DNA from: a virus
Taxonomy: Duplodnaviria; Caudoviricetes
Direction: 5' to 3' (one strand)
Virus record (IMG/VR): IMGVR_UViG_3300050016_000060
Coordinates: 1 to 59,104 of that record
Length of the DNA: 59,104 bases
The notes under the pieces were generated by a model. The model saw only the letters and a program-made list of their open reading frames with translations. It was not told where the DNA came from and ran no database searches. Below are positions 1 to 59,104 of the stretch, in pieces (positions within the stretch are counted from its first letter, which is position 1; each line of letters begins with the position of its first letter). The translations under genes were made by a program, and so were the position numbers.

Positions 1-156
1 GTGGGGGATTCCGTGAGGGCTTCCGTGGGGGATTCCGTGAGGGATTCCGTGTGGGCTTCCGTGAGGGATTCCGTGGGGGCTTCCGTGAGGGCTTCCGTGG
101 GGGCTTCCGTGTGGGCTTCCGTGGGGGATTCCGTGAGGGCTTCCGTGGGGGATTCC
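1..156 (+). repeat. 12-bp coding tandem repeat (GTG-NGG-GMT-TCC)x13
   Basis: Direct reading; encodes the VxxS repeats. Confidence 0.9.
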
Positions 157-762
157 GGTTACGGCCAGCATGACGCTAATTGGTTAGCTTTTTATCAATA
201 CTTCCGCGAAGTTACTGATTTGAAAACCGAGACGGATAAAATCTCCGCATTGACCGATCTTGCTATGCACGCTGGCTGGTGGTTGCCGCATGAAAAAATC
301 TGTTGGGTGTCGGAGCGTCACAATATCTTGCGACGAGACGAATCAGGACGGTTGCATGACGTATCCGGTCCTGCGGTTGCTTATCCTGACGGCTGGGCTA
401 TCTATGCAGTTCATGGCGTTCGTGTGCCAGCATGGATCGTCGAAGAAAAGCACACGATCACCGTAGAGAAAGTTGACGCTGAACAGAACACAGAAATTCG
501 CCGCGTGATGATCGACTTCATGGGCTGGCCACGTTACATCAAAGACGCCGGACTCTCGCCAGTCGATGAACGAGAAAACGCCGTTGATGGCACGCTTGAG
601 GCGTTATTCCGGTGCAAAGATGGATCACAAGTTTTGGCGGTGACGTGTCCTACTGGTAGGCCGTTCGTGCTGGGCGTTCCAGCCGAGGTCAGGAGTTGCG
701 AGCAAGCACAGAAATGGCTTGGCCCGCAAGACATGAAGGTGAACATAATCGCTTCTTCGTGA
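1..762 (+). CDS. DUF6745-like phage protein, 5' partial, with N-terminal tetrapeptide repeats
   Basis: (V-G/R/W-D/A-S)n repeats, then YGQHDANWLAFY, GWWLP..ICWVSER, GRLH...GPAVAYPDGW..YAVHGV, NTEIRRVM typical of this family. Confidence 0.75.
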   Translation: MGDSVRASVGDSVRDSVWASVRDSVGASVRASVGASVWASVGDSVRASVGDSGYGQHDANWLAFYQYFREVTDLKTETDKISALTDLAMHAGWWLPHEKICWVSERHNILRRDESGRLHDVSGPAVAYPDGWAIYAVHGVRVPAWIVEEKHTITVEKVDAEQNTEIRRVMIDFMGWPRYIKDAGLSPVDERENAVDGTLEALFRCKDGSQVLAVTCPTGRPFVLGVPAEVRSCEQAQKWLGPQDMKVNIIASS

Positions 763-774
763 AAGGATTGAACC

Positions 775-1230
775 ATGCAAACTGCAATCGAGAAGATCGT
801 GAATCATGCGGCCAAGATCAAAGCCGGAGAAATCGAGCAAGTCAAGCCTGGAATGCCAATCGCGTTTACCGATGCGTGCGTTGCGGGAGATACAATTCGC
901 CAAGGCGACTTGTACCTCGTCATAGTCGCCGACGTGCCGAAAGGCTACGCGGAAGTGACGAAGCCGACGAAGGCCGACCGGCAACTTGTGCCGGGCAATA
1001 CGGAAGGATCACGGCATTGCCTCGATTCGCTCGCTGGCGTGAAGATGTACCGACCCGCGAAGTGGGATGAGGAATCGTTGGATGGTCCGTGCCTTGTGCT
1101 GACGAAGGCGCGCAAGGTGCTGCATCCGACGCATGGAACGGCCCTCTTGCCTGCGGGGTTCACGGTGGTCTGCAAATATCAGCGCGAGTTCAACAAAGAG
1201 CAACAGAAGGCGTTGCGTGCGCGTGATTGA
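775..1230 (+). CDS. Conserved phage hypothetical protein (RQGD...GxxxGSRH...HPTH type), usual neighbour of DUF6745 genes
   Basis: 151 aa ORF, RBS AAGGA, motifs IRQGDL, GNTEGSRH, LHPTHG..LPAG. Confidence 0.75.
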   Translation: MQTAIEKIVNHAAKIKAGEIEQVKPGMPIAFTDACVAGDTIRQGDLYLVIVADVPKGYAEVTKPTKADRQLVPGNTEGSRHCLDSLAGVKMYRPAKWDEESLDGPCLVLTKARKVLHPTHGTALLPAGFTVVCKYQREFNKEQQKALRARD

Positions 1231-1256
1231 ACCAATCCGCTTTGTGGCGGACTGTC

Positions 1257-1290
1257 CCCGCAACCGGCTAATCCAGGGTTGCGGGGCTTA
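1257..1290 (+). terminator. GC-rich hairpin, possible weak terminator
   Basis: CCCCGCAACC...GGTTGCGGGG 10-bp stem after a stop codon; poor U-tract. Confidence 0.35.
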
Positions 1291-1306
1291 AATCAAGGGG
1301 TGCGGC

Positions 1307-1465
1307 ATGAAACTACGGACGCATGTTCGCTGCGAAGAAATCCGCGATCTATGCCGCGAAGTCGATAGCATCATCGACAAGATCAAGGACAAGTTGAGCG
1401 ACCTTGCAAAGCACGCGGAAGATCAAGAGGAAGAGGAAGATCAAGAGGAAGAGCGTTGTCCATGA
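1307..1465 (+). CDS. Small acidic coiled-coil hypothetical protein (52 aa)
   Basis: Translated by hand: MKLRTHVRCEEIRDLCREVDSIIDKIKDKLSDLAKHAEDQEEEEDQEEERCP; RBS AAGGGG. Confidence 0.55.
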   Translation: MKLRTHVRCEEIRDLCREVDSIIDKIKDKLSDLAKHAEDQEEEEDQEEERCP

Positions 1466-1559
1466 TGGCGAATCGCCCGATCATCGTTTCGTGGCAATGG
1501 AGCATGAGGTAGTGGCCGATATTTGGGGAGCCGATTATAGTTGGCGGGGAGGCAGGCGA

Positions 1560-1787
1560 ATGAATGCACCCAACGGCTATCGGTTCCTAGTCCAGTTCCC
1601 CGACCTGCTCACGGAGCCGGAAGCATGGGATCAGCTTTGGAGAATGTTCGGAATGCAAGCCGTGGCCGTTGCTAGGATAATCGCTGGCTCTGAGAAGGCC
1701 GCTATCAATGGCAACAGCACGTTGATATTCAGCAGCCAGCGGAGCGGTTGGACGGTTTACGTGCCCGTGGATTGGAGAGTATCGTGA
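1560..1787 (+). CDS. Hypothetical protein
   Basis: GGAGG upstream of ATG 1560; GTGA overlap with next gene. Confidence 0.55.
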   Translation: MNAPNGYRFLVQFPDLLTEPEAWDQLWRMFGMQAVAVARIIAGSEKAAINGNSTLIFSSQRSGWTVYVPVDWRVS

Positions 1788-2191
1788 AGGTTGTCAATCA
1801 CGCTCTGAGACGCGAGTTTGCTTTGCCAGGAAGATGCGAATGGTGCAATAAGCTCTGCCGTAAGCGGGAAGGCGCTCATTTGTGGGGCCGTGGTGCAGGT
1901 GCGAGCGATCTACGGTGCAACATGGTTTCGCTTGGATCAACGCCAATGATGATCTGCCCGTGCCATGCCCTTTCGCACTCCAAGGGGATGCCGTCGAGAA
2001 CGGAGCTGCTTGGAGTAGTTGCCAAGCGGGAAGGCTACGACGCGACAACGATAGCCGACGTAGTGAACTTCGTGCGATACACGCTTGATCGGGATGATTC
2101 ACCGGAGAGGATTGCGGAGAAGATCGTGGGGCTGTTGCCGAGTGCAAGGGAATTGGCTGAGCGCGAGCTTAGAGAGGCTGGTAAGCTATGA
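1784..2191 (+). CDS. HNH-like / Zn-binding putative nuclease
   Basis: CEWC...AHLWGRGAG..D...N...L...CPCH..SH pattern. Confidence 0.55.
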   Translation: MKVVNHALRREFALPGRCEWCNKLCRKREGAHLWGRGAGASDLRCNMVSLGSTPMMICPCHALSHSKGMPSRTELLGVVAKREGYDATTIADVVNFVRYTLDRDDSPERIAEKIVGLLPSARELAERELREAGKL

Positions 2192-2352
2192 GCGACGATG
2201 ACGAATGGGACGATGACGACCCGGAGTTCGATGATGACGATGATCCGATCTTCGATGATGACGATGAATGTCCTGAATGCGAAGGAACCGGGGAGAGTTG
2301 GGATGGACTTTGCGAATGCCACATTTGCGGCGGAACGGGGGTAATCGAATGA
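2188..2352 (+). pseudogene. Acidic protein with DnaJ-type CxxCxGxG zinc finger split by a 1-nt frameshift
   Basis: MSDDDEW...CPECEGTG in one frame; ESWDGLCECHICGGTGVIE* in the -1 frame, ending in ATGA overlap with the next gene. Confidence 0.45.
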
Positions 2353-2744
2353 GTCGCTTCGGCAAGATTTCTCCGAACACGGAACGGCAGATACGAAAAC
2401 TCTGCGGCGGGGTTATCGTCGGCCCGTCTCCGAAGCGGCACAAGTACGGGGCCGTGAGAACTACGGTTGGCAACATGACTTTCGATTCCAAGAAGGAAGC
2501 GAAGAGATACGGCGAATTGTGCCTGTTGGAGTCGGCTGGCAAGATCAAATGCCTGACGTGCCAACCGGAGTATCGGCTAGTCGTGAACGGCATCAATGTG
2601 TGTTCCTACCGAGCCGACTTCAAGTACCTTCATGGCGGCTCCGAATGGATCGTCGAGGATGTGAAGGGCGTGCGGACGCCGGCCTATTTGATTAAGCGAA
2701 AGCTCATGCTGGCGGTGCATGGCATTACGATCAGGGAAATTTAA
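2349..2744 (+). CDS. DUF1064 family PD-(D/E)xK endonuclease
   Basis: KYGA...FDSKKEAKRY..L...G.I..L..QP.Y...YRADF.Y...VEDVKG..T..Y..KRKL. Confidence 0.85.
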   Translation: MSRFGKISPNTERQIRKLCGGVIVGPSPKRHKYGAVRTTVGNMTFDSKKEAKRYGELCLLESAGKIKCLTCQPEYRLVVNGINVCSYRADFKYLHGGSEWIVEDVKGVRTPAYLIKRKLMLAVHGITIREI

Positions 2745-2750
2745 CCGGAG

Positions 2751-2936
2751 TTGATCTTGACGATACATAGCGACAAGAATAAGCTACTGGCAGCGGTGGA
2801 AATGGGCAGACGCGGTGGGCTTGCCCGTGCCAAGAAGTTGACGAAAAAGCGGCGGCGTGAAATCGCTCGCAACGCGGTCAATGCACGGTGGGCTAAGACG
2901 AAAGGGAAGAAGTCATGCCAAGGGAAGGCGAGATAA
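2751..2936 (+). CDS. Small basic protein (GRRGGLARA...RREIARNA..ARW type)
   Basis: ORF with GGAG RBS; motif common in small DNA-binding proteins of mobile elements; start uncertain. Confidence 0.6.
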   Translation: MILTIHSDKNKLLAAVEMGRRGGLARAKKLTKKRRREIARNAVNARWAKTKGKKSCQGKAR

Positions 2937-3130
2937 TCAAAACCCGCTGGCTCGTCCACGGCGGCACGGCGCATGTTCTCTACGAGACGGAGGAAGGCCA
3001 TAGCAAGACGCTGTGCGGCAAGCTGCTACGCGGGGGAGAGATCAAGCTGGCGACGGTGAAGGCGACGCAGGGAAAATGTCGGGCGTGTATCGAACGGGTT
3101 AGGGTGAGAAATCGCGTCATTCACGACTGA
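2915..3130 (+). CDS. Hypothetical protein, H/C Zn-binding pattern
   Basis: TAH...TLCG...C.AC. Confidence 0.55.
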   Translation: MPREGEIIKTRWLVHGGTAHVLYETEEGHSKTLCGKLLRGGEIKLATVKATQGKCRACIERVRVRNRVIHD

Positions 3131-3143
3131 AAGGACGGTGAGC

Positions 3144-3371
3144 ATGGCAACACGGATTATCTGCCGAGAGGATGGTAAAACGTGCTTTGACAGCCAATCG
3201 CAGGTTGCCAAAGAAGCGAACCGTCTTAGTGCCATGTACGGCAAATATCTCAAGTATTACTTTTGCCACTTGTGCAAGTCGTGGCATCTTACATCAACCA
3301 AGAGCGCCAAACAACTGGCCAGAGAACGCAAGAAAGCGGAGGGCAATCCATGTACTGCATCCAACGAGTAA
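3144..3371 (+). CDS. Hypothetical Zn-binding protein
   Basis: C...K..F.S...A...Y.C..C..WHLTS, common phage family. Confidence 0.6.
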   Translation: MATRIICREDGKTCFDSQSQVAKEANRLSAMYGKYLKYYFCHLCKSWHLTSTKSAKQLARERKKAEGNPCTASNE

Positions 3372-3541
3372 GCGACGGCTTCCGCCTCCTACCCACCCAG
3401 GACGGCGATACAGGGGCGTTTCTCTGCTGGCCAACGCTGGAACAAGCGGAAGCTGGCTTCAAGTTTCAACAGGAAAACTACGACATCGGCAGCGATCCCG
3501 ATGAGGAATGGGAGATTGTGGACATCATGGAAGCGAAGTGA
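3350..3541 (+). CDS. Hypothetical protein
   Basis: GGAGG RBS before ATG 3350; 63 aa. Confidence 0.55.
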   Translation: MYCIQRVSDGFRLLPTQDGDTGAFLCWPTLEQAEAGFKFQQENYDIGSDPDEEWEIVDIMEAK

Positions 3542-3579
3542 CGCGGCCAAGAAACGCGACGAATTGAAAGGGGCAGGCT

Positions 3580-3762
3580 ATGAAAAAGCAACTTAGCCGA
3601 CAACGGCGCTGGCAGATTGCGCAGCGGAAAGCGGGACGATGCGAACGCTGCGGGGAGCCACGAAGCGAACGGAGCGGCATTCATTGCGACGAATGCTTGG
3701 ATAAACGAGCGGCGGAAGAAAAAAATAAAACCCGCCTTGACACACTTGCGGCTTGTGGGTAA
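3580..3762 (+). CDS. Small Zn-finger protein
   Basis: GRCERCG...HCDEC. Confidence 0.55.
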   Translation: MKKQLSRQRRWQIAQRKAGRCERCGEPRSERSGIHCDECLDKRAAEEKNKTRLDTLAACG

Positions 3763-3765
3763 TCT
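3737..3765 (+). promoter_or_regulatory. Sigma70-type promoter upstream of non-coding element copy 1
   Basis: TTGACA-17 bp-TAATCT. Confidence 0.65.
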
Positions 3766-3886
3766 ACCGGAGTGAAATGAAAGCGGGGCGGCGGATTCTT
3801 TCGACAAGATGACCGCTCGCCCCTAAAAGCGTACCGACGAATCCATTCTATACGAATCACGTCGGAACGCAATTCCATTCCACGAC

Positions 3887-4155
3887 ATAGCCCCAGGATG
3901 GGCAAAGCCGCAAAACGTCGAAGGAAGCGGCAAGGGCCGTCAGCCGTGGTCTAGGCCCAAAGATTCGACCTCACTGCTTTTGATTCGCCCCGGTGCATCG
4001 GGTAAGGCTCAATACGGCCCGATCATCGACAGGACGTGACGGAGGAATCGTGGCAACGTCCCTAAAAAACCAGACCATGACAATCGGAACCGACTCACCC
4101 GCGAGGAATTTCCTGCATTGGCTCCCGCTGCGGCGGGGTCAATGCGCCCCGATCT
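3887..4155 (+). ncRNA. Candidate structured non-coding RNA, copy 1 (homologous to 44818-45110, - strand)
   Basis: Identical 44-nt and 26-nt blocks plus several 11-13 nt blocks shared with copy 2; compensatory changes in stems. Confidence 0.65.
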
Positions 4156-4206
4156 ACGCCGCTCAGAATCGGTGGGAGCGGTGTCTTTAACCCAAGGAGT
4201 AGAACG

Positions 4207-4488
4207 ATGACGCCAGAAGAACGAGCGCTATTGATACTTCCTCTTTGTACTGGCATGGACCTAGGCACAAAAGAGGAAGCTGATTATCACAGGAACGAAA
4301 TCGCCGCCGCCATTCGCCATGCCGTCCTTGCCGAGCGGGAAGCGTGTGCGCAGATAGCGGACCAGTGCGGTGATTACGTTGCCCGCGACAACATTCTGAC
4401 GAGGACGGTGAACTCAGAGAGTTCGTTGGAACTGTCGTCGGCCTTGTTCCAGAGGCCGCAACATGCAACATCCGGGTCGCCTATGTGA
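4207..4488 (+). CDS. Hypothetical phage protein
   Basis: AAGGAG RBS; AVLAEREACAQIAD motif frequent in phage proteins. Confidence 0.65.
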   Translation: MTPEERALLILPLCTGMDLGTKEEADYHRNEIAAAIRHAVLAEREACAQIADQCGDYVARDNILTRTVNSESSLELSSALFQRPQHATSGSPM

Positions 4489-4676
4489 CCGTGTACGAGA
4501 AAATCCCGTTCCTTGCGCAGCATCAATTCTTCGGTCCCGCCCAGGGGATTCTGCTCGTTTCGCATGACGGTGGGCAAGTCCCTGTCAAGGTTGACGTGGA
4601 ATATGGAGCATGTGCCGATTTTGAGTTGATCGTCGGAATTAAGATTCCTTGCTTTGTGGAAGGCAAGCCAATCGAA

Positions 4677-5022
4677 GGCAATAACATACTTGGGCAATCA
4701 CATACTTGACGCATCAGGAGAAAAAATGGCAAAAGCAAAACTTGGTGGCGCGGAAGTGACCTGCGATAAATTCGTGAAAGCACTCATTGATCGGCTGCTC
4801 GGTAACGAAAAACGCATCGAGCTGCTGACCACGGAAATAAACGACTTGCGCGACCAAATGGCGGAACAAGCTGCGTGGCTCGTTGCCGGCAAAGGTTTGA
4901 GGTTCAGCAATGTTCTTGACGCTGACAGCGATCTCCCAAATTCACACACGGTATTCGTCCCTATCGAGCTATGCAAGTTTGGTGGGGAAACCGAATCCTG
5001 ATGCGTCAAGTATGTGATTGCC
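4677..5022. mobile_element. Non-autonomous IS1595-like mini-cassette carrying one gene
   Basis: Perfect 30-bp inverted repeat 4690-4719 / 4996-5025; extra partial TIR at 4677-4692; flanks CAATCGAA / CAATGAAG (degenerate target duplication). Confidence 0.8.
4726..5001 (+). CDS. Hypothetical cassette cargo protein (91 aa)
   Basis: AGGAG RBS overlaps left inverted repeat; TGA stop lies in right TIR. Confidence 0.7.
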   Translation: MAKAKLGGAEVTCDKFVKALIDRLLGNEKRIELLTTEINDLRDQMAEQAAWLVAGKGLRFSNVLDADSDLPNSHTVFVPIELCKFGGETES

Positions 5023-5161
5023 CAATGAAGGCATCCTGCGCAGCGGCAGATCGGATCGCCAAGGAGCTATCCAAGACTCTTATAAAAGACGTTTGGGATC
5101 GACTGCCGATTGCAATAGCGTTACGGCAAGCGGCCATGAACAAGCCACGAAAGGCGAAGAA

Positions 5162-5371
5162 GTGACCTACATCCTGCTGCTTTTCCTACTCCTGCCGCAA
5201 TCGCAAGCCACGACGTTCGGCTCTGCGGTGCGGTACGAGTGGCGAGCGCCGGCGTGGGAAGGGTACTACATCCCGTCCGAGCGTGTCGGCGTGGTGAGGG
5301 TTGGCGGGACGTACATCAACGTCGATCTGACGGGGGTTACGAGCAAGTGCCGAGCGACGCTGGTGTCGTGA
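5162..5371 (+). CDS. Small secreted/membrane protein
   Basis: Hydrophobic N-terminus YILLLFLLLP; GTGA overlaps. Confidence 0.5.
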   Translation: MTYILLLFLLLPQSQATTFGSAVRYEWRAPAWEGYYIPSERVGVVRVGGTYINVDLTGVTSKCRATLVS

Positions 5372-5553
5372 ATGTGGCTCACGACTCTTACGATCCGGCT
5401 GGGGACATAATCAACCAGACGTTGCCGGTGCTGTACGCCGAGAAGGTCAAGGCGTGGCAGGTTTGGTCTGACGTTTGCGACAGAGCGGTGGATTCGGTGG
5501 TGGGCGTGCATAAGGCCAAGCCTGTGAAGGAGGATGGCGATGAATCAACCTGA
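5368..5553 (+). CDS. Hypothetical protein
   Basis: ORF in operon with overlapping start/stop. Confidence 0.45.
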   Translation: MNVAHDSYDPAGDIINQTLPVLYAEKVKAWQVWSDVCDRAVDSVVGVHKAKPVKEDGDEST

Positions 5554-5806
5554 AATTATCCAAGCAGTCCAAGACCTCATCAACGCCCCGCCCTACAACG
5601 GCTCGGTGCATGATTGCTACGTGGCGTTCTGTCCGAACGGTAGCATGGGCGGGGCCGAAGTCATGGAAGTGCTAATAGCGGCGCAAGTTACTCCGCGATT
5701 CATGGAGGGCGGTTACGCTAACGCGATCATCGCCAAGATCGGCAGTAATGGCACGCTGTCCGAGGCGGAACTCGATGCGGCCATAGCGAGTAACAAGGAG
5801 GCGTGA
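5540..5806 (+). CDS. Hypothetical protein
   Basis: GGAGG RBS; 88 aa. Confidence 0.6.
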   Translation: MNQPEIIQAVQDLINAPPYNGSVHDCYVAFCPNGSMGGAEVMEVLIAAQVTPRFMEGGYANAIIAKIGSNGTLSEAELDAAIASNKEA

Positions 5807-5985
5807 TGGAGCCTATTTCAATTACAGGATGCGTCGAATGTGAGCCAGACCTTTATATCTTGCCAATTCGGTATGAAGTTCAGTCAACAACCTCACCGCC
5901 TGTTTTAGCCGAGTGGTGGCAATGGCAAAAAGCATCTGGCGGCACAGATACACCGCGATGGGTCCGTGTTATTTCAGTGGGATAA
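5803..5985 (+). CDS. Hypothetical protein
   Basis: AAGGAGG RBS. Confidence 0.5.
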   Translation: MMEPISITGCVECEPDLYILPIRYEVQSTTSPPVLAEWWQWQKASGGTDTPRWVRVISVG

Positions 5986-5988
5986 AAG

Positions 5989-6915
5989 ATGACCGTCCGC
6001 ATCCTCCAACTCTCCGACCTCCACATGGCCGTCACGCCCAACCGCTACGGCCTGCCCGACGTGCTGCAACAGCTGCACGCTGCGCAGGGCGTCGAGCGAC
6101 TGGAACTGTTCGCAAGCCTGATGCGCCGCGACAGCCTGTTGGGGAGCCATTCGCCGGTGTTGGCAACGGCAGTAGAAAAATGGTTCGATGCTAATTCGCA
6201 CGACATTGACGCCATTATCGTCACCGGCGACTTGGCGACAACCGGCGAGATGTCGGACCTTCTCATTGCGAAGAACTGGCTTGATGAACTAGCACCGTTT
6301 ACGCCCGTCGCGGTCATGCCAGGCAACCACGACCGATTTCAAGGCGAATCGACGCTGTACCAACCAGGATGCTCCAACTTCGACACACTGTTCCGGTCGT
6401 GGACTTGCGGCCAGGGCGTCCAGACGTTGTGGAGCGGTGGCGGCGTTACAGTGATCGGAGCGGACCTCTCGCTGCAAGCTGGGGACCAAGGCGACGAGTT
6501 TCTTGTGGGTCATCTGGGACGCGGGCGGGTTCATGAAGAGACCATCGAGGCGCTGCATGAGCAGAGTTGGCCAATCGTACAGCGTGGGGACGTATTACTA
6601 TGGGCGATTCATTTCGAGCCTGGATGCAGCGACGAAACGCTTGCATTGCTCAACGAGGAATTACTGGCCGACGAATTGAAATCCAACGTGGGGCACTATG
6701 ATACGCCAATGCCGTCCGCGATCATCTGCGGACACACGCATCAAGCCAGCCGCGTCAAGCAGTTCGCAGGCGTCCCCGTCCTATGCTGTGGCAGCACTAT
6801 GCAGCGCAGCGAGAACGGCAACTGGCTCAACGTCGTCGAGATTGACGGCGGCAAGGTGACGCTGCGGCCTTTCCGATATAATGAAGGCTCAGGTAGTTTC
6901 GTGGAAGTCCTGTAA
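5989..6915 (+). CDS. Calcineurin-like metallophosphoesterase
   Basis: LSDLH, TGDLA, PGNHD, CGHTH motifs. Confidence 0.9.
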   Translation: MTVRILQLSDLHMAVTPNRYGLPDVLQQLHAAQGVERLELFASLMRRDSLLGSHSPVLATAVEKWFDANSHDIDAIIVTGDLATTGEMSDLLIAKNWLDELAPFTPVAVMPGNHDRFQGESTLYQPGCSNFDTLFRSWTCGQGVQTLWSGGGVTVIGADLSLQAGDQGDEFLVGHLGRGRVHEETIEALHEQSWPIVQRGDVLLWAIHFEPGCSDETLALLNEELLADELKSNVGHYDTPMPSAIICGHTHQASRVKQFAGVPVLCCGSTMQRSENGNWLNVVEIDGGKVTLRPFRYNEGSGSFVEVL

Positions 6916-6936
6916 CCCGTTTCAAAGGAGTTAGAC

Positions 6937-7182
6937 ATGATCGTGAGATTCCTGTTCGTATTGCTGGCGGCGCTCTTGTTTCACTTCGTCAACACCAACG
7001 ATGTCGAGGCGAAGTGCCGCAAGGGCCGCGCCGTCCTGTTCCCGCGCCTGCACCAGTGGATTGCGGAGCATCACCAGCGCGCCGCCGACCATCACGCTTC
7101 GCTAGGTGCGTGTGCCGCGCCAGCCGAGCCAATCCCCGCGCCGGTTGCGCCGCCGACGAAAGCAGATCCGAAGAAGAAGTAA
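6937..7182 (+). CDS. Small exported protein with signal peptide and Pro-rich tail
   Basis: AAGGAG RBS; MIVRFLFVLLAALLFHF...VEA. Confidence 0.65.
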   Translation: MIVRFLFVLLAALLFHFVNTNDVEAKCRKGRAVLFPRLHQWIAEHHQRAADHHASLGACAAPAEPIPAPVAPPTKADPKKK

Positions 7183-7267
7183 ACTACTTCCTACCGAGTA
7201 GACGCTCCGGGACCGGCTCTCTTGTTGAGAGGATACCGGGGCTGTCCTTCACTTCACCAAGGGCGAT

Positions 7268-7522
7268 ATGATGCGCCCGCCGAATTGCCCCGATTTCGCA
7301 TGGGTACGTGCTAGTGAATGCGCTGTCGCTAACGGCATCGGGGACACGTCGCTTTGGAAATGGTCACGTCAAGAACGCACGAAGGTTTTGCTCGCATCTC
7401 TGGACAGTTTACCGCGCGATCAAGCGATGTATGAGGAAGTGACGGCGCTCGTTTACCAGCGCGCCTATGAAGCGGCCCTGGACGTGGCGATACCGTTGTG
7501 GCGGAAACGACGGGAACGGTGA
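7268..7522 (+). CDS. Hypothetical protein
   Basis: 84 aa ORF with AAGGGG RBS. Confidence 0.55.
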   Translation: MMRPPNCPDFAWVRASECAVANGIGDTSLWKWSRQERTKVLLASLDSLPRDQAMYEEVTALVYQRAYEAALDVAIPLWRKRRER

Positions 7523-7644
7523 AATGCTCAATTCCTTAGTTGCTCTCCAAGGTCGCCAGCCGCGCCTTGCCGTTGTCGGATGCTCTTTGGTTCGCGGTCC
7601 CATCGCTTGCCCTCCCGTCCATGCCCGTATTCTGCCGAAATAGG

Positions 7645-7674
7645 TTGCATTTGTCTATCGGAATACCGTAAACT
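7645..7674 (+). promoter_or_regulatory. Promoter for probably leaderless tail-fibre transcript
   Basis: TTGCAT-18-TAAACT, 6 nt before ATG 7681; no SD. Confidence 0.45.
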
Positions 7675-7680
7675 ATCCGC

Positions 7681-9219
7681 ATGAAAAGCGATAACCTGCA
7701 ACCGCCGTTCCTGGGGCCGCAGTTCCCGATCTACCCGCATTTGATGCAGTTGATCCGCGTCACGGACGCTACGCCGATTCCTACGTCTAGCTCGTCGTCA
7801 TCGTCTAGCATCCAAGGCAATTACGTCTTTGCGGCAAAAACGCAGCAACAGCTTGACGTAACGGTTGCCGTGCGGGATAGGGAAGATTGCTATTTGTACG
7901 ATCCGAACGGGACTGATCTGATCGAACATATTTACACGGCCCGTCTGGTTGGCTCTTACGCTGGCTTGCCGCTGTATGCGACAACGGACGCTGTGACTTC
8001 ATCCGTTATCTACGTCTACCCCGGCATAGGCAATCCGCCGCCAGCGTATAACAGCGGTAAAACGTATGGCCAAGGCGACATCGTAAGCGACGGTGCAACC
8101 CCTAATCATGCCTTTGGCTGTTTGGTCGATGGCACGGTGGGCATTTCTCCGGTTGCCGGCCCGAATTGGGCCGATCTAGGCACGGACGTTTATTTCTTCG
8201 CCGCCAATTTGACATCCTTGGTTAATGGCGGATGGGCCGTTGGCGCTGCTATCCAAGCAAGAGAGATGAACGGACTGGCGACGGTTCCGCCTGGCTACTA
8301 TATCGCCGTCTACGAAGAGATCGAGAATGGGATTGCGACATGGGCATTCAGCGGTTTTAGACTGTTGAGATTGCTGAATACGGTTTACAACGCTAATCCT
8401 ACTGGCGGTCCAACGCTACCGACTATCGTGGAGTTCACAGGCTCAGCCCCGGCATGGAGCGCCGGCACATATCAGATGGGTGAGCATGTCAAGTGGACGG
8501 ACGGAAACGAGTACATTTCAAACTCGAATGCGAACGCAGTCGATCCAAGCAATAGCACATGGGACAGTCTCGGCAGCGTTTTGAATTTCGGCCCGCAATG
8601 GATTGTGATTCCGCAGATTGACAACGCTGGATTGCCGGCAGGACCGGCCTCGCCGAAAGTTTCTATCGGAACGATGAACAATCAGGCGCAGTTCTTTGTC
8701 GGCTTAAAAACATTCGACGCCAATATCAACATTGGTGCTGCCTACACCGGAACGTACACGGAAATCTTGGATCAGAGCGTGACAGTGTTTGAGGCAGACG
8801 GAAGCTATGCTTTTATAGGGTACGAAGGCGGGATAAGCGCCCTTGCATTATTAGTGAATACTTTTGGAGTAAGTCACACGGAGGTTACTGATGGATACAT
8901 AACTGCCTATGATGCTGATGCCGCTTCGGGAGGATTCACGACTGGCCTTCAATTCGACACGACAACAGGAACGGTAGTAGCATTCGCCAGCAATTACACC
9001 CATCCTTGTTATGCCGTTTTCGGGGCATTTGGCGTCGGATTGCAACAAGGTTTGTGGGAAACGTATGCCGGATGTTATTTTGCCGGTGGTCTTTACGTTG
9101 GCCATGCCATTCCGCCAATCGTGGCCGATGGAACTTATACGGTTGGGTTGGGCGTGACGACAGACGGTACGATCACGATAACCAACGGCGCTATTACATT
9201 TATTCAACAGGCATCGTGA
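7681..9219 (+). CDS. Tail fibre / receptor-binding-like protein with CBM5/12-like modules
   Basis: 512 aa Gly/Thr/aromatic-rich; AYNSGKTYGQGDIV and AWSAGTYQMGEHVKW carbohydrate-binding-type motifs; C-terminal TITITNGAIT. Confidence 0.65.
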   Translation: MKSDNLQPPFLGPQFPIYPHLMQLIRVTDATPIPTSSSSSSSSIQGNYVFAAKTQQQLDVTVAVRDREDCYLYDPNGTDLIEHIYTARLVGSYAGLPLYATTDAVTSSVIYVYPGIGNPPPAYNSGKTYGQGDIVSDGATPNHAFGCLVDGTVGISPVAGPNWADLGTDVYFFAANLTSLVNGGWAVGAAIQAREMNGLATVPPGYYIAVYEEIENGIATWAFSGFRLLRLLNTVYNANPTGGPTLPTIVEFTGSAPAWSAGTYQMGEHVKWTDGNEYISNSNANAVDPSNSTWDSLGSVLNFGPQWIVIPQIDNAGLPAGPASPKVSIGTMNNQAQFFVGLKTFDANINIGAAYTGTYTEILDQSVTVFEADGSYAFIGYEGGISALALLVNTFGVSHTEVTDGYITAYDADAASGGFTTGLQFDTTTGTVVAFASNYTHPCYAVFGAFGVGLQQGLWETYAGCYFAGGLYVGHAIPPIVADGTYTVGLGVTTDGTITITNGAITFIQQAS

Positions 9220-9226
9220 GGTACTC

Positions 9227-9757
9227 ATGGCAGGAACGCTAGGAACCGCCGCATTGCAACCTACCAGCGCCTTCGTGAGTTCAACCGCGCTGACCACGAA
9301 GGGCGATTTGTTGGCCTACAGCACCGCGATTGCTCGCCTCGGCGTTGGCTCAAATGGCCAAGTCCTGTCGGCGGATTCTACGCAGACAACTGGCCTGAAA
9401 TGGGTAGCTGCTGGCGGGTCTGGGACAGTAACAACCGTCTCCGTCGTCACCGCCAACGGCGTCAGTGGCAGCGTGGCTAACCCGACAACTGCGCCAGCGC
9501 TTACCTTGACAGTATCGCCAACGGCCATCGGCCTCTACGCCGGCAGCTTCTCGCAAGTTGGCACGGCAACCACGACGTTCACGGTTACAATAGGGGTGAC
9601 ATTGGCGGCGAACACTTTCAAGGTGAACGTGACGCCAACGGCGCTGCTGAGCGCGGCGGCGTTCTATGTGACGAACAAAACCACGACGACGTTCGACGTG
9701 GTTTACTTGGCAGGGCTGACCGGCACGGTGACGTTCGATTGGATTCTCAAGACGTGA
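9227..9757 (+). CDS. Tail fibre-like structural protein
   Basis: TTKGDLL...RLGVGSNGQVLSADS..TGLKW, GTVTTVSV, KTTTTFDV motifs typical of fibre repeats. Confidence 0.7.
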   Translation: MAGTLGTAALQPTSAFVSSTALTTKGDLLAYSTAIARLGVGSNGQVLSADSTQTTGLKWVAAGGSGTVTTVSVVTANGVSGSVANPTTAPALTLTVSPTAIGLYAGSFSQVGTATTTFTVTIGVTLAANTFKVNVTPTALLSAAAFYVTNKTTTTFDVVYLAGLTGTVTFDWILKT

Positions 9758-9764
9758 TTTCCTC

Positions 9765-9793
9765 TTGACGCCTCACTTTCATTTCTGTATTCT
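9765..9793 (+). promoter_or_regulatory. Sigma70-type promoter of RHH / glycosylation operon
   Basis: TTGACG-17-TATTCT. Confidence 0.6.
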
Positions 9794-9801
9794 TGTCAAA
9801 C

Positions 9802-9978
9802 ATGGCAACGGTTAAACAGCAAACACGAATCCTGGCCTTGCGCGCGCCGGAAGAAACATGCAAGACGATTGAACGCATCGCGGCGCAGCGAACGATCCGC
9901 ACGGGCAAGCGTTGCACGACGACGGACCTCTTGCGAGAGGCCGTTGCGGAGAAGATCAAGAGGGAGACGAAATCGTGA
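9802..9978 (+). CDS. Ribbon-helix-helix DNA-binding protein
   Basis: ILALRAPEE...IERIA...TTTDLLREAV pattern. Confidence 0.6.
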   Translation: MATVKQQTRILALRAPEETCKTIERIAAQRTIRTGKRCTTTDLLREAVAEKIKRETKS

Positions 9979-10217
9979 AAAAACAATGCCTTAACTGTCG
10001 ATTCTGGGAGGACTGTGAGCCGGAAGAAAAGCCGTATCCAGAAGAAATTGTGCCAGGTTGCGGAGTAACCTTCTTGTCGAAATATGGTATTTGCCGACGT
10101 TATCCTCCCGATCCTTGCCCACCGGAAGGAAACCACGGATGGGCGGTTCTGAACTTTAGCGAATGGTGCGGAGAGTGGAAACCGATTGCGGCAAAAATAA
10201 AGAGGGAGGCGAGATGA
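9975..10217 (+). CDS. Cys-rich hypothetical phage protein
   Basis: CLNCRFW...CRRYPP...WCGEWK. Confidence 0.65.
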   Translation: MKKQCLNCRFWEDCEPEEKPYPEEIVPGCGVTFLSKYGICRRYPPDPCPPEGNHGWAVLNFSEWCGEWKPIAAKIKREAR

Positions 10218-11146
10218 AGATTCTTTTCGTCACCCATCGAGGGGGCGATTATTTGGCCTCGATGATTTGGGACGGCGCACAATCGCTCTTTGGTGAAGAG
10301 AACGTCTACGATGCCGTGAACAATCCTGGCCTTCACGCGGGCGGCGACTGGAATCCCATGTCCCGAATCAGCGGCACGCGGCAAGGGAAAATTCTTGGTG
10401 ATGAAGGCGACTTCGACTTGATGATCCTGAACGCTTGCTTTCTCCGCGATTTCGATTGGTCCCTTCCCGGCAAGTTACGCGAACGCATGAAGCCACGGGC
10501 GAAGATTGCTTACGTCGAAGGATGGGACTCGGCAGCGGAGCATCACGAACCGCCAACGTGGATGCGGATTAGTGATTGCTTCCGACGCGAGATTGATCCA
10601 TCCATCCGGTATCCGTTCCTTCGCGTTTGGCCGCTTTCGTTCGCAGCCCCGGAGCGATGGTTCGATGGAGCGGAGAGCAATGATCGACCGTGGGATTTAT
10701 TCTTCGCGGGAGCGGTGGACGGTTCAGGCGATACGTCGCCAGTTCGTTGGGATATGCTCGCTCCCATGTTCCAGACGCGGACGAAGCATCATTCGATGAT
10801 TGCCACGGGCAGCATCGGCATGGATGGCTACTTCGATATGCTCCGCAAGAGTAGGATAGGATTGTGCCCACCAGGGGCGGCGCAGAGCGTGGCCATGCGT
10901 GCGTTTGAAATCGTGGCTTGCGGGGCAATACCGTTTTTCATCGGAATGCCGCAATGGGAGCGTGATCCGTGGTTTGGTCCCGATACGTCGTTCTCTTGTC
11001 AGCTTGCATCGGGCTTGCCGGACATGATCGCCGCAGCGTTACGAAGCGATCTTGAGCCGATGCGGTTGGCGTGCATCGCTCATGCTAGGCAGCATCACAC
11101 GACGAAGGCCCGCGTACAGCAAATGCTGGAAAGGATGGGGGTATGA
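10214..11146 (+). CDS. Glycosyltransferase (GT-B, Glyco_trans_1_2/CgeB-like)
   Basis: Y.DML.KSRIGLCPPG....MRAFEIVACGA...HHT...RV motif; GGAGG RBS. Confidence 0.75.
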   Translation: MKILFVTHRGGDYLASMIWDGAQSLFGEENVYDAVNNPGLHAGGDWNPMSRISGTRQGKILGDEGDFDLMILNACFLRDFDWSLPGKLRERMKPRAKIAYVEGWDSAAEHHEPPTWMRISDCFRREIDPSIRYPFLRVWPLSFAAPERWFDGAESNDRPWDLFFAGAVDGSGDTSPVRWDMLAPMFQTRTKHHSMIATGSIGMDGYFDMLRKSRIGLCPPGAAQSVAMRAFEIVACGAIPFFIGMPQWERDPWFGPDTSFSCQLASGLPDMIAAALRSDLEPMRLACIAHARQHHTTKARVQQMLERMGV

Positions 11147-11529
11147 GCATGTATGGCGAGTACAACATGGAACCGGACTACGCTCAAACGTATCGCGAAA
11201 ACAAGAGCGATGAAGCGATACGCACCAAAATGTCCATGCTTGAAGGCTTGGCGAAAGCGTTCCTGGACCATACCGGCTTGACGCCTGATCGCGTCGAATT
11301 GTGCCAACAAACGCGCGGAGCGGAAATTGTCTGGTACTTTCGAGAGCGGATAGAATTGCCCATTGTCCAGAGCGAACTAACCTATCGCGGAGTGTCTTTC
11401 GTTGGTCACATAACGCCAGCAGGAACATTGGCAATGCACGCCACGCCCGTTACCGTCCCCGAACCGGAAGAGGAAGCCGACGAAGAAGATGACGACGGAG
11501 CCGACACGCCGATCATCGTGGACGCCTAA
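11143..11529 (+). CDS. Hypothetical protein with acidic tail
   Basis: 128 aa ORF, ATGA overlap. Confidence 0.6.
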   Translation: MSMYGEYNMEPDYAQTYRENKSDEAIRTKMSMLEGLAKAFLDHTGLTPDRVELCQQTRGAEIVWYFRERIELPIVQSELTYRGVSFVGHITPAGTLAMHATPVTVPEPEEEADEEDDDGADTPIIVDA

Positions 11530-11531
11530 CG

Positions 11532-12527
11532 ATGCCCGCATACAGCTACTACGCCGAACAGCGCAACCTCTGGCAGCATGGACCCGCCATGAACGACTAC
11601 GCTGACAAACGACTGGCCCCGCAAAGCAAGCTGGCGTTGCATACGCAGTTTGCGGAGTACATGAGCGGGAAGCGGGTTTACCCGATCAACTTGGAAATAT
11701 CTCCAAGCGGTATTTGCCAAGCATCGTGCGATTTCTGTTTCTATGCGAATACCGGCGAGCTAGGTCATCATCGCAACGTCATGCTCGACACGGAGCGGGC
11801 GAAATTCCTCTTGCTCGAATGCCAAGAACTAGGCATCAAGTCCGTATCGTGGACTGGCGGTGGAGAGCCGACGTTGCATCCGCATTTCGAGCATCTCGTT
11901 GAAACCGCTCGCTACGCTGGATTGGAGCAAGGGCTTTTCACGAACGCTCTCGCCGCTCCGAAATACGATCCTCAATTACTCGCATGGGTCCGCGTAACGA
12001 TGACGGACAAGCCATTTCGCCCGGACTACATCAAGGCGTTGCGAACGTGCAAAACGGTTGGGATAGCGTTCAACTACAGCGGCCCACAAGATGACGCCTA
12101 TCTGCGTGACGTGCTGGCGATGGCGGTTGAGTGCCAAGTTTCGTATGTCCAGTGCAGGCCGGCCTTGAAGTTCCACGGGGAGACAACGGACATCGAGCCG
12201 CCGTCCATTGTGCATCCGTTGCTCCATATCACCGCGTATAAGTTCGACGAAGCACGCAAGCCGCATGGCACGCACTACGCGACATGCGAAGGATACCATC
12301 TTTCACCTATGTGCTGGGAAGACGGGAACGTAGATATTTGTTCGTACATGAGGCAGCATGAAGGATTCACGCTCGGCAATATCTACAAGCAAACGCTGAA
12401 AGAAATCCTTGACGCGGCTCCGCAAGATGTGCCTGTGCATAAGTGCTGCCAGGTAGCCTGCCGGCTGCATGAGACGAACCGCATGATCCATGCTTCACGA
12501 CGTATTGAAGATCGGAATTTTCCATGA
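11532..12527 (+). CDS. Radical SAM protein with SPASM/twitch domain
   Basis: CQASCDFC, TGGGEPTLHP, FTNA, C-terminal C...DGNVDIC...LGNI...CC..AC. Confidence 0.9.
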   Translation: MPAYSYYAEQRNLWQHGPAMNDYADKRLAPQSKLALHTQFAEYMSGKRVYPINLEISPSGICQASCDFCFYANTGELGHHRNVMLDTERAKFLLLECQELGIKSVSWTGGGEPTLHPHFEHLVETARYAGLEQGLFTNALAAPKYDPQLLAWVRVTMTDKPFRPDYIKALRTCKTVGIAFNYSGPQDDAYLRDVLAMAVECQVSYVQCRPALKFHGETTDIEPPSIVHPLLHITAYKFDEARKPHGTHYATCEGYHLSPMCWEDGNVDICSYMRQHEGFTLGNIYKQTLKEILDAAPQDVPVHKCCQVACRLHETNRMIHASRRIEDRNFP

Positions 12528-12970
12528 GCGAAATCGAAGTGCTTGACTTTTGTGCCCGTTTGCGGATAGCGATGTTGTATGCCGTTAATCATGGTCTTCG
12601 TGTAGAGGCTCATTTCGAGAATGGTCTTTACACGGACGCCGGGAAAATCAGGGCCGGAGTTTTCATTCATTACCAAAAAGACAAAGACGCGGTTCCGACA
12701 ACTAACTACAAGCCATTGACGGATGCGGAACGCAAGGAACTCCACAAGCCGTTGACGGAGGAATATGTCGCCCATTTCGGTGAAGGCCAGATTGCCCGTG
12801 ATGCAAGGCGACAACTGGCGAGAGAAATTGCCATAAAATGCAAGGAAGGCATACCCCTGGATTCCGAACCTACTTGCTCCGGCAACATGAAAGATGTCAC
12901 GTTCAGGATATTCAAAACGCGCGACGACGAACCGCCGCCTGAGCCTGAGATTGTGGAGAGGAAGCCGTGA
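12524..12970 (+). CDS. Hypothetical protein
   Basis: 148 aa ORF, ATGA overlap. Confidence 0.6.
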   Translation: MSEIEVLDFCARLRIAMLYAVNHGLRVEAHFENGLYTDAGKIRAGVFIHYQKDKDAVPTTNYKPLTDAERKELHKPLTEEYVAHFGEGQIARDARRQLAREIAIKCKEGIPLDSEPTCSGNMKDVTFRIFKTRDDEPPPEPEIVERKP

Positions 12971-13200
12971 GAATAGGATTGCCTTGTACAAAACGCATGA
13001 CGACTAAAGATGCAAGGATATTTTGCAATCAATTAAAAAAGGTGATGCTCAAGACTATTGCTGCAAACGAGCCTGTAACGGCATCATACGGTGATTGCTT
13101 TGGCGGATCAGGGAGGGGAATTGTATTTATTGAGCGTTCAATTGCTTGTAATGTTAGATCAATAATGAGGTCCATCAGATCGCGGAAAAAGAACCCATGA
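12967..13200 (+). CDS. Hypothetical basic protein (lower GC)
   Basis: Overlapping start and stop with both neighbours. Confidence 0.5.
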   Translation: MRIGLPCTKRMTTKDARIFCNQLKKVMLKTIAANEPVTASYGDCFGGSGRGIVFIERSIACNVRSIMRSIRSRKKNP

Positions 13201-14294
13201 CCGCAAATGAAGTCACAATCTGCACATGCACCCTAGGCGATTCCGCCTTGCATCTCGGCACTCAGCTTGCAGAATTGCGGCGATTCACCAAACGTCGTTT
13301 TCGTCAAATCGTCGTCGATGATGGGACTGCCGACGAAACCATGAAGTGCAACCAGCACAAAGAATGCCTTCATAACGGTGCGCTATGGCTAGAAAATCTC
13401 GGCCCGACGTATGGCTGTTCGTATTCGTGGAATGCCGCTCTTGAGGAAGTGCAAACGCCGTGGGCCTTCTTGATCGAGGACGGCTTGCGTCCCGGCGTCG
13501 GCTGGCTCGAAACCGCTCTGGATTTCATCGCCAAGATCGGCAACCGCTCTTGGCACGGTCACAAGGTAGGCATGGCCGGATTCTCCCATATTCAGGACTG
13601 GACGCTCCGCATGGCCGGCGTGATTCCGTCCGACCTATCGACGATGGAATGGTGGAAACAGCAAGGCTATCGGGATTTCTACGGAAGCGATTGGAACGAC
13701 GGCTATTGGTGCTGGCCACGGATCGCGGGCGGATTGCTGGCGAATGCGGAAGAACTGACCGATGAGCCGCTTGTTGCACGGAAGATCATGCAAAACGCGA
13801 TGGAGATTCCCGCCGAAATCAAGCATGACGAAAACTTTGTGAAGGACCACGACAACTACAAGCTATCTACGTTTCCTGGCAAGTCCCGCTGGCCGCGTTT
13901 CCGCTCGGCAAAGTGCGACTGGTATCCCGGCGCGTTCATGCTCGTCAACATGGACGCATGGCGAGCCGTTGGCAAGTTCCGCGACGGTTGCACGTTCTAC
14001 GAAGGGCATCTAGGCATACGCATGGGTCAGCATGGGTATCTATCGTTGGCCGTGGAAGGCCCGCCGTTTCTGCATACGCCGTCGCTTGGCTTCACGGCAG
14101 GGCCGAAAGTAGGCAAGACGCCACGGCTGCACCTGGACGTGCGGGATACGTTCCTTGCAGATTTTGGCTACGACAACATCGAGGCTCCGCGATTGGCAAA
14201 TGCGGTTGTGTCGCTGGGCACGCAGGCGAAGATTAACGCGGAACTTGCCAAGGTGGAATTGTGGATGGATGAGGGATGGGAGAAATGGCTATGA
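13197..14294 (+). CDS. Glycosyltransferase family 2-like (GT-A)
   Basis: IVVDDGT, G.SYSWN, FLIED, GAFMLV...W..VG.F. Confidence 0.75.
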   Translation: MTANEVTICTCTLGDSALHLGTQLAELRRFTKRRFRQIVVDDGTADETMKCNQHKECLHNGALWLENLGPTYGCSYSWNAALEEVQTPWAFLIEDGLRPGVGWLETALDFIAKIGNRSWHGHKVGMAGFSHIQDWTLRMAGVIPSDLSTMEWWKQQGYRDFYGSDWNDGYWCWPRIAGGLLANAEELTDEPLVARKIMQNAMEIPAEIKHDENFVKDHDNYKLSTFPGKSRWPRFRSAKCDWYPGAFMLVNMDAWRAVGKFRDGCTFYEGHLGIRMGQHGYLSLAVEGPPFLHTPSLGFTAGPKVGKTPRLHLDVRDTFLADFGYDNIEAPRLANAVVSLGTQAKINAELAKVELWMDEGWEKWL

Positions 14295-14491
14295 CGCCTG
14301 AACAATTACTAGCCGAATGGCAAGCTGCCAGGAAAGAATATCGCCTCTTGGATGACGAATGCACAGCGGCTTGGCGTGCCAAAGAGAACGAACGAACGCC
14401 AGCTAAGGACGCCTACAATAACGCACGCGAAGCAAAAGAAAAGGCGTTTTCTAAAATGTGTGAACTGCAACGACAGATGGAGAATTCATGA
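14291..14491 (+). CDS. Small coiled-coil hypothetical protein
   Basis: ATGA overlaps on both sides. Confidence 0.55.
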   Translation: MTPEQLLAEWQAARKEYRLLDDECTAAWRAKENERTPAKDAYNNAREAKEKAFSKMCELQRQMENS

Positions 14492-16369
14492 TTACGGTGT
14501 TGCTTTGACTTTCCCCACGGCCTCGGCGACGTACAGCAGCTTTCCGTCGTCCTCAAGCATCTCCGCAAATACCGTCCCGATTGGGCGGTTGACGTGAAGG
14601 TAGGCTACGGCAAGCATACGTGCCTTGCGGGAGTCTGCCGAAATGTTTTCACGGACAAGGACAAGCTAACCGGCGATTACAACACGAAGATAATGATTCC
14701 CTTCTTTGAAAATTGCCAATACTATACCGACCGCCCAAACAGCAAGGTCACGAACTGCCTGCGGGATGTGTTCGGCCTCGACTACGATCCATCGCTAGGA
14801 CGCTACGAGTGCCCGCGAAGCATCGAGAAAATGAACGTCGTCGCCGCATATCTCGCCTCGATTGGATGCAAGAGCAAAGAGCCGTGGAAGTGGAACGCCG
14901 TCGTCCTGCACTACGAAGGCAATACCTCTTGCCACAAGAAAAACCTACGCCATTGGCAGGTATCCGCATTATGCGATTCCATCCTCGAAGCTGGCCGCGT
15001 GCCGATCATCCTCGATTGGGACAAGCGAAGTACCGTGTACGATCAACGGGACATTTTCTGCCCCGTTGTTTCTCCCGATGACATCTGGGGGGGATTCGGC
15101 AGCGGAGACGCGGAGACGATTGCCTGCCTCATCTCACAAGCCGAAGCGTTCATCGGCATCGACAGCGGGCCAGGCAAGATTTCGTCATCGACCGATACAC
15201 CTTCGTTGCATTGCTGGATCGGGCATCACCCGATGCAATTTCACGATCCGGCTCCGAACACGACACACCTATTGCCGATCACGCATGATCGGTTGGACCC
15301 ATGCCGCGACAAACCGGAAATCCTTGACTACTTCAAGGAGCATTATCTCCACCGTACCTACATCGGGGAGCATGGGCTAGTGCAAGAGGGGCAGAAGTGG
15401 CTGGCCGAGGTCATTGGCAGTCCGCTCCCGTCGAATCAAAGGCCGGTCAAGTTCGTGCTGCCAAGCGGGATCGGTGATTGCGTTTGGGCCTTGCACAAAA
15501 TCCGTGCGATTGCCAACGGCAGGCCGATAGACGTGATTATCAGCGGCAATGCCAACAACGAAATCGAGAGGCGAGCGCTGCCATTTTTGAAGCGGTTCGA
15601 TTTCATTCGCTCGGCAGCGGTCCTCGATGTATCCGTGCTGATCGACCATAGCGATCCGGCAGACGCCAAGGGCCGCTATCGGTACGTGCCGGATGGGTTG
15701 AAGGGGAATCACCATTTCCTCATTCCGAACGCTACCTTGGAGCGGGGAGAGCGGTTGGAGACGTGGTTGCCGGAATATCCTATCGACTGGAAAACGATGG
15801 ACAGTTTCGATTGGTCCGGTACGGAGAAGGGGACGGAAGCGGGGAAGAAATTGCAACCGTTCGCGGCGTTCTATCTTGGCCCTGAGACTGGGAACACGGG
15901 AGAGGGGCACAATCGCGGTTCGCTCTGGACGCCTGGGCAATGGGTTGAATTAGGCAAAGCGTTGACGGATCGCGGCTTGCAGATTGCGATTGTCGGCGCG
16001 TCGTATGACCGTAGCTATTGGGAGCGGTTTGTGCGGCCAGAAGTTGAGCGGTCTGGAATGCAATGGGTTGACATGATCGGCAAGTTTGAAATCGGCGAGA
16101 CGTTCGCTTTTCTGCGGGAAGCGAAACTACTCTGTTCGTATCAATGCGGTCTGGCCATCGTCGGCCATTACATCGGCATGAACGTGATAACGTGGTGGCG
16201 CAGAGCCGGCGCGTCCATTCACCCGCACCGGCTCATTTCGTTCAATGAGGCGATGAAAGATAGCTGGACTAATCCAGCGTTGGCTGATCGGTACATCGGA
16301 GCAATTTACGGACGCGAAACGGTTGCCGATTTGCTTGGCGAAATTGACGCTAGGGGATGGACGCGATGA
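14488..16369 (+). CDS. Tandem GT9 (ADP-heptose heptosyltransferase-like) protein; needs a +1 frameshift at CTT-TGA-C (14503-14509)
   Basis: Two GT9-like halves (FPHGLGD...FIGIDSGP; LPSGIGD...W.ELGKAL...ETFAFL..A); ATG 14488 with GGAG RBS is out of frame by one base. Confidence 0.75.
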
Positions 16370-16581
16370 GGCTGGACATCGACGGCGTGACCGTGCCTAT
16401 CGGAGAGATGCACCTTTTCACGCTTCGCTTTTACCAGAAAGGCGGGAGCGGCATTGGCGAACTCTTGACCATCGAGCCGACGCTTTACATGGACGGAAAA
16501 CGGGTAACGCGATGCTGGCGAATGGTTATGGATATTTCGATCTTGCCCGATGAACACGGCGGAAACGCTAATACGCAATAA
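16366..16581 (+). CDS. Hypothetical protein
   Basis: ATGA overlap; 71 aa. Confidence 0.55.
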   Translation: MRLDIDGVTVPIGEMHLFTLRFYQKGGSGIGELLTIEPTLYMDGKRVTRCWRMVMDISILPDEHGGNANTQ

Positions 16582-16596
16582 AAAAAAATGACGGAT

Positions 16597-16638
16597 GATG
16601 ACATGCACGCTTTCGATTTCAGCCGATCGCTCGTCATC
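16597..16638 (-). ncRNA. TIGR-like guide unit 7 (last; followed by U-tract, doubles as terminator)
   Basis: GATGA-CGA-gcgatcggc-TGAAATCG-aaagcgtgca-TG-TCATC then T9. Confidence 0.8.
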
Positions 16639-16654
16639 TATCCGCCCTGGGCCT

Positions 16655-16694
16655 CCGGCACGTTCCGCTTCGGTTACAAGCCACGGTGCGCCGG
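16655..16694 (-). ncRNA. TIGR-like guide unit 6 (overlaps Tas stop codon)
   Basis: CCGG-CGC-accgtggct-TGTAACCG-aagcggaacg-TG-CCGG. Confidence 0.75.
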
Positions 16695-17465
16695 GTGATC
16701 GTTCCATTCAATCCAAAGCATCTTGAGGAAAAGTTTCGTCGCCAGCAACATGCCGTGCAAATGGCAACGCAGCTTTTTGTAATCGGGATGCGCCGCCTGA
16801 AACGTCGCCTTGGCTTCGTCGTAACGTGCCCGATAGATCGAATGATTTTGCTTCATTAACCCTTCCCCGATCAGGTAGGCAATCGAACGCCGACGAGGTG
16901 AATAGCCGAACTTCTCCCACTCTTCGGACGGCAATTTACCTTCCTTGCCGCGCCTCCACGTCGCTCCCATTGCTGTCTTGCCGTTGAAGATCAACGGGGC
17001 ACAACCGAGCCGCTTCCATACTTTTGCCGGATTGGCATAGTTGGCAAGGTCGCCAGTCTCGCCGATGACGATGGCGAGAAAGAGCAAGCCAAAACCGCGT
17101 TGCTCCGGTTTCTCGACCCATGCCTTGATCGGCAGTTTCTTGGCATATTGGAGCATGTTCTTTTCGATGGCATCCTTCTGCGCCTCAAAAGCATTGATGC
17201 CAATCAGCGTTGTCAGCACGATGGGCTTGAGCGGATGGTCCGCTCCCTCTTCCTCGATTGCCTTGATCTTAGCCGACGCCTCGATGAACTTCTTCGCTCG
17301 TTCCTCTTTGGTCATTGTCGTGCAATAGCCGAGCGTACCGGCAACTATTGCTTGCAAGCGATTGGATTGCATGTTGCGGCTTTTGACGATGATGCTACGT
17401 TGCCGCTGGAGCGGGACAAGTTGATCGACGATCAAGGCAATAGGACGTTTCGGCTGCATTGACAT
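16674..17465 (-). CDS. tasA: TasA-like Nop/IS110 Transposase_20-domain RNA-binding protein lacking a nuclease domain (263 aa)
   Basis: Coiled-coil N-terminus, RGFGLLFLAIVIGETGDLANYANPAKVWKRLGCAP, C-terminal H.HGMLLATKLFLKMLWIEW; no DEDD RuvC domain; AAAGGA RBS; flanked by guide units. Confidence 0.75.
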   Translation of the reverse strand: MSMQPKRPIALIVDQLVPLQRQRSIIVKSRNMQSNRLQAIVAGTLGYCTTMTKEERAKKFIEASAKIKAIEEEGADHPLKPIVLTTLIGINAFEAQKDAIEKNMLQYAKKLPIKAWVEKPEQRGFGLLFLAIVIGETGDLANYANPAKVWKRLGCAPLIFNGKTAMGATWRRGKEGKLPSEEWEKFGYSPRRRSIAYLIGEGLMKQNHSIYRARYDEAKATFQAAHPDYKKLRCHLHGMLLATKLFLKMLWIEWNDHPAHRGL

Positions 17466-17492
17466 GGTGTTTCCTTTCGGTTTGGGTGATTC

Positions 17493-17536
17493 TCTTGGCA
17501 TGATGCCACTCGGTTTCAAAGGATATCTCGTCAAGA
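17493..17536 (-). ncRNA. TIGR-like guide unit 5
   Basis: TCTTGA-CGA-gatatcctt-TGAAACCG-agtggcatca-TG-CCAAGA. Confidence 0.8.
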
Positions 17537-17539
17537 AGG

Positions 17540-17619
17540 TGCAAAAGAAGTCAGTAGAGGTTAATAACGCCTGGGTCGATTACACGAGCGTAGTCATTAG
17601 CCTACTGACTTCTTTTGCA
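17540..17619 (-). ncRNA. TIGR-like guide unit 4 with extended 18-bp outer stem
   Basis: Perfect IR 17540-17557/17602-17619 enclosing TGA-ctacgctcg-TGTAATCG-acccaggcgt-TA. Confidence 0.7.
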
Positions 17620-18097
17620 ACCTCTCGAATCCTCTCCGCAGCTTGTCCTCTGGCACGGACTCACGCACCGTCTTATCCTCTGGCACAAGCGTTGCGAGCC
17701 ATGTCGTCAGCATCACATTAAACCGATGGCCTTCCATAAGTTCCTTTTCGTCGGCAGCGATCTTCTCAAGTTCGTTGCCCATGACAGAGCCGAGCGACTT
17801 GCCAGCAATCGAGTAGAGGTAAACGCTCGCATAGGCATCGTTGACGGCCCCGGCAAGGTCTATTTTCGATTGATTGCTGTACGCTCCCGTATCGTTCTTG
17901 ATCTGACGATTCGTTATGTGCCGCTCGTCATGTACGCGGGCACGGATTGCCTCACGCACCAATTCGGCCTCGAATGATTTGAAATCGGGCAGATTCCGGA
18001 CTTGCTTATCCGCAAGATCGACTGCCGCGTCAATATCGTCGGGGAACTTCGCGGCACAACGCTGCGTTATCTTGATGACGCTCTGAGGAAACTCCAT
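17597..18097 (-). CDS. Unknown 166-aa protein embedded in the TIGR-like array (candidate accessory factor)
   Basis: AAGGAG RBS before ATG 18097; co-oriented with Tas gene and flanked by guide units. Confidence 0.7.
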   Translation of the reverse strand: MEFPQSVIKITQRCAAKFPDDIDAAVDLADKQVRNLPDFKSFEAELVREAIRARVHDERHITNRQIKNDTGAYSNQSKIDLAGAVNDAYASVYLYSIAGKSLGSVMGNELEKIAADEKELMEGHRFNVMLTTWLATLVPEDKTVRESVPEDKLRRGFERLQKKSVG

Positions 18098-18121
18098 CTG
18101 GAAACTCCTTTCGTTTGAATT

Positions 18122-18163
18122 GGCCGCAATTCGCGAGCCGGTTTCATGTGTTGATTCGCGGCC
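18122..18163 (-). ncRNA. TIGR-like guide unit 3
   Basis: GGCCG-CGA-atcaacaca-TGAAACCG-gctcgcgaat-TG-CGGCC. Confidence 0.8.
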
Positions 18164-18175
18164 TTGGTTTAAAAA

Positions 18176-18219
18176 TGGCGACATCGAAAGAGACGGTTTC
18201 AATCCTCGACTCGCCGCCA
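18176..18219 (-). ncRNA. TIGR-like guide unit 2
   Basis: TGGCGG-CGA-gtcgaggat-TGAAACCG-tctctttcga-TG-TCGCCA. Confidence 0.8.
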
Positions 18220-18225
18220 AACTGA

Positions 18226-18269
18226 TTTTGGCTCTCTTGTTTTCGCATTCAGCAACACATTCGCCAAAA
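18226..18269 (-). ncRNA. TIGR-like guide unit 1 (leader-proximal, variant boxes)
   Basis: TTTTGG-CGA-atgtgttgc-TGAATGCG-aaaacaagag-AG-CCAAAA. Confidence 0.65.
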
Positions 18270-18279
18270 CCATAATTGA

Positions 18280-18308
18280 ATCCTATAGCCATACTTTCGC
18301 TACGGCAA
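18280..18308 (-). promoter_or_regulatory. Promoter of the TIGR-Tas-like operon
   Basis: TTGCCG-17-TAGGAT, placing +1 just before unit 1. Confidence 0.55.
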
Positions 18309-18316
18309 TATCAATC

Positions 18317-18345
18317 TTGACGATTTCCCAAAATTTAGCTAATCT
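18317..18345 (+). promoter_or_regulatory. Divergent promoter for RHH-hldE
   Basis: TTGACG-17-TAATCT, 6 nt before ATG 18352. Confidence 0.6.
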
Positions 18346-18351
18346 ATGGCA

Positions 18352-18522
18352 ATGGCACGCCAAAAGAAAAAACCGGCTGACAAACGAACGAATTGCCTTC
18401 GCACGATGCTGACCGCAGAAGAACGTAAGCTAATCGACCGTGCTGCATCGGTTGCTGGCGAGGATACATCGTCGCATGTTCGCCGGCTCGTTCTGGACTT
18501 GATCCGCAAGGGGAGCCGATGA
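18352..18522 (+). CDS. Ribbon-helix-helix DNA-binding protein (not in ORF track)
   Basis: MARQKKKPADKRTNCLRTMLTAEERKLIDRAASVAGEDTSSHVRRLVLDLIRKGSR; ATGA overlap with hldE. Confidence 0.7.
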   Translation: MARQKKKPADKRTNCLRTMLTAEERKLIDRAASVAGEDTSSHVRRLVLDLIRKGSR

Positions 18523-19805
18523 ATCCAATCGACACGCTTATCGAAGCCGACCGCACGACGCCGAAACGCATTGCCATACTAGGCGACCGCATGACGGACA
18601 TATGGATTCACGGCCACTTGGGAACGTGCCAAGAGCAAGCCATGAAGTTCGTAGAAGATTCCAGAATTGCCACAGAGGGCGGAGCGGCGAACGCATGGCG
18701 GCAATTGGAGAACTGGAATTGCCGACGCTTCGGAATGGGATCGCCACGCCCAGAGCGAAACATCAAGACTCGTTTTGTTGTCGATGACAAAATACTCTTT
18801 CGCCATGACGTAGATTTTTTTGGCGAAGCCAATTCAATCGAAGCGAATCAGAAATCAGAATTTGATCGCTTGCTGGAAGCCAAACCAGACGCTTGCCTGA
18901 TAAGTGATTACGCGAAAGATTTCTGGACGCCTGCCTTTATCCGCGATGTCATCACCTACGCCAACGGACGCGGCATTCCGGTCGTAGCGGACGCGAAGAG
19001 AGAGCCGACAGTTTACAAGGGAGCAATCATCAAGTGCAATAAGGCTTATCGCCTACATTTTTATACCTATGAAACATCCAGAAATGACACCTTGGTTATT
19101 ACCAGCGGCGAATATGAGCCGACCGTTATAAGCAACGATGTCGATTTGCATATGCCGAAAGCCCATCCCTATGTCCAATGCGTCAACCACATCGGTGCAG
19201 GAGATAGCTTTGCGGCACATCTAACCCTTGCTCTCGCCCACGGCCTCTCGCTTGAAGATGCCGCCACTATCGCTCATTCAGCCGGTCGTGTTTATGTGCA
19301 ATATCCGCATGGCCGTCCACCGTGGCCACACGAAATCAAGCGCGACATTGATCCACTGGCCGGCAAAATCCTCATCGGCCCCGACATGCCAGGACTCCGC
19401 AAGAGCATCCCCGGCAGGATCGTATTCAGTAACGGCTGTTACGATTTGCTAGGCGCGCATCATCTATACTGCCTCGAAAAGTCCAAGCAATTCGGCGACG
19501 TTCTAGTTGTCGGCGTCAACTCCGATGAAAGCGTGCGTCGGCTGAAAGGACCGAAGCGGCCTATCCAACCGCTTGCAGATCGCGTTGCCATGCTCTGCGG
19601 GCTTTCCTTCGTCGATTGGGTTGTGCCGTTCGATCAAAATGACCCGTCCGAAATCATGCGGCTGTTGAAGCCGGACATTCGCACGAAGGGGGATTTCCCC
19701 GAACTGAATCGGGCCGGCGATGAACACGCCAAAGAAGTGCGATTGATTCCACCGCTGCCAGGCTATTCGACCACGAACACGCTTCGCAAAATTATGGACT
19801 CGTAA
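18519..19805 (+). CDS. hldE: Bifunctional heptose-7-phosphate kinase / heptose-1-phosphate adenylyltransferase
   Basis: PfkB kinase domain (GD.M.D, GGAAN, SDYAK, GAGDSF) + cytidylyltransferase-like domain (FSNGCYDLL..HH, VVGVNSDESVRRLKGPKRPI). Confidence 0.9.
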   Translation: MNPIDTLIEADRTTPKRIAILGDRMTDIWIHGHLGTCQEQAMKFVEDSRIATEGGAANAWRQLENWNCRRFGMGSPRPERNIKTRFVVDDKILFRHDVDFFGEANSIEANQKSEFDRLLEAKPDACLISDYAKDFWTPAFIRDVITYANGRGIPVVADAKREPTVYKGAIIKCNKAYRLHFYTYETSRNDTLVITSGEYEPTVISNDVDLHMPKAHPYVQCVNHIGAGDSFAAHLTLALAHGLSLEDAATIAHSAGRVYVQYPHGRPPWPHEIKRDIDPLAGKILIGPDMPGLRKSIPGRIVFSNGCYDLLGAHHLYCLEKSKQFGDVLVVGVNSDESVRRLKGPKRPIQPLADRVAMLCGLSFVDWVVPFDQNDPSEIMRLLKPDIRTKGDFPELNRAGDEHAKEVRLIPPLPGYSTTNTLRKIMDS

Positions 19806-20100
19806 TCACCGTGAACGGATAAGGCGGCGTCACTTCCGTAAGCCCGTTCACGTCAACCAACGTCCAGCTTCTACGCCATGATCCAGCCGGTGCAATGACC
19901 GTCCAAGTATACCGCACCTTGTCCCCCGTGATCGGCACGGAATAAGCGTGCGTACCTCCGTTGGCGTCCACCATGTTCAGCGTAGCCGTGCCGCCAGTCA
20001 AATCCCACGGCTGACCGTTTAGGAAGCCGCTGAACACGAAGGTTTCCATCGAGCCGACAACAAGGGGATTTTGGCCGGTTGTGGTTGCCGTCACGTTCAT
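19792..20100 (-). CDS. Small beta-rich virion protein (BppU-like)
   Basis: NGQPWDLTGGT...V.YTW...G.W pattern; last gene of structural operon. Confidence 0.55.
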   Translation of the reverse strand: MNVTATTTGQNPLVVGSMETFVFSGFLNGQPWDLTGGTATLNMVDANGGTHAYSVPITGDKVRYTWTVIAPAGSWRRSWTLVDVNGLTEVTPPYPFTVITSP

Positions 20101-20249
20101 TAGTTGCTCCCGTCCACGATATTGTTGAAATAAGCATTATCGACGATGTTGGCAAATGCGGCCACGTCTACGATGATCGGGCCGGTGATGACAGGCGCAG
20201 GCGTACCGCCGCCCATCAATAAGCCAGGAACCAGAATCGTAAGGATCAT
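20100..20249 (-). CDS. Small hypothetical virion-associated protein
   Basis: 49 aa; overlaps with both neighbours. Confidence 0.5.
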   Translation of the reverse strand: MILTILVPGLLMGGGTPAPVITGPIIVDVAAFANIVDNAYFNNIVDGSN

Positions 20250-21868
20250 TTGAAAGCCCATGAGCCTATGACGGTGTTCGCCGAAAGAACCGTTGTATCG
20301 TTGTCGGCAATCGCGCCGGTGCAACGGAACCCTATGCCCGTTGCGAACGTCAAGCCAGCTGGGAACGTCTCGATGATGCCGGCCCCTGCCGTATTGCCAG
20401 GAACAGTGAAGCGATAGACAGGCGTATCTGTCGATGCTGGCGTTGTCGTCTGATTATAGAGGCGAACGTAGACCGGCGTTGCTCCGATATTGGTGAAATT
20501 CAGCTTGTAGAGGTTGCCGGCGCTGGCCTTGATGACTGTTGCTTGCACGGCAGCAGTTGACAGAAACGAACCAGGAGTATAGCCGCCCGTAGTTCCCGCG
20601 ATGCTCTGCGTGGCATTCGTGGTTCCCGGCGTCGTCTGGTCGATGCCGACCTTGCCGAGCAAATTGGTCCCCGCTGGCAACGCATTCGTGATCGCGGTAA
20701 CTGCCGTCACCGTGGAAACGGTCGTCACAGTTGTTACCGTGCCGATGTTCCATGTCCCCGATTGAGTTGCCAACAAAGGCGTCATCGAGGCGATACCCTG
20801 GATAGTGATAACATCGGTCGATGCACTTCCCGCCGTTCCAAGAGCCGGCTGTTTCGCCGCCGTCGATGCTCCGGTCGGCAAGCTGACCGTGCCGCTGATG
20901 TTGGTGATGTTCCATGTCCCGCTCTGCGCAGCTTGTACCGCGAATGTGCCGGTGTTAGTAACCGCAATGGTCTGCGCTGCGGAAATCCCCACCGTCCATG
21001 TCCCTGACTGCGTAACTGCCCCGCTGACGGTGACTGTTCCTGTAACCGCCGTTGTCGATCCGCTATCCGTGATGACGTGGCCAATAACTGCGGAACTTGC
21101 GTCGTTGATGACGTGCCCGATGACATTCGTTCCAGCCGGCAGAGCCGCCGAAATTGTCACCGCTCCGGTGTTACACGCCGTCACCTTGCCATTCAAGGTC
21201 GATAGAGTAGTTTCCGTGGATGCGCCCGTAGGCAAAGGAAGCGAAGCCGCCGAGATTGGCTGGGTTGCTTGCCAGAATGTGCCCGTGACGGCAACGCTGC
21301 CCGAAATTGAAACGGTAGACAACGGTGTAAGCGTGGCAATCTGCGCCGCCGTCAGCACCACGGGGACGCTCGCCGCTGCGATAGCTTGACCTAATGCCGG
21401 CGTCTTTGTGTCGATGCTCGCCAGTGAAGTGTTGCCCGTGGTCTGTAGAGCCGACGTTGCCGCCCCCGTTGGCAGGCTGACCGTCCCTGAAATGTTCGTG
21501 ACGTTCCATACTCCCGATTGCGTGACGCCGCCGATGGCGTTTGAACCGGCAGGCAGCGCCGCCGAAATGACAACTGCCCCCGTGTTGCACGCCGTTACTT
21601 TTGTGTTTAGCGCCGACAGCGTTGCTTCGGTCGAAGCGCCGGCGGGAAGTGGCAGGCTCGCCGCGCTGACGGCGAACGTCACCCCCGTCATCGGCTGGAT
21701 TGGCAATCCGTGCGTGATGTCAACCTGAGCGACGTTCCACGCTCCGGCGCTTCCGCCCGTAACGTATGAACAAACGCCAGCAGACCATTCAATACTGTTC
21801 ACGTCAAAAAAGGTACGCATGACTGCGCCGGAACCTACCGGAACCGAAAGCGTAATATTGTCGGCCAT
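20246..21868 (-). CDS. Thr/Ala/Ser-rich repetitive tail fibre / virion protein
   Basis: Internal repeats SAASLPLPxGAST..TLS.LN.KVTACNTGAV and QSGxWNxTNISGTVSLPTGA; GGAGG RBS. Confidence 0.7.
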   Translation of the reverse strand: MADNITLSVPVGSGAVMRTFFDVNSIEWSAGVCSYVTGGSAGAWNVAQVDITHGLPIQPMTGVTFAVSAASLPLPAGASTEATLSALNTKVTACNTGAVVISAALPAGSNAIGGVTQSGVWNVTNISGTVSLPTGAATSALQTTGNTSLASIDTKTPALGQAIAAASVPVVLTAAQIATLTPLSTVSISGSVAVTGTFWQATQPISAASLPLPTGASTETTLSTLNGKVTACNTGAVTISAALPAGTNVIGHVINDASSAVIGHVITDSGSTTAVTGTVTVSGAVTQSGTWTVGISAAQTIAVTNTGTFAVQAAQSGTWNITNISGTVSLPTGASTAAKQPALGTAGSASTDVITIQGIASMTPLLATQSGTWNIGTVTTVTTVSTVTAVTAITNALPAGTNLLGKVGIDQTTPGTTNATQSIAGTTGGYTPGSFLSTAAVQATVIKASAGNLYKLNFTNIGATPVYVRLYNQTTTPASTDTPVYRFTVPGNTAGAGIIETFPAGLTFATGIGFRCTGAIADNDTTVLSANTVIGSWAFK

Positions 21869-21871
21869 GAT

Positions 21872-23710
21872 TTAACCTCCGATGATGAACCCGCCGCCGC
21901 CACCGCCACTCGCCGCCGCCTGACTCGCCCCCATGTCCACGCTCGAAGCCGTCGGTGCCATCCCCGCGCCGATGTACGGACTCCAACCCTTCCCCTTGAG
22001 GTTCGTGCCGATGGCGAAGTTGCCGCCCGCAGCGTTGACGAACTGCGGATCGAGCGCGAGGTCGTGTGCGCCGCCTGGGGTGCCGCCGCTGATGTCCGTG
22101 CCATTGGCGTAGTAGTCGTTGTAATCCCAGAACGTCACGAAGAACGTGGCGTCGCTCGGCAGGTTGACGCCTGTCGCCCAATTGTCGATTATGTTGTTGA
22201 CCAACACAAGGCCTAGAACCATGCCAATGGATGCGACATAGATACCACTGTCCGCTGCATTGTTGCCGTAGAGGGTGTTGTTCTTGATCGTGACAGGGAT
22301 AAAACCGGAGTGCAAGAGTTGAATACCGTATGCACCACTAGCAACGACAATCGTGCTGTTCTCGATAATTATCGCACCCCCTGTAAGAGCCTCTTGAATC
22401 GAAAATGACGATGCCCCCTTTAACTGGCACGAATCGACATAGAGGCCAATACCAGCCGCGTTGATATTATAAGTCCCGGCGCAGGTAATCGTGGTTGCAA
22501 GCAGATTAAGAACGCCCCCGGTCTGGTTGATGCCCGTACCAGACCCAGAAATCGTCAGGCCGACGACGTTAGTGTGATTGCCTGTGTTGATGCCGTAAGC
22601 AGACCCCAGCATAACTAGCGTGCCGTTTTTGATGAGCCAGTAGTCCCCTGTGATAGTGAATGCGTTAGCATTGGCTGCTGCTGACAGTGTCGTGCCGTTG
22701 AGGTCGAGGATGATCTGCCCGCCAGCAAGCGACCCAGTCGCCGAGAGCGCCAAGGCGCTAGTAAGCGTCTCGCTCGTTTCTTCTTTCAAGGTCCACGCTG
22801 GCAGCGCGTCCGCGAAGATGTGCCGGCTATTCACGTCGTCAACCGTCGCCCGCTTCCCGCCACTGGCCCACGTCAAGCTGCTCTGCGTCGTCGTGTAGCC
22901 CGTCAGCACGGTGAACGTCACAATGTTGTAGCCGACTGTAACGACTGTTATCACGTCGAACTGCCGCCCGCTGCTGGTGAGTACCCAGAGGACCGCCGAG
23001 CCGTTTGCGTTGATGTTGGTAACATCGGGACCGCCGTAGAGGTAGCTGGCCAAGAGAACGTCGAGAATATTGCCGTTGATAAAACTGCCCACGGTGGGCG
23101 TGCCGTCCGTGGTGTTGTTGATGATCGCCGGATTCGTGCCGAACACCGCTTGGCCAGGAGCACCGTTGACGGTGATGAGCCATTTGTCGTTGACAGCGCC
23201 GACGTTGGTGACGGTAACGTATCCGCCGCCCAGAACGCCGTCGTAGATCGCCTGCACCGCTGCGGGATTCGTGGTTCCGCCAATCGGGATGAGCGGCACG
23301 GTTGTACCACCGGCAGGCGTCGCGTTGGTCACGTCGTAGGTTCCCGTCGTCGCACTGCTGCCGTCCAGCACGTAGGACGCCTGCACCGCCGCTGCTGGAG
23401 CCACAACGAACGTCAGCACCGTCCCGCTGATCGTGTAGTCCGTGGTGTACGTCAACGGCGTCCCGTTCTTCGTGATGAGCGTTGCCAGAACTTTCATCAC
23501 CGGAGCATTGGCCAGCCCGAACGTCACGTTGCTGCCGTCGATGGTCCCCGATGGCGTCTCGCCGCTTACCAGCGTGTACTCCGCCGTGATGTCCACGGTG
23601 GTGCTGCCGTTCGTGGCGGCGTGGACTCCGAAGACTGCCGTGCCGCCGCTGCCGGAGGCTTGGGAGTCGGAGCCGGAAGCGCTGTTGAAGGTTTCGAGGA
23701 CGGAAGCCAT
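21872..23710 (-). CDS. Tail spike-like protein with parallel beta-helix
   Basis: ETPSGTIDGSN.TF.LA module; IKNNTLYGN...NNII..N...DYNDYY.N...DPQFV beta-helix signature. Confidence 0.7.
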   Translation of the reverse strand: MASVLETFNSASGSDSQASGSGGTAVFGVHAATNGSTTVDITAEYTLVSGETPSGTIDGSNVTFGLANAPVMKVLATLITKNGTPLTYTTDYTISGTVLTFVVAPAAAVQASYVLDGSSATTGTYDVTNATPAGGTTVPLIPIGGTTNPAAVQAIYDGVLGGGYVTVTNVGAVNDKWLITVNGAPGQAVFGTNPAIINNTTDGTPTVGSFINGNILDVLLASYLYGGPDVTNINANGSAVLWVLTSSGRQFDVITVVTVGYNIVTFTVLTGYTTTQSSLTWASGGKRATVDDVNSRHIFADALPAWTLKEETSETLTSALALSATGSLAGGQIILDLNGTTLSAAANANAFTITGDYWLIKNGTLVMLGSAYGINTGNHTNVVGLTISGSGTGINQTGGVLNLLATTITCAGTYNINAAGIGLYVDSCQLKGASSFSIQEALTGGAIIIENSTIVVASGAYGIQLLHSGFIPVTIKNNTLYGNNAADSGIYVASIGMVLGLVLVNNIIDNWATGVNLPSDATFFVTFWDYNDYYANGTDISGGTPGGAHDLALDPQFVNAAGGNFAIGTNLKGKGWSPYIGAGMAPTASSVDMGASQAAASGGGGGGFIIGG

Positions 23711-24958
23711 TTACGCATCCTTTCCTTGCATCGCAATCACATTAGCCCACGGCGGATTCATCCCGCGCACAATCTGCGTTCGCCACGATCCGCGCCCAAG
23801 CGAATAGTCCTGATACCACCGCACGCCGTCAATCTGGCTTCCCGCCGAAAACGGGATAATACCCGTGTAGGTCTGATCCAGAAAGCCGACTGTCGAAGAA
23901 TAAATGTGGTCGTAATACTGCGCCACTCGCTCATTCGCGATCGTGGTTGCCATCATGACATCCGACGCAATCGGCATCGAATCTTGATCGTATCTTACCG
24001 TGAAGTCATCGTAAAAGTAATGCGTACCCTGCGCTGCCGTGAACTGTGCTGGAGCCTCTACCGTAATCGGATAATACGACCGTGTTGCCCATTGAAACTC
24101 ATCCAATGTCACCGTTTCTTCGTTGCCGTAAAACTCATTTCGCCGATGGAAGAGAACAACAACTTGCCCAGGCACGCGCCCGCTACCAGTGTCGATGTAC
24201 GCTTGATCGTCCTCCAAGAGCGTAGCCGATGCGTTTTGCAGCGTCGTGAACGGCACATCCGTCCCAGCACTCTGCACGATGCTGTACGGCGTTGCTGACC
24301 GCAAATCGACCGCTATCGTCAAGCCGAGCAAGTCCAGTATCCTCATCAACGCCTTCCACGCCGACGTACCTTGGAACCAAAAGTTTTCCGGTGTTCCTTG
24401 CGGACCTATCGGGATGCCAGGATACGTACCAAGGAATCCTTCCATCTGCGTCCATAGATCGTCAAGCATTCCGTCCCACGTAAAGGCACTTGCACCGTCC
24501 ATCGTCGGCGTATAATACTGCCCTGGATATGCCGGTGCGACCACGTTGTAAGCTGTGTAATCCCCGCCTTCGTCAAACGGCTGAACGGGAAACTCAAACC
24601 ACTGATTCACCAAAATGCCCCGCACGTCCGTCAACTCAACCAGATAGATCGCGTTCGGATCGTTTACAACGCCCGTTGAAACGCATCGCGCCTGAACTAC
24701 CGTCAAGCCGTTCAGCGTGATTGACGTTTGACTCTGCACATCTTCAAACTGTAAGATCAAGTCTTTGCTGTACGTGTCGATATTCGCGTAATCCCCTTGC
24801 CGCATCAACACCCATCCCCGCGCCGGCCATTCTCCACCAGGAGCGAAGAACGAATTAGCGTAGGCCAGTTCCGGTATCGCATGACGACGGAACCTTGCCC
24901 GATTCGTGCGGACTTCTATCGGATCGTACAGGGGAAGTCCGTAGAGAGCGTTAGGCAT
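23711..24958 (-). CDS. Tail / baseplate hub-like structural protein
   Basis: 415 aa; LVELTDVRG, YNV, TW..ML.DLW motifs; position among tail genes. Confidence 0.55.
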   Translation of the reverse strand: MPNALYGLPLYDPIEVRTNRARFRRHAIPELAYANSFFAPGGEWPARGWVLMRQGDYANIDTYSKDLILQFEDVQSQTSITLNGLTVVQARCVSTGVVNDPNAIYLVELTDVRGILVNQWFEFPVQPFDEGGDYTAYNVVAPAYPGQYYTPTMDGASAFTWDGMLDDLWTQMEGFLGTYPGIPIGPQGTPENFWFQGTSAWKALMRILDLLGLTIAVDLRSATPYSIVQSAGTDVPFTTLQNASATLLEDDQAYIDTGSGRVPGQVVVLFHRRNEFYGNEETVTLDEFQWATRSYYPITVEAPAQFTAAQGTHYFYDDFTVRYDQDSMPIASDVMMATTIANERVAQYYDHIYSSTVGFLDQTYTGIIPFSAGSQIDGVRWYQDYSLGRGSWRTQIVRGMNPPWANVIAMQGKDA

Positions 24959-25172
24959 TCTTTGCCCCTGCAAACAAAACGTCGGCGTCATTGTCTTGCG
25001 GCTTCGACTTGTCTTTCGGATGTTGCTCGAAAATCTGATCGGCCAAGGCGATAGCTTTCGCCGCATCCTTTGTCGTCTCAATCGTCGCGTGCAAGATCGC
25101 ACAATACCAGTCATCGTAACCGTGCTGCTCGATTGCGTCGGACAGAATCATTTGCTCTTTGGTCGCTGTCAT
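24951..25172 (-). CDS. Small protein resembling the N-terminus of the MuF protein
   Basis: WYCAILHATIETTKDAAKAIALA vs RYTAILRECLLQTDDTEEAILSA. Confidence 0.55.
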   Translation of the reverse strand: MTATKEQMILSDAIEQHGYDDWYCAILHATIETTKDAAKAIALADQIFEQHPKDKSKPQDNDADVLFAGAKNA

Positions 25173-25918
25173 ATTTCACCTAGAGAGAGTTTTTGCGTGT
25201 GTTCTTCGACCGCCTGCCGAGCCGCTCCAATCGCATCCGAAACCAATCCCTTTGCGGCCCGATATGTCGCCATCGGATGACGTACTGCCGAATGAGCAAG
25301 ATACGCTCCCGTCACTGGCGGAATTACCCATGAAGCCGCCGCCACAATTCCACCAAGCGGAGCCGTGGCAACCGCAACCGGCTTGAATGCGACAATATCC
25401 CACGATGCCAAAACGCTTCGGAGTTTCGCCGCTTCTTCCGGCGTTGATCCCTTCTCAATCGAAATCCGCTCCGCGACTTTTTGCGAAGCCGTCCATCCAG
25501 CAAACGCCACGGCAAGAGCCGTCGATACGGCTTTCTGTACCGGCGTCGGCAGCATCTTGAAGCCAGCCGAACCTTTATCGTGGAGATAATGATACGTCTG
25601 TGTGGCCGCATCGACGGCTTTTCCTGCGGATGATTTCGGCTTCTTTGTTCCGCCTTCTCCATCGCCAACGAAACGCCCGTCGCTCTCCCCGTGTTCGTGG
25701 CCTTCTGCATCCTTGATCGAAAACGGAATCGGCTCGGTACTCGGCACTTGAGCCGGTTCCTCGTCCTCCCCGTCGTCTTCCATCGGCGCAAGCAACAAAT
25801 CTTCATCATCCAAATGACGACACCGCTCAACAAATCGAGCGTCTTCCTCATCCGGGCTTTCTTGCCGCAAGCCTTCAACCAGCGATTGGCTTAGGCGGTC
25901 CCCAAATTTTTTCGCCAT
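25169..25918 (-). CDS. Putative head-packaged protein with hydrophobic C-terminal domain
   Basis: DAEGHEHGESDGRFV motif shared with two upstream genes. Confidence 0.6.
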   Translation of the reverse strand: MAKKFGDRLSQSLVEGLRQESPDEEDARFVERCRHLDDEDLLLAPMEDDGEDEEPAQVPSTEPIPFSIKDAEGHEHGESDGRFVGDGEGGTKKPKSSAGKAVDAATQTYHYLHDKGSAGFKMLPTPVQKAVSTALAVAFAGWTASQKVAERISIEKGSTPEEAAKLRSVLASWDIVAFKPVAVATAPLGGIVAAASWVIPPVTGAYLAHSAVRHPMATYRAAKGLVSDAIGAARQAVEEHTQKLSLGEI

Positions 25919-27161
25919 TCAATCCGCCTTTCACGAGTGCTGGGTCCAGGTCGGCCTCATGGGCCTTAAGGCTCTTAACCGCGCTCGCGTAAATGTCCTC
26001 TGACTTCCATTTTAGCGTTTCATCGGGGAAGTCGCTCAATATCTTCGGCTCGGATTTGCTCCGGTTGTCGATGAACACGAAATCCAGCCCTTCGGCGTAC
26101 CTGTTCTGCTTCACGAAGTCGCTCATGTTCTTTGCGCCTTCGGCGTAGCTGTCCGCAAAAAGCCGCGCGTCAACCATGCGGCCCTTACGCATGGCGCGAC
26201 GGATGACGCCCCGGTCGCTCCCTTCCCAGGTGTCTTTCGGGTCAGCCCAAACATAGGCGCACGTGACGGCGATGCCGCGCTTTTTACATTCGGCATAAAT
26301 CCAAGCGTTCTCCGTCGCGTTCTGTTCTCCTGCCGCATCCCATATCGCGCCGACTTGCTCCGACGCTGGCAGCATCCCGTAATGCGGATCATCGGGATTC
26401 GTTGAGCTGGCGAGCGTCGATCCCTTTCCAGCAGCACAACCGCCGTTCGTGATGAGAACGCGACGTTTATCTTCCGGCAGCTTGGCGACAACATCATCGA
26501 GGTAAACCAGAAAGGCCCGCTTCGCAATCGCGTTCGCTGTCTGGTGTACCGCCGTGTTGTATTTCGCCATCGCCTTTTTCGTGTCTTCGTCTAGCTCTTC
26601 GCCAACGCCAATCGCGGACGGATTCCAGTCTGGATTAAGAGCCTTCACGTCATCGGTTGCGAAGATATTTGGCTCAACGCCGACTTTCCGCTTGCGGAGA
26701 GCCTTGAGATATTTGCGGGCCATTTTCTCCGGGTCTTTTTCGTAGGCATCGGCGAACCTGGATTCAACCTTGCGTTGTTTTTTCGAGAGGTTCGGCAAGC
26801 GTGGAATTTTCGGCGGCGGGGGAACTGTCATCGCGGGCACGCCAACGCGGGCATGATCCACAATGCCGGTTGCCGAATTCTTCGCCGTAAGATTCGGCAA
26901 GTAGAATTCTCCTTGCGGCGTTTCTTTTTCGCCGGTTCGTTGGCTCGGCTTTGATTTTCCGGCAACCCCTTCGCTGCCGCCCTGGGCGACAAATTGGCCC
27001 GTATGTTCGCCATGCAAATTCCCTTGCTCATCTTCAATTGCAAGCTTTGCATCATGCTGTAAATGTTCGTTAAGAGACATGGCCCATTCGTCCATGTATG
27101 AATCAAGCCCATCTTCAAATTCGTCATCCATTTTTTTGTAGAGAGCGGCATCAATGGCCAT
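25875..27161 (-). CDS. Putative head-packaged protein with zeta-toxin-like P-loop kinase domain
   Basis: DEQGNLHGEHTGQFV motif; ITNGGCAAGKGS Walker A; YVWADP...RAMRKGRMVD...SY. Confidence 0.65.
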   Translation of the reverse strand: MAIDAALYKKMDDEFEDGLDSYMDEWAMSLNEHLQHDAKLAIEDEQGNLHGEHTGQFVAQGGSEGVAGKSKPSQRTGEKETPQGEFYLPNLTAKNSATGIVDHARVGVPAMTVPPPPKIPRLPNLSKKQRKVESRFADAYEKDPEKMARKYLKALRKRKVGVEPNIFATDDVKALNPDWNPSAIGVGEELDEDTKKAMAKYNTAVHQTANAIAKRAFLVYLDDVVAKLPEDKRRVLITNGGCAAGKGSTLASSTNPDDPHYGMLPASEQVGAIWDAAGEQNATENAWIYAECKKRGIAVTCAYVWADPKDTWEGSDRGVIRRAMRKGRMVDARLFADSYAEGAKNMSDFVKQNRYAEGLDFVFIDNRSKSEPKILSDFPDETLKWKSEDIYASAVKSLKAHEADLDPALVKGGLNGEKIWGPPKPIAG

Positions 27162-29265
27162 AGGAAACACTCCCTACGTAAGATTTTTTGGCAATGTCCA
27201 TTTGCCAGTCGATGCGATCATGGAAGCCGTCGAAAATGAAAACATCAGCCGTTTTTGTATCGGGGTTGATAATGACGGTCAACGTGCGCGGCTTAATCGG
27301 CTTGCCGTACTTTTTCTCAAGCGACTTGATAACCGCCGCTTTTCGTTCCTTGATCCGGCGTTGCTTATGCTGGTTCCATTCCTCTCGTTCTTGTGGCGTC
27401 ATTTTTTCATAGGCTTCGTTTTCGGCTTTGCTGGTTTTGCTGAACGTCAACCGCCACTGTTGCGACTTGCGAGCGTTGCTGACCAGTCCACCCTTCACTT
27501 CCGTTGGCGCATGATCCTCGATCATGTCGATGGGAAAATTCGTCGCTTCCGTGTTCATCGGCCGCGCGTCCTTGAATCCCTTGATTGTCTTGAGGTATGC
27601 GAGCGCGACGGCTTCCGCAACGCGGCCCGTCTCTTGTTTCGTCAGCGTCGTTTTGACCGGGATCGGCTCGCCATTGAATACGCGTTTCTTGATCGCCTTG
27701 ACACTGACCGCAGAGCCGTGAGCCGATCCGGGATGATATGCCGGCGTACCGGTAGTTTTACCTTTAGGTGTTTTATCTAACCCAGTGGACGCCGATTCTT
27801 CATCGCCAGTGAATTGTCCCCCGCCTTTACCTTTCCCTTTGTGCTTATGGCCCTCAGCGTCCACCGAAAACTCCGCTTCAATCGGCATCCGTAGCGATAG
27901 CTGGATGGAGAGCGGAGCGCCGGATAGCGATTTGCGGAACGCTGGATTCGGAGGGGGAATGTAAGGCACGTATTCCGGTTCCGGTTCGATGCCAGTCTCA
28001 AGCCATTTCTGCGCGGACGTAACGCCAGCTTCCGCAGCCATGCGAACAGTCAGGACGATAAATCCACATCTACAATTAAAATCCGCAGGGGGTTTCCACG
28101 CAAGGAACGTGGGATCATCAACACGGTATATCGGCCCCCCATTCAGCCCATGCCATTCCATCGCTAGATGATCGTGCCGTACCCTATCGTCATCTATCGC
28201 GGTCCAACGCACGAATGGAAAGCCGCTGCGCACGTAAGGGTGTTGCAAAATCTTGAATTGCCCGTCCGTGAATGCGGTTTGAATGGCAACCCTTAGAACC
28301 GTTTCTAGGTGTGCCGGCGAAAGAAACGTCCCCTCATCCACCGACGCAAGTATCTTCTCACGTCCTGCTTGAACGTCTGCCCCTTCCGCAATGTTCTCGG
28401 CAATCGCATCGCGTATTTTCTCCAACGTCTCCTGAGCATCAACCCCCGTTACCGTGAACGCCTTGGCCCGTGCCGCTTCGTCCAGACGATCAAAGCCGGC
28501 GCGGTCGATGACATTCTTTTTCGATAACTCTGCCGCTGCTTCGTCGATGATCGGGAAGTGAATACGCCCCGGCTCGCCACGTTCCGGCCTCGTCACGGAC
28601 AACGGCGGCGGCGGAACCGCTGGCTGCTGTTGCTCCGCGATCAACTGATGCCGCACGAACTGCTGTTCGGCAGACGATAGCTTGATGATCTCTTCTTCCC
28701 GTTGCATCGGCTCCAAGTCACGCAATCTCTCTACGAGGTCTAACGCCTCTTGCGGTTCAAGCGAAACTGGCGGGGGAGATGAAGGGAACATCGGCACGAC
28801 GGGAATCTGTTGCACGACTTCCTTTGCGCCGGCCAATAGGGACGCAAGCTGCGTTGTCGTCAACAGACTCGCCAACTGTAGCCGATACTTCGTGATTGCT
28901 TCGATGATCGCCGTGGCCATCTTTGCGGGATCGGTGATCTTCAACGCCTTGCGAAGTGCGTCCCTTGCATCGGCGGATAAGCCTTTGGCTTTGTCGAGAG
29001 AGCGGTTTAGGATGCCTTGGCCGACGCGGGAAAAAATATCATGTGCAAAAAACATTCCGCCGTCTTGATCGCTTGGCGGGATCGGCTCAAGAGACAACGC
29101 ACACGCCGTAAACGTCGCCCCCTGATCGTCCGCACATTCCATTGCAAGTTGAGCCGAAAGAATAGCCTCTTCCGTGTCGTCAGTCTGCAAAAGACATTCG
29201 CGCAGAATCGCCGTGTAACGCAATGCGTCACGGTGAGCCAGCTTTTCTTTGCCGTTGACTGTCAT
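27151..29265 (-). CDS. MuF (SPP1 gp7/Mu gpF) minor head protein with C-terminal PD-(D/E)xK-like extension
   Basis: AFTVTG, HLETVLR, WTAIDDDRVRHDH, PPADFNCRC; tail GRVAEA...PIDM...EVKG. Confidence 0.85.
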   Translation of the reverse strand: MTVNGKEKLAHRDALRYTAILRECLLQTDDTEEAILSAQLAMECADDQGATFTACALSLEPIPPSDQDGGMFFAHDIFSRVGQGILNRSLDKAKGLSADARDALRKALKITDPAKMATAIIEAITKYRLQLASLLTTTQLASLLAGAKEVVQQIPVVPMFPSSPPPVSLEPQEALDLVERLRDLEPMQREEEIIKLSSAEQQFVRHQLIAEQQQPAVPPPPLSVTRPERGEPGRIHFPIIDEAAAELSKKNVIDRAGFDRLDEAARAKAFTVTGVDAQETLEKIRDAIAENIAEGADVQAGREKILASVDEGTFLSPAHLETVLRVAIQTAFTDGQFKILQHPYVRSGFPFVRWTAIDDDRVRHDHLAMEWHGLNGGPIYRVDDPTFLAWKPPADFNCRCGFIVLTVRMAAEAGVTSAQKWLETGIEPEPEYVPYIPPPNPAFRKSLSGAPLSIQLSLRMPIEAEFSVDAEGHKHKGKGKGGGQFTGDEESASTGLDKTPKGKTTGTPAYHPGSAHGSAVSVKAIKKRVFNGEPIPVKTTLTKQETGRVAEAVALAYLKTIKGFKDARPMNTEATNFPIDMIEDHAPTEVKGGLVSNARKSQQWRLTFSKTSKAENEAYEKMTPQEREEWNQHKQRRIKERKAAVIKSLEKKYGKPIKPRTLTVIINPDTKTADVFIFDGFHDRIDWQMDIAKKSYVGSVSYGH

Positions 29266-30662
29266 GCAACTCGCCTCAATGCCTTTCGTGCAATCGCGCG
29301 GATGGAATCAGTGATTAACGGATTCGCGGAGAACCGCTTCCCGCCATCATCGCCCCCATCATCTTGCGTCGGCTCCGGTTGATCGTTCGCCGCTTTCTGC
29401 GCTGGCGGTTGCGGCGGTGTTTGCGTCTGTCCACCTGGTTGCTGACCAGGCTGACCGGCAGACGCTTTGTTCTTTGTTTCGATCAATCGCCGTAGCTTGA
29501 TGTCAAACTTGACCGGCCCAAAGTTCCACAACACCAGCGGCCTTAGCACTTCCTCCACGAACAACCGCAAGAACCGATCCCCGATATGCTGTTGCGAATC
29601 AAGGAACGCTTCCAGGGGAATCCTACGCCCGCTATAACCGCTCCCCGTCTCGGCAGCTTGAATCAATTCAGGCGGCACGCCAACGCCGCGATAAATCTGG
29701 TCGATGAGGTAGTTGATATACTCCACCAACGGCGCGACGTTCAGCACGCTCTTAGGCAACTCGATTTCCCACTTCTTTTTACCTGCCCCCGCCGCTCCGT
29801 CAGGATAGCACGTCGATGGAAAGCCAACGCCTGCCCCCGTCTTTAGCTGTTCGGCCATCTGCCGAGCCATGTCCCGTGCGAACCGGCGAGGATTGCCGTT
29901 GCTGTCCAGCGTCGTGTTGCCGCTCCCTGGATTCGGCCCCTGCAAGTCCTCTTCGGGATAATAGACAATCGGCCCAGCGAACGCATGGCGATAAACGCCC
30001 ATGTCAATCGTCGATTCCGCACCGTCCTTCCATGCCAGCCGACGCCACGGACGCCACGCCCCGAATAGCTGTGATTGCCCGTAGAACAGATTCCACCGTG
30101 GATTGTGGGCATACCACATTGCCTTGCTTGGCACGCTTCCCGATGCCATCCAAAGATCGACCGGCCCCTTGTCCTTAACGTGCTTCACGCGGACGCCAAC
30201 AGGAATCGAGCCTTGCGTGAGAAGAAACGTATCGGCGGGTGAGAAGTGGTTCATCCCATTCCAACTCAAAAGGCCGTCAACATCATCGTACAAATTCTCC
30301 GCGCCGATCCAGCCGTAATCGTAGCCGCCTTGTAATTGCGGTACACCGATGTCCCAATACCTTTGCACTTGCTCAAGGCAAAACTTCGTCACCACGTCCG
30401 ATTCGCTCTTGCAATCGAACTCGGCCCCCGCGATGCCGGCCTTGTAATTGTTCAGTGCGTTCAGCACAATCGGATGCGTCAGCATGTTCTCGATGTCACG
30501 CCGAAACCAAAACCACGGCGAACCATCAAGCCCCCAGATCGTATCGAGAGGGATAGTTGCCTTGTATCCAGTGGTCAGCGGTTCGGACGTAAGAACTTCC
30601 GCCATCCGGTCTTTCTTCGGCGGCTCTTTGTTCAATACGGCGGTTCCGTTTGTTCCTGCCAT
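29262..30662 (-). CDS. Portal protein (DUF935/Mu gp29-like)
   Basis: 466 aa; YGQSQL..AW.PW, EYINYLIDQI..GVGVP, GSGYS, VLRPLV.WNFG; directly upstream of MuF. Confidence 0.75.
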   Translation of the reverse strand: MAGTNGTAVLNKEPPKKDRMAEVLTSEPLTTGYKATIPLDTIWGLDGSPWFWFRRDIENMLTHPIVLNALNNYKAGIAGAEFDCKSESDVVTKFCLEQVQRYWDIGVPQLQGGYDYGWIGAENLYDDVDGLLSWNGMNHFSPADTFLLTQGSIPVGVRVKHVKDKGPVDLWMASGSVPSKAMWYAHNPRWNLFYGQSQLFGAWRPWRRLAWKDGAESTIDMGVYRHAFAGPIVYYPEEDLQGPNPGSGNTTLDSNGNPRRFARDMARQMAEQLKTGAGVGFPSTCYPDGAAGAGKKKWEIELPKSVLNVAPLVEYINYLIDQIYRGVGVPPELIQAAETGSGYSGRRIPLEAFLDSQQHIGDRFLRLFVEEVLRPLVLWNFGPVKFDIKLRRLIETKNKASAGQPGQQPGGQTQTPPQPPAQKAANDQPEPTQDDGGDDGGKRFSANPLITDSIRAIARKALRRVA

Positions 30663-31342
30663 TAACGGCCTCCCTGTGTGGCGCTGTCGTCCGGCTGACT
30701 GAACGGGGCTTGTAGCGCCGTCGGCAATGGGTCCGTAGCCCGAATATGCTGCGCCAAGTTCGGCGGCGGATTCTGCTGATCGGTCGGTGGCTCTGCAACA
30801 GTATACCAGAGCGACCATTCCGCTTTCCAGAGCGGCACGCCAGAATAATTGCCCACGATCTTGTTATACGCCCGCTGCCGTGGTTCATCATCGGGGATTG
30901 CATCAACGCCGCCGAAACTCTTGAGCGATGGAATTGGTACTTGATAGCCGACGCGGAGAGCAAGCCCGCGCAGATTAAAACGGTAAACTGAATGAGCCAT
31001 ACGCTGCGCTACATCCTGAAAGTCGCCGACTGATTTTGTGTTGACCCCTTGCGTCGTGTTCTGCTCCAGTCCTGCATCGAACATATCCATCGAACCGAGC
31101 GAATCGGCGTTCGTATACGTTTGTGGCAATTGGCGATGAACCACGATTCCGCTATCCAATTCCATTTCAAGCCAGCAATCGTAATAGGCGTAAGACCCCG
31201 CCGAAGAGGTACACCACGGAACCTTGACGCCTTGCTCAAGCACCGTACCGGCATCGCTGTCCGAAATGCCCTGTTGGTACGCACCATTAGCGGCAAAGCC
31301 GGACGTGACGTTAGCATTCTGAAATACTGCAAATGCTGCCAT
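30662..31342 (-). CDS. Tail-associated structural protein
   Basis: Position after tape measure region; 226 aa. Confidence 0.5.
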   Translation of the reverse strand: MAAFAVFQNANVTSGFAANGAYQQGISDSDAGTVLEQGVKVPWCTSSAGSYAYYDCWLEMELDSGIVVHRQLPQTYTNADSLGSMDMFDAGLEQNTTQGVNTKSVGDFQDVAQRMAHSVYRFNLRGLALRVGYQVPIPSLKSFGGVDAIPDDEPRQRAYNKIVGNYSGVPLWKAEWSLWYTVAEPPTDQQNPPPNLAQHIRATDPLPTALQAPFSQPDDSATQGGR

Positions 31343-31345
31343 GTT

Positions 31346-32776
31346 TTATCCCGACTGGCCAAAATCGACGATGGCCTGAGCATTCGGATTCAACTGATTG
31401 CCGAGCCACGAACTAGAGCCGGAAATTTGTTGCACGGACGTTGCCCACAATCGCGGATCGCCTTCAAGGGCGCTCTTCCGCCACATGCCAGACGCCTGAA
31501 TAATCCGTGCCCATGAGGAAACAATCTGCCAAGTGATCGAAAATGTCACGGTCCTTGAATCCAGATACATCCCTTCATCCATGCTGAAATCTTTGACAAT
31601 CGGCTTATCGGTGTTCTGTGCTTTCTGTTGCGTTGTTTGATTGACGAGCCGATATAGATTCAATGTCGCTCTCCCCACCGCTGCGACCGTACTACCAGGC
31701 AAAGGATTAAGGACGCTCGTCGCCACATTGAAGCCGTCCCACAAAGCCGTTGTGACAAAATTCCACGGCCCCGGCGCGGACGGTGCATTCGGATTTTGCG
31801 TCTGGGGATTGCTCGTTGGAATAATCCCCTGCGCGGAATTGGCATATCGTGTTTGGAACATCGCTAAAAACGCTTCCCATGCAAGCCGCCGCGAATTTCC
31901 CTTCGCTACCGTGTACGTGCATCGCAGATTACAAAGCCAGAGCGTCAAGCCAGGTCCAGACCTCGCAGGCTTCACCGTAAAACTCCCCCTCGCGTTCGTC
32001 ATCCCAGGCGGCATCCCCATGTACGGCAACTCTTCCGCCGTGAATGACCATTCCATCGTGCGCTTATCACGCGACACATTGAACTCCCGCTCCGTCACGC
32101 GAAAACGGGTCAAGTCAATGCCGCCGCCGCCGACGCTGACAATGCTGTTCAGGAACGTGGAACGGAAATTATCAACAGTCTGCGTCATCGTCCGCGTGTT
32201 CACCGTGGCCCGCGTCATCGGGATTTCCAGCGTGCCTTTAATCGAGAGTGTCGAGAATCCATCGGCATCATATTTGACGCTTGTTTCTTCGTTGAACTGT
32301 AAAATAGGACCGAGCCGCCCGCCAACGCCAGGCACTTCCGGTATGCGAAACGTCACGGTCCACTTTACCTTCGCCGATCTTGCTTGACCGAGCGGCTGAA
32401 AGTCGAGCGTCTTAGGTTCCGGCCCCCACGCCACATCTTGTAATCTTCCGCCAGGCTGATTGACAATAACCGGCCCGAATCCTCGCACGGTATACGTCAA
32501 CACCCCGCCTTGCTGATTCAGCAAATTGCGAATCGTTTGCATCGTGTATTCAATCGTCGATGTGTTCACCCCGTCAACCGAATTAGTAATCGGCCCCACC
32601 GTCACATAGCCGTCCACCATGAGCGTGTACTCCATGTACTTCACAGTCCAGTTCGCTTGGTCCTTGACGGCAATGCCGCTTATGCTGGACGTGAACAATG
32701 GCGAGAACGTGCAACCGTTGTAACTGAGTTGCCCGATGTCTGGTAACAACGTGCTGCCTGTCGTGAAGTTTGGCAT
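31346..32776 (-). CDS. Tail-associated structural protein (distal tail-like)
   Basis: 476 aa beta-rich; immediately downstream of tape measure. Confidence 0.55.
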   Translation of the reverse strand: MPNFTTGSTLLPDIGQLSYNGCTFSPLFTSSISGIAVKDQANWTVKYMEYTLMVDGYVTVGPITNSVDGVNTSTIEYTMQTIRNLLNQQGGVLTYTVRGFGPVIVNQPGGRLQDVAWGPEPKTLDFQPLGQARSAKVKWTVTFRIPEVPGVGGRLGPILQFNEETSVKYDADGFSTLSIKGTLEIPMTRATVNTRTMTQTVDNFRSTFLNSIVSVGGGGIDLTRFRVTEREFNVSRDKRTMEWSFTAEELPYMGMPPGMTNARGSFTVKPARSGPGLTLWLCNLRCTYTVAKGNSRRLAWEAFLAMFQTRYANSAQGIIPTSNPQTQNPNAPSAPGPWNFVTTALWDGFNVATSVLNPLPGSTVAAVGRATLNLYRLVNQTTQQKAQNTDKPIVKDFSMDEGMYLDSRTVTFSITWQIVSSWARIIQASGMWRKSALEGDPRLWATSVQQISGSSSWLGNQLNPNAQAIVDFGQSG

Positions 32777-34515
32777 TAGACCCCCTGCGGTAATTGCATT
32801 CCTTGACCTTGCCCAGCGATTGGCATTCCGTTCGCGTCGAATCCGCCTTGAATCTGCGGACCAATCAAGCCGGTTGCCATATCTTGCAATTGATTACTCT
32901 CTTGTTGGTTACGCCACCAACGAGCGAAATCGGCCAAAATCTGAAGGGCTTCGCCTGCCGTTTCGATGCTTGGAAACGCCAGTTTGAACAATGCCCATAT
33001 CCCCTCGATGTTGTCCGCTCCCGCGCCGACAATCGCCATCAGGTTTTCCGCAATCGGCAACAGCTTCACCAAAATCTTGATCTTCGCTTCCTCGAATTGC
33101 TGTTGAAGATCGCTCCGAGCCTGAATATATCTCGCCAGTTCCGGCCCCGCTGTTTGTGCCCGCCGCATATCTGCGAGAACTTGCCGTATTTCACTTTGCG
33201 CTTGTGCTTGTGCGATGACGGGACTGTAATCGCCGTAGCGGTCTGCCGTGGCATCAACTGCCTTCATAAACTTGCCGAGCGATGAAGCCGCTTCGCCTGC
33301 TACGCTTCCCAATACACTCAATGCCGGGGAAATCAGAAACATACTGGCACTTGCTGATTTGGTCGCCTCTCCGAATGCTGCCGTGCTGCCCGCTGCTGAC
33401 GCATCGGCAGACGCAAACAATGAGGCGAAATCACCAGCACCGCGAACAATCCCCATAGCGGCATCACGGAGCGCACCGACAACCGCCAAGGCAGCGCCGG
33501 CAATCGCCGCGATTGGACCAGCCGTTTCCAAAGCCGCCATTGCGCCACCGCTGGCCGCTACAGGAGCCGCTTGCGTTGCCACTGGCGTAGCCGGCGCAAC
33601 GGCAGCAACCGGCGCAGAAGTGGCCCCAGGCAAAGCCGGGGGAGCAATCGCTGCCGTAGGGATAGTCGGCGCTGGCGCAGCGATCGGAACATTGGCCGTT
33701 GACGGCATGGCCGGCGAAGGAAGCGACGGATTTTGCCCCGATGCCGGAATGCCAGTCTGCGCCGCTCCCTTGGCATCTTGAACCGCCGCAACCACATCAA
33801 GCAAAGCACCCGCCAGCGTGCCGAACACGCCGCCGATTGTGCCGCGCATCTTTTGGGCAACATCCAGCGTTACATCAAACGCCGATTTCGTCTGTTGTGC
33901 CGCTCCATACATCTGATCGTATGCGGCCTTGATCTGCTCTTTGCGGACTTCTGCCTCTCTCTGTTTGCCGGCTTCTTTCGTAGGATCAAACGCGGGGACA
34001 GCGGCAACAGTCGGCGGATTCAGCTTGGCATAGGCCGCATCAATCTGCTCTTTGCGACGTTCGGCATCAAGCCGCTTCTGTGCTTCTGCAATCGGATCAA
34101 ACGCTGGCTTTGCCGCCGCTGCCGGTTGCACACCACCAACCGCCTGTGGAGCCGCTACCGTTGCCGCTGGTTGCGATTGTGCCGCTGTTGGCCGCTGGTA
34201 AGCCGCCATGATCGCATCGCCAATCGTGCCGAATGTCTGGCCAGATTTGCGAAGCGTTTCCAGCATCGCATCAGCGTCTTTTTTCAGGACGCCCGTAGCC
34301 ATCAACGCGGCTTGCGTATCGTCCCAGAAAGATTGCGGCATAACAGACGGCACCGCTGGCGATTGCGTTGCCTGTGTCGATTGGGGTTGCGGAACTGCGG
34401 CTTGCGGAGATGAAGATGGAAGCGAAGGACTTGACTGCGTACCTTGAGCCGCCGGAGAAGTGCTGCCGCCCTCCTCCTCGACTTTGATTCGCAGGACGGC
34501 ATTATCTTCTGCCAC
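32776..34515 (-). CDS. Tape-measure-like protein
   Basis: 579 aa Ala/Gly/Gln-rich, helical, duplicated PAFDP...RKEQIxAAY; downstream of tail tube. Confidence 0.6.
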   Translation of the reverse strand: MAEDNAVLRIKVEEEGGSTSPAAQGTQSSPSLPSSSPQAAVPQPQSTQATQSPAVPSVMPQSFWDDTQAALMATGVLKKDADAMLETLRKSGQTFGTIGDAIMAAYQRPTAAQSQPAATVAAPQAVGGVQPAAAAKPAFDPIAEAQKRLDAERRKEQIDAAYAKLNPPTVAAVPAFDPTKEAGKQREAEVRKEQIKAAYDQMYGAAQQTKSAFDVTLDVAQKMRGTIGGVFGTLAGALLDVVAAVQDAKGAAQTGIPASGQNPSLPSPAMPSTANVPIAAPAPTIPTAAIAPPALPGATSAPVAAVAPATPVATQAAPVAASGGAMAALETAGPIAAIAGAALAVVGALRDAAMGIVRGAGDFASLFASADASAAGSTAAFGEATKSASASMFLISPALSVLGSVAGEAASSLGKFMKAVDATADRYGDYSPVIAQAQAQSEIRQVLADMRRAQTAGPELARYIQARSDLQQQFEEAKIKILVKLLPIAENLMAIVGAGADNIEGIWALFKLAFPSIETAGEALQILADFARWWRNQQESNQLQDMATGLIGPQIQGGFDANGMPIAGQGQGMQLPQGV

Positions 34516-34718
34516 GGTTCACCAATCACTTGCGAAAGAAAACCTTCACTGATTTTGGCGTCATGCCTTTTAGCCCTGTATCTATCATTTCGTCTGTTCG
34601 GTCCTTGATGATTTCTTTCAGCCGTGGCGTTACAGGTCCAGTAAAATCAAAACGATAAACGCCTGTATCGTTTACTTTTTGTTCTTCGTCTTTTTCGTTT
34701 TCTTCTGCCACGGTTCAC
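34505..34718. repeat. 18-bp direct repeat TCTTCTGCCACGGTTCAC at 34505-34522 and 34701-34718
   Basis: Both copies span the GTG start and first codons of consecutive genes. Confidence 0.85.
34526..34711 (-). CDS. Small low-GC inserted gene
   Basis: 61 aa; bracketed by the 18-bp direct repeat. Confidence 0.6.
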   Translation of the reverse strand: MAEENEKDEEQKVNDTGVYRFDFTGPVTPRLKEIIKDRTDEMIDTGLKGMTPKSVKVFFRK

Positions 34719-34722
34719 TCGC

Positions 34723-35247
34723 TCAAGTGGTCGAAAAAGGAATTGCCGTTGTTACCCCGCTGACCGTTGCCGAATACGGGATCAACACCAGCTCCAACGG
34801 AAACTCACGCATCTTGCTCGTCAGATTGAACGCCGATTGACTGTTCGGCGAGATGCCCGCATTCGTGGCCGTCAACGTCTGTGGAGTCGTCGGCGGATTG
34901 GCAAGGATCGCTGTCAACACCAGCGACTTGCAATAGTTCGTCCACCGATCCCCGATGTTCGCAAGCGACGGAGAGAACGAGCCGCTGCCGCCTGGCTGAC
35001 CGAACATCTGCAAAAGGTCAAGCAAGCCGGCCTTGTTCCACTCAAGGCCACGGAAACGGAGCTTCCAGTTCTGGCCCCTCCATATGGCCTCAACCAAAGT
35101 TTGCCCGTACTGATCGCTCGCATTGATTTCCTGCCCTTGGAGTGTGCAAGATAATTCAAAACCGTCGTCCTGTTGGACACCAAGGGCTTTGGCGTTCCAA
35201 GTGCCTGAATATGGGCCGCTGATCGGGATTGTCAAGCCTGCCGCGAT
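34723..35247 (-). CDS. Major tail tube-like protein
   Basis: GPYSGTWN...LG....DGF...I..DQYG...E.IWRG; start either ATC 35247 (after GAGGTG) or TTG 35235. Confidence 0.6.
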   Translation of the reverse strand: MAAGLTIPISGPYSGTWNAKALGVQQDDGFELSCTLQGQEINASDQYGQTLVEAIWRGQNWKLRFRGLEWNKAGLLDLLQMFGQPGGSGSFSPSLANIGDRWTNYCKSLVLTAILANPPTTPQTLTATNAGISPNSQSAFNLTSKMREFPLELVLIPYSATVSGVTTAIPFSTT

Positions 35248-35259
35248 GGTACACCTCTC

Positions 35260-35874
35260 TTACTTGTGAAGTTCAAGATAAGAAATCGCTTTACGCAATC
35301 TCTCAACATCTTCCTTGAAATTACCTATCCCTATGTTGCAATGCCGACAAAGCAGAGAACGTATTTTTTTGGACCCGTGGCAATGGTCAACACAAAGCCT
35401 CTTCAACACTCCCTTGTACAATGCCGTTTCCCGTTCCCCGCAAATGGCACATAGGAAATTCTGAGCTATTTCCATTCGCTCATATTCTTCTCTAGTTATT
35501 CCATATTCCTTGAGAAGTTTTTCCCATCTGGTTTTCTTGTATCGCATTTTGTCTGCGATTGCCGTTTGCCCGGACTTCAGCCTTTTCTGATACTGGTCAT
35601 AGCAAACTGCTGCATTACATGGACGGCATCTATGCCAGACAATTTTCGTAGGGCTATCTGCTGTCCCCTTCTTGCAAAACTCCGCAATAGGTTTGATAGT
35701 CTCGCATGTTGGGCATTGCTTTTCTGTCCGAAAATCCTTCCGCCGCAACTTTATCTCTCGACACGGAATGCACCATGCGCGAATCCGTTTCTTTCTATCA
35801 ACGAATAAATCAAGCGGTTTTTCTCTCTTGCATCGGCTGCAAGTCTTGCTTTCGGTACAATGATTCTCAGCCAC
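35260..35874 (-). CDS. Endonuclease VII-type (homing-like) endonuclease
   Basis: Two KxCxxC...K...F...C..C modules; YGIT..EY..M...Q...CAICG...LCVDHCH...IR.LLC..CN.GIG; low GC. Confidence 0.9.
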   Translation of the reverse strand: MAENHCTESKTCSRCKREKPLDLFVDRKKRIRAWCIPCREIKLRRKDFRTEKQCPTCETIKPIAEFCKKGTADSPTKIVWHRCRPCNAAVCYDQYQKRLKSGQTAIADKMRYKKTRWEKLLKEYGITREEYERMEIAQNFLCAICGERETALYKGVLKRLCVDHCHGSKKIRSLLCRHCNIGIGNFKEDVERLRKAISYLELHK

Positions 35875-35947
35875 TTCGCACCTCCTTCACAGGTTCGTTT
35901 TGGTCAGGACTCAGCACGCTCGTCAAAGCGTGCTGTTTCCGTTTATT

Positions 35948-36268
35948 CTACTGCAACTGAGCCGCCACATCCACCATTTCGCCGTACTCCGTAAGCTGCC
36001 GTTTCGCCTCATCCGTCGCAAGGCAGTCGGGACAAGTAACCGCGCGAGGATCATCCGAGTTCACGCACATCATATGCTCGCCATTCCGTATCTGCGTCCC
36101 CACCGTGTTCTGCTGCCTATTGCAAGCGATGTAGCCTTTCGTGCCGCCGATGTTTGCCAACTGCCCTTCACCTTTCGGCGTCACAATCGGCCCGCTCGCA
36201 TCACGCACGAAGTAGTGAATGCACACCCGCCCCGTGCCGTCTTTCAAAAGCCGCATGTTCAAAATCAT
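35948..36268 (-). CDS. Zn-binding hypothetical protein (paralogue of next gene)
   Basis: IHY...IAC...VTCPDCLATDE. Confidence 0.65.
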   Translation of the reverse strand: MILNMRLLKDGTGRVCIHYFVRDASGPIVTPKGEGQLANIGGTKGYIACNRQQNTVGTQIRNGEHMMCVNSDDPRAVTCPDCLATDEAKRQLTEYGEMVDVAAQLQ

Positions 36269-36516
36269 CCCGTCACCTTCCGTATCCGGCCAAATGCCGC
36301 AAGCTGTTCATCGGCCCGCTTGAACTCATCCGTTGCATGGCACAAAGGGCAATTCACCACGTCGATTTCCGTTGTCCGATGCAACGGGAACGGCCTTTCC
36401 CTAGTAGCATGAAAATCCACGACGTTCGGCGAACATGCAACCTTCTTTTCTTGCGTCCAGTAGTGGATCAAGATGATTTCCCTACCATCTTCCAAGATCA
36501 TCGTCTGATGGTCCAT
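36265..36516 (-). CDS. Zn-binding hypothetical protein
   Basis: IHY...VAC...VNCPLCHATDE. Confidence 0.65.
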   Translation of the reverse strand: MDHQTMILEDGREIILIHYWTQEKKVACSPNVVDFHATRERPFPLHRTTEIDVVNCPLCHATDEFKRADEQLAAFGRIRKVTG

Positions 36517-36522
36517 GTCGCC

Positions 36523-37095
36523 TCACTGAAACGCAAACAATGGCTGCATCCGTCGTGCATCATTGAAACGCAACTCGCACTTTAGACCCATCGCTACCTG
36601 TCCAGGTCCAGGGCTTGCGTAGAACCAATCTGGACCAACTGGCATCGGAGATTCCATTCCCCTGTATCGTGCCGGCTCGCAAAAGCCGTAGACCGTTGAT
36701 CCCGTTGTACACCAATCGGCGATGTACTGATTCGCCTGCGTCAGCACCGTCCATTGTGCCCCGCCCATGTGAAGCAAATTCTTCAACGCTTCCGCTCTGG
36801 CATTGAAGCCGCTACGCTGCGCCTGCGAACGCACCATTTGCAACGCTTCCATCTGACTACCAACCCGATCATCCGGTACGGTTATCCGCATCGAAAGCGT
36901 CACGCGATAGCTGAAATACTCCATGAGGCAATTATCGTTCGTGCTTCGTGACGGCCCCTCATGGATCGACACGAATACGTTTCCCGCTTTGCTCGCCGGA
37001 TGTCCATCTGGCATTATTTCGCAAGTCGCTTCTCCATAGTTCAACGGCGATGCACGAATCGTATCACGCACGGCGAACAAGAGAGCGTCAATCAT
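36523..37095 (-). CDS. Tail terminator / completion-like protein
   Basis: MIDALLFAVRDTIR start, 190 aa, position between head-tail and tube genes. Confidence 0.5.
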   Translation of the reverse strand: MIDALLFAVRDTIRASPLNYGEATCEIMPDGHPASKAGNVFVSIHEGPSRSTNDNCLMEYFSYRVTLSMRITVPDDRVGSQMEALQMVRSQAQRSGFNARAEALKNLLHMGGAQWTVLTQANQYIADWCTTGSTVYGFCEPARYRGMESPMPVGPDWFYASPGPGQVAMGLKCELRFNDARRMQPLFAFQ

Positions 37096-37298
37096 TTCCG
37101 CACCGCTTCTACGAACTCAATCGCATTCTCCGATAGATGCCCGTATCCGCTGGTTTCGAGCAACATCGTTTTGAATCGAATCCGGCAGTCGATGCACAAG
37201 TGAACGCTCACCGTCTGCCAAGTACACTCGCCAAGATGCACGGCCCCGCAATAGGTCAACTCAACATCTTCATCCCCGGAGCATTTCTTGCAACGCAT
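37092..37298 (-). CDS. Small Cys-rich protein
   Basis: MRCKKC...LCIDC. Confidence 0.5.
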   Translation of the reverse strand: MRCKKCSGDEDVELTYCGAVHLGECTWQTVSVHLCIDCRIRFKTMLLETSGYGHLSENAIEFVEAVRK

Positions 37299-37605
37299 GT
37301 TCGTTCCCTTGCTTCGTGACAAACTCATCAAGCAAGATCGCGGCCCTTTGCACTGGCACGCCAAGCACTCCCGTTATTTGCGTGAACAACTGAAACGCTT
37401 GCCCTGCCGAACACGGATCGACCTTCAACGGCTTATTCGCAAAGCAACTCACCGATTCGGGAATGAGCGATTCCAAAAACTTCGCCCGCAATTCTGCCGC
37501 AATCGGTTCGGGATAACTCTTCCCCAACCGCTCAAAAAGAATCCAGACTTCACGCCTGTTATCTTTTGCGTCCCAGCTTCCAAACTGTCCCGTCTCGTAT
37601 CTCAT
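37270..37605 (-). CDS. Hypothetical protein
   Basis: ATGA overlap at 37602-37605; 111 aa. Confidence 0.55.
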   Translation of the reverse strand: MRYETGQFGSWDAKDNRREVWILFERLGKSYPEPIAAELRAKFLESLIPESVSCFANKPLKVDPCSAGQAFQLFTQITGVLGVPVQRAAILLDEFVTKQGNEHALQEMLRG

Positions 37606-38182
37606 GCTGGCAAATTCGCTCTCTGGCGATTCAGCGCCCATTGCTTAGCCGCGTGTTGTGATTCGCTCTCCGTGTATCCAGCGGCCTTGCACAAAGACAA
37701 ATAATTCTCCGTGTTCAAGTCCCGCGTCTCTGGCCGGTGAAGCATCTCCCACGCCATTGCCATGTTCAATCCGTCCTCCATGAGCATCTCGGCGAACGCC
37801 CCCCCACGGTCAGCTAACTCTTTCATTGCGAGAATCGGACTTCCGTATTCGCGGGAGAGTCGTGCATAACGGGCGATTTCAGGACGAAAAAATTTCGCAG
37901 CTTCTCGACCTCCTGCGCGAGCATGTCGATGAACACATTCGCTTCGTGCATCGTCACGTCCTCGCAACGGAGCATCTCGCAAACGAACTGCCTCTTGGCC
38001 GCGTTGTGGTCAAGCAACTTGTCCGCTGGAATCTTCTTGTCGGCGTCCGCGAAGCTGTTGGACAGCACGAACCATTGATCCCATGCCGCCGACACGTCCA
38101 CCATCTGCGGCTCGCCTTCACCAATGGCGAACTTCTTGGTTCCGGCGCGGCTGATCTTGAGAATCCCGTTTCCTTCGCTCAT
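37602..38182 (-). CDS. Tail assembly chaperone-like pair (37823-38182 plus -1 frame extension to 37602)
   Basis: Slippery A-AAT-TTT-TTC at 37886-37895 near end of first ORF; open -1 frame. Confidence 0.5.
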
Positions 38183-38186
38183 GTTT

Positions 38187-38942
38187 TCACCTAATGGTTT
38201 TCAGTCGGTCCAAAAGAATATCCACCAAACCCATGCGACCCTGTTCCACCACGGCTGACCACCACGAAGCCGGCCAGTTATTGGGATTCGGCCAAAGACG
38301 CCTCTGGGGGAGTTTCCCAGGAATCCCCGTATGGTTCGCTGCCGCCCCTTTTCGATTCGTGCCTACGATTACTTCCCCAGGTCCAACGTCGAATATCTGA
38401 TTCGGCGGCGTCGGCGGCGGATTCGGCGGTTGCTCTTGCGTCAGAATCAATCCAGGCGAAAGACTGTTGAGCAACAATCCCTTATCGCGGAGAATCTGAA
38501 CCGGCGTATCTCCGTACTCTCCGATAAGCGTTTTGGCCCCTTCCGATTTCAGGATGATCCACGCCCCCGCTGGCCCAACCGTTGCACACAAAGCCCACCA
38601 TCGTTTCCGCTGCTTGTCCGTCAGCATCCAGCTAGGAGCAAACGCCGCTCGATTCGGACTTCCCTTCACGTTCAACGGCACGCCTGGATGCTTCCGCGAA
38701 TACGCTATCGTACTTCGTTTCAACGGAGGCCATGAATCGCCAGCCTCATCCGTCCCACCCGCTGCCTTTTGCACAAACGCCGTTTTGATAAGCGAAAGAG
38801 CCGTCAGCCCCATCCGCACCATCAACGCATTCGACGCCTCGCTTGATCCATTCCCCGCTGCCAATGCCGCCGCTTCTCTCACCACTTGCAGCACTTTAGC
38901 CTTGGCGTTCTTGCCGCGAACGTAAATGACCGATTCAGCCAT
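38187..38942 (-). CDS. Virion morphogenesis protein (Mu gpG / tail completion S-like)
   Basis: WPPLKRSTI, ILRDKGLLLNSL, VGTN..AA.NH.G...LPQR. Confidence 0.75.
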   Translation of the reverse strand: MAESVIYVRGKNAKAKVLQVVREAAALAAGNGSSEASNALMVRMGLTALSLIKTAFVQKAAGGTDEAGDSWPPLKRSTIAYSRKHPGVPLNVKGSPNRAAFAPSWMLTDKQRKRWWALCATVGPAGAWIILKSEGAKTLIGEYGDTPVQILRDKGLLLNSLSPGLILTQEQPPNPPPTPPNQIFDVGPGEVIVGTNRKGAAANHTGIPGKLPQRRLWPNPNNWPASWWSAVVEQGRMGLVDILLDRLKTIR

Positions 38943-38945
38943 ACG

Positions 38946-39434
38946 TCACCGTAGACCGAGCAGCTTGTACGTAATCGTTACACGGCAAGCCGGCGAAGTT
39001 CCCCCGCTAAACGTCGTCTTGCCAATGAACCGAATCCGACCACCGAGCGGAATCTGCGTTGCCCCGCTGCTTGACGGAAGCGAGCTAGTCGATGCCCGCG
39101 ATTGCTCGACCGCCGTAGCGCCAGCCGTTCCACCGGAAAGCACAAAAACATCCGATGCGCCCGTGATGCCTGATCGACACCATGCCACGTCAACCCAATT
39201 CCCATCGGCGTTCAGGTCCGTCTGCATCACGACGTAGGCAGTCATTCCTGACGGCGAACCCGTCACCGTGAACGTGACAACCGCCATCGCCGCTTGACCA
39301 TAAAGCACGGGAACCGGATCGGGACCGCTGGCGTTGAATAGATCGACTTCCGATCCGGTCAACGCTTTGGCCGTGCAATAGGGCAAACCGTCATCGTTAG
39401 CCGTTGGCGTGATGTTCGCGTAAGTTCCTGACAT
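38946..39434 (-). CDS. Virion structural protein (beta-sandwich)
   Basis: V.MQT.L...GNWVDVA motif; GGAGG RBS. Confidence 0.55.
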   Translation of the reverse strand: MSGTYANITPTANDDGLPYCTAKALTGSEVDLFNASGPDPVPVLYGQAAMAVVTFTVTGSPSGMTAYVVMQTDLNADGNWVDVAWCRSGITGASDVFVLSGGTAGATAVEQSRASTSSLPSSSGATQIPLGGRIRFIGKTTFSGGTSPACRVTITYKLLGLR

Positions 39435-39484
39435 TCGTCACCTCCCTGGCCTTTACTTGATGCCAGCAAAGGCACGTTCATGAC

Positions 39485-40159
39485 TTACGCGGCCTCGAAT
39501 TGAGCGTTGATGTTCGTCACCACCGAGCCTTGCGGATTCGCCAGCACGATCACGAAACTGTTGCCTGGCGTGTTCACGATGCCGCCGGTGGGAAGCGTGA
39601 TGTCCCACAACTGGCCGGAACTGCCCACGGTCGGCAAGTTGAACTGCCAAAGAACGGTTCCTGTGCCGTCCTTGATCTGCACATGCGGCAGCGTCAAGAA
39701 AGAAGGCGTCGAACTGGCGTCGAGCTTGAGAGACTTCAGCACCCATGCCCGATTCGCTTGAGCGGCCTGCGTGAGCGTGTTGACGGCCCCCGTCGCCGTA
39801 TGCGTCGGAAACAGCGTCGTGGAGGCCAGGAACGCATCCTGGTAGCTCTGGTCGATGCTCGTTGCGATGATGACCGTCACCGAACCGCTGGTGTAGGCGG
39901 AGAGCCGTGCCCGTACCTGAGCGAGATTCGTCACCGGAGCAAACCAGTTGCCCGTGGCCGTGGTCGAACTGACCGCCGTGCCGCTGGCAAATGGCGTCAG
40001 CGACAACGGAAACCATGTCAGGCCGTCATTGCTGCCTTCAAACTGGACCGTGCCGACGAAGGTGTTGCTCACCCCGAAACCAACGAAGGATTGGCCCGTG
40101 CAAACGACGGGGAGCGTTTGGCCGGCAACGGTCATCACGAATCTTGAGGTACTTGCCAT
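39485..40159 (-). CDS. Virion structural protein
   Basis: GTVQFEGSNDGLTWF...VRAR...YTSG. Confidence 0.55.
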   Translation of the reverse strand: MASTSRFVMTVAGQTLPVVCTGQSFVGFGVSNTFVGTVQFEGSNDGLTWFPLSLTPFASGTAVSSTTATGNWFAPVTNLAQVRARLSAYTSGSVTVIIATSIDQSYQDAFLASTTLFPTHTATGAVNTLTQAAQANRAWVLKSLKLDASSTPSFLTLPHVQIKDGTGTVLWQFNLPTVGSSGQLWDITLPTGGIVNTPGNSFVIVLANPQGSVVTNINAQFEAA

Positions 40160-40171
40160 GAGTCTTTTCCT

Positions 40172-40930
40172 TTAAGGTTCAAGCAGCCAATAGCTGCTCC
40201 AATCTATCGCCTGGCTATATTGACAACCAGTTGGCTCTGAGATTTGCGTCTCAACGCGAATCTTCCGCACGGTATAGCCAAGGTCCAGGGTCACGTTCGA
40301 GAGGAACGGCCATCCGCTCGTCCTCGTCCCGATGTTCCCGATGTTGTAGTTGCCGCTCCGCACGCCCTTCAACCATTCAACTGTCTCTTCGTAATCGCTT
40401 TCGATACCCACCGGAGCCGCTTGCGTCCGTCGCTTGGCAATCCACCGAGCCGCTATCGTCGATGCCCACCGATTCACGCTCTGCGAAGTCGCCAGAACGC
40501 TCGCATCGTACCGATTGCAACAGTAGTCCATCACCTGCGATGTTGCATACTGGCAAGCCTTTGCCAGCAATCCGCCAAGCCAAACATTCACCCCGTTATC
40601 GTAAGCAATCGCCCCCGTGGAAATTGCTGCCGAGGTAGCGTTGACGGTCAACGCCTGATCCCCGATCTTCGCAACCGCCGAAAGCGTCACCGTGATCGGC
40701 CCGGGCATTGCCGCAAACGAGAAAGCCAACTGCGATCCTTTGAGCAATCCTTGCACCAGCGGCGGAATCGCTATCGTTGTCGCTCCGCTCGCCACGTCCG
40801 CATCGACGATTATCTGTTGACCGCTCGCCTGATTCGTGTCGTCCAGCCGCAACTGCGCCCCGTCTACGCCGATGTAGTCGAATACATCGTTAGGGGTGCA
40901 GAACAGCGGACTGATCGCGGCGGGAGCCAT
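40172..40930 (-). CDS. Head-tail adaptor (Mu gp36/DUF1320-like) with inserted beta domain
   Basis: FCTPNDV start; A.S.V..Y...RY...YEE.VEWL..V..G; follows capsid gene. Confidence 0.7.
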   Translation of the reverse strand: MAPAAISPLFCTPNDVFDYIGVDGAQLRLDDTNQASGQQIIVDADVASGATTIAIPPLVQGLLKGSQLAFSFAAMPGPITVTLSAVAKIGDQALTVNATSAAISTGAIAYDNGVNVWLGGLLAKACQYATSQVMDYCCNRYDASVLATSQSVNRWASTIAARWIAKRRTQAAPVGIESDYEETVEWLKGVRSGNYNIGNIGTRTSGWPFLSNVTLDLGYTVRKIRVETQISEPTGCQYSQAIDWSSYWLLEP

Positions 40931-40946
40931 GTCATCTCATTCTCCG

Positions 40947-42152
40947 TTAAAACACGACCGTGGCCGGGGCGAACACCAGCGGATTGTAAAGGCACGGAAT
41001 CATGTTTCCGAGCGACAAGAGATCAATCGCACTCGGCTGCGTGACGTATTCGCTCCACGAATAGTACCCGCGACGAATGACTGCCGGCATCCCAGGATTC
41101 TCGACCACCGGCTCGCCGCCGAGGTACATCTTCGCGTTTTCGGGACTGGCCGAAGTCGTGAAGATAGCCATGTTGTCGGGGATGAGCTTCTGCGCCGTGC
41201 CCGTGGAATAGCTGTAACTGATGTCCACCGAGTTGCCTTGGCTGATGATGTCATCGTCGATATGCCAAGTGATCGTCGGATCGGCAGCCAGCACCGCCAT
41301 GTACTTGCCGGTGGGCACGCCGTCCATGCCGCGCTCTTCCGTCCACTTGTATTCGGCGAAAGGCGTCTGCGAAGAACCAGCGGCATTGCGAAGGCCGGTG
41401 TTCGTAATCAAGTTCGGCCACATGAGCGAATTGATCCACACATCCGTCAACGGCCATCCGTGAAGCTGTGCGAAAGCGGCCTTGATGCTCGCCACGTTCT
41501 GCAAGATCGGCGCTCCGACGTTGCCCCACGACACCGTAATGATGTCGCCAAGGCCAAGCATGTTAAGCTTGTTTTTGTTGCCAGCTGGAATCTGGAAGTT
41601 CACCTGCAAGCCGATCTGCGGAAATACCGGAGCCGTGAACGAAGGCGTCCAGTTGTCGCCCTGCATGATGAGCCAGAGCGAATCCCGCATCATCGCTGCG
41701 CTGAGCATTTCGGCCATCATCGCCATGCGACGAGCCAGGAACATGCTCTGCTGCTTGATGTAGCTCTGCCCGATGGCGTCGATGTTGCTGTTCGGCCCGA
41801 TCATCGGCGACAGGTTGCCGAGCATTTCGTAGTTGAGGGGAATCTTTTCCCAGAAGCGGGCGCAGGAAATTTGCACCTGACCCATCGGATTTTCGGCAAT
41901 CGTGCCAGGGCCGGTCCCAGGGGCACGGCCAGACGCCACGGAACGAACCGCGTTGAAGATGCGATACGTCACGTTACGAAGATCGCCGCTGATCGTCGCC
42001 GGCCCGCTCAAGGCGACCGAGTTCGGATCGAATCTGTTCGGCTGGAAACCGAGCCACTTGCCGATTGCACCTTGACCCGGACGAACGCGGGAAATCAGGT
42101 CCAACACAAACTGCGGCTGAAGTAACTCGCTTAGGGTCACGGTAGTTGCCAT
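40947..42152 (-). CDS. Major capsid protein (lambda gpE-like)
   Basis: 401 aa after decoration gene; VNFQIPAGNK, W......IL, IPD, terminal P.LY.P....ATV. Confidence 0.8.
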   Translation of the reverse strand: MATTVTLSELLQPQFVLDLISRVRPGQGAIGKWLGFQPNRFDPNSVALSGPATISGDLRNVTYRIFNAVRSVASGRAPGTGPGTIAENPMGQVQISCARFWEKIPLNYEMLGNLSPMIGPNSNIDAIGQSYIKQQSMFLARRMAMMAEMLSAAMMRDSLWLIMQGDNWTPSFTAPVFPQIGLQVNFQIPAGNKNKLNMLGLGDIITVSWGNVGAPILQNVASIKAAFAQLHGWPLTDVWINSLMWPNLITNTGLRNAAGSSQTPFAEYKWTEERGMDGVPTGKYMAVLAADPTITWHIDDDIISQGNSVDISYSYSTGTAQKLIPDNMAIFTTSASPENAKMYLGGEPVVENPGMPAVIRRGYYSWSEYVTQPSAIDLLSLGNMIPCLYNPLVFAPATVVF

Positions 42153-42200
42153 AGGTAAACGTCCTTATCAGGGAAACTTTGCTTTCTCTGTTCCGCGTTG

Positions 42201-42998
42201 TTACGCCACGGTGATCGCATTCGAGCCGGCGCTGGTGTTCTGAGCAATCCACAACGTACCGGCAGCATTCGAGTACAACGTCACCCCGCCACCGATCAAC
42301 TGCGAGCCAGTCGAGAACGCCAGCGAACTTGCCCCCGCGTTGTTGAGCGCGACGATGTTCGTGCCTTCGGCGGATACGATGCTCATGTTCTGGTTGGCGA
42401 TGACGCGGATGCCGTAGATCAACCCGTTCTGAATCGCCGGCAGCGTGATCGCCACCGCGCCGATAGCGCCGGTGTTGTCGAAAATGCTGTTGTTGTCGGA
42501 GAGCAACGCCGTATAGTTCGCGGTCTTGCTCTGCGGAAAAGGCGTGTTCGTGCCGTTCGCACCCGTGATGCCGTCGTCGAAGATGAACCGCAACGCCATT
42601 TGGTCGCGTGCGTTCTGGTCAAGGCCGAGAAGGTTCGTGCCCTGCACACGCCCGCCGACGAGGATCGCGTAGTATTTCGTCGTGTTGACGCCCGTCAGCA
42701 CGTCCTGCATACGCATCCCGTAAGCCAGGACGCCACGCGCGACCTGCGAGCCATCGGTAGCGGTCGCGGAGTAGTTCGTCCACTGGCCCGACGCCGTGAT
42801 GACACCGAGGACCAAGCCGGGCCGCAATCGCCACGTCGGGCTATTGCCGGGATCGGCAGCGGTAGACGCGATGTAGCCGTTCCACCAGACGAGTTGCCAT
42901 TGCGGACCCCACTGCGTTGCCGCATCGTAGGTCTCAATGATCTGCGTCATGCCGGGAAGGTTGCCGAACTGACTGGAAATCATGCCCATGTTTGACAC
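42201..42998 (-). CDS. Head decoration protein with C-terminal extension
   Basis: LRPGLVLGVITASGQW..Y.....DGSQVARGVL (gpD-like) plus KTANYT...ITLP module. Confidence 0.75.
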   Translation of the reverse strand: MSNMGMISSQFGNLPGMTQIIETYDAATQWGPQWQLVWWNGYIASTAADPGNSPTWRLRPGLVLGVITASGQWTNYSATATDGSQVARGVLAYGMRMQDVLTGVNTTKYYAILVGGRVQGTNLLGLDQNARDQMALRFIFDDGITGANGTNTPFPQSKTANYTALLSDNNSIFDNTGAIGAVAITLPAIQNGLIYGIRVIANQNMSIVSAEGTNIVALNNAGASSLAFSTGSQLIGGGVTLYSNAAGTLWIAQNTSAGSNAITVA

Positions 42999-43013
42999 CC
43001 ATGCAAAAAGAGA

Positions 43014-43146
43014 GGGACGGCAAACGCGATTTTCTCACGTTAAGCCGCCCCTTGCATGGCGTCTGAGGTGCAAGCCTATCTCCCGTTGCAACAGGAGTTC
43101 GGCCAATCACGAAACGGCTCACGGAAGAAACCGCGTTTGCCGTCCC
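43014..43146 (-). other. Structured intergenic element between scaffold and decoration genes
   Basis: Perfect 15-bp IR 43014-43028/43132-43146 enclosing further stems. Confidence 0.6.
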
Positions 43147-43159
43147 AACTTCGTTGATC

Positions 43160-44635
43160 TTACTTCGCCGCAGCAACCGCTTGATGCGGAATGCCGCCCG
43201 TGTTTCCGAGAACCGTTTTCATGATCTCTTCCCGACGTTCCGCTGTCATCGTCCCATCGGACGGAGGACTCTGCACGCTGAACGCACCCGATGACTCTCG
43301 CAAGAGCGCCGGCAAGTCAGCCGCCTTTTCCAGCACGCGGAGAGCCGTTTCCATCGGGTCGATGATCTGCCCTTCCAAGCCAAGCGACATTTGCACGCCA
43401 GGCAAAGAGAACTCGGCAGCAACCGCCGACCGCTGATCGTGCGGAACCTTACTCTTGAGCAAGCGGTCGATACGCGCCTGCCGATGCTTCTTGGCCGCTT
43501 CCAGCCGTTCGGCGTCGGCCCCCTTGCGTTTGTTTCGTTCGGCGTCAAGCTCGTTTTGCATCGAGAGCATGGCCGATTTCAGGATCGGGTCTTCAACCCG
43601 TTTGATACGGTCTGCCAGTGACATTTGCATCGCAGGACTCTCCTCAACGATTGGATTCATCGGCTCTTTTGCAGCCGTGTCAACGTCCGTTTCCATGTCG
43701 ATTGATTCTTCCGGCTCCTTCGCCATTTCCTTCACGCCCCGCATCAGCGATTCGTAAAGGTTGCGCACGAAGGACTTGCCAGGATGCGGCGGCACGGGAA
43801 TGCCCATGCAGTCGAGCAGATGAAAGATGACTTCCTCAAGGTGCGAATCGCCGTCTTGATCGTCCAAGGCTTCCGGCACGCCCATGCCGGTCTCTTCTTC
43901 CGTGCCTTCCTTCTTCGGCGGTTCGCTGCCTTCGGCTTCATAGTCGCCTGGGATTTCGTCGTTCTCTTCCATGTCCTCCATTTCCTCTTCGCTGAACTTC
44001 ACGCCAGCGAACAGGCTGAAAGCGATGGGAGCGACCGGCTTGTACTTCTTGCCGACCTTCTTCAACAGGCCGGCGCGGGAAAGAGCAAACCCCTCTTGCG
44101 TGACCGTGGCCACGTCCAGCGGCTTCGCTTTCGGAGCAAGGGAGAGAGCGGCATTGGCCTCGATGAAAGGTTGCTGGCGAGCGATACGCGGGCGAGTGGT
44201 CAGAGCGACATGAGAGATAACGCCGTTCCACTTGCGACCTTCCCCGTCCGTGAAGCTGTTGACCCACGGCGATGCCCAGCGAATCGACCCTTGCTTGATC
44301 CCTTCGGCGGCTTCCGGCTTCGTGATGTTTAGGATGCCGAACAGCGCCGGAATGTCCTTCGCGTTCTCGTCCTTCACCATTCCCTTTTCGTATCGCTTGA
44401 CCTCGCCAGCATTGTGAAGCACCGTGTTCGCGGCCTTCTCTTCCGGCGTCATCGCGGTCGCGGTCGGCTGATGTTCCAGAGGAACGGGAATCGAGATGCC
44501 GTGACTCAGCATCTTCACGCCGTCATCGTGGTAATGGTCGATGGTTGCAGGCGTCACGTCGAGAACTTGCGGCTTGCCCTTATCGTCGATGTAGACGTGC
44601 TTGCCAGCGCGAATGATTTCTTTGCGGACTTCCAT
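43160..44635 (-). CDS. Mu-like prohead protease / scaffold protein
   Basis: VPLEH, WASP, ISHVALTTRP; acidic helical C-terminal half. Confidence 0.75.
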   Translation of the reverse strand: MEVRKEIIRAGKHVYIDDKGKPQVLDVTPATIDHYHDDGVKMLSHGISIPVPLEHQPTATAMTPEEKAANTVLHNAGEVKRYEKGMVKDENAKDIPALFGILNITKPEAAEGIKQGSIRWASPWVNSFTDGEGRKWNGVISHVALTTRPRIARQQPFIEANAALSLAPKAKPLDVATVTQEGFALSRAGLLKKVGKKYKPVAPIAFSLFAGVKFSEEEMEDMEENDEIPGDYEAEGSEPPKKEGTEEETGMGVPEALDDQDGDSHLEEVIFHLLDCMGIPVPPHPGKSFVRNLYESLMRGVKEMAKEPEESIDMETDVDTAAKEPMNPIVEESPAMQMSLADRIKRVEDPILKSAMLSMQNELDAERNKRKGADAERLEAAKKHRQARIDRLLKSKVPHDQRSAVAAEFSLPGVQMSLGLEGQIIDPMETALRVLEKAADLPALLRESSGAFSVQSPPSDGTMTAERREEIMKTVLGNTGGIPHQAVAAAK

Positions 44636-44817
44636 ACGGAGTATCCTTGTGCTGGTTTCCACCGCGTTTTTCAACGTGGCGAGATAACCTATGAGATTGT
44701 TCTACCGAAACATGGGGGGAGTAGTTCAAGCCCAATCGGCAAGAATTTTCCAGATTTCTCGAAATAATTCCGGTAGACATATTCAGCATGTCGTCGATCA
44801 ACTCCATGTCGGGAGGA

Positions 44818-45110
44818 AGATCGGGGCGCATTGACCCCGCCGCGAATTTTATCGCAGCGTAAGTCAATGCGTTTCCGTGTCGTAAAGGTGAGTCGGTAAC
44901 GCTTGCCGAAGTCTGGTTTTTTATGGATGTTGCTTCAGTTCCTCCGTCACATCCTATCGGTGAATGGGCCGTCTTTAGCCTCGCCTCATTGCACCGGCTC
45001 GCCTACGAGCGTTGCAGCAAACAGTATAGATCGAATCTTTGGGCCTAGACCACGGCTGACGGCCCTTGCCGCTTTTTCGATGATTGCGGCTGCGTCCATC
45101 CTGGGACTAT
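44818..45110 (-). ncRNA. Candidate structured non-coding RNA, copy 2
   Basis: Homologous to 3887-4155; intergenic, upstream of protease/scaffold gene. Confidence 0.65.
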
Positions 45111-45300
45111 TTCGGCTTGATTGGGATGACGAGAAATGATAAGCTATTTCCGTCATGACTAATTGCAGTCCCCGTCCTGATTCTAGTCAGGCGGGGACAT
45201 TTCATTTCCAGACTATCGCAAACCTCCCTACCCCTTGTCAAGAGAAAAACCCGCCGCATGTTTCTGTCCATGCGACGGGCCGCGACGATGGGAGAACGTC

Positions 45301-45609
45301 CTACGATTCGCTGCGTTCGATCTTGATTTGATCGACTGGCCCACCTTCGATGCGGAAGTCCCATTCGTAAGCCCCGGTATAATCGCGTGTATTCGGCAGG
45401 CAGAGAATCATTCCTGATTTGATGTTCTCAGCGATCTGCCTTCCAATGTCGCGGCAACGCTCTGCCGCAGGAATGCGAAGAACGCCAATGCCCTTGATCG
45501 CTTCCGCTTTCAACGGCTCATCAGCCTTCGTGTCCGCCATGCTTGCCGGCGCTAAAATCGCCAACCCGATGCCAGAGCCGAATTGCTTAATCGCTTGTCG
45601 CCTGTCCAT
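45301..45609 (-). CDS. Protein with twin-arginine-like signal peptide
   Basis: MDRRQAIKQFGSGIGLAILAPASMA; AGGAG RBS. Confidence 0.65.
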   Translation of the reverse strand: MDRRQAIKQFGSGIGLAILAPASMADTKADEPLKAEAIKGIGVLRIPAAERCRDIGRQIAENIKSGMILCLPNTRDYTGAYEWDFRIEGGPVDQIKIERSES

Positions 45610-45622
45610 TGTCGTTCTCCTG

Positions 45623-46870
45623 TTACGTGATTTTCACCGTTCGGCTCCCCGCGAACTGGAAAGGCCCAGAACTCACAATGCCGGTGACACTAACAGCATC
45701 GGTGTATGTGATCGTTGAATTCGGATCAAGAATCTGGCACGTTCCATCAATCGTCGCGTCCGTGATCGTGAACGGCGACAGGTTCCCGCTCGCATTCAAC
45801 GTGCATTGGTTCGCCATCGCCAGTCCCGTAATCGTCGAATTACTCACCCAGGTAATCGTGCAGTTCGTGTTCGCCACGATGGACGCATAGGTCAACCCAA
45901 CGCTGCCGATGAAAAGTTGCACCCCGGACTTCACCGTCACCGCTCCAGGGGCACAATAAAGCTCCAGGTTGCCGCTCGTGGCTATCACGCCTCCCGCAAT
46001 CGTAACACCGCTCCCCAGAACCAATGAGCCGCCGCCGTCTAATGCCGCCGACGCTATCGTTGACACTTCACCAGACTGGACGGCTACGCCAATCGAAGCT
46101 CCCAGGACGCTCACGGTACTACTTGCGTTGACGTTGAGCAACAGAATCGAGAACGCATCCACGGGCGAACCAGCGGCAAGCACGGTCAAAGCAACGTGTT
46201 GAGTCAGGCAGTTGTACCGTTCCCGTGACGGGCCGTTGCCAGAACCAATGCCAAGCGTAATGGTTAACGTGCCGCTGCCGATGAACTCGAAGTAAGTCGG
46301 ACGGTACTCAACATAGCCAAGCGGATTGTATGTCGGCAGGCCAATCGTGCCGGTGAACGATTGCCAGCGCGTGAAGCTCGCAAACTGGACCGCTGCTAAC
46401 GCGGTCAGGTTCCAGAGCAGCGGGACGGTCGAATCCGATACCACCACATCATCGCCGTTTACCGGGATAGCTGCCGAGCCTGCACGGTTCCAGTTGGCCG
46501 CAATCCCGACATCGGACGGCGAGCTATTTGCCGTCGTCGCCGTCAACGTGCATGTTGCCCCGCCAGCTTGTGCCTTGGTCAGCGTGAACGGCGTGCCGGG
46601 AACCGCTGCCGTGCCGACGATGTTCGTTGCCGATGGATTCGTCCAATTGACCTCAGCAAATTCAGGCGGTCCGGCTCCTTGCGTTGCTTGGAGCAATGCG
46701 GCCCATGTGGTCGCTGCCGTTGTGGTCGTGTCGGTATTGTTGCAAGTGTAGACAATGGATTTCCCATTGATGATTGCCGACAAGGTTCCACCGTTAGCTA
46801 CGGCGGTCACTTGGAGAGTCGCAACTTGCGCGATCTTTTGCGCATTCGGCGACCAAAAAGTTATTGCCAT
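45623..46870 (-). CDS. Virion structural protein, beta-rich
   Basis: 415 aa Thr/Ser/Gly-rich; AANW.....P..GDDV motif. Confidence 0.6.
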   Translation of the reverse strand: MAITFWSPNAQKIAQVATLQVTAVANGGTLSAIINGKSIVYTCNNTDTTTTAATTWAALLQATQGAGPPEFAEVNWTNPSATNIVGTAAVPGTPFTLTKAQAGGATCTLTATTANSSPSDVGIAANWNRAGSAAIPVNGDDVVVSDSTVPLLWNLTALAAVQFASFTRWQSFTGTIGLPTYNPLGYVEYRPTYFEFIGSGTLTITLGIGSGNGPSRERYNCLTQHVALTVLAAGSPVDAFSILLLNVNASSTVSVLGASIGVAVQSGEVSTIASAALDGGGSLVLGSGVTIAGGVIATSGNLELYCAPGAVTVKSGVQLFIGSVGLTYASIVANTNCTITWVSNSTITGLAMANQCTLNASGNLSPFTITDATIDGTCQILDPNSTITYTDAVSVTGIVSSGPFQFAGSRTVKIT

Positions 46871-47284
46871 TTAAGCCGCTCCGTTCTTGTGCTTTGCCTT
46901 GGCGTTCTCGACCTGCCGCCGCAACTCCGCAACCTGCGACCTCAACCGCTCGTTCTCGCCCCGCATTTCGATCTGCTGCAAGAGCAAATCATCCCGCTCT
47001 TTGATGAGGCCGTCAACGCGGCCCTGGACTTCGTGAAAGAGATTGTTCGCTTCGTACAGCCGATGCCCGATGGGATTGACGTTTCTCTCGGCAAGGGAAT
47101 TGTGCGGGTCAACCACCTCGATCTGATACGGCACGGGTTGCCCATCGAAGCGGTAGCCGTGATACTCCACGATGACGGCAGACGTGCCGCATATCGTTGC
47201 GGAAATGACCTTGAACGGAAATGGTAGCTTTGTCGTGGGCCGGTCATCGGACATGGACCTGGCCACTTCATTCACCTGCAACAT
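46871..47284 (-). CDS. Hypothetical protein with C-terminal coiled coil
   Basis: AAGGAG RBS; 137 aa. Confidence 0.6.
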   Translation of the reverse strand: MLQVNEVARSMSDDRPTTKLPFPFKVISATICGTSAVIVEYHGYRFDGQPVPYQIEVVDPHNSLAERNVNPIGHRLYEANNLFHEVQGRVDGLIKERDDLLLQQIEMRGENERLRSQVAELRRQVENAKAKHKNGAA

Positions 47285-47293
47285 GCGTTCTCC

Positions 47294-48784
47294 TTACCAT
47301 GCGGACTTGCCGCTTGTGAACAACAATGGGTCTTCCCGTGATTCCCTTATCGGCTGGCGTAGTCCTTGCACAACGCGGGCCGTGATTGATCGGCAGTCAA
47401 CCATATCATCATCTTCCCCAGGCGTTCCGGTCCACGACGAAAGTTGTTCTTTGAATGCCGAAAGCCACGGAGCATTTTGCGGTAGATGGACGCGATGGTT
47501 TTCTCCATCGATGATCGCTGCCGAGGCCCGCACCTTTTTATCTCGATTGCCAATTGGCATACACCGAACTTCGGGAATCTCAGGATGACGCCGATATTCC
47601 AAGAGCATCGCTTGCGAAAGATTGTCGTCATCACCAGCCACGATGTTCGGGTTCCACTGGCGGCACACATCGGCTAATCTCCCCCCAATATGCTCTAGCC
47701 GGATGCGGTCGTTAATGCTCTCAAATATAAGCGTTCGACCGTCCCGCGTCAAACCCGAATTTGCAGGAAGCAATCCCGATACCTCGATTGCCGTGTGATC
47801 GCTCGTTTTTTTCTTGCCCAGCGAAACGTCAATCGAGACGACAATCGTCACGTCCTTTGCATAATAAACTCGCCGTGTAGCCCCTTCCATCACCCACCAT
47901 GAATTAGGCACGCTATACGTCGATCCATAGATGGGCCAGTCCTGCGGCTTAAATAGCAGCCCTTCTTCGTCAGGCGGTTCCTGTTGCCAGCACGCCTTGA
48001 ACCATCGCCCGCGTTTTTGTTGAATCAACTGCAATCGCTTGAGCGGCACACGTTCAGGCCAAAGAGCATCACCTGCCTTGCGCCCGAGAATATCGTTTTC
48101 GCCAGCAATCGCTTTGAACTTCACGACACGCCATTTCTCGCCCGTGTCCATCGCCTCCCGATAAATCCGCCCCGGCAAGTCATCTTTCACCCATCGCGTT
48201 GTTACCATGATGATCGGAGCAACAGGACCGAGCCGCGAATAGGCCACGGTCGAATACCAGTCCCAATGGTTATCGAGGATCGTTTTCGATTGCGCCTGTT
48301 CCGCGTCCTTGATAACATCATCCAGAATGAGCATATCGGCAGGCCGTCCTGTCAAGCCGCCTTTCAATCCCTTGCAGACCAATCCGCCCCCGTGCCCCTC
48401 GATGTTCCATTCGTTCTTTGATTTCGTGTCTTTACGCAATTCGATCCCGTGTGGCCCACCGAATCTCCTAATAACTTCGCGGACCTTCGAGCCGAACGTA
48501 CCGGAATAATGTTCTTCATAAGACGCCAGCACGATCCGCATGAACGGGAAAAGCAAGAGAATCCAGGCAGGGAAGTAATGCGAGCAAAGAACACTCTTGC
48601 CGTGCTGAAATGGCATGTGAACGCCGAGCCGATCATTCAGACCGAGGCCGATGTCCACTAGCTCTTTGTTGACGACCGCGAGATGAGGGGCCATTCGCCA
48701 TTTGCCGTTTGTGTCGGCAAACGCTAATGTTGCTGGACTTGCAAGGTGCGGGCAGCGTTCAAGAAGTTCAGGAAGCTGCATCAT
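47294..48784 (-). CDS. terL: Terminase large subunit
   Basis: MPFQHGKS Walker A, LTGRPADMLILDD Walker B, TRW..DDL.G, SID, DDDMVD nuclease motifs. Confidence 0.95.
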   Translation of the reverse strand: MMQLPELLERCPHLASPATLAFADTNGKWRMAPHLAVVNKELVDIGLGLNDRLGVHMPFQHGKSVLCSHYFPAWILLLFPFMRIVLASYEEHYSGTFGSKVREVIRRFGGPHGIELRKDTKSKNEWNIEGHGGGLVCKGLKGGLTGRPADMLILDDVIKDAEQAQSKTILDNHWDWYSTVAYSRLGPVAPIIMVTTRWVKDDLPGRIYREAMDTGEKWRVVKFKAIAGENDILGRKAGDALWPERVPLKRLQLIQQKRGRWFKACWQQEPPDEEGLLFKPQDWPIYGSTYSVPNSWWVMEGATRRVYYAKDVTIVVSIDVSLGKKKTSDHTAIEVSGLLPANSGLTRDGRTLIFESINDRIRLEHIGGRLADVCRQWNPNIVAGDDDNLSQAMLLEYRRHPEIPEVRCMPIGNRDKKVRASAAIIDGENHRVHLPQNAPWLSAFKEQLSSWTGTPGEDDDMVDCRSITARVVQGLRQPIRESREDPLLFTSGKSAW

Positions 48785-49181
48785 GGGGTTTGCCGTTGGT
48801 GTCCTCGATTGCCTTGACCGGCGAACAAACTTGATCGGAGAAGGCAACCAACATCTTACGGACCTCTGGCGATTTCATGGCTTCCCGCAGCCCTGCCGTA
48901 GCTTCCATAACGTCCGTTTGCCGCTCTTGGACGCGAACCGCTTCACGCTTCACGTTGATCGAATCAGCCGTCAAAAGGACTTTCGCCGCTAAAAGTTGCC
49001 AGCGTTCGCTATCGGAGAACATGAGAATTGTATGGGCCTGGCCGATGATATTCTGCCGTATTTCCGGCGTCATCTGGTATTCGTTGCGAATTGCGGTGTT
49101 GGCCAGTTTCAAATCGGAACGTGTAACTTCCCCCTGACCCCCCATGAATTTGCCGTTTGAGTGGCCGTTGGTTTCGCTCAT
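48768..49181 (-). CDS. terS: Putative terminase small subunit
   Basis: 137 aa helical protein overlapping terL start; positional. Confidence 0.5.
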   Translation of the reverse strand: MSETNGHSNGKFMGGQGEVTRSDLKLANTAIRNEYQMTPEIRQNIIGQAHTILMFSDSERWQLLAAKVLLTADSINVKREAVRVQERQTDVMEATAGLREAMKSPEVRKMLVAFSDQVCSPVKAIEDTNGKPHDAAS

Positions 49182-49423
49182 CTGAATTGCCCCATCCTAC
49201 TCGCCTCATGCCCCATCCCGATCATCACCAACGCCAAGAGGCCAATCAGCAATATGGCTATCGTCGAAACAGCCCCCACGCCAATCACCCGCAACCATTG
49301 CGGCAGCACCTTGCCAAACTCGCCGAGGCCCATGACCATCGGGGCTTGCATCAAGCGAGCTATGGCGTAGATCGCAATAATGAAGCCGATAACCTGCATC
49401 ATCTGAAATTGGACGGGGAACAT
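49178..49423 (-). CDS. Small two-TM membrane protein
   Basis: Two hydrophobic segments; first gene of the late operon. Confidence 0.6.
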   Translation of the reverse strand: MFPVQFQMMQVIGFIIAIYAIARLMQAPMVMGLGEFGKVLPQWLRVIGVGAVSTIAILLIGLLALVMIGMGHEASRMGQFR

Positions 49424-49429
49424 GGTTCA

Positions 49430-49458
49430 ATCCTAGTCTGAGGTTTTCGCCGTGTCAA
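49430..49458 (-). promoter_or_regulatory. Promoter heading the morphogenesis operon (leaderless first gene)
   Basis: TTGACA-17-TAGGAT, 6 nt before ATG 49423. Confidence 0.65.
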
Positions 49459-49588
49459 GACCCTTCCACGATGCTGGCAATATGTGAGCCCTGGGAGCCG
49501 GGCTCTGGGTTGTGTTGCTGTGGTACGGATGGGTCGTGCTGGATTGCTGGCTCGTGATGCGCTGGCTGCTGGCGTGAAACCTACAAGC

Positions 49589-49741
49589 CTAGAACTCTCT
49601 TCGCCTCCTGCAGTCGTTTGAACGGCCCCTCGCCGCGGATTTTTTGCGTTTTGCTTTTTTCTTCCGGTATCGTTTTTCCGCGCGGTCAAGTTCACGCTTG
49701 CCAACCGCCAGGAGAGCGCGGAGTAATTCGTCAAAGGTCAT
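49589..49741 (-). CDS. Small basic protein coupled to IS1595-like gene
   Basis: MTFDELLRALLAVGKRELDRAEKR..., homologous to 56378-56518. Confidence 0.65.
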   Translation of the reverse strand: MTFDELLRALLAVGKRELDRAEKRYRKKKAKRKKSAARGRSNDCRRRREF

Positions 49742-50622
49742 TGCCGTTGCCCCCGACAGATGCGGTGGATATATCGGATTGGCACACAAAAACGTTCGGC
49801 CAATTCAGCTCGCGACACGGATTCCTTGACCCGATGAATCTCAGCAATCTGTGCATCGGTCAAGAGTGCAAGGTGTTGTCGCTGCCCTCTCGCAGTGGTT
49901 CCGTGCCGGCGCTTGTCAGCCGCATTTTCCAAAGGCGTGCCCCATGCGAGATTATCCAACCGATTGTTCTCGCGGTTGCCGTCGAGATGCCTTGCCTCTT
50001 TGCCGTCTGGTCGTGGCCCAATGAACGCGGCGAGAACGATTCCAGCAACATTGACGTTGCGGCTTGCGGACTCGCTTCGCAGCGAAACACACCGATAGCC
50101 GTGACCGTTCAGCGTTGGATGCAGAAATTTCCACGGGCCATGAAATTTCGACCAAACCGATCCATTACTCCCAACGCGGTATGCCGGGAATCCGGCAATT
50201 GGACGATATTCTACGTGCGGTTCGGCGAGCAAAAATTCTTGAGTCTCCATCGCGACTTTGAGCCGGTGCAAAAGATACCACGCGGACGGCTGGCGGATGC
50301 CGAGCGCCCGCGCGAGTTCGCAACTGCTGATCCCGTTCTTGGCGTTGGCTCTACACCAGACGGCCACGAACCACTTATCCAAGCCGAGCGGCGAATCTTC
50401 AAAGATCGTCCCGACCTTCGCGGAGAATTGCTTGCGGCACCCAGCCGCTTTGCATTGGAGCATACACCGACTGGCGATGTTGCCGATCTTGTCCCCGCCG
50501 CATTTCGGACAGGTGATTTTCCCGTCCGGCCATTTCAGGCGGATCATGTAGGCGTGACACTCGCCGAGATCGGCGAAGTGCGTCACGGCTTCGATCAGGG
50601 TTTTTGGTCCGTTCTCGTTCAT
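49738..50622 (-). CDS. Fusion: IS1595 transposase Zn-ribbon + HTH joined to NUMOD4-HNH endonuclease
   Basis: KWPDG..CPKCG...CRKQFSAKVGTIFEDS.L.L.KWF...KNGISS..LAR.LG....AW..LHR then YRPIAGFPAYRV...G.VWS, HLDGNRENNRLDNLAWGT..EN. Confidence 0.85.
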   Translation of the reverse strand: MNENGPKTLIEAVTHFADLGECHAYMIRLKWPDGKITCPKCGGDKIGNIASRCMLQCKAAGCRKQFSAKVGTIFEDSPLGLDKWFVAVWCRANAKNGISSCELARALGIRQPSAWYLLHRLKVAMETQEFLLAEPHVEYRPIAGFPAYRVGSNGSVWSKFHGPWKFLHPTLNGHGYRCVSLRSESASRNVNVAGIVLAAFIGPRPDGKEARHLDGNRENNRLDNLAWGTPLENAADKRRHGTTARGQRQHLALLTDAQIAEIHRVKESVSRAELAERFCVPIRYIHRICRGQRQ

Positions 50623-50625
50623 GGA

Positions 50626-50853
50626 TCATTTCCCTTCCGGCGATTTGCTGGCGTGCTCGGTCATGGCTTCTTGGATTTCCGCCAGGCGAGATTTTGGAAG
50701 AACGAACACAAGGCCATGATCCGTGCGGCGCGCCTGTGGGAGATGCTCATCGGGTAGCCTCTCAAAAGGACGCCCCCGCCAAGGCCGAACGCCGAAGCGT
50801 TCCAAGGGTCCGCACTCCTGAGCGGTTTCCTTGGCGGGGACTCGGAGTATCAC
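50626..50853 (-). CDS. Hypothetical protein
   Basis: GTGA overlap with upstream gene. Confidence 0.45.
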   Translation of the reverse strand: MILRVPAKETAQECGPLERFGVRPWRGRPFERLPDEHLPQARRTDHGLVFVLPKSRLAEIQEAMTEHASKSPEGK

Positions 50854-51242
50854 GCATCGACGCCAGACGATCCGAGGATCACCGAGAAACGCCAGTAAAT
50901 AGTGTACGCGCATTCTTTCGCGCTGGAAAATCCGGAATCCCCGCCGAACAGCGGGCCACCATTAAGGCCGAAAGAAATAACATCGCTTGGAGCGTGGTTG
51001 GCCCAATTGACGACGGCCTTGAGCCGAACCAAAAAATCGCTTGGCTGCCCACATCGGAGGGCGGCCAAAATTCTCCACCGATGCTGTGGGCAGATGCCAC
51101 CGGCATAGTATGCCGCGACCTCTGCAATTTTTCGCAGAAGAGGCGTCCATCGGTCGTCGAAATGGCCGAATTGAGTGTGGACGATTGGGTGCCGACGATA
51201 CATCGGATGCTCGTCGCCAGAGAGGACAGACACGATACACAT
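50850..51242 (-). CDS. Hypothetical protein
   Basis: AGGAG 7 nt before ATG 51242. Confidence 0.55.
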   Translation of the reverse strand: MCIVSVLSGDEHPMYRRHPIVHTQFGHFDDRWTPLLRKIAEVAAYYAGGICPQHRWRILAALRCGQPSDFLVRLKAVVNWANHAPSDVISFGLNGGPLFGGDSGFSSAKECAYTIYWRFSVILGSSGVDA

Positions 51243-51325
51243 AGCATTGCTCCTGAATTAGGGACGGGCTGCCGAACACTCGACAGGCTGGATTGAGGAC
51301 CGGGCTGACGAGGCCCGGCGAAAAA

Positions 51326-51565
51326 TCAAAACTCTTGAGCGGTCGCGAACATGGCCTCACCAGTCGCGTCATCGACCGTCGTAACAGGCCCGTAAGCCCG
51401 ATGGCTCCCGTTGCTCTGACAGATGCGTTTCTGCCAGCCTTTTTTCGTCCGCCGAATCTGATGATGGTGGACTCCGCCGGCGCTCGCCTGATCGTTGGCG
51501 ACATCGTGCGTGTAGCCAGTGGTGCGATAGGTGTTCCATGTCGTCTTGCTGATCGTGGTCTTCAT
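51326..51565 (-). CDS. Hypothetical early protein
   Basis: GGAG RBS; first gene after duplicated promoter. Confidence 0.65.
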   Translation of the reverse strand: MKTTISKTTWNTYRTTGYTHDVANDQASAGGVHHHQIRRTKKGWQKRICQSNGSHRAYGPVTTVDDATGEAMFATAQEF

Positions 51566-51610
51566 GATCTTTCTCCGATGCGTCCTGCCCCTGATCGCCG
51601 GGGCCGCGTC

Positions 51611-51683
51611 GTCGAGTTCCTCACCCGACACCTTAATTATACCGGATAGCGTCGATGAGTCAAGCGTATAGTCTAGTTATTTT
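51611..51683 (-). promoter_or_regulatory. 73-bp direct repeat copy 1 containing strong promoter
   Basis: TTGACT-16-TATAAT; identical to 52904-52976. Confidence 0.85.
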
Positions 51684-51731
51684 GAAAGATTTATCAAAAT
51701 ACTTTCCTGACGTTCCCGACAGGTTTTACTC

Positions 51732-51755
51732 TGATGAGCCAAATGGATAATCACC
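51732..51755 (-). repeat. IS1595-like TIR (no partner found)
   Basis: GGTGATTATCCATTTGGCTCATCA. Confidence 0.7.
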
Positions 51756-52014
51756 CAAGCAAGTGCAGGGCATCTTGCGGTGTGCGAGCGCAGTAGATTC
51801 TCTGAGCGAAAGCTGGACTGTCAGCGTATGCCGAGTAGACGTTGTGCCGCGTATTGCAATCGTCGCAGAGTGTCGGCACGGTCATATCAGGTTCAATCGG
51901 AGCCATCCCAGGCATCCCGAAGTCAAGGACTTTGGGGTTGTTCGACCAGAACAATCCATCGTCAGATTCGCGGCCACAATGGGCACACAGACCGCCAAGT
52001 TTTGCCGAGCGCAT
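51751..52014 (-). CDS. Small Zn-binding hypothetical protein
   Basis: CAHCG...LCDDC; GGAGG RBS; stop codon inside the TIR. Confidence 0.6.
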   Translation of the reverse strand: MRSAKLGGLCAHCGRESDDGLFWSNNPKVLDFGMPGMAPIEPDMTVPTLCDDCNTRHNVYSAYADSPAFAQRIYCARTPQDALHLLG

Positions 52015-52164
52015 TTATGCCTCCTATTCGAGCGGTTTGAGACAGGGGAGTTTCGCCACGCGCCGCCAATGACACTTCCGCTCAAGAGCCTTGTGCGGCT
52101 TGCCCTTTTTGCAGTCCCACACGCTGATAGTCCATTGCTGTCCTTCGCCCGGCTCACCGGTGAA

Positions 52165-52863
52165 TCAATGGGTGTGGCTCCGGCTGATTTTCGTGGTGCC
52201 GTCGGGTTGGGCGGTTTCACTCAGAATGTCGATGTCACATTCCTCGACCGAACCGTCACACGTCGCACTCCAGCGCCGAATCTCGACAGGCCGGCCGGTC
52301 AACTTGGCCTGCTCAAACGCGGCTCGGCGCTTCGCCTGACGTTCGGCGTTTTTCGCGTCCAGCTTGGCTTTCTCTTCGTCCAAGCCGGGTTTGGCGAAGG
52401 CGACAGCGGCGGGATAGGTGAAACTCTCGCCTAAGGCGTCGATCACTTCGTTTTTGACGTGCGTTCCCCAGCCGCGAACGTCTTTCGCCAGGCCGAGCTT
52501 TTCCAGGAGTTCGGCCGCGTACCCAGAGACCGCATAGCCGGTCAGGTATTCCCCGTCGTGATAGTGATAGGTGACCTTGATTGGATCGGTGCCGTTTTCG
52601 ATTCGCTCGTGAGAGGCTTTTTCTTCGGCCGCTTTTGCGTCGGCCGCTTTTTTCTGCTCAGCCACAATTTCTCGGACCTTGGCCGCGAGTTCCGGTTTAT
52701 CCGCGATTCGGACCTTCAGCGTCCGCTTCGCCCCGCCGACGGTCTGGGTGCCGAAATCCACCATCGTCTCGCCGTCCTGCTGGACGATGCGACCGCCGGT
52801 GAACGTCCCGCCGCCGAGTATGCCGGCCGGTGCGGTCCAAGTGATGCTTTTTTCGTTCGACAT
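52165..52863 (-). CDS. Hypothetical early protein
   Basis: 232 aa; AAGGG RBS; first gene after promoter copy 2. Confidence 0.7.
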   Translation of the reverse strand: MSNEKSITWTAPAGILGGGTFTGGRIVQQDGETMVDFGTQTVGGAKRTLKVRIADKPELAAKVREIVAEQKKAADAKAAEEKASHERIENGTDPIKVTYHYHDGEYLTGYAVSGYAAELLEKLGLAKDVRGWGTHVKNEVIDALGESFTYPAAVAFAKPGLDEEKAKLDAKNAERQAKRRAAFEQAKLTGRPVEIRRWSATCDGSVEECDIDILSETAQPDGTTKISRSHTH

Positions 52864-52903
52864 GGTTTTTCCCTTTCGTGCCCCGGGTCGGCCAGGGTTG
52901 CCG

Positions 52904-52976
52904 GTCGAGTTCCTCACCCGACACCTTAATTATACCGGATAGCGTCGATGAGTCAAGCGTATAGTCTAGTTATTTT
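52904..52976 (-). promoter_or_regulatory. 73-bp direct repeat copy 2 containing strong promoter
   Basis: Identical to 51611-51683. Confidence 0.85.
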
Positions 52977-53025
52977 CGGATTTTCCCGAAAATAGTTTTC
53001 TTGCCGTCCCGAAAGGCTCGGGGCG

Positions 53026-53049
53026 TGGTGCGTCAAGTGGATAATCACC
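53026..53049 (-). repeat. IS1595-like TIR abutting target sequence CAAATGAA
   Basis: GGTGATTATCCACTTGACGCACCA. Confidence 0.75.
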
Positions 53050-53070
53050 CAAATGAAGGCAATAATATAG

Positions 53071-53099
53071 TTGACTCACCACGCTCCGCTGCCTATAAC
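53071..53099 (+). promoter_or_regulatory. Promoter whose -35 lies inside the left TIR
   Basis: TTGACT-17-TATAAC, 6 nt before ATG 53106. Confidence 0.65.
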
Positions 53100-53105
53100 G
53101 AGAGT

Positions 53106-53882
53106 ATGAGCATGACAGAAAAACGCATCGAACTTTGGTCTTGTGGCGGCGGTCGGCAGTCAGCCGGTATCGCGGCCTTCATCAAGGAAGGCTTGCTCCC
53201 CAGGCCGGATCATGTCGTCATGGTCGCCTTGGAATGGGAAGTGCGGACGGTCTGGGCCTACGTCAACGCCTACATCCGCCCCGCAATGGAATCGCTGGGT
53301 ATCCCGTTCACAGCCATTCCACGAAAGAAGTACGCGACGAAAGACTTCTGGGGCGGCGCAGACGGCGATTCCACGCTCTTGCCGGTCTACACGAACCAAT
53401 CGGGCGAGAACTCCAAGCTGCCAGAGTTTTGCAGCGGGGAGTGGAAGCGAGAAGTCGTCAAGCGCTGGGCCGCTGAACAACCTGGGTGGAAAGATCGCGG
53501 GGTAAATTGCTGGACTGGCATCAGCAAGGATGAGGCGGGCCGTCGCGGTGTCGCGCGGGCCTTGTGGTACGGGCCGACGTATCCCCTGCTCGATGTCCTC
53601 TGCACTCGCGTTGCCGGTTGCCTGATGGCTGTAGAGCGTCAAGGATGGCCAGCCCCGCCACGTTCGCGGTGTCGGCATTGTCCGAACCAGCAAGACGCGG
53701 AGTGGGCCGAACTGACTCCCGAAGAGTGGGAGCTTGCCTGCCAGACCGATGAAATGGTCCGCGAAGTCGATCCCCACGCTTTCCTGCATAAGAGCATGAT
53801 GCCGCTGCGAATGGTTACGTTGAATCCAGACGACGACAACGGCGGCTTGTACGGTGGATGCCAGAGCGGAACTTGTTGCTAA
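53106..53882 (+). CDS. PAPS reductase-like / PP-loop adenine nucleotide alpha-hydrolase family protein
   Basis: SCGGGRQS, CSGEWK, GISKDE, YPLL, PPRSRCRHCP, terminal GCQSGTC. Confidence 0.8.
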   Translation: MSMTEKRIELWSCGGGRQSAGIAAFIKEGLLPRPDHVVMVALEWEVRTVWAYVNAYIRPAMESLGIPFTAIPRKKYATKDFWGGADGDSTLLPVYTNQSGENSKLPEFCSGEWKREVVKRWAAEQPGWKDRGVNCWTGISKDEAGRRGVARALWYGPTYPLLDVLCTRVAGCLMAVERQGWPAPPRSRCRHCPNQQDAEWAELTPEEWELACQTDEMVREVDPHAFLHKSMMPLRMVTLNPDDDNGGLYGGCQSGTCC

Positions 53883-53891
53883 AGGTGAACC

Positions 53892-54431
53892 GTGATTGAT
53901 GAGAAGAAATCGACGGAAGCAGTTGCACTTGAACACGGCATGAATTGCCCACATAGGACGCCGAACAGCGACGACGATTGCACCTGCGGATTGCGTTGGC
54001 GGATCGCTCTCCAAACAGAACAGACGATGCACGCCGCATGGAGGAAGAGAGCCGAGGAAGCAGAAGCCGCGATTGCCGTTAGCTCTCAAGATGCCGTAGC
54101 CAAAGAATGCGAACGAATCAGCATCACAATCTACATGGCCGGGGACATCGCCCAGGCCAAGCAGATCATCCGTGGTTTTTGTTGGGCTCGCGGCTGGTGC
54201 GTAACGGTGACGCCAACGGCGTACATCTACTCCGGTGGTGAAGAAAGCGGCTTCATTGTTGGAATCGAAAACTATCCGCGATTCCCTTCCACGCTGGATG
54301 AATTGACCGGGAAGGCAAAGGAACTTGCCGAACGATTGGCCGTGCTTCTCTTTCAGAAAAGTTACATGATCTGCACACCAAAAACGACATTCTGGCAAAC
54401 CGACAAAATGCCTTTTGAAAAGGACAGTTGA
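53892..54431 (+). CDS. Conserved phage hypothetical protein
   Basis: IYMAGD...CVTVTPTAYIYSGGEESGFIVGIENYPRFP. Confidence 0.7.
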   Translation: MIDEKKSTEAVALEHGMNCPHRTPNSDDDCTCGLRWRIALQTEQTMHAAWRKRAEEAEAAIAVSSQDAVAKECERISITIYMAGDIAQAKQIIRGFCWARGWCVTVTPTAYIYSGGEESGFIVGIENYPRFPSTLDELTGKAKELAERLAVLLFQKSYMICTPKTTFWQTDKMPFEKDS

Positions 54432-54579
54432 ATGAACGCAGACGGACCCCAAACCCTGATCGAAGCTGTGAAGCACTACGCTGATCTCACGGTCTGCCAT
54501 AACTACATGGTCAAGCTGAAATGGTCTGATGGCCGGATCGTCTGCCCGAAGTGTGGTAGCGACAAGATCGGCTCGGCAA

Positions 54580-54807
54580 TCACATACTTGACGCATCAAG
54601 GCCCGTCTGGGCTTTCACTAGCGCGAACTTCGCGCCGTACTTGATCTCGGCATCTTTAGTGGCCCGTCGTCTTGCTTCTCTCCCGTCGTTCCATCCGGCC
54701 ATGAAATCTTCGTCGTTCTGCATTCCCGCCGGCGTTGGCTGAACCGCCGCTGAACAAAACCACCCACGCATGTAAATCATCATCAGGTTGTACTGGTCTG
54801 CGCTCAT
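54580..54807 (-). CDS. Hypothetical cargo protein
   Basis: GAGGAG RBS; stop codon inside TIR. Confidence 0.6.
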   Translation of the reverse strand: MSADQYNLMMIYMRGWFCSAAVQPTPAGMQNDEDFMAGWNDGREARRRATKDAEIKYGAKFALVKAQTGLDASSM

Positions 54808-54816
54808 GTCAACTCC

Positions 54817-55026
54817 TCAAAAGTAGTCGTCATCCAGAGGTTCGTATTCCTTCATGACTGAGCCAGTTCCTTGGCATCGAGAGCATTCACGCACGCGAAG
54901 AAGATCGTCAACGATTGATTGCAACTCGCCGCTTCCCTGGCAATCTGGACACTCGTCACCTTCCTCGTGGTTTCCATCCCCGTTGTTCCAGTCGTAAGGT
55001 TCAATCGGGCAACCGTGATAGTCCAT
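54817..55026 (-). CDS. DnaJ-type zinc-finger small protein
   Basis: CPDCQGSG...CSRCQGTG. Confidence 0.65.
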   Translation of the reverse strand: MDYHGCPIEPYDWNNGDGNHEEGDECPDCQGSGELQSIVDDLLRVRECSRCQGTGSVMKEYEPLDDDYF

Positions 55027-55031
55027 GTCGG

Positions 55032-55655
55032 TTACACCTTCTTTCCTGTCAGCCGTTCAAATATCTCAATCGTCTTCCATCCTTGCTCTGTCATCAGGTC
55101 CGCAAGAATGCAGTTGTCGGTCTTCAAAGTGGAATGCTTGATCTGACGTGCGTATGCCGTCAATCCAGCAATGAACCCGTGATGAAACGCCGTCGCCTCT
55201 TCAACCGTTTGCGGGCCTGTGAACGGTTCGCTAGAACACGTTACCAATACTTCCGGGAGGAACTCATCTGGTCGGCATTCCTTGCAAAAATACTCCGATC
55301 CGGCTTTGTGGTCGCACTTGATGTCGAGCGGCGGAAACTCGTTGCGGTCGTCTTTCGGATTCCTATCGTCCTTGATTTCTTCGAGTTGAAAAATAGATGC
55401 CGCCAACTTTTCAAATTGGTTCCCTTTCATCGGGCAGTCCGCTTCATTGCACCTAACGAAGTGGTGACACGCAAGGAATGTCGTGTTGCACTTCAGGCAA
55501 ACCTCGTCAACCAATCCATCACGGTAGGCTTGCACTTGCATCTCGACCAACTTGGCGTCCGGGAACCGTTGACGATGCAGCGACTCCGCAGCTTCCCTTT
55601 CGTGGCCAGTCGAATTACGTTTTCTTGCTTCACTCATAGATTTTCTCCTATTCAA
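55032..55655 (-). CDS. Cys-rich hypothetical cargo protein
   Basis: 207 aa ORF; start may be ATG 55637 (AGGAG RBS). Confidence 0.6.
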   Translation of the reverse strand: MNRRKSMSEARKRNSTGHEREAAESLHRQRFPDAKLVEMQVQAYRDGLVDEVCLKCNTTFLACHHFVRCNEADCPMKGNQFEKLAASIFQLEEIKDDRNPKDDRNEFPPLDIKCDHKAGSEYFCKECRPDEFLPEVLVTCSSEPFTGPQTVEEATAFHHGFIAGLTAYARQIKHSTLKTDNCILADLMTEQGWKTIEIFERLTGKKV

Positions 55656-55876
55656 TCACCAGGGCAGTTTTCCGGGAATCCACATACCGTGTCGTGACAA
55701 TCGCAACCGTCGTGCGGATCAGCGCCGCATATTTCGCAGTCGTCGCTGTCCATTTCGCTGGCATCGCCTACAATTCCATCCCAGCAATCAAAGCAAAGAT
55801 CGGTTTGCTGTCCTTGCCATTCGCCAGACCATTGAACATCGAATTGCGTCCCGCAGATTGTGCAAGTTCTGTCCAT
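55652..55876 (-). CDS. Small Cys-rich cargo protein
   Basis: CTICG...CFDC...CEICG. Confidence 0.6.
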   Translation of the reverse strand: MDRTCTICGTQFDVQWSGEWQGQQTDLCFDCWDGIVGDASEMDSDDCEICGADPHDGCDCHDTVCGFPENCPGD

Positions 55877-56064
55877 TACTTCTTAACCTCGTCGATCCAA
55901 GATCGAATCCAGTAATTGAAATGCTTGTGCGCCAACGTGAACGCCTCTTGCTCTTCCTTCGTCAACGTCGATGAACTTCCGCCCAGCATCCCGTACCTCG
56001 GATCGCGGTCGATGTTCGCCAGCAGTTTTTCAAAATCGGCTTCCGCCAGGATGTAGGCTTTCAC
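55876..56064 (-). CDS. Hypothetical cargo protein
   Basis: GGGAGG RBS adjoining the TIR. Confidence 0.65.
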   Translation of the reverse strand: MKAYILAEADFEKLLANIDRDPRYGMLGGSSSTLTKEEQEAFTLAHKHFNYWIRSWIDEVKK

Positions 56065-56377
56065 GGACCAACCTCCCTTGATGCGTCAAGTATGTGATTA
56101 CCATCGGCTCGATTGCCACGCGATGTATGTTGCGCTGCAACGCGAAGGGATGCCGGAAACAGTTTAGCGTCAAGGTCGGCACGATCTTTGAGGATTCCCC
56201 CCTGGGTCTCGACAAGTGGTTCATCGCGATCTGGTGCGTCATCAATGCCAAGAACGGCGTCAGCAGCTACGAGATTCATCGGGCGCTTGGCGTTACGCAA
56301 AAGACGGCCTGGTTCATGGACCATCGAATCCGCTTGGCACTCAAGACCGGCACGGCGGGTTTTATGGGGATCGAGTG

Positions 56378-56518
56378 ATGGCAAAATCCAAGGAAGCAAC
56401 GGCGTTCGATAAGGCGATGGCCGCACTTGTCCAAGTTCCGAAATCGGAACTTGACAAGGCGCTGCGCGAAGAGGCGCGGGCGAAGAAACGCCGCAAGCAA
56501 CGCAAGCACAAGCGATGA
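56378..56518 (+). CDS. Small basic protein coupled to IS1595-like gene
   Basis: MAKSKEATAFDKAMAALVQVPKSELDKALREEARAKKRRK. Confidence 0.65.
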   Translation: MAKSKEATAFDKAMAALVQVPKSELDKALREEARAKKRRKQRKHKR

Positions 56519-56622
56519 TGAATTTAGCCAGCATTTTCGCCCTCGCATGAATCAGTAATCCGTGGTGAGCCAAGTATGTCATTACCCAAATGAAACTTGG
56601 CTGCTTGTGTTTGCGAGGGCAA

Positions 56623-58191
56623 TCATATACTTGACTCATCAGCCGAAAAACCGCTGCCACAGAACGCAAAAAGCAACCGCGCCACAAGCCGGGACGACTG
56701 CATTTCCCAGCGCGCGAAGCTCATCGGTTCGACTGTTTGGAGCGTTGCCCATCCCATCGGCAACCCCTGTAGCCACTCCACGAATCGCGGATTGAGTCGC
56801 GGGCGCGAGGTCGGGCCTGACGGCAAGGATGCGCTCCCATTCGGCTCTGGCGGCGGGGCCTGGGGGCCAGTAAGGGATTCCTGAAATATCCGCACTTGGT
56901 CCGTGATCGTTGTCGTGATCGGCTCGCCGTCCTTGTTTCTCGGCATCTCCCCAGGTGCCCATGTCGCTTCTTTCGTTCCCGCTGACATTTGATTTCTTGG
57001 CGTGGCCCATTGGCTCATCGTCTGCTCCACCGACTTCGCAAACTCCCCGCCCAGCCCCTGCTTGCCCGTCGCATCCACTCCCGCCATCCCTGCTGGCGTC
57101 GGCCACAACTCCGAAGAGGCAGTCGGGACAGGTTCCTCGATGTTCATCGCTGATACGCCGGAAAACAAGTCCGCTTCCTTTGCAGGTCGTGCAAATTCTT
57201 CGATCGCTCCCCGCAGGCTGTCCTGCTTCCCCGGATGGTTGCCGCAACTCTCCGAGTCCTCCGCTCGTGGGGTCGGCCACGTTCCCGTTTGGCGATTCAG
57301 ATTGGCCCCCTGCGTCGATGTCTCGTCCACTCCCGGCCGTCTGCCGTCGTGCGATGTCGGGCTGTTCCACAGCGATTCCGTTTCCAGATTCTCCATGAGG
57401 ATATTTGCTGCTGCTGCTGCTGCTGCTGGCGAATGGCGTGCCCGTTCCGAGGGACAATCCAGATTCGCGTTTTTTGTCGGAGTCGGCCAGCACTTCGTCG
57501 CGCCCGTCAGACTGTCCATCGCGTCGGGGTGGTTGCCGCAACTTTCGGAGTCCTCGGCTCTGGGGGATGGCCAGTTGCTCGCCTCTTCGCACAACGCCCG
57601 AAAGCCCAGGGCCTTCGCTTCGTCGCTGCATACCGGCTCTTTGTGCTCCGAACTTCGCGGCGTAGGCCAAGAGGAAGAACCGTTCCCGCCGCTGGGGCGC
57701 TCCAACGTCTTCCGCCGCCACACTGATCCACTCCGCATCGTACCCGTCTTCGGCCAGCTCTCCGAGTATCCGAACGATGGGAGCTGTAAGCTGCTTTCCG
57801 CGCTCTGGAATAGCGATCCCTGGCACGTTCTCCAGGAAGAGGAATGGCGCTCCCACGTCGCGAAGGGTTCGCCGCAAGGCGGGCCAGAGATTTCTTGGAT
57901 CGCGTTCGAGTTCACGCTTTCCGGCGATGCTGTTTCCCTGGCAAGGGATTCCCGCAACGACGCAATCCACGAGACCGCGAAAGCCTTTGCCTTTGAAGGT
58001 GGTAAGGTCCGTCCAAATAGGCGCCGGATCAAGCCGCCCTTCTTCCATGCGCGTTGCCAGAACTTCGGCGGCATAGATTTCCCTCTCCAAGTGAACGAGC
58101 GTGCGAACGCCTGGCATTGCGAGTCGGACGGACAATCCGAGTCCGCCGATGCCGCTGCAAACTTCGATAGTTGTGAAGGAATTATCCACAC
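56623..58191 (-). CDS. Overlapping-frame partner of the methyltransferase (WPTP repeats + motif IX-like end)
   Basis: 522 codons open, same strand; repeated W-P/N/A-T/S-P; RLNPRFVEWLQGLPMGW. Confidence 0.7.
   Translation of the reverse strand: MWIIPSQLSKFAAASADSDCPSDSQCQAFARSFTWRGKSMPPKFWQRAWKKGGLIRRLFGRTLPPSKAKAFAVSWIASLRESLARETASPESVNSNAIQEISGPPCGEPFATWERHSSSWRTCQGSLFQSAESSLQLPSFGYSESWPKTGTMRSGSVWRRKTLERPSGGNGSSSWPTPRSSEHKEPVCSDEAKALGFRALCEEASNWPSPRAEDSESCGNHPDAMDSLTGATKCWPTPTKNANLDCPSERARHSPAAAAAAANILMENLETESLWNSPTSHDGRRPGVDETSTQGANLNRQTGTWPTPRAEDSESCGNHPGKQDSLRGAIEEFARPAKEADLFSGVSAMNIEEPVPTASSELWPTPAGMAGVDATGKQGLGGEFAKSVEQTMSQWATPRNQMSAGTKEATWAPGEMPRNKDGEPITTTITDQVRIFQESLTGPQAPPPEPNGSASLPSGPTSRPRLNPRFVEWLQGLPMGWATLQTVEPMSFARWEMQSSRLVARLLFAFCGSGFSADESSI
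56639..58189 (-). CDS. dcm: DNA cytosine-C5 methyltransferase (alpha-type chain)
   Basis: Motif I CSGIGG, IV GIPCQ, VI LENVPG, VIII QRRERFF, X LRALGNAVVP; motif IX not in this frame. Confidence 0.9.
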   Translation of the reverse strand: MDNSFTTIEVCSGIGGLGLSVRLAMPGVRTLVHLEREIYAAEVLATRMEEGRLDPAPIWTDLTTFKGKGFRGLVDCVVAGIPCQGNSIAGKRELERDPRNLWPALRRTLRDVGAPFLFLENVPGIAIPERGKQLTAPIVRILGELAEDGYDAEWISVAAEDVGAPQRRERFFLLAYAAKFGAQRAGMQRRSEGPGLSGVVRRGEQLAIPQSRGLRKLRQPPRRDGQSDGRDEVLADSDKKRESGLSLGTGTPFASSSSSSSKYPHGESGNGIAVEQPDIARRQTAGSGRDIDAGGQSESPNGNVADPTSGGLGELRQPSGEAGQPAGSDRRICTTCKGSGLVFRRISDEHRGTCPDCLFGVVADASRDGGSGCDGQAGAGRGVCEVGGADDEPMGHAKKSNVSGNERSDMGTWGDAEKQGRRADHDNDHGPSADISGIPYWPPGPAARAEWERILAVRPDLAPATQSAIRGVATGVADGMGNAPNSRTDELRALGNAVVPACGAVAFCVLWQRFFG

Positions 58192-58246
58192 GATTCAGCC
58201 TCTTGATGAGCCAAGTATGTAATTGCCCTTCATTTCCATGCTTCGC

Positions 58247-58702
58247 TCATGGCGTCCCTCCTTGCAGCGTCAACTCGCTCGTAGCCGTCACTTCCGCCGC
58301 CTGTCCGGTGAATAGCGAAAATGCCGCGTTAGGGAATGTGGTCGGCCCATTGAACACCAGGCCGCTCGGCAAGTATAGCGTCGAGTCGGGGCAGACGATC
58401 TTCTTGGCCACGACCGTCAGCGTTGCGAAGTCCACCACGACCGGCTCAGGGATCAGGTTGACGACGAAGCTATTTCCCGCCGCGTCCTTGCCCTGCCCTA
58501 TGCAGGCGTCTACCTGCCAGATGCCTACGTGCTTCCATCGCACCATCGTTTCAGGGATCGTCACGATCATCTTGATCGGCGTGCCGTCCGGCAGCGGGAA
58601 GGTTCCCTGCATGTTCTCGATGGCGGTTCGCTTGAGGTGGATGCCGTAGGGCTTAACCTCCATTGCGGGGCAGAGCAGAGTTGCCTGAATGACGGTCAGC
58701 AT
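58247..58702 (-). CDS. Hypothetical protein
   Basis: GGGAG RBS before ATG 58702. Confidence 0.55.
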   Translation of the reverse strand: MLTVIQATLLCPAMEVKPYGIHLKRTAIENMQGTFPLPDGTPIKMIVTIPETMVRWKHVGIWQVDACIGQGKDAAGNSFVVNLIPEPVVVDFATLTVVAKKIVCPDSTLYLPSGLVFNGPTTFPNAAFSLFTGQAAEVTATSELTLQGGTP

Positions 58703-58992
58703 GATCGAAATACTCCCGCCGTCAAGTAACCGTGCCAATGTCCATTGCCGATGTTAATGCTTGGCGTCGTGGTCGGTTGTTCTTCGTTTTTGTCCCAACC
58801 CCACGCGCCAGGACATTGTTGACCATCATTGCGGACAGTAATTCCGCAGAGATCGCCGCATCCGCATGGACATCGAAACGACAACCTGCGGGTTGCTTCT
58901 GGATCAGGGAAATCCTGAACAGTCAGGAAGAACTCGCCAGGATCGTTGCACGAATCGAAGTCGGCAACTCGCTTCGCTTTTACATCGGCCAT
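58696..58992 (-). CDS. DUF6527-like protein
   Basis: FRCPCGCG...WGWD....PT.TPSI....HWHGYL..G. Confidence 0.65.
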   Translation of the reverse strand: MADVKAKRVADFDSCNDPGEFFLTVQDFPDPEATRRLSFRCPCGCGDLCGITVRNDGQQCPGAWGWDKNEEQPTTTPSINIGNGHWHGYLTAGVFRSC

Positions 58993-59104
58993 CAATATCA
59001 CTCCCAAAACGCGAACACCGCCCACGCCAATAGGATCGCGGCGACACCGATCAGGCGGTAGTAGGTGATGCTCATTTCGATTCCTCGATCAGCTTGCGGA
59101 GGTC

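Follow-up and report, generated by a model that had tools for sequence, protein, structure and literature searches.

Two related stretches of DNA stand at the boundaries of the two long transcription units of a metagenomic phage, and the question is what kind of element they are and what they could do for the phage. The window (i.e. the whole stretch of DNA that was analysed, 59,104 bases) is a complete IMG/VR virus entry, linear and ~80% complete. A sequence-only reading had proposed a candidate structured RNA in two diverged copies, at 3887-4155 (+ strand; copy 1) and 44818-45110 (- strand; copy 2). As far as its sequence tells, this is a conserved, apparently structured and very rare non-coding element, and its function is putative.

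Genes of this phage lie on the + strand up to ~16.4 kb and on the - strand from ~20.2 to 48.8 kb. Head genes are found in the - strand run (a lambda-D-like decoration domain, Mu gp36, Mu F and the large terminase; the Mu-portal match is weak), and the + strand run encodes a metallophosphatase, glycosyltransferases, a radical-SAM protein and a heptose-related enzyme. The terminase shares at most ~30% identity with cultured-phage terminases, and no counterpart of the capsid protein was found among cultured phages. Eight sequencing runs contain the window record, all labelled peat metagenome DNA; the contigs examined from these runs are pieces of the same phage plus one piece resembling the third copy described below, with no new variants among them.

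Copies of the element in two phages

The window record contains exactly two copies of the element, which share 73% identity over 269 nt (E 4.4e-41). The exact blocks reported earlier were reproduced: a block of 44 nt (3925-3968, the reverse complement of 45031-45074) and a block of 26 nt (4130-4155, the reverse complement of 44818-44843) each have two matches in the window, a number reached by 0 of 100 shuffles in either case. GTGACGGAGGAA, TAAAAAACCAGAC and ACCGACTCACC are likewise common to both copies, and the shared blocks are separated by segments of variable length, as had been noticed. The boundaries given in that reading proved too narrow, as a GAAATGAAA box and two hairpins are found upstream in every copy. 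Since this upstream layout is the same in every copy, the unit is ~420-430 nt long, and spans 3737-4155 (+ strand) and 45241-44818 (- strand). In all three copies (the third is from another phage, see below) the layout is a -35-like word (TTGACA in copy 1, TTGACA in copy 2 and TTGCAT in the third), the 9-nt box GAAATGAAA whose distance 3' of that word is 27-31 nt, a G+C-rich hairpin (H1) directly 3' of the box, and a second hairpin (H2). The sequences of H1 and H2 differ between copies, with a stability far above shuffles in each: folding z is -3.83, -6.63 and -3.51 for H1, and -3.47, -4.16 and -3.69 for H2 (copy 1, copy 2 and third copy, respectively). The parts of the two window copies and their nearest neighbours are as follows.

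3737..3765, + strand: promoter-like site of copy 1, TTGACA-17-TAATCT, read by eye and not called by the promoter scan
3774..3782, + strand: box GAAATGAAA of copy 1, exact in all three copies
3785..3823, + strand: hairpin H1 of copy 1 (-21.1 kcal/mol, z -3.83, 0 of 200 shuffles as good)
3829..3870, + strand: hairpin H2 of copy 1 (-15.0 kcal/mol, z -3.47)
3883..3968, + strand: 5' body of copy 1, common to copy 2 and largely different in the third copy
3890-3903, + strand: CAGGAT-loop hairpin of this 5' body
3907-3931, + strand: GCCGC/GCGGC hairpin of this 5' body
3925-3968, + strand: 44-nt block of this 5' body, exact in copy 2
3943..4081, + strand: core of copy 1, predicted long-range helix around hairpins A, B and C (RNAalifold, pair counts)
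3943-3952 with 4072-4081, + strand: the long-range helix of copy 1
3991-4028, + strand: hairpin B of copy 1
4032-4061, + strand: hairpin C of copy 1
4063..4099, + strand: invariant, mostly unpaired C/A-rich stretch of copy 1, TAAAAAACCAGAC ... ACCGACTCACC
4115..4155, + strand: hairpin D (4115-4145) and conserved tail GCCCCGATCT of copy 1 (-24.3 kcal/mol, z -4.93)
4207..4488, + strand: first open frame 3' of copy 1, at the head of the + run to ~16.4 kb (coding score 0.0)
45248..45281, - strand: intrinsic terminator just 5' of the copy 2 promoter (13 pairs, 8 of them G-C, and a T run; the strongest in the window)
45212..45241, - strand: promoter-like site of copy 2, TTGACA-18-GATAGT with a TG (10 of 12 consensus bases)
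44818..45208, - strand: predicted RNA of copy 2 (box, H1, H2, 5' body, core, hairpin D and tail)
45200-45208, - strand: box of copy 2
45168-45198, - strand: hairpin H1 of copy 2
45126-45156, - strand: hairpin H2 of copy 2
43160..44635, - strand: first gene 3' of copy 2, heading the head/tail run to ~20.2 kb (coding score 0.214)

Copy 1 precedes the 12-kb + run and copy 2 the 24-kb head/tail run, and the scan called no terminator-like site between either copy and the next gene. The open frame 4207..4488 is ambiguous because of its coding score of 0.0. A TTGACA-17-TAATCT promoter had been proposed for copy 1: the two hexamers are present at this spacing, but the second one matches only 3 of 6 consensus bases, so that the scan did not call the site. 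The promoter-like sites of copy 1 and the third copy are weak and uncalled.

A gapped motif scan of the viral collection identified a third copy at 9311-9735 of record G001 (L067; 48,340 bases, with direct terminal repeats). It shares 82.9% identity with copy 1 over 187 nt and 80.2% with copy 2 over 126 nt. Apart from the element, the window phage and G001 have no DNA in common, and they share only one real protein (window 7681-9219, 37-38% identity); the best other protein match between the two phages has an E-value of 6.9e-5 (1009 open frames of at least 35 codons). Conservation of the element is at the nucleotide level, since translated searches match it in several frames and on both strands. 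The copies are related in a mosaic way: H2 and the next word link copy 2 to the G001 copy (84.8% over 33 nt), the region of the 44-nt block is common to copies 1 and 2 but largely different in G001, and all three have the 3' core in common.

In G001 the element stands alone. No coding signal is found on its strand from 9165 to 10064; the genes beyond 10064 belong to the opposite strand, with a terminator of their own (9764-9735) at the edge of the element, and the genes flanking the copy converge on it. Two neighbours of this copy may be mentioned. A gene for a CsrA-family protein (PF02599, E 8.1e-13) is found at 8142-8372 on the - strand of G001, ~0.9 kb from the element and divergent from it. 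A divergent small gene adjoins the copy, and its translation looks helix-turn-helix-like by eye (no Pfam or PHROGs match). As for the shared protein, its sites are 7681-9219 in the window, 17931-18983 in L067 and 42586-42858 in a further phage, G006 (partial, 43% over 100 residues); it belongs to no Pfam or PHROG family, and the G001 form lies within a 1228-residue protein.

G006 is a syntenic relative of the window phage, with a capsid protein of 56% identity and the gene order kept (it is the only relative found by capsid protein search). The element was not found in G006, either with a covariance model of the core (R1; no match at E<=10) or with nhmmer (no hit). Between the same two genes that flank copy 2, G006 has small frames, a TTGACT-17-TATACT promoter and a tRNA. 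With a tRNA in place of the element, this is a slot for accessory RNA genes, and the head operon does not need the element.

The tRNA in this slot of G006 is at 14465-14536 of L080 (+ strand); it has an 8-nt anticodon loop, read as 'ttga' by ARAGORN, and scores 37.4 bits with the Rfam tRNA model. The promoter (~14583-14611 of L080) is 3' of the tRNA and precedes a second tRNA-like stretch, which is called by neither ARAGORN nor Rfam. Weak blastn matches of the element at the end of the G006 contig fall inside a repetitive stretch and were discarded as spurious; there, 18160-18428 of L082 consists of tandem repeats of ~30 nt of the type gaaacgctgctcggcgaaatgctg, which may be coding.

No described RNA family matches the element. 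Rfam 15 gave no match at gathering scores in the whole window and, with the limit at E<=10, nothing in the region of copy 1. At that limit the loci of copy 2 and of G001 have weak matches only; the near-tied top ones in the G001 locus are RsmY, on the copy itself (18 bits vs a gathering score of 57, E 0.66), and P10 (E 0.62), outside the element. The GOLLD and ROOL models have no match at E<=10, and ARAGORN calls no tRNA or tmRNA gene in the window or in G001. The element had not been recognized as a tRNA, a tmRNA, RNase P or an intron from its letters, and these searches agree, with nothing significant in Rfam and nothing from ARAGORN.

Further members were sought in several collections. Blastn of the element against 50,697 phage records gave no match, and scanning ~2.9 million viral contigs by six DNA patterns (exact or degenerate) gave no member beyond G001. 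Pattern scans of 241 million metagenome records (39 loci) and of 185,579 species genomes (17 loci) yielded no further member, and a viral collection search with the 504-residue protein whose gene adjoins copy 2 found no relatives. The G001 copy is the only confirmed homologue (by nhmmer, blastn and R1). As the pattern scans gave no further member, either the family is very small or the patterns are too strict. Full-text literature searches with words of the element's sequence retrieved unrelated papers only, and the literature found on phage CsrA and on new phage RNAs names no such element.

Several candidate members were rejected. The next-best R1 match (L043, E 0.013) is inside a 372-codon open frame, and six matches of one viral pattern scan are ribosome-binding sites followed by gene starts. 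A low-GC viral group (L005, L006, L008, L009 and L010) was not accepted as related; the R1 E-values are 0.09-0.15, for loci that had been pre-chosen by motif. A non-coding block of ~360 nt is 95-100% identical in four of the low-GC records (e.g. L008 900-1260). This block is 3' of a long terminator-like hairpin and shares AAAAAACCAGAT...ACCGACTCAC and AGATTCGA (an 8-nt word among them) with the element.

Non-coding character and predicted fold

The element is non-coding. The earlier observation that indels break any shared frame holds for all three copies: the frame of the 26-nt block in copy 1 differs from that in copy 2 and the third copy, and no open frame with a start codon is common to the three. 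Substitutions by codon position are 12/16/12, 15/8/9 and 18/13/11, with no 3-base period, and codon scores are negative for the open frames inside the element and positive for neighbouring genes.

The three copies (i.e. three sequences from two genomes) were aligned and a consensus fold was predicted by RNAalifold; the shuffle control applied to this alignment ignores relatedness. The predicted core contains a long-range helix of GCCGTGGTCT with AGACC..., which encloses hairpins A, B and C. On its 3' side are the invariant, mostly unpaired C/A-rich strand (TAAAAAACCAGAC ... ACCGACTCACC), the strong hairpin D and the tail GCCCCGATCT. The 56 pairs of the core are 93.4% paired, vs 29-43% when partners are slid by 1-3 columns. 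Double changes are seen in six of the 56 pairs, a number matched by 3 of 500 shuffles of these three sequences from two genomes, and the covariation score (0.256, for three sequences) is matched by 1 of 500. The proposal of a structured RNA agrees with these compensatory changes and with the element folding better than shuffles. The covariation is thin, however, with three sequences that come from two genomes, two of which have long identical blocks in common.

Helix B is the best example, with 13 pairs (100% paired, four with double changes); its loop, AGGCTMAAKAC, is conserved. In helix C, 11 pairs are 97% paired and one has a double change, and in helix D double changes are absent and a broken cell is seen in four pairs. 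The pairings listed in the sequence-only reading compare with this fold as follows. The change of GGACGT/ACGTCC to GGATGT/ACATCC is a true double change from C-G to T-A (columns 296/319, in helix C). GCATTGGC and GCATTGAC both pair with GTCAATGC, with an A-U pair in two copies and a G-U pair in one (columns 386/416), and the pairing of GGTCT with AGACY holds in all three copies, within the long-range helix of nine pairs. The GCCGC/GCGGC stem is kept in copies 1 and 2 but is absent from the third homologue. The proposed GGGCCGT/ACGGCCC stem did not survive: the words are present, but the stem is not kept in G001, and ACGGCCC belongs to the covarying helix B. In all copies GGTCY can pair locally, with a GRWCC word close by, or over a distance, with AGACY, and the three sequences fit both.

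Folding of the whole element does not choose a strand; the covarying hairpins do. Whole-element folding z is -2.06 (copy 1) and -4.20 (copy 2) in the forward direction, vs -2.19 and -3.93 in reverse, and the RNAalifold energy is -75.5 forward vs -78.6 reverse. On the proposed strand, helices B, C and D contain 12 G-U cells and one A-C cell, and this strand is favoured because the 12 G-U cells would be mismatches on the other one. The promoter-like sites also point to the proposed strand. In the window, no complementary targets of the invariant strands were found.

A proposed exchanged RNA cassette and its rivals

The reading that we prefer, and to which we give somewhat less than an even chance, is that the element is an exchanged cassette of a promoter and a non-coding RNA; the latter would work, as RNA, on a conserved component of the host and in the window phage would also serve as the leader of two operons. 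What is observed is a repeated element with a third copy and no reading frame, together with its hairpins, its compensatory changes and the contexts in which the copies stand; from this we infer transcription, strand, RNA ends, partner and effect. The cassette would consist of a sigma-70-type promoter and the gene for a structured non-coding RNA of ~0.4 kb (~430 nt including the promoter-like site). The 5' part of this putative RNA would be variable and modular, comprising the 9-nt box, the two hairpins and a phage-specific body, and the 3' part would be the conserved core: the long-range helix closing a three-hairpin junction, the unpaired C/A-rich strand, the terminal hairpin and the tail. 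Such a cassette would be exchanged among phages as morons and tRNA genes are, and in the window phage two copies would have been inserted at the boundaries of its two long transcription units. It probably acts as RNA, and not as a protein or a DNA site, and the invariant loops and single strands of the core may bind a partner that does not differ between the hosts of the two phages, for example RNA polymerase, the ribosome or an RNA-binding protein. Of the ribozyme-like, regulatory or mobile RNA suggested in the sequence-only reading, the last two fit the sharing of the element with an unrelated phage, and no sign of a ribozyme was seen.

As no terminator is called before the next gene, the predicted RNA would also form the 5' leader of both operons. 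The leader role would not be its essence, because the G001 copy stands alone and G006 runs without the element. Some observations speak against parts of this proposal. No 3' terminator defines a free RNA in copies 1 and 2; both window copies are exactly at operon heads, which fits a role in cis equally well; and on the opposite strand H1 followed by TTTCATTTC resembles an intrinsic terminator, which argues against the proposed strand.

The main rival in our analysis, and a rather improbable one, is a cis-acting leader RNA for processive antitermination, like put of phage HK022, EAR of Bacillus or canT of Tn916, in which the nascent RNA would fold, stay on the polymerase and carry it through the 12-kb and 24-kb operons. 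Copies 1 and 2 are directly 3' of a promoter-like site and oriented with the operon, and no terminator is called ahead of its first gene; transcription of the head/tail operon must begin anew at copy 2, because the strongest terminator of the window is just upstream. Two copies at two operon heads mirror putL/putR as presented in the put passages of PMC9378689, the size fits canT, active at 341-452 nt in the canT passages of PMC11658703, and conservation across unrelated phages fits the host polymerase as the partner. The third copy, however, is followed by no same-strand gene and its neighbours converge, and G006 runs the same head operon without the element. Terminator-like sites of the intrinsic kind, which the scan covers, show no excess over shuffles in the operons (16 vs 18.1, 15 vs 22.9 and 21 vs 21.0), and there is no match to the antitermination RNAs in Rfam.

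It is unlikely that the unit belongs to the opposite strand, as an RNA or terminator unit, or is a hairpin-rich DNA site (an origin, a primer-RNA region, a recombination hot spot or a protein-binding array). H1 followed by TTTCATTTC is found in all copies and is called terminator-like by the scan in G001, folding is as good on the reverse strand as on the forward one, and the mosaic kinship between the copies suggests recombination. But the 12 G-U cells of helices B, C and D would become mismatches, no opposite-strand promoter-like site is found at the far end of the element (where G001 has a terminator), and compensatory double changes are unexpected for a protein-binding DNA site.

The CsrA-family gene of G001 raises the prospect of a Csr/Rsm link, in which the RNA would be a decoy titrating CsrA or a CsrA-repressed leader, with G001 bringing its own CsrA; we consider this quite improbable. 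This gene, divergent and ~0.9 kb from the third copy, is of a rare kind among phages (the part of PMC7366521 on csrA counts it in only 30 of 2517 phage genomes). The RsmY match on the third copy (18 bits vs 57) stems from the invariant AGGAA loop of hairpin C, and a CAGGAT hexaloop occurs in copies 1 and 2. Against these points, the RsmY score is far under its threshold, and neither GGA nor ANGGA is enriched (11 vs 11.0, 11 vs 8.7 and 8 vs 7.3, copies vs shuffle means). The window has no CsrA gene (in a record that is ~80% complete), and the CAGGAT hairpin is missing from G001, the very phage with CsrA.

Slightly less probable again is a leader that senses a ligand or a factor (a riboswitch or an attenuator) through alternative pairings. 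The core forms a junction whose loops and joining strands are invariant, GGTCY can pair with the nearby GRWCC or the distant AGACY, and after copy 1 a hairpin of eight pairs followed by TCTTTAAC is found just 5' of a ribosome-binding site. Yet no riboswitch model matches, the three downstream contexts are unrelated (one of them is without a downstream gene), no terminator-like site is called after copies 1 or 2, and the family is very rare. Finally, that the element encodes a small protein is hardly credible: one frame is open over ~60-75 codons of the core in all three copies, with GGAGGAA and then GTG in copy 1 and the third copy, but copy 2 has no start codon in that frame, the frames diverge after ...TDSP so that the DNA-identical 26-nt block is read differently, the 44-nt and 26-nt blocks have no silent changes, and the substitutions and codon scores are those of non-coding DNA (no codon period and negative scores).

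Comparison with known phage RNAs

To our knowledge few phage RNAs act on their own, and put, canT, GOLLD and ROOL are rare examples. The exchanged cassette preferred here could represent a new class of ornate phage RNA, i.e. a cassette that moves between unrelated phages and whose core grips a host machine without a phage protein; we put this forward tentatively, as something we think doubtful rather than probable. That machine could be RNA polymerase (the element then being a put-like or canT-like antiterminator with a new fold), the ribosome or CsrA.

The put RNAs of phage HK022, as described in the put passages of PMC9378689, are two similar copies of ~70 nt with two stem-loops, just after two promoters; they need no phage protein and act on a conserved host enzyme. 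The element resembles putL/putR as a phage RNA (here predicted) in two similar copies 3' of two promoters. It differs in its size (~430 nt) and multi-helix core and in that one copy has no operon behind it, and antitermination is conjectural here. For canT of Tn916, the canT passages of PMC11658703, which name EAR and conAn2 alongside it, give an active length of 341-452 nt and place the RNA 3' of a promoter, co-directional with a long operon and close to an insulating terminator. Both canT and the element would be long, complex RNAs of mobile elements with a similar placement, a likeness drawn from description and not from sequence. Antitermination is shown for canT, whereas it is a conjecture for the element, downstream of which no excess of terminators was found.

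GOLLD and ROOL, roughly 580 nt in the case of ROOL and over 800 nt in that of GOLLD, are accessory RNA genes carried by phages, as the element may be. In this comparison, the element has a conserved 3' core and a variable 5' part, and its slot is taken by a tRNA in a relative. The element is smaller than either (~430 nt), has no match to their models at E<=10, and there is no tRNA in the window. With decoys of the RsmY/CsrB type it shares the AGGAA hairpin loop and, in G001, the nearby CsrA gene, but its score is far below the family threshold, GGA is not enriched and no terminator ends the predicted RNA.

The immunity RNAs of P4 (CI) and of P1/P7 (c4) come from a phage operon leader beside a regulator gene, are shorter than 100 nt and pair with repeats in the same leader. 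The third copy similarly adjoins the divergent, helix-turn-helix-like small gene. The invariant strands of the element, in contrast, have no complementary target in the window.

The element is of a length that can be synthesized, with its own promoter-like site, a conserved core and a variable 5' part. It occurs in natural variants, two of them in the window phage and one in the unrelated G001, and G006 provides an empty slot; together these offer a compact system for studying the benefit of such an RNA to a phage. If the element turns out to modify RNA polymerase or to capture a host factor, a very small set would gain a new fold. What limits the weight of the element is that it is rare, with three copies in two peat phages, and that the RNA is predicted from DNA alone.

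Other features of the window phage were noted in passing. Two near-perfect sigma-70 promoters (TTGACT-16-TATAAT, 11 of 12 consensus bases) are found on the - strand in the right-hand part of the window, at 52929-52956 and 51636-51663, and the element is downstream of neither. Between the converging gene runs there is a gene for a transposase-like protein (16674-17534, - strand; phrog_4285, E 1.6e-7). The stretch from 10163 to 19805 forms a sugar-related gene cluster, with GT47-like, GT9 heptosyltransferase-like and radical SAM/SPASM proteins and an HldE-like heptose kinase/adenylyltransferase domain.

Follow-up and report, generated by a model that had tools for sequence, protein, structure and literature searches.

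Probable hitch-hiking of phage accessory genes in transposon cassettes: IS1595-type ends around genes of a peat-soil phage

The IS1595 family includes passenger-carrying members, and ISNwi1-type ends are known within it, with the subgroup end sequence ggnnatTAT. Mobile insertion cassettes (MICs), a term in use for the mobilomes of Bacillus and Aeromonas, are exemplified by MIC231 of the Bacillus cereus group, which has IS4/IS231 ends. The mycobacteriophage mobile elements MPME1/2 are ~440 bp long, have short inverted repeats and one small open reading frame (ORF), and differ in presence or absence between related phages; to our knowledge, their repeats measure 11 bp, they are not known to be related to any IS family, and they lack an 8-bp duplication. 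T4-type phages harbor promoter/stem-loop modules that act as a comparable kind of portable homology. For IS1595, the 8-bp target duplication and both transposase domains are stated in the accessible part of PMC8101967. IS elements are rare in phages according to the accessible part of PMC11602168, which puts the share of viral sequences with vMITEs at 0.01% and counts 99 vMITEs in the phages of one genus of Acidobacteriae; IS1595 has 0 occurrences in that part, and the supplementary tables of the paper might list the family.

Here, we analyzed a peat-soil phage genome in which genes are enclosed by IS1595-type terminal inverted repeats (TIRs). The window is the whole linear viral contig of 59,104 nucleotides, rated 80% complete, and contains four TIR-bounded units (A, B, Y, and Z), two solo ends, and one partial end. 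Judged by their sequence, the units are non-autonomous IS1595 cassettes, like MICs, with mobilization presumably in trans, and it is very probable that they are derivatives of an IS1595 lineage that were gathered by the phage in its accessory region and moved in trans. At least two of the cassettes bear clear marks of having jumped into their present sites, so accessory genes of phages can move in this way. No close relative of the phage was found in the collections searched.

A 24-bp motif is present in the window in 10 full copies (4693+, 4999−, 51732−, 53026−, 53058+, 54575+, 56079−, 56563−, 56618+, and 58204−) and one 16-nt partial copy, compared to 0.27 full copies expected by chance (mean of 100 dinucleotide shuffles; largest 3). 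An earlier sequence-only reading had proposed a TIR family with the consensus GG(C/T)(A/G)AT-N6-(C/T/G)TTG(A/G)C(G/T)CA(T/C)CA at these positions, and all ten full sites fit it with 0 mismatches. A profile built from 161 ends recovered the same ten sites and the partial copy at 4677 to 4692 (plus strand, E 0.003), which consists of the first 16 nt of the motif and directly abuts the full copy at 4693; no further match in the window was better than E 1. Conservation does not extend past the 24-mer on either side (≤0.8 bit in the flanking columns), and three window ends read GGnnATnAT, consistent with the ISNwi1 end consensus. As had been noted, the motif has exactly the same sequence at 4693, 4999, and 54575, but the 50 kb said to separate these copies may be much less on the real genome, since the contig is linear and incomplete by its rating.

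The same motif is widespread in bacteria. The degenerate 24-mer was found at at least 120 bacterial loci, versus ~17 expected by chance by our own estimate. Among the matches listed, these loci are mostly from Acidobacteriota and Planctomycetota; all seven inverted pairs are arranged plus-then-minus, 2.1 to 5.3 kb apart, with perfect 8-bp duplications, and six of the seven enclose a protein with DDE_Tnp_IS1595 and Zn_ribbon_IS1595 domains (E 1e-40 to 1e-45). A full-length transposase was detected by tblastn in 39 of the at least 120 loci, again among the matches listed. Four other viral loci also have a full-length transposase between the same TIRs, 55 to 62% identical to the bacterial ones, and one of them belongs to a complete phage genome, which has direct terminal repeats; CAAATTTG is duplicated there. 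The sequence-only reading had suggested looking for the cognate intact transposase; candidate donors are present in bacteria and in other phages. The GG-starting TIR consensus is common to the window, the bacterial IS copies, and the viral IS copies. Because DDE transposase elements with 8-bp duplications have this 24-mer at their ends in both bacteria and other viral contigs, we assign the motif, by sequence comparison, as a true IS1595-family TIR, in line with the earlier assignment. The IS lineage with this TIR occurs commonly among Acidobacteriota and Planctomycetota of soil and peat, and several unrelated phage genomes also harbor it. No experimental transposition test of this IS1595 lineage was found in the literature searched.

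How much of a transposase does the window itself retain? DDE_Tnp_IS1595 gave no match in six frames at E ≤10, in agreement with the earlier claim that no DDE catalytic domain is present, and three full transposases used as tblastn queries matched the window with only their N-terminal ~140 aa. Two N-terminal remnants of IS1595 transposases, at 49738 to 50622 (minus strand) and 54432..56378 (plus strand), had been overlooked. Zn_ribbon_IS1595 is found in the former at 50428 to 50562 (minus; 35.3 bits, above cut-off) and in the latter at 54495 to 54566 (plus; 22.3 bits), where it is cut short by unit B.

Unit Y is a plus-strand element of 3,529 bp (53058 to 56586; 53050..56594 with its duplications), with TIRs at 53058 to 53081 (+) and 56563 to 56586 (−) and perfect direct repeats of CAAATGAA at 53050 to 53057 and 56587 to 56594. 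It carries a PAPS-reductase-like gene (53106 to 53882), a phrog_4848 gene (53892 to 54431), and a 137-aa transposase N-terminus in two pieces (54432 to 54574 and 56103 to 56378, plus strand), which lacks the DDE half and is followed by the 3′ subterminal region. Y is plainly a decayed passenger-carrying IS that has kept only the DNA-binding third of its transposase. Its empty site, another item on the earlier list of checks, was found in a 280-bp contig of run X3, an independent peat metagenome from a different study: the contig joins 53046 to 56584 with 0 mismatches and skips 3,537 bp (3,529 + 8), exactly Y plus one duplication copy. The depth of this contig is 2.8, and the left side of the junction covers 25 nt (36 nt with 11 letters fitting either side). 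Most of that left side lies in the TIR, a repeat family. The junction could conceivably stem from another element that shares this end variant and occupies this site.

Unit B is a minus-strand element of 1,528 bp (54575 to 56102; 54567..56110 with its duplications) nested in the transposase remnant of Y. Its TIRs, at 54575 to 54598 (+) and 56079 to 56102 (−), differ by 1 mismatch and are bordered by perfect repeats of ATCGGCTC at 54567 to 54574 and 56103 to 56110. Between them are ~five small minus-strand ORFs (54580 to 54807; 54817 to 55026, zinc-finger-like; 55032 to 55655; 55652 to 55876; and 55876 to 56064) and no transposase. In viral locus L019, the counterparts of 54432 to 54571 and 56103 to 56326 form a single uninterrupted stretch, and the same holds for the window's own paralogue; ATCGGCTC is duplicated at the junctions in the base-level alignment. 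The remnant is thus split by B at the duplicated 8-mer, and its homologues elsewhere are intact.

The two pairs reported earlier to have perfect 8-bp duplications, two of the four in the window, are thereby verified, and the probability of at least two perfect 8-mers among the 13 possible plus/minus pairs in the window is 1.8e-8. At least two units, B and Y, are true insertions: B by its interrupted gene and target duplication, and Y by its exact empty site in an independent sample. The PAPS-reductase-like passenger of Y is 66 to 70% identical to homologues from three other viral contigs, where the surrounding DNA available contains no TIR. These homologues, the two insertions, and the X3 empty site all speak against the situation that the sequence-only reading had named as refuting, in which relatives hold the same genes at the same positions without TIRs and neither empty sites nor relocated cassettes exist.

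No duplication, interrupted target, or empty site was found for the other two units. Unit A (4693..5022, plus strand, 330 bp) has identical 24-bp TIRs at 4693 to 4716 (+) and 4999 to 5022 (−), part of a 30-bp perfect inverted repeat, and its flanking 8-mers match at 3 of 8 positions. It is filled by one 91-aa orphan ORF (4726 to 5001) with a ribosome-binding site and a positive codon score, which starts 9 nt past the left TIR and uses the first triplet of the right TIR as its stop codon; this ORF has no Pfam, PHROG, or Atlas match. Unit Z (56618..58227, minus strand, 1,610 bp) has TIRs at 56618 to 56641 (+) and 58204 to 58227 (−), with flanking 8-mers that match at 2 of 8 positions. It had been read as two overlapping genes, but the plus-strand ORF has no support, and the sole supported gene in Z is a minus-strand DNA methyltransferase (56623 to 58191; phrog_1008, 3.7e-25; blastn matches to phage methylase genes) that starts 12 nt past one TIR and stops inside the other. 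The two solo right-hand ends, both on the minus strand, comprise the TIR at 51732 to 51755 with ~120 bp of conserved subterminal sequence (51611..51755; motif and profile), for which no partner left end was found, and the TIR at 53026 to 53049 with its subterminal region (52904..53049; motif, profile, and repeat). The first is 83% identical to 52904 to 53052, a 151-bp direct repeat connecting both ends, and resembles the subterminal regions of viral loci L009, L017, and L019. Inward of the second are ORFs at 52165 to 52917 (−) and 51751 to 52014 (−), and a 250-aa ORF there has a weak phrog_33472 match.

The units resemble IS1595 elements in their ~24-bp GG-starting TIRs, the 8-bp duplication, and the extra genes between the ends (2.1- to 5.3-kb units). 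In contrast to intact relatives, whose transposase combines an N-terminal Zn ribbon with a C-terminal DDE_Tnp_IS1595 domain, they have no DDE domain, and three lack any transposase remnant; they also reside in a phage genome, with one nested inside another. A, B, and Z, each enclosed by inverted IS-type ends and devoid of a transposase gene, are pure gene cassettes comparable to MICs, in which IS ends likewise surround coding passengers and a cognate IS is presumed to act in trans. They differ from MICs in having IS1595 rather than IS4/IS231 ends and a phage as the host replicon, and their passengers are phage accessory genes whose start and stop codons touch the TIRs. The passengers of the window (methyltransferase, PAPS-reductase-like, phrog_4848, zinc-finger-like small ORF, and orphan ORFs) are unrelated to transposition. 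Like the vMITEs in the accessible part of PMC11602168, the units are non-autonomous TIR elements common to prokaryotes and their viruses, but vMITEs are defined there as noncoding, whereas the window units carry one to several genes and, in one case, a transposase remnant. Unit A is within the size of a MITE (under ~0.5 kb, noncoding) but is filled by its ORF, and in this respect it looks like MPME1/2. A true 176-bp noncoding TIR pair does exist in another viral record, G004. Homologues of the A, B, and Z genes were not found elsewhere, so that the search for relocated cassettes, which the sequence-only reading had proposed, gave no copy, and the cassette proteins of the window did not match the passengers of the at least 120 bacterial loci among the matches listed.

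A full-length IS1595 transposase would act in trans on these units; its gene would lie on the host chromosome, in a co-infecting phage, or in the ~20% of the genome that the contig does not cover. It would bind the TIRs via its Zn-ribbon/HTH N-terminal domain and insert the unit by an 8-bp staggered target cut, and units or ends without duplications would result from later TIR-TIR recombination or deletion. The missing duplications of A and Z and the two ends without a partner count against transposition in trans. The proposal that the phage uses these ends as a gene-shuffling system holds as far as units without a DDE transposase and at least two true insertions are concerned; its notion of a system in the service of the phage is not supported. 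Given the decay of Y, the lack of duplications in two of the four pairs, and the two solo ends, the arrangement looks like invasion by parasites, decay, and rearrangement, a description at least as apt as an adapted shuffling device.

Could the TIRs, along with the ~125-bp subterminal repeats of some ends, serve as portable homology for homologous or microhomology recombination between co-infecting phages, rather than for transposition? Perfect 8-bp duplications are found in only 5 of 13 viral pairs (3 of 9 in other viral records) versus 7 of 7 bacterial pairs listed (Fisher one-sided p 0.010), A and Z lack them, the solo ends are joined by the 83%-identical 151-bp repeat, and a CAAATGAA-like 8-mer or its reverse complement adjoins 6 of the 11 window ends. 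However, the exact duplications of B and Y and the gene split by B are a signature of DDE transposition, 24 bp is short for efficient homologous recombination, and recombination after transposition explains the missing duplications equally well. We thus regard such recombination as unlikely to replace transposition and would rather place it on top of transposition, as an additional process.

Transposition in trans must also be weighed against a factor encoded by the phage, the 294-aa fusion protein at 49738..50622 (minus strand), inward of the solo TIR at 51732. It consists of an IS1595 transposase N-terminal Zn-ribbon/DNA-binding domain (aa 1 to 130; PF12760, 1.1e-7; positions 3 to 54 of 215 in NF033547), an I-HmuI-like HNH nuclease (PF13392, 1.9e-11), and a C-terminal HTH. 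Its TIR-binding domain might guide an HNH nick or cut to TIRs, leading to homing-like copying of cassettes into TIR-bearing genomes or to attack on competing TIR-carrying genomes. The N-terminal 130 aa are 48 to 70% identical to the N-termini of six bacterial transposases from elements with the same TIRs, and aa 138 to 255 match residues 2 to 118 of the PDB 1U3E chain, the I-HmuI catalytic domain (E 5.8e-6), with the nuclease placed behind the IS1595 DNA-binding domain and replacing the DDE domain, unlike in I-HmuI-type homing endonucleases. Ten fusion proteins of this family conserve the four zinc cysteines and H212, N224, N233, and H240; in viral record G002, the same two modules, with an in-frame stop between them, lie between two TIRs at the transposase's place, and in G004 an HNH gene adjoins a full transposase inside one element. 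Nevertheless, the gene sits in a half-element with a single end in the window, and an HNH nick makes no 8-bp target duplications and so leaves B and Y unexplained. The HNH half has seven viral homologues, six of which stand alone, with the nearest 4 kb devoid of TIRs; the fusion may therefore simply reflect the landing of a homing endonuclease gene within a gene for a transposase. We consider a trans-acting role improbable.

The motif could also be a phage regulatory signal at gene boundaries, either a phage RNA polymerase promoter or halves of long-range RNase III stems. Sense copies end 9 to 30 nt upstream of start codons and are immediately followed by ribosome-binding sites, the stop codons of three units fall within antisense copies, and the GACTCAC of T7-type promoters resembles the motif core. 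As a primary identity this is contradicted and very improbable: in many bacterial genomes, the 24-mer encloses genes for DDE transposases and is accompanied by 8-bp duplications (the motif is present at at least 120 bacterial loci), its orientation is inconsistent, with copies pointing against the gene at three 3′ ends, and no Rfam family matched. A secondary regulatory role of the TIRs inside the phage may exist. Finally, that the clustering arose from repeats joining pieces of different genomes is scarcely credible, even though the contig is metagenome derived and the source run's Logan graph has breaks at the 51.6- and 52.9-kb subterminal repeats, as a 24-bp repeat is shorter than the assembler's words and a source-run contig spans 52947 to 58400 unbroken. 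Its depth is even at 34.9, compared to 30 to 42 in neighboring pieces of the run, and a chimeric assembly is thus excluded for Y, B, and Z.

The consensus of the sequence-only reading is matched without a mismatch at ten sites in the window, of which four lie on the plus and six on the minus strand. As that reading had stated, 4693, 4999 and 54575 carry identical copies. Dinucleotide shuffles of the window gave a mean of 0.27 consensus matches and a maximum of 3. A terminal inverted repeat (TIR) profile built from 161 end copies (151 from other loci and 10 from the window) recovered the same ten ends and a 16-nt partial copy at 4677-4692 (E 0.003), with no further window end better than an E value of 1. 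The repeat is 24 bp long, because in the 151 nonwindow copies the information content drops at once to ≤0.8 bit on both sides of the 24-mer. The identical copies had been described as 50 kb apart, which is true of contig coordinates, but contig ends are arbitrary and the 4.7-kb and 51- to 58-kb sites may therefore be far nearer to each other on the real genome.

The degenerate 24-mer was found in at least 120 bacterial genome stretches, where we estimate that about 17 would be expected by chance. The 80 titled bacterial rows among the matches listed, counted by eye, comprise 49 Acidobacteriota (26 of them Pyrinomonadaceae or Pyrinomonadales), 12 Planctomycetota, 4 Verrucomicrobiota, and 15 others. 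All seven two-copy bacterial loci among the matches listed have the plus-then-minus arrangement, with the copies 2.1 to 5.3 kb apart, and all seven pairs are flanked by a perfect 8-bp direct repeat. Six of these pairs have beside one end an open reading frame (ORF) of 306 to 321 aa with DDE_Tnp_IS1595 (E values of 1e-40 to 1e-45) and Zn_ribbon_IS1595 domains; in the seventh, L058, the single ORF examined encodes a DUF3800 protein. A full-length transposase was detected by tblastn in 39 of the 120 bacterial loci listed. Passages of PMC8101967 give an N-terminal zinc finger, a C-terminal DDE_Tnp_IS1595 domain, and 8-bp duplications as features of the IS1595 family. Since six of the seven bacterial pairs show all three, the motif is a true IS1595-family TIR, bearing out the type originally proposed. 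The element sizes show that passenger genes are common in this lineage. The suggested ISNwi1 subgroup would fit the end consensus of its members. None of the window cassette proteins found a match in the 120 bacterial loci listed.

No match to DDE_Tnp_IS1595 exists in any frame of the window, and full-length transposases used as tblastn queries match it with only their first ~140 residues, at two places, confirming the reported absence of a DDE catalytic domain. The largest TIR-bounded segment, unit Y (53058-56586, 3,529 bp), runs from one TIR through a PAPS-reductase-like gene (phrog_424, 4.8e-21), a phrog_4848 gene, a cut transposase gene, and a subterminal region to the right TIR. Its transposase gene ends after 137 residues, precisely at the expected start of the DDE domain, and the sequence after this remnant is homologous to the 3' subterminal region of intact elements. 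Homologues of the PAPS-reductase-like gene, 66 to 70% identical, occur in three other viral contigs and have no TIR within about 0.7 to 4 kb on each side, so this passenger is an ordinary phage gene that was taken up by the element. Unit B (54575-56102, 1,528 bp) lies inside the truncated transposase gene of Y. The segments 54432-54571 and 56103-56326, which flank B, align to one unbroken stretch of a viral locus (L019) and also to the window's own paralogue at 50.3 to 50.6 kb, and the 8-mer ATCGGCTC, single in the reconstructed reading frame, is found on both sides of B; on these alignments, B interrupts a gene that is intact in its homologues. B has no transposase and contains about five small minus-strand ORFs, one zinc-finger-like and the others orphans; its 207-aa ORF had no viral homologue in a search that catches close relatives only. 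The two perfect 8-bp duplications originally claimed are those of Y, which has CAAATGAA on both sides, and of B, and the chance of at least two perfect 8-mers among the 13 possible window pairs is 1.8e-8. A CAAATGAA-like 8-mer or its complement adjoins 6 of the 11 window ends, and 4 of 12 perfect duplications start with CAAA (CAAATGAA, CAAATTTG, CAAAGAAA, and CAAATCTG; from the window and loci L058, L010/L011, and L151). These starts and flanks suggest a target preference or insertion beside existing ends.

An empty site, a feature whose absence had been named as evidence against mobility, was seen for Y: a joint lacking this unit was found among Logan contigs from four peat metagenome runs of four studies, in a run (X3) that is not the probable source sample. 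One X3 contig (280 bp, depth 2.8) joins 53022-53046 directly to 56584-56838 and shows no other difference. The joint skips 3,537 bp, equal to Y plus one copy of the duplication, and its two sides share 11 letters, made up of the final three of the TIR and CAAATGAA. Contigs crossing both ends of unit Z (56618-58227) also occur in this run; the X3 population consequently retains Z, the spacer, a single CAAATGAA, and the solo end at 53026 but lacks Y. The left side of the joint is 25 nt (36 with the shared letters) and mostly TIR, and its TIR variant and four interior letters occur in the window at the 53026 end only. Less probably, another element that sits at this site and shares the end variant may have given the joint. 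The nest of units is not an assembly chimera, since a contig from the source run covers 52947-58400 unbroken at even depth. An apparent joint between 51500 and 54432 on opposite strands reflects a paralogous Zn-ribbon gene instead of a rearrangement. No joint skipping B was seen among the Logan contigs of the four runs, two of which (X2 and X4) cover small shares of the window only.

Unit Z carries one DNA methyltransferase gene (phrog_1008, 3.7e-25), and unit A (4693-5022, 330 bp) carries one orphan ORF of 91 aa. Neither unit has a target duplication (2 of 8 letters agree at Z and 3 of 8 at A), and the idea that A had inserted into the partial copy at 4677 was rejected because the expected second CATACTTG is absent. 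A viral search that catches close relatives only found no homologue of either product, and the Atlas gave nothing usable for the 91-aa ORF. The methyltransferase gene has an internal 82-bp repeat (57198-57573 region), and an X4 contig jumps in frame from 57097 to 57272, leaving out 174 bp, and so represents a methyltransferase length variant in another sample. The solo ends at 51732 and 53026 have 151 bp in common at 83% identity, a stretch that takes in the TIR, some 120 bp of subterminal sequence, and a 3-nt flank; no left-end partner for them was detected by the TIR profile at an E value of ≤100 or by eye in 49380-49760.

Genes fit closely between the ends. Sense TIR copies stop 9 to 30 nt upstream of a start codon, and three stop codons are overlapped by antisense copies. 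Within A, B, and Z, 9 to 14 nt separate one TIR from the first start codon, and the last stop codon falls inside the other TIR. A phage promoter or processing signal as the primary identity of the repeat is nevertheless ruled out by public sequence, in which the motif bounds bacterial IS1595 transposase elements; a secondary regulatory role inside the phage may exist. The TTGAC within the TIR was considered as a -35 box and dismissed, as no correctly spaced -10 box was seen by eye ahead of the start codons; Rfam families had no match in the window.

The lineage is also found in other phages. The degenerate 24-mer occurs in 14 viral contig stretches, and the IS1595 lineage is present in at least 11 viral records, including two genomes that are complete and have terminal repeats. 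The terminase of the window had no match in nine of the ten other TIR-bearing records and a weak one (E 5e-5) in the tenth (G002), and by this comparison these ten are not relatives of the window phage. Full-length transposases bounded by TIRs are present at four viral loci (L010, L019, L020, and L022, in records G001, G004, G005, and G009); the 68-kb genome of G001 is complete, bears direct terminal repeats, and has its element between duplicated copies of CAAATTTG. A 1,483-bp unit in record G003, likewise rated complete, encodes a single methylase (PF01555) and no transposase and lies between duplicated copies of CTGCGGAG. The methyltransferase of the window gave no tblastn match to this methylase, and the G003 unit is a second single-methylase cassette whose methylase is unrelated to the window's. 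The 28-kb record G004 (locus L151) has nine TIRs in 13 kb (7908-20723), including a 176-bp noncoding pair, two full IS1595 elements, and a 975-bp unit with only a C-terminal transposase fragment, indicative of a deletion derivative; inside one element an HNH endonuclease gene lies directly upstream of the full transposase. Perfect duplications flank 5 of the 13 viral pairs examined, compared to 7 of the 7 bacterial pairs listed (one-sided P = 0.010), which suggests more rearrangement between copies in phages or entry by recombination. Parts of PMC11602168 describe viral miniature elements (MITEs) and hold that insertion sequences are rare in phage genomes and their insertions quickly purged, PMC9145550 mentions IS1595 only for host genomes, and we found no description of gene-carrying IS1595 cassettes in phages in the literature outside supplementary tables.

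The window units are most probably nonautonomous IS1595 derivatives moved in trans, of the mobile insertion cassette kind that the literature records in bacteria. The nature of the ends, the insertion events of B and Y, and the absence of a DDE domain rest on direct observation. As to the donor enzyme, the reaction chemistry, and how A, Z, and the solo ends arose, we infer that a full-length transposase from the host, a coinfecting phage, or an unsequenced part of the genome would mobilize the units, and that later TIR-TIR recombination or deletion would have left units and ends without duplications. The sequence-only reading named the ends correctly, and the refutation test that it set did not overturn it. 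Its further proposal, that the phage uses these ends as a shuffling system, goes beyond these results; Y displays the ordinary decay of a parasitic element. The passengers of the enzyme-less units (a DNA methyltransferase, the PAPS-reductase-like gene, and small orphans) are typical accessory genes, and one unit, Y, is present or absent between natural samples. Such presence and absence offers a concrete route for morons and anti-restriction genes between phages and between phage and host, an alternative to illegitimate recombination, and the insertion sequence lineage is suggested as a host-linkage marker for peat phages.

The minus-strand gene at 49738-50622, which lies inward of the solo end at 51732, encodes a 294-aa fusion protein. 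Its residues 1 to 130 share 48 to 70% identity with the N-terminal domains of six bacterial transposases of the lineage, and this domain reaches 83% with other transposases. The second half, an HNH_3 nuclease, matches the I-HmuI homing endonuclease in its catalytic domain (1U3E, 5.8e-6), and a helix-turn-helix match at the C terminus falls below the Pfam gathering score. Nine of the best 120 homologues, window protein excluded, cover at least 85% of the fusion (eight annotated with PF12760 and PF13392, one with PF12760 only); the remainder are ordinary or truncated IS1595 transposases. The ten fusion proteins keep four zinc cysteines together with H212, N224, N233, and H240. G002 has the same two modules with an in-frame stop between them, enclosed by two TIRs, and six further viral proteins homologous to the HNH half stand alone, without a TIR nearby. 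The simplest reading would be that a phage homing endonuclease gene replaced the DDE half of a transposase gene. It is rather unlikely that this swap, with TIR recognition kept, yielded a TIR-guided nickase that spreads cassettes or cuts rivals. Such an enzyme would let TIR-bounded cassettes pass between coinfecting phages via homing-type repair or, alternatively, would cut rival genomes bearing TIRs; if so, it would be a transposon/homing endonuclease hybrid, and the phage would own cassette exchange machinery. Supplementary tables aside, no description of a Zn-ribbon/HNH fusion was found in the literature, and this rare family is a candidate new enzyme class.

The window is an entire IMG/VR record, a linear viral contig of 59,104 bp rated 80% complete, with a large terminase gene at 47294-48847 and genes for portal, minor head, head decoration, and adaptor proteins and a Holliday junction resolvase; it has no tRNAs. 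Megablast of 20 kb of the window against 50,697 phage records gave no match, distant blastn returned short methylase matches only, and a terminase-anchored search yielded one viral locus at 31% identity and one 1.9-kb metagenome contig without informative flank. A 286-aa protein (16674-17534, minus strand) scores 69.8 bits (3.2e-19) against the NCBIfam TIGR-Tas RNA-guided endonuclease model NF052498, short of the 100-bit cutoff, and also matches the C-terminal part of IS110 RNA-guided transposases (2.3e-8), with no sequence match in the PDB. Its gene is directly preceded by a 27-nt inverted repeat (17531-17628 region; 89% complementary), and tandem-repeat and repeat scans found no array beside it. 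A sugar-modification-like block on the plus strand (10163-19805) encodes a GT47/GT1-like glycosyltransferase, a radical SAM/SPASM protein, a GT9 heptosyltransferase-like protein, and a protein with a heptose kinase/adenylyltransferase-like C terminus. An inverted duplicate of ~300 bp at 73% identity links a small-ORF region (3883-4155) with 44818-45114, a stretch among the packaging and head genes some 2 kb away from that for the terminase. A DUF6527/phrog_15183 protein is encoded immediately beyond unit Z, close to the end of the contig (58696-59025, minus strand), and the contig start (1-157) has a ~60-bp tandem repeat in which 1-97 matches 61-157 at 90%.

Follow-up and report, generated by a model that had tools for sequence, protein, structure and literature searches.

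The window, by which we mean the whole stretch of DNA that was analysed, is an IMG/VR virus record of 59,104 bp with an estimated completeness of about 80% (CheckV). Its minus strand carries a gene for a 166-aa protein, a co-oriented gene for a 263-aa Tas protein (tasA; 16674–17465) and seven guide units distributed around and between them. Read along the minus strand, the order is units 1–3, the 166-aa gene, units 4 and 5, tasA, units 6 and 7, and a run of nine T:

18224–18271, minus strand: guide unit 1; 8-bp stem, CGA-9 nt-TG-AATG-CGA-9 nt-AG with a variant last box (cmsearch 19.2 bits, E 0.041)
18174–18221, minus strand: guide unit 2; 6-bp stem, CGA-9-TG-AAAC-CGT-9-TG (cmsearch 30.3 bits, E 1e-4, the best match in the window)
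18119–18166, minus strand: guide unit 3; 5-bp stem, CGA-9-TG-AAAC-CGG-9-TG (cmsearch 21.7 bits, E 0.011)
18105–18109, minus strand: Shine-Dalgarno sequence AGGAG, 7 nt before the ATG (18097) of the 166-aa gene (sequence reading)
17597–18097, minus strand: 166-aa gene (ORF; family of 650 representatives; AF2 model; synteny with TasA)
17531–17628, minus strand: guide unit 4; 27-bp stem (24 of 27 paired), 44-nt loop TGA-9-TG-TAAT-CGA-9-TA (inverted repeat; cmsearch E 0.55)
17491–17538, minus strand: guide unit 5, canonical; 6-bp stem, CGA-9-TG-AAAC-CGA-9-TG (cmsearch 28.2 bits, E 3.1e-4; strict scan)
16674–17465, minus strand: tasA, 263 aa; solo Nop domain (coiled coil and C-terminal RNA-binding domain), no nuclease domain (AF2, Foldseek)
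16655–16694, minus strand: guide unit 6; CCGG/CCGG stem, CGC-9-TG-TAAC-CGA-9-TG (cmsearch 22.0 bits, E 9.4e-3)
16594–16641, minus strand: guide unit 7, canonical; CGA-9-TG-AAAT-CGA-9-TG, stem of 5 bp that can be extended to about 9 bp (cmsearch 24.1 bits, E 2.9e-3; strict scan)
16580–16588, minus strand: run of nine T right after unit 7 (sequence reading)

The 166-aa ORF represents a real gene, which is preceded by the ribosome-binding site that the initial annotation had noted; unit 3 ends about 10 nt ahead of this site. In the protein collection the gene is covered by an alternative 231-aa frame (P0001) which starts at 18292. The nearest homologue of the 166-aa protein opens with the same ME.P.SV residues, and the family profile matches from the first residue on in most members, which are mostly 160–180 aa long. 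Since both the homologue starts and the member lengths fit the 166-aa form, the longer frame is taken to be a read-through of the upstream guide units. The location of the gene between guide units 3 and 4, in the orientation of tasA, agrees with the coordinates as well as with the covariance-model match to seven units, and its last codons do form the 5′ arm of the long stem of unit 4, as had been recognized before. Divergent from the array lies a 58-aa ORF (18346–18522, plus strand) with weak matches of the ribbon-helix-helix (RHH) type (NikA-like, 4.2e-4; RHH_7, 8.1e-3), both below the Pfam cut-offs, which could regulate either flank.

The guide units were searched with a covariance model (R1) of 110 units, all of them from loci other than the window, and the window was scored on both strands. 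The top seven matches are exactly units 1–7, all located within 16594–18271 of the minus strand, with rough E-values of 1e-4 to 0.55; an eighth match, elsewhere in the window, has an equally rough E-value of 0.94. A strict scan for CGA/TG boxes closed by a stem of at least five pairs identified three units in the window, as opposed to four in total over 20 shuffles, and two of the three flank tasA on the tasA strand. With one box relaxed, three further units ahead of the 166-aa gene are recovered, along with one that spans the stop codon of tasA. Covariation of the stems was assessed in the 110 units from other loci, where 376 cells changed on both sides compared with 114.5 in shuffles, these units having been selected for possessing a stem. 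Within the window, unit 1 folds at -17.8 kcal/mol (z -3.65) and unit 7 at -21.7 (z -2.80).

Unit 4 forms the strongest of 12 long-loop hairpins in the whole window (RNAfold -47.2 kcal/mol, z -8.69; none of 200 shuffles as good), and its core is the weakest of the seven matches to the covariance model (E 0.55, rank 7). The arms of this hairpin (17531–17557 and 17602–17628) comprise 27 nt each and are 89% complementary; the 5′ arm shares sequence with the last codons and stop codon of the 166-aa gene, and the 3′ arm runs into the stem of unit 5. The second-best long-loop hairpin of the window is found at 43014–43146, where a 23-bp stem encloses an 87-nt loop, and has no match to the guide-unit model. 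Unit 6 also overlaps coding sequence: the tasA stop codon lies within its central TG-TAAC-CGA motif (16674–16694), so that the end of the coding region doubles as a guide unit.

The run of nine T downstream of unit 7 is a possible transcript end, and it is absent from the terminator scan because the loop is too long for the rule used in that scan. No promoter was detected by a scan of 16400–18500 (mean of 1.4 in shuffles), and Rfam and tRNA scans of the window returned nothing. When the seven spacer pairs were compared with the window in tandem arrangements with gaps of 0–2 nt, no site with two or fewer mismatches was found; eight sites with three mismatches were taken as being at about chance level. 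The sequencing runs listed for this DNA are DNA runs from peat metagenomes, with no RNA run among them; contigs from four runs match the window without differences, leaving no variation to analyse.

The 263-aa protein had initially been described as a Tas-like protein without a catalytic domain, and its fold bears this out. The AF2 model (pLDDT 92), which was built with 40 homologues, begins its helices at residue 7 as a coiled coil, with neither an HNH nor a RuvC domain ahead of the Nop domain. In a Foldseek comparison, TIGR-TasR (9mty, E 7.7e-5) and TasH chains (9w04/21kl/9vzx) fill the first ten rows, followed by the IS621/ISCro4 recombinases and then by archaeal Nop5; 9MTY is the accession of the TasR RNP model (Faure et al., 2025, PMC12045711). 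At the sequence level the resemblance to 9mty is weak (phmmer E 0.28), a PHROG match is annotated as “transposase” (9.5e-8), and no Pfam family is matched at E ≤ 1. Given the Tas fold and the lack of an N-terminal nuclease domain, the protein is identified as a genuine TasA. A total of 455 homologues were found, and the clade is present in two contigs of the genome collection, one of them being the same phage contig as locus L009. The TasA alignment contains insertions of variable length at columns of about 290–340, which match units inside the tas genes. With a Nop-fold Tas protein and a unit array, the locus, as judged from the predicted structure and the unit model, agrees with a stem-loop TIGR-TasA system in the features tested.

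The initial annotation had recognized no domain in the 166-aa protein, and accordingly no Pfam family is matched at E ≤ 0.01. The same holds for its relatives, as no meaningful Pfam (E ≤ 0.01), PHROG or PADLOC family was found among 63 members of the family. A reading as an orphan gene, based on a word-indexed search which gave one relative with 43% identity, was overturned by an exhaustive profile search with HMMER that revealed 650 representative clusters at E ≤ 1e-3, of which 535 are retained at a cut-off of 1e-10 and 213 at 1e-30. The sole relative from the word search and the TasA homologue P0031 may share a 1794-bp contig. A tblastn search of the protein against GenBank phages gave no match, a first viral scan using a two-sequence alignment of the family gave no locus, and the protein atlas had no usable match for the protein. 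Its AF2 model (pLDDT 89.6) is almost all-helical with a small hairpin, residues 71–90 being of low confidence. Foldseek comparison of this model to the PDB and BFVD yielded nothing at E ≤ 0.001, and the best VIA match (Z 4.9) is confined to residues 1–57, with the C-terminal part barely covered. The family therefore comprises hundreds of clusters and has no relative in Pfam, PHROG, PADLOC, PDB or BFVD. Across 150 members, R59 is conserved in all 150, E117 in 141, H60 and N127 in 137 each, N63 in 132, H124 in 128 and K78 in 125. The median pI of the family is 8.86 and that of the window copy 5.97, i.e., acidic.

Several assignments to known families were considered. HEPN metal-independent RNases are characterized by a bundle of four helices that carries the motif R-x(4-6)-H. 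In the 166-aa family the invariant R59 and H60 are adjacent and N63 follows four positions on, and no HEPN match was found in Pfam, so that HEPN was rejected at the level of motif and Pfam. The Translin/TRAX family (C3PO RNase) is marked by a fold of seven helices and by acidic catalytic residues in TRAX. An alignment of the 166-aa family profile to Archaeoglobus fulgidus TRAX has an E-value of 0.12, covers residues 4–57 only and was treated as chance; Drosophila translin compared to the 166-aa model gives Foldseek E-values of 7.5–9.4, a TM score of 0.19 and a VIA Z below 2. A glutamate-dehydrogenase profile match at E about 0.1 was likewise rejected. Co-folding of the 166-aa family with TasA (score 0.00, mark 0.32, no controls) was uninformative either way.

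In the loci gathered here, the family is closely tied to TasA. Using a TasA profile, 25 IMG/VR loci were gathered, of which 24 are assessable; the remaining one (L023) was left out since its contig ends at the tas gene. A member of the 166-aa family lies directly upstream of tasA on the same strand in 23 of the 24 loci. Of these partners, 22 score at E ≤ 6.4e-36, and the one found beside a divergent Tas (L026) at 2.9e-4, or at 3.7e-5 when fewer frames are searched. In the one other assessable locus, L022, no match to the family is present in the 1470 nt upstream of tas or elsewhere in the locus. L022 contains a RecA-like ORF (164–1231; Pfam RecA, 1.6e-11), which is followed by four to five guide units and tas. 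Conversely, viral scans seeded with the 166-aa family identified one of one and three of three loci on contigs with TasA. A metagenome scan seeded in the same way yielded nine loci, of which all three with enough downstream DNA carry TasA and the other six end inside the partner gene or within about 240 nt after it. Co-occurrence with TasA-like genes, as expected for the partner proposed in the initial annotation, is thus found from both directions, i.e., in 23 of 24 TasA-seeded and seven of seven family-seeded assessable loci, the latter without a counter-example but small in number (n only 7) and obtained with seeding patterns that cover only sub-groups of the family. The two proteins also diverge together, as the pairwise distances of partner and TasA are correlated (Mantel r 0.675, none of 2000 permutations as high, n=25). 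The partner evolves faster, with a mean pairwise identity of 32% vs 49% for TasA. Fusions were found in neither direction, given that none of 120 TasA homologues matches the 166-aa family and none of 150 family members contains a Tas domain.

The arrangement of guide units around the two genes is recurrent. A scan of 290 kb of loci with one central-motif pattern detected 208 units on the gene strand vs eight on the other. In the two-gene loci, 38 units precede the partner gene, 96 fall into the stretch separating it from tasA, 15 are inside tasA and 48 downstream, and no unit is centred inside the partner gene. This single-pattern scan missed L014 and L026, which have variant central motifs, and L021, which has short stems. 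The partner gene and tasA are 131 to 2027 nt apart (median 375). In the window and roughly ten other loci, units flank the partner gene on either side, and in most others the partner gene heads the array. Two arrays are unusual in their organization. In L021 (3430–6450), units with few-pair stems flank the partner gene on either side and also follow tas; they are very densely arranged, at a spacing of about 45 nt, and this array looks intermediate between the stem-loop and dual-repeat types. The metagenome locus L030 (1165–3190), where the partner gene and tasA are about 2 kb apart, contains at least 18 guide units and thereby the longest array seen. Due to the two-way synteny, the co-divergence and the recurrent placement of the gene inside arrays or at their head, a functional link of the 166-aa protein with TasA and the array is strongly supported, and the protein very probably works in the same pathway as TasA and the tigRNAs.

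More distant Tas relatives are found in cultured phages. The genes upstream of Tas in Microcystis phage Mvi-JY20 and Arthrobacter phage Talia1610 have no similarity to the 166-aa family. None of three cultured-phage Tas loci has a gene-strand match to the unit model at E ≤ 1, the sole row being on the opposite strand of the Microcystis locus (E 0.53). In Rhizobium phage RHph_X2_25 (MW960032.1), which has a Sinorhizobium host, a distant Tas relative (HMM E 1e-16) is located between two repressor-type genes. A 199-aa gene directly upstream of this Tas (L039:1576–2175) shows a weak alignment with the family (hhalign E 0.01, probability 4%), which covers the most conserved motif of the 166-aa family.

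The unit of a stem-loop array has been described as two intervals with a short loop between them, closed by a palindrome (Xu et al., 2026, 10.64898/2026.09.09.750476). The locus shares a solo Nop-domain Tas with the stem-loop TIGR-TasA systems, which are represented by PlTasA from a Peromyscus leucopus gut contig, MbTasA from Minisyncoccota and BlTasA from Bifidobacterium longum. Further shared features are the palindromic stems, the two 9-nt spacers, a CGA-type box C, a TG box D and a 4-nt gap, as well as the viral setting and the presence of units upstream, downstream and inside of tas. The motif set of the units is exactly that given for TIGRFinder in the main text. In contrast to the described stem-loop systems, the array here includes, or is headed by, a second conserved protein gene. 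The PlTasA array consists of three sub-arrays separated by a region of about 450 nt which the main text terms “intergenic” and which may or may not hold a like gene. A partner of this kind is absent from the TIGR-Tas main texts searched, and the supplements and TIGRSafari may list such a neighbour.

In its main text, the original survey reported TasA to be without clear associations to other proteins, with the exception of an occasional ParB-like gene (Faure et al., 2025, PMC12045711). The partner in these tasParB-tasA loci is ParB-like by HHpred and accompanies dual-repeat arrays, according to the same text (Faure et al., 2025, PMC12045711). In contrast, none of 63 members of the 166-aa family has a ParB match in Pfam at E ≤ 0.01, ParB is not among the listed fold matches, and the units here are bounded by variable palindromic stems instead of conserved edge repeats (10-nt edge/loop repeats). 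As judged from Pfam, the listed fold matches and the array type, the 166-aa protein is probably not the described TasParB, which itself has been named at the HHpred level.

Another comparison is offered by the box C/D snoRNPs. In these particles, Nop5 acts on box C/D RNAs together with small partner proteins. TasA resembles Nop5 as a scaffold, Nop5 being among its fold matches. Unlike L7Ae and fibrillarin, the 166-aa protein is helical, and neither family occurs among its Pfam or listed fold matches.

Regarding the step at which the 166-aa protein would act, guide maturation deserves particular attention. Dual-repeat Tas proteins cut their own precursors by means of a Tyr/His dyad on a C-terminal loop; every stem-loop clade is described in the main text as lacking this loop, with an uncharacterised maturation mechanism for which an unidentified Tas activity, host RNases and “auxiliary factors” are considered (Xu et al., 2026, 10.64898/2026.09.09.750476). 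Arrays of stem-loop TasA and TasR are processed in E. coli, where the authors favour a host RNase over a system-encoded one, and in one system added flanking sequence sharpened processing (10.64898/2026.09.09.750476). In addition, other TasA proteins have been reported to bind DNA and repress transcription with the tigRNA alone (10.64898/2026.09.09.750476; 10.64898/2026.08.11.744272).

In the mechanism proposed here, a single minus-strand transcript would contain units 1–3, the 166-aa gene, units 4 and 5, tasA, units 6 and 7 and the T-run. Each unit would form a hairpin with two 9-nt spacers in the loop, framed by the box C/D-like CGA and TG motifs. The 166-aa protein would recognize these hairpin units in the very precursor by which it is encoded and either cut them or help their release and loading, using an active or RNA-binding site that may be formed by the near-invariant R59, H60, N63, E117, H124 and N127. 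The excised units would then be loaded as tigRNAs into a TasA dimer, as established for other TasA proteins. By analogy to these proteins, spacer A would pair with one DNA strand and spacer B with the other, leading to nuclease-free binding and repression.

We tentatively favour the view, to which we assign a little less than an even chance, that the 166-aa protein acts in trans in tigRNA maturation or in the assembly of the RNP, since the C-terminal Tyr/His processing loop is missing from stem-loop Tas proteins. A small conserved protein that is encoded in the precursor and possesses an invariant Arg along with conserved His, Asn and Glu residues fits this gap best. Dedicated guide-RNA processing proteins exist in CRISPR systems, namely Cas6 and Csy4. 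As in Cas6/Csy4 and the Tyr/His loop of Tas, the proposed job would be to free hairpin-bounded guides from a precursor of the same locus without a metal-dependent nuclease fold, and conserved His, Arg and Asn residues are present; in contrast to them, no similarity in sequence or fold is found, and the analogy is limited to the role. The more specific proposal that the family represents a new-fold, metal-independent endoribonuclease or loading factor supplying guide maturation in trans in stem-loop TIGR systems is somewhat doubtful. Several observations speak against a role in maturation. Neither a catalytic fold nor a catalytic motif was recognized in the protein by Pfam, PHROG, PADLOC, Foldseek or VIA, and the acidic pI of the window copy (5.97) is unusual for an RNA binder. 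Stem-loop arrays are processed in E. coli, from constructs that may or may not include a partner-like gene, and L022 belongs to the same TasA clade and has the RecA-like ORF instead of the partner gene. Moreover, synteny and co-divergence of adjacent genes reflect shared inheritance, not a shared mechanism.

The main rival places the protein at the DNA target. As an effector or co-repressor that is recruited by, or binds beside, the DNA-bound TasA-tigRNA complex, it would add an output which TasA lacks, e.g., R-loop stabilization, a block of RNA polymerase or replication, or recruitment of host factors. The strict synteny and co-divergence with a nuclease-less TasA would suit such a role. TasA alone yields only binding and repression, and the ParB-like partners of other TasA genes indicate that second proteins do join such systems. 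Its N-terminal three-helix part is weakly similar to HMG boxes (Z 4.0–4.2), TetR (4.1) and HigA (2.6), all below a meaningful level. The characterised TasA proteins, however, bind their targets and repress without a partner (10.64898/2026.09.09.750476; 10.64898/2026.08.11.744272), and with only 166 aa, no recognisable enzymatic domain and no TasA-partner fusion among 120 TasA homologues and 150 family members, we consider an effector unlikely. The same reports bear on the initial proposal of a two-protein RNA-guided system, in which this protein might supply an effector, processing or regulatory function to a Tas-like protein without catalytic domain: the partnership itself is strongly supported by synteny, co-divergence and array position, whereas the notion that TasA needs a partner is weakened.

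Two further readings would leave the protein outside of guide maturation and targeting. As a small DNA- or RNA-binding regulator, it could control transcription or translation of the array and tasA, comparable to the small regulators beside anti-CRISPR or CRISPR operons. This would be in line with a small helical protein whose gene is the first of the operon in most loci and which evolves faster than TasA (32% vs 49% mean pairwise identity), but no helix-turn-helix or ribbon-helix-helix family was found in 63 members, and the invariant R59 together with H60, E117, H124 and N127 would be more typical of an active or ligand site than of a recognition helix. A separate small RHH-like gene (18346–18522, plus strand) is already located divergently at the locus, and a regulator appears improbable. 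Finally, the gene could be an unrelated phage gene that has been adjacent to tasA since their common ancestor and has no role in the system. All examined loci are from related phages, any pair of neighbouring genes that has stayed together would be expected to show adjacency and a Mantel correlation, and L022 lacks the partner. Yet the pairing is retained down to 38–46% TasA identity and about 32% mean partner identity, in contigs of very different size and several sample sets, and across intergenic DNA of 131 to 2027 nt filled with differing numbers of units. A weak homologue occupies the same place beside the much more divergent Tas of L026 (E 2.9e-4), and the partner gene has no unit centred in it, compared with 15 units inside tasA. 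A mere neighbour is thus very improbable.

TIGR-Tas systems have been described only in 2025, and the natural role of nuclease-less TasA is called unknown in the main text of a recent study (10.64898/2026.09.09.750476). The locus is a stem-loop TIGR-TasA system with a conserved accessory protein, which is probably a missing second component of such systems. As the 166-aa family travels with one TasA clade inside its guide arrays, it offers a concrete candidate for the maturation gap. If it is a maturation factor, this TasA clade would constitute an obligate two-protein RNA-guided system, and the protein could process multiplexed stem-loop guides; if it acts at the DNA target instead, it would show how a bare RNA-guided binder gains an output. 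In either case, annotation that treats the DNA between units as non-coding, or extends ORFs through units as in the 231-aa call, would miss the partner gene.

With respect to the wider window, the TIGR locus is situated inside an apparent sugar/cell-envelope modification module (11532–16369 and 18519–19805). This module includes a 428-aa ORF matching a heptose kinase/adenylyltransferase PHROG (3.5e-25) and large ORFs of 365 and 591 aa. A 331-aa ORF carries a CxxxCxxC motif, which we take to be typical of radical-SAM enzymes. A region of about 3.2 kb (2745–5988) contains no ORF of at least 120 aa on either strand, and scans of this region returned no guide-unit match, Rfam family or tRNA. Tail-fibre-like genes follow from 20246 on, and the contig starts with thirteen copies of a 12-nt tandem repeat (1–157; 24-nt super-period, 93% matches).

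Follow-up and report, generated by a model that had tools for sequence, protein, structure and literature searches.

Insertion sequences of the IS1595 family encode transposases composed of an N-terminal Zn-ribbon and helix-turn-helix (HTH) region and a DDE catalytic domain; they end in terminal inverted repeats (TIRs), leave 8-bp target duplications and, in many cases, have a small partner ORF downstream of the transposase gene. I-HmuI of Bacillus phage SPO1 (PDB 1U3E) is an intron-encoded HNH endonuclease acting as a nickase, in which functions have been assigned to residues H75, N87 and N96. Free-standing phage endonucleases of the I-TevI type join a nuclease core to separable DNA-binding modules and are selfish, phage-borne elements, recognised as presence/absence alleles with sharp boundaries. 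The HK97 gp74 type, finally, is a small HNH protein (PF01844) whose gene lies next to terminase and which is required for end cutting.

The window analysed here is an entire IMG/VR virus record, linear, 59,104 bp long and about 80% complete, from a phage whose host, judging from its closest relatives, probably belongs to the Planctomycetota. On the minus strand it contains an intact ORF of 294 aa (49738..50622) which, on the basis of domain, profile and fold matches, is the Zn-ribbon and HTH region of an IS1595 transposase (residues 1 to about 128) joined to a complete, I-HmuI-like NUMOD4-HNH-HTH endonuclease. The Zn-ribbon (residues 21–65; 50428..50562, minus strand) is recognised by Pfam Zn_ribbon_IS1595 (PF12760) above the cut-off (E 1.1e-7). 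The adjoining three-helix HTH region (residues 78–128; 50239..50391, minus strand) is supported by the structure model, by DNA similarity and by the NCBIfam model transpos_IS1595 (NF033547), which aligns residues 78–128 to its positions 3–54 of 215 with 40.7 bits, the cut-off being 75. Since this match is confined to the beginning of the model, the DDE part is missing from the protein; indeed, Pfam did not find the DDE catalytic domain (PF12762) in any of its 294 residues. DNA similarity to DDE-type IS1595 genes is likewise limited to 50229–50624, i.e., codons 1 to about 131, and its end at 50229 places the breakpoint of the window gene near codon 130. The approximately 125 N-terminal residues attributed to IS1595 in the earlier note were confirmed.

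In the C-terminal half, a predicted HNH (H-N-N) catalytic motif of the beta-beta-alpha fold (residues 196–240; 49903..50037, minus strand) is covered by Pfam HNH_3 at residues 196–234, above the cut-off (E 1.9e-11), and PHROGs assigned residues 138–293 to HNH endonucleases (phrog_59, E 9.4e-33). The predicted NUMOD4-like beta-sheet DNA-binding part preceding it (residues 140–182; 50077..50205, minus strand; NUMOD4, E 0.019) and the C-terminal HTH (residues 256–293; 49744..49857, minus strand; HTH_3 at residues 264–293, E 0.0029) were both sub-threshold in Pfam, and align to the N-terminus and to the C-terminal HTH region of I-HmuI, respectively. These weak calls are backed by two matches that span the whole module. 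A profile built from nine fusion C-termini matches I-HmuI residues 2–159 (E 2.5e-16), and I-HmuI (1u3e_M) was the sole significant PDB match of an AlphaFold2 model of the fusion protein (Foldseek E 1.7e-6, over 172 columns of the 174-residue chain). The in-frame succession of NUMOD4, HNH and terminal HTH that had been read from the sequence therefore holds. The model, obtained from a 15-sequence alignment with a mean pLDDT of 82.4, shows two beta-hairpins (46–57) and a three-helix bundle (81–126) in the N-terminal half, followed by a beta-sheet module (139–191), the HNH region and three terminal helices (256–289). For the N-terminal 128 residues, a sequence search for a solved relative found none.

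The likeness to I-HmuI therefore extends, in both sequence profile and fold, over residues 129–294 of the fusion. Both proteins have the N-terminal beta-sheet module and the C-terminal HTH, and H212, N224 and N233 of the fusion align to I-HmuI H75, N87 and N96, with identical spacings of 12 and 9 residues within the H-N-N motif; I-HmuI D74, on the other hand, is replaced by Arg211. By this comparison the module is probably a nickase. Unlike I-HmuI, which has no transposase-derived domain, the fusion carries 128 IS1595 residues ahead of the module. Zn-ribbon cysteines 38, 41, 57 and 62 as well as H212 are invariant both in 11 and in 30 fusion proteins; N224 and N233 show no variation in the smaller set and reach at least 90% conservation in the larger one. 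In divergent pairs drawn from five fusion genes, dN/dS was 0.14–0.46 in the Zn, HTH and HNH segments, these being rough estimates with many dS values above 1. With dN/dS below 0.5 and with Zn ligands and HNH residues conserved, the fusion is not decaying, a point on which the earlier note had made its reading depend. Taken together, the gene appears to encode an active-looking chimeric nuclease, placed where the DDE domain would stand within an IS1595-derived, TIR-bounded phage cassette.

The fusion gene is part of a tight minus-strand operon. Its stop overlaps the start of a small K/R-rich partner ORF of 50 aa (49589..49741) in an ATGA at 49738–41, so that the overlap previously described is real. 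Upstream, an ORF of 95 aa with no family match (50626..50913, minus strand) stops 3 nt before the fusion ATG, a spacing that suggests a coupled operon. About 1 kb upstream, at the head of the fusion cassette, a promoter-like site is present on the minus strand (51636..51663; TTGACT, 16 nt, TATAAT; 11/12). This near-consensus promoter is carried by a 113-nt direct repeat (51611–51723 and 52904–53016, 86% identical), which heads two adjacent cassettes just inside the TIR.

An array of IS1595-type TIR-bounded cassettes occupies positions 49400–58230 of the window, with a further unit at 4677–5025. The motif GGBAATNAYATAYTTGRC, found 12 times in the window against 1.23 occurrences expected, bounds four units, namely a MITE-like unit of 330 bp (4693–5022), cassette C (53058..56586, with CAAATGAA flanking both sides), cassette D (54575..56102), nested in C with near-perfect TIRs and an 8-bp target duplication (ATCGGCTC), and cassette E (56618–58227), which carries a C-5 cytosine methylase. 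Cassette A lies at 51756–53049 and cassette B, which holds the fusion, at about 49470–51755. Its proximal end is an inverted-repeat-like sequence with three mismatches to the motif (51738..51755, minus strand); a distal TIR was not recognisable, the best match within 49150–49700 having 9 mismatches in 24 positions. By the ISfinder grouping, we take these elements to belong to the ISNwi1-like group of IS1595 (GGnnatTAT ends, passenger genes).

The motif is a genuine inverted repeat of this IS1595 clade. We searched 79 genome loci with related transposases, mostly from Planctomycetota MAGs, for coding-strand matches with at most two mismatches. In 65 of the 79 DDE loci the motif preceded the gene by no more than 1100 bp, and in 56 of these by no more than 100 bp, with a modal distance of 48 bp, and a right-hand copy was also present in 23; the background outside 3 kb on either side of the genes was 8 matches in 617,521 positions. 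A K/R-rich partner ORF (..VPK.E.D..K/R-run) followed 9 of 63 intact DDE genes, plus three weaker cases, in a crude scan that can miss instances, and both partner ORFs of the window fit the same pattern, including the one next to the fusion. The second partner ORF (56378–56518) directly follows another IS1595 N-terminal gene devoid of DDE domain, whose 5' piece (54432..54581, plus strand) and 3' piece (56094..56378, plus strand, ending in the transposase tail ..GFMGIE) are separated by the 1.5-kb cassette D. N-terminus-plus-tail deletion alleles of this kind also occur at two metagenome loci (L192 and L194).

The window shares with IS1595 elements the inverted-repeat motif, the partner ORFs and, at cassettes neighbouring the fusion, the 8-bp target duplications. 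No DDE_Tnp_IS1595 domain (PF12762) was found anywhere in the 59,104-bp record, and, with no DDE in either the protein or the window, the fusion element cannot be an autonomous insertion sequence. Judging from their 8-bp target-site duplications, cassettes C and D moved by ordinary DDE transposition supplied in trans; such duplications count against the earlier proposal that the nuclease itself drives homing or recombination of the cassettes.

The architecture is not unique to this phage. A profile of the 11 fusions retrieved 48 protein clusters (249 sequences) with the full-length arrangement, scoring 267–479 bits, the next matches being confined to the N-terminus and scoring at most 235 bits. 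The domain-architecture search called for by the earlier note hence came out in its favour. Two further fusions, P0007 and P0009, were found by a single-sequence search, in which the best 120 matches comprised 9 other full-length relatives (43–54% identity) and 110 N-terminus-only proteins, mostly ordinary IS1595 transposases and some short N-terminal fragments. Over its N-terminal 43%, the window protein reaches 83% identity with ordinary transposases. Most of the 48 clusters belong to a second subfamily, with an N-terminus (MSKSTISTFELFQMFPD..) about 34% identical to that of the window. Among the best 150 matches of the C-terminal module alone, an IS1595 N-terminus was seen in P0007 only.

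Fusions were absent from 79 GTDB loci retrieved by N-terminal patterns and from 405 distinct Planctomycetota genomes, 8 of which hold a free HNH relative, in no case with an IS1595 N-terminus at the locus. Among GenBank phages, 739 records matched, none covering 80% or more of the window protein. In IMG/VR, no fusion was present among 10 loci inspected, and one of 80 loci holds a fusion (L093). Five matches of 539–2000 aa were examined for a longer protein combining Zn-ribbon, HNH and DDE and none was of this kind, which is weak evidence. No description of an IS1595-HNH fusion was found in those parts of the literature open to full-text search. Apparently, these fusions form a conserved, undescribed family.

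That the HNH module stands in place of the DDE domain, as first proposed from the window alone, is supported by the gene structure of relatives. The sharp breakpoints come from the second subfamily, whose members share about 36% identity with the window protein. Starting at the left TIR, the fusion locus L093 and the degenerate DDE-type locus L191 run together for 1166 bp with 99.7% identity; similarity stops at codon 77 and returns, at 96.8%, for the last 95 bp. When L093 is compared with an intact DDE copy (L189), flanks about 92% identical enclose unrelated cores of 648 and 642 bp. Similarly, the DDE locus L190 and the fusion locus L183 share 85–89% identity upstream of the gene, over its first 240 nt, and again from its last 30 nt through the partner ORF and the right TIR, and their cores, of 648 and 651 nt, are unrelated. 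The transposase tail ..KRLTYKALIA terminates many fusions of this subfamily, and downstream of the L185 fusion 48 codons from the 3' end of a DDE gene persist as a separate remnant. These comparisons show HNH and DDE cores to be alternative alleles on near-identical insertion-sequence backbones, with modules that recombine.

Each of the five fusion loci that include upstream flank (among them L183, L184, L185 and L093) has a perfect left inverted-repeat motif ahead of the gene, and at L183 the fusion and partner ORF lie between two TIRs (7065–9075); a target duplication was looked for by eye at the L183 element and none was seen. Since the L093 and L183 elements are 86% identical and lie at different places, the former after a GcrA-like gene and the latter after a terminase small-subunit gene, the element has moved as a unit. 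Shortly beyond the HTH, truncations or frameshifts interrupt four DDE-type alleles (L188, L191, L193 and L241) whose backbones are 94–99.7% identical to that of L093; these broken alleles could reflect ordinary decay or be scars of cutting.

Exchange of modules is also indicated within the family. Between L181 and L093 the HTH and HNH parts are identical (dS at most 0.03) and the Zn part is at dS 0.57; for L183 and L093, on the contrary, the Zn part is at dS 0.07 and the HNH part at 1.3. Such discordant dS values imply that modules were exchanged near codon 80. An N-terminal tree of 121 rows (11 fusions, every second of 92 intact transposases, 63 intact locus proteins and one window piece) scattered the 11 fusions, requiring 6 changes. 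However, a single fusion clade was not rejected by the AU test (p 0.53), the constrained tree being 2.63 lnL better. Repeated independent origin of the fusion is therefore not claimed from that tree, and recombination is shown by the DNA mosaics instead.

In a C-terminal tree, whose 75 rows comprised 30 fusions plus 45 free-standing proteins (160–230 aa), 25 of the 30 fusions grouped with one free-standing protein (SH-aLRT 84), and all 19 rows of the second subfamily formed one clade (89). The HNH cores of the two N-terminal subfamilies, themselves 34% identical to each other, clustered together, and the fusions needed 4 changes compared with 23.5 for shuffled labels. The tree is weakly supported, with no starred branch separating fusions from free-standing HNH proteins.

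The reading that we favour, with a confidence that falls somewhat short of even, is that the HNH core may be a homing-endonuclease cassette which spreads among IS1595 copies by recombination and leaves the element non-autonomous. The comparative data, with HNH and DDE cores on 92–99.7% identical backbones, sharp breakpoints and modules shuffled near codon 80, speak indirectly for such a homing-like or recombinational spread rather than for mobilisation of the cassettes. The transposase-derived domain, together with the I-HmuI-like contacts of the module itself, would bring the protein to IS1595 DNA, where it would nick or cut sibling IS1595 copies, and recombinational repair would then copy the HNH allele into the cut copies. 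Unable to transpose itself, the HNH element would rely on DDE transposases acting in trans on its TIRs. Like endonucleases of the I-TevI type, the fusion is phage-borne, modular and found as presence/absence alleles with sharp boundaries; it differs from them in having borrowed its additional module, an end-binding domain, from a transposase, and in invading the transposase gene of another mobile element. Plain homologous recombination between co-resident insertion-sequence variants, with no nuclease involved, could give the same mosaics. Moreover, most fusions have an HTH that has diverged from that of DDE-type transposases, so that TIR recognition may not be retained in every one of them.

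A stronger form of this reading, which we put forward more tentatively, makes the HNH core an outright parasite of the transposon. It would target the IS1595 DDE gene or the element ends and convert copies, would have jumped between at least two subgroups, and the converted elements, mobilised in trans, would accumulate in phages, often beside terminase genes. If so, cutting could account for the many near-identical backbones whose DDE allele is broken or internally deleted.

Of the other explanations, the one that survives best, although we consider it unlikely, is that the transposase-derived domain binds TIRs and the HNH domain cuts alongside, either mobilising cassettes or destroying competitors with the same ends. 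Such a role would suit the N-terminus of the window protein, which shares 81% identity with true DDE transposases and sits on a short branch in the tree; it would also suit a window with 10 or more TIR copies, no DDE domain, and a TIR motif that is the authentic repeat of the clade. Against this, the 8-bp duplications at cassettes C and D are what DDE transposition leaves behind, rather than copying driven by a nuclease, and strand transfer is impossible for an HNH nickase; in addition, the TIR copies of the phage itself would be hit as well, and the I-HmuI-like module brings its own full set of DNA contacts.

Somewhat less probable is an explanation in which an ordinary free-standing phage HNH homing endonuclease landed in frame in an IS1595 remnant, with a target unrelated to IS1595 and the N-terminus as a mere passenger. 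The C-terminal module family is indeed very large, with 80,644 representative clusters at E<=0.001, and is common in phages as free-standing genes of 160–210 aa. However, a passenger would hardly agree with the purifying selection on the N-terminal part and the invariant Zn ligands, nor with an architecture which recurs in 48 clusters, always in the transposase slot. One relative of the module, P0339 (901 aa), has the architecture of an NAD-dependent DNA ligase with a related HNH_3 domain, which suggests that such endonucleases may insert in frame in other genes too and would fit a passenger.

More doubtful still is a function domesticated by the phage, either as an HNH partner of terminase in genome-end cutting or in breakage of the host chromosome at IS1595 copies. 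Terminase genes are indeed near. In the window, a promoter-like site (49458–49430) downstream of the fusion gene precedes two small ORFs and then the large terminase gene (47294..48847; phrog_38, E 8.5e-67), and in L183 (6663–9075) and L184 (6868–8927) the fusion element is immediately preceded by a gene for the terminase small subunit (phrog_1482, E 6.8e-18, and phrog_51, E 2.9e-7, respectively). In these three phage contexts the nuclease gene is beside terminase genes, as for HK97 gp74, and the lack of fusions in the 405 Planctomycetota genomes, with all readable contexts lying among phage genes, also points to the phage. Unlike gp74, however, the fusion belongs to another HNH subfamily and differs in size at 294 aa; Pfam gave no PF01844 match in it and its fold is I-HmuI-like. 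Furthermore, the gene sits inside a TIR-bounded element, near-identical elements are found at different places (L093 and L183), and other copies are away from terminase genes, the fusions of L185, L187 and L093 lying amid recombination or replication genes. The adjacency to terminase in L183 and L184, and the position of the window gene upstream of packaging genes, could reflect a preferred insertion site or a functional link.

It is very improbable, lastly, that the protein is a regulator whose TIR-binding N-terminus represses or titrates transposition as truncated transposases do, the HNH part being dispensable. DDE-less N-terminus-plus-tail derivatives do recur (the second window gene, L192 and L194), but the I-HmuI-like module of the fusions is conserved throughout, catalytic HNH residues included, with dN/dS of 0.14–0.44.

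If the HNH core does behave as a homing-endonuclease cassette of IS1595 copies, this would exemplify clearly how one selfish element, a homing endonuclease, can colonise the catalytic gene of another, an insertion sequence; autonomous transposons would thereby be turned into phage-carried cassettes that bear a nuclease and are no longer autonomous. The core swap would also explain how a phage comes to hold IS1595-type cassettes without a transposase. As a predicted natural modular nuclease, composed of a transposase end-binding domain and an I-HmuI-type nickase, the fusion offers a direct way to test which DNA the N-termini of IS1595 transposases recognise.

Two other repeat features were observed in the window. 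Long-range inverted repeats about 41 kb apart (3925–4155 and 44818–45074) include complementary stretches of 47 nt (98%), 26 nt (100%) and 95 nt (79%), and a tandem 12-nt repeat with at least 11 copies occupies positions 1–170, at the start of the record, within an open frame running off the end.
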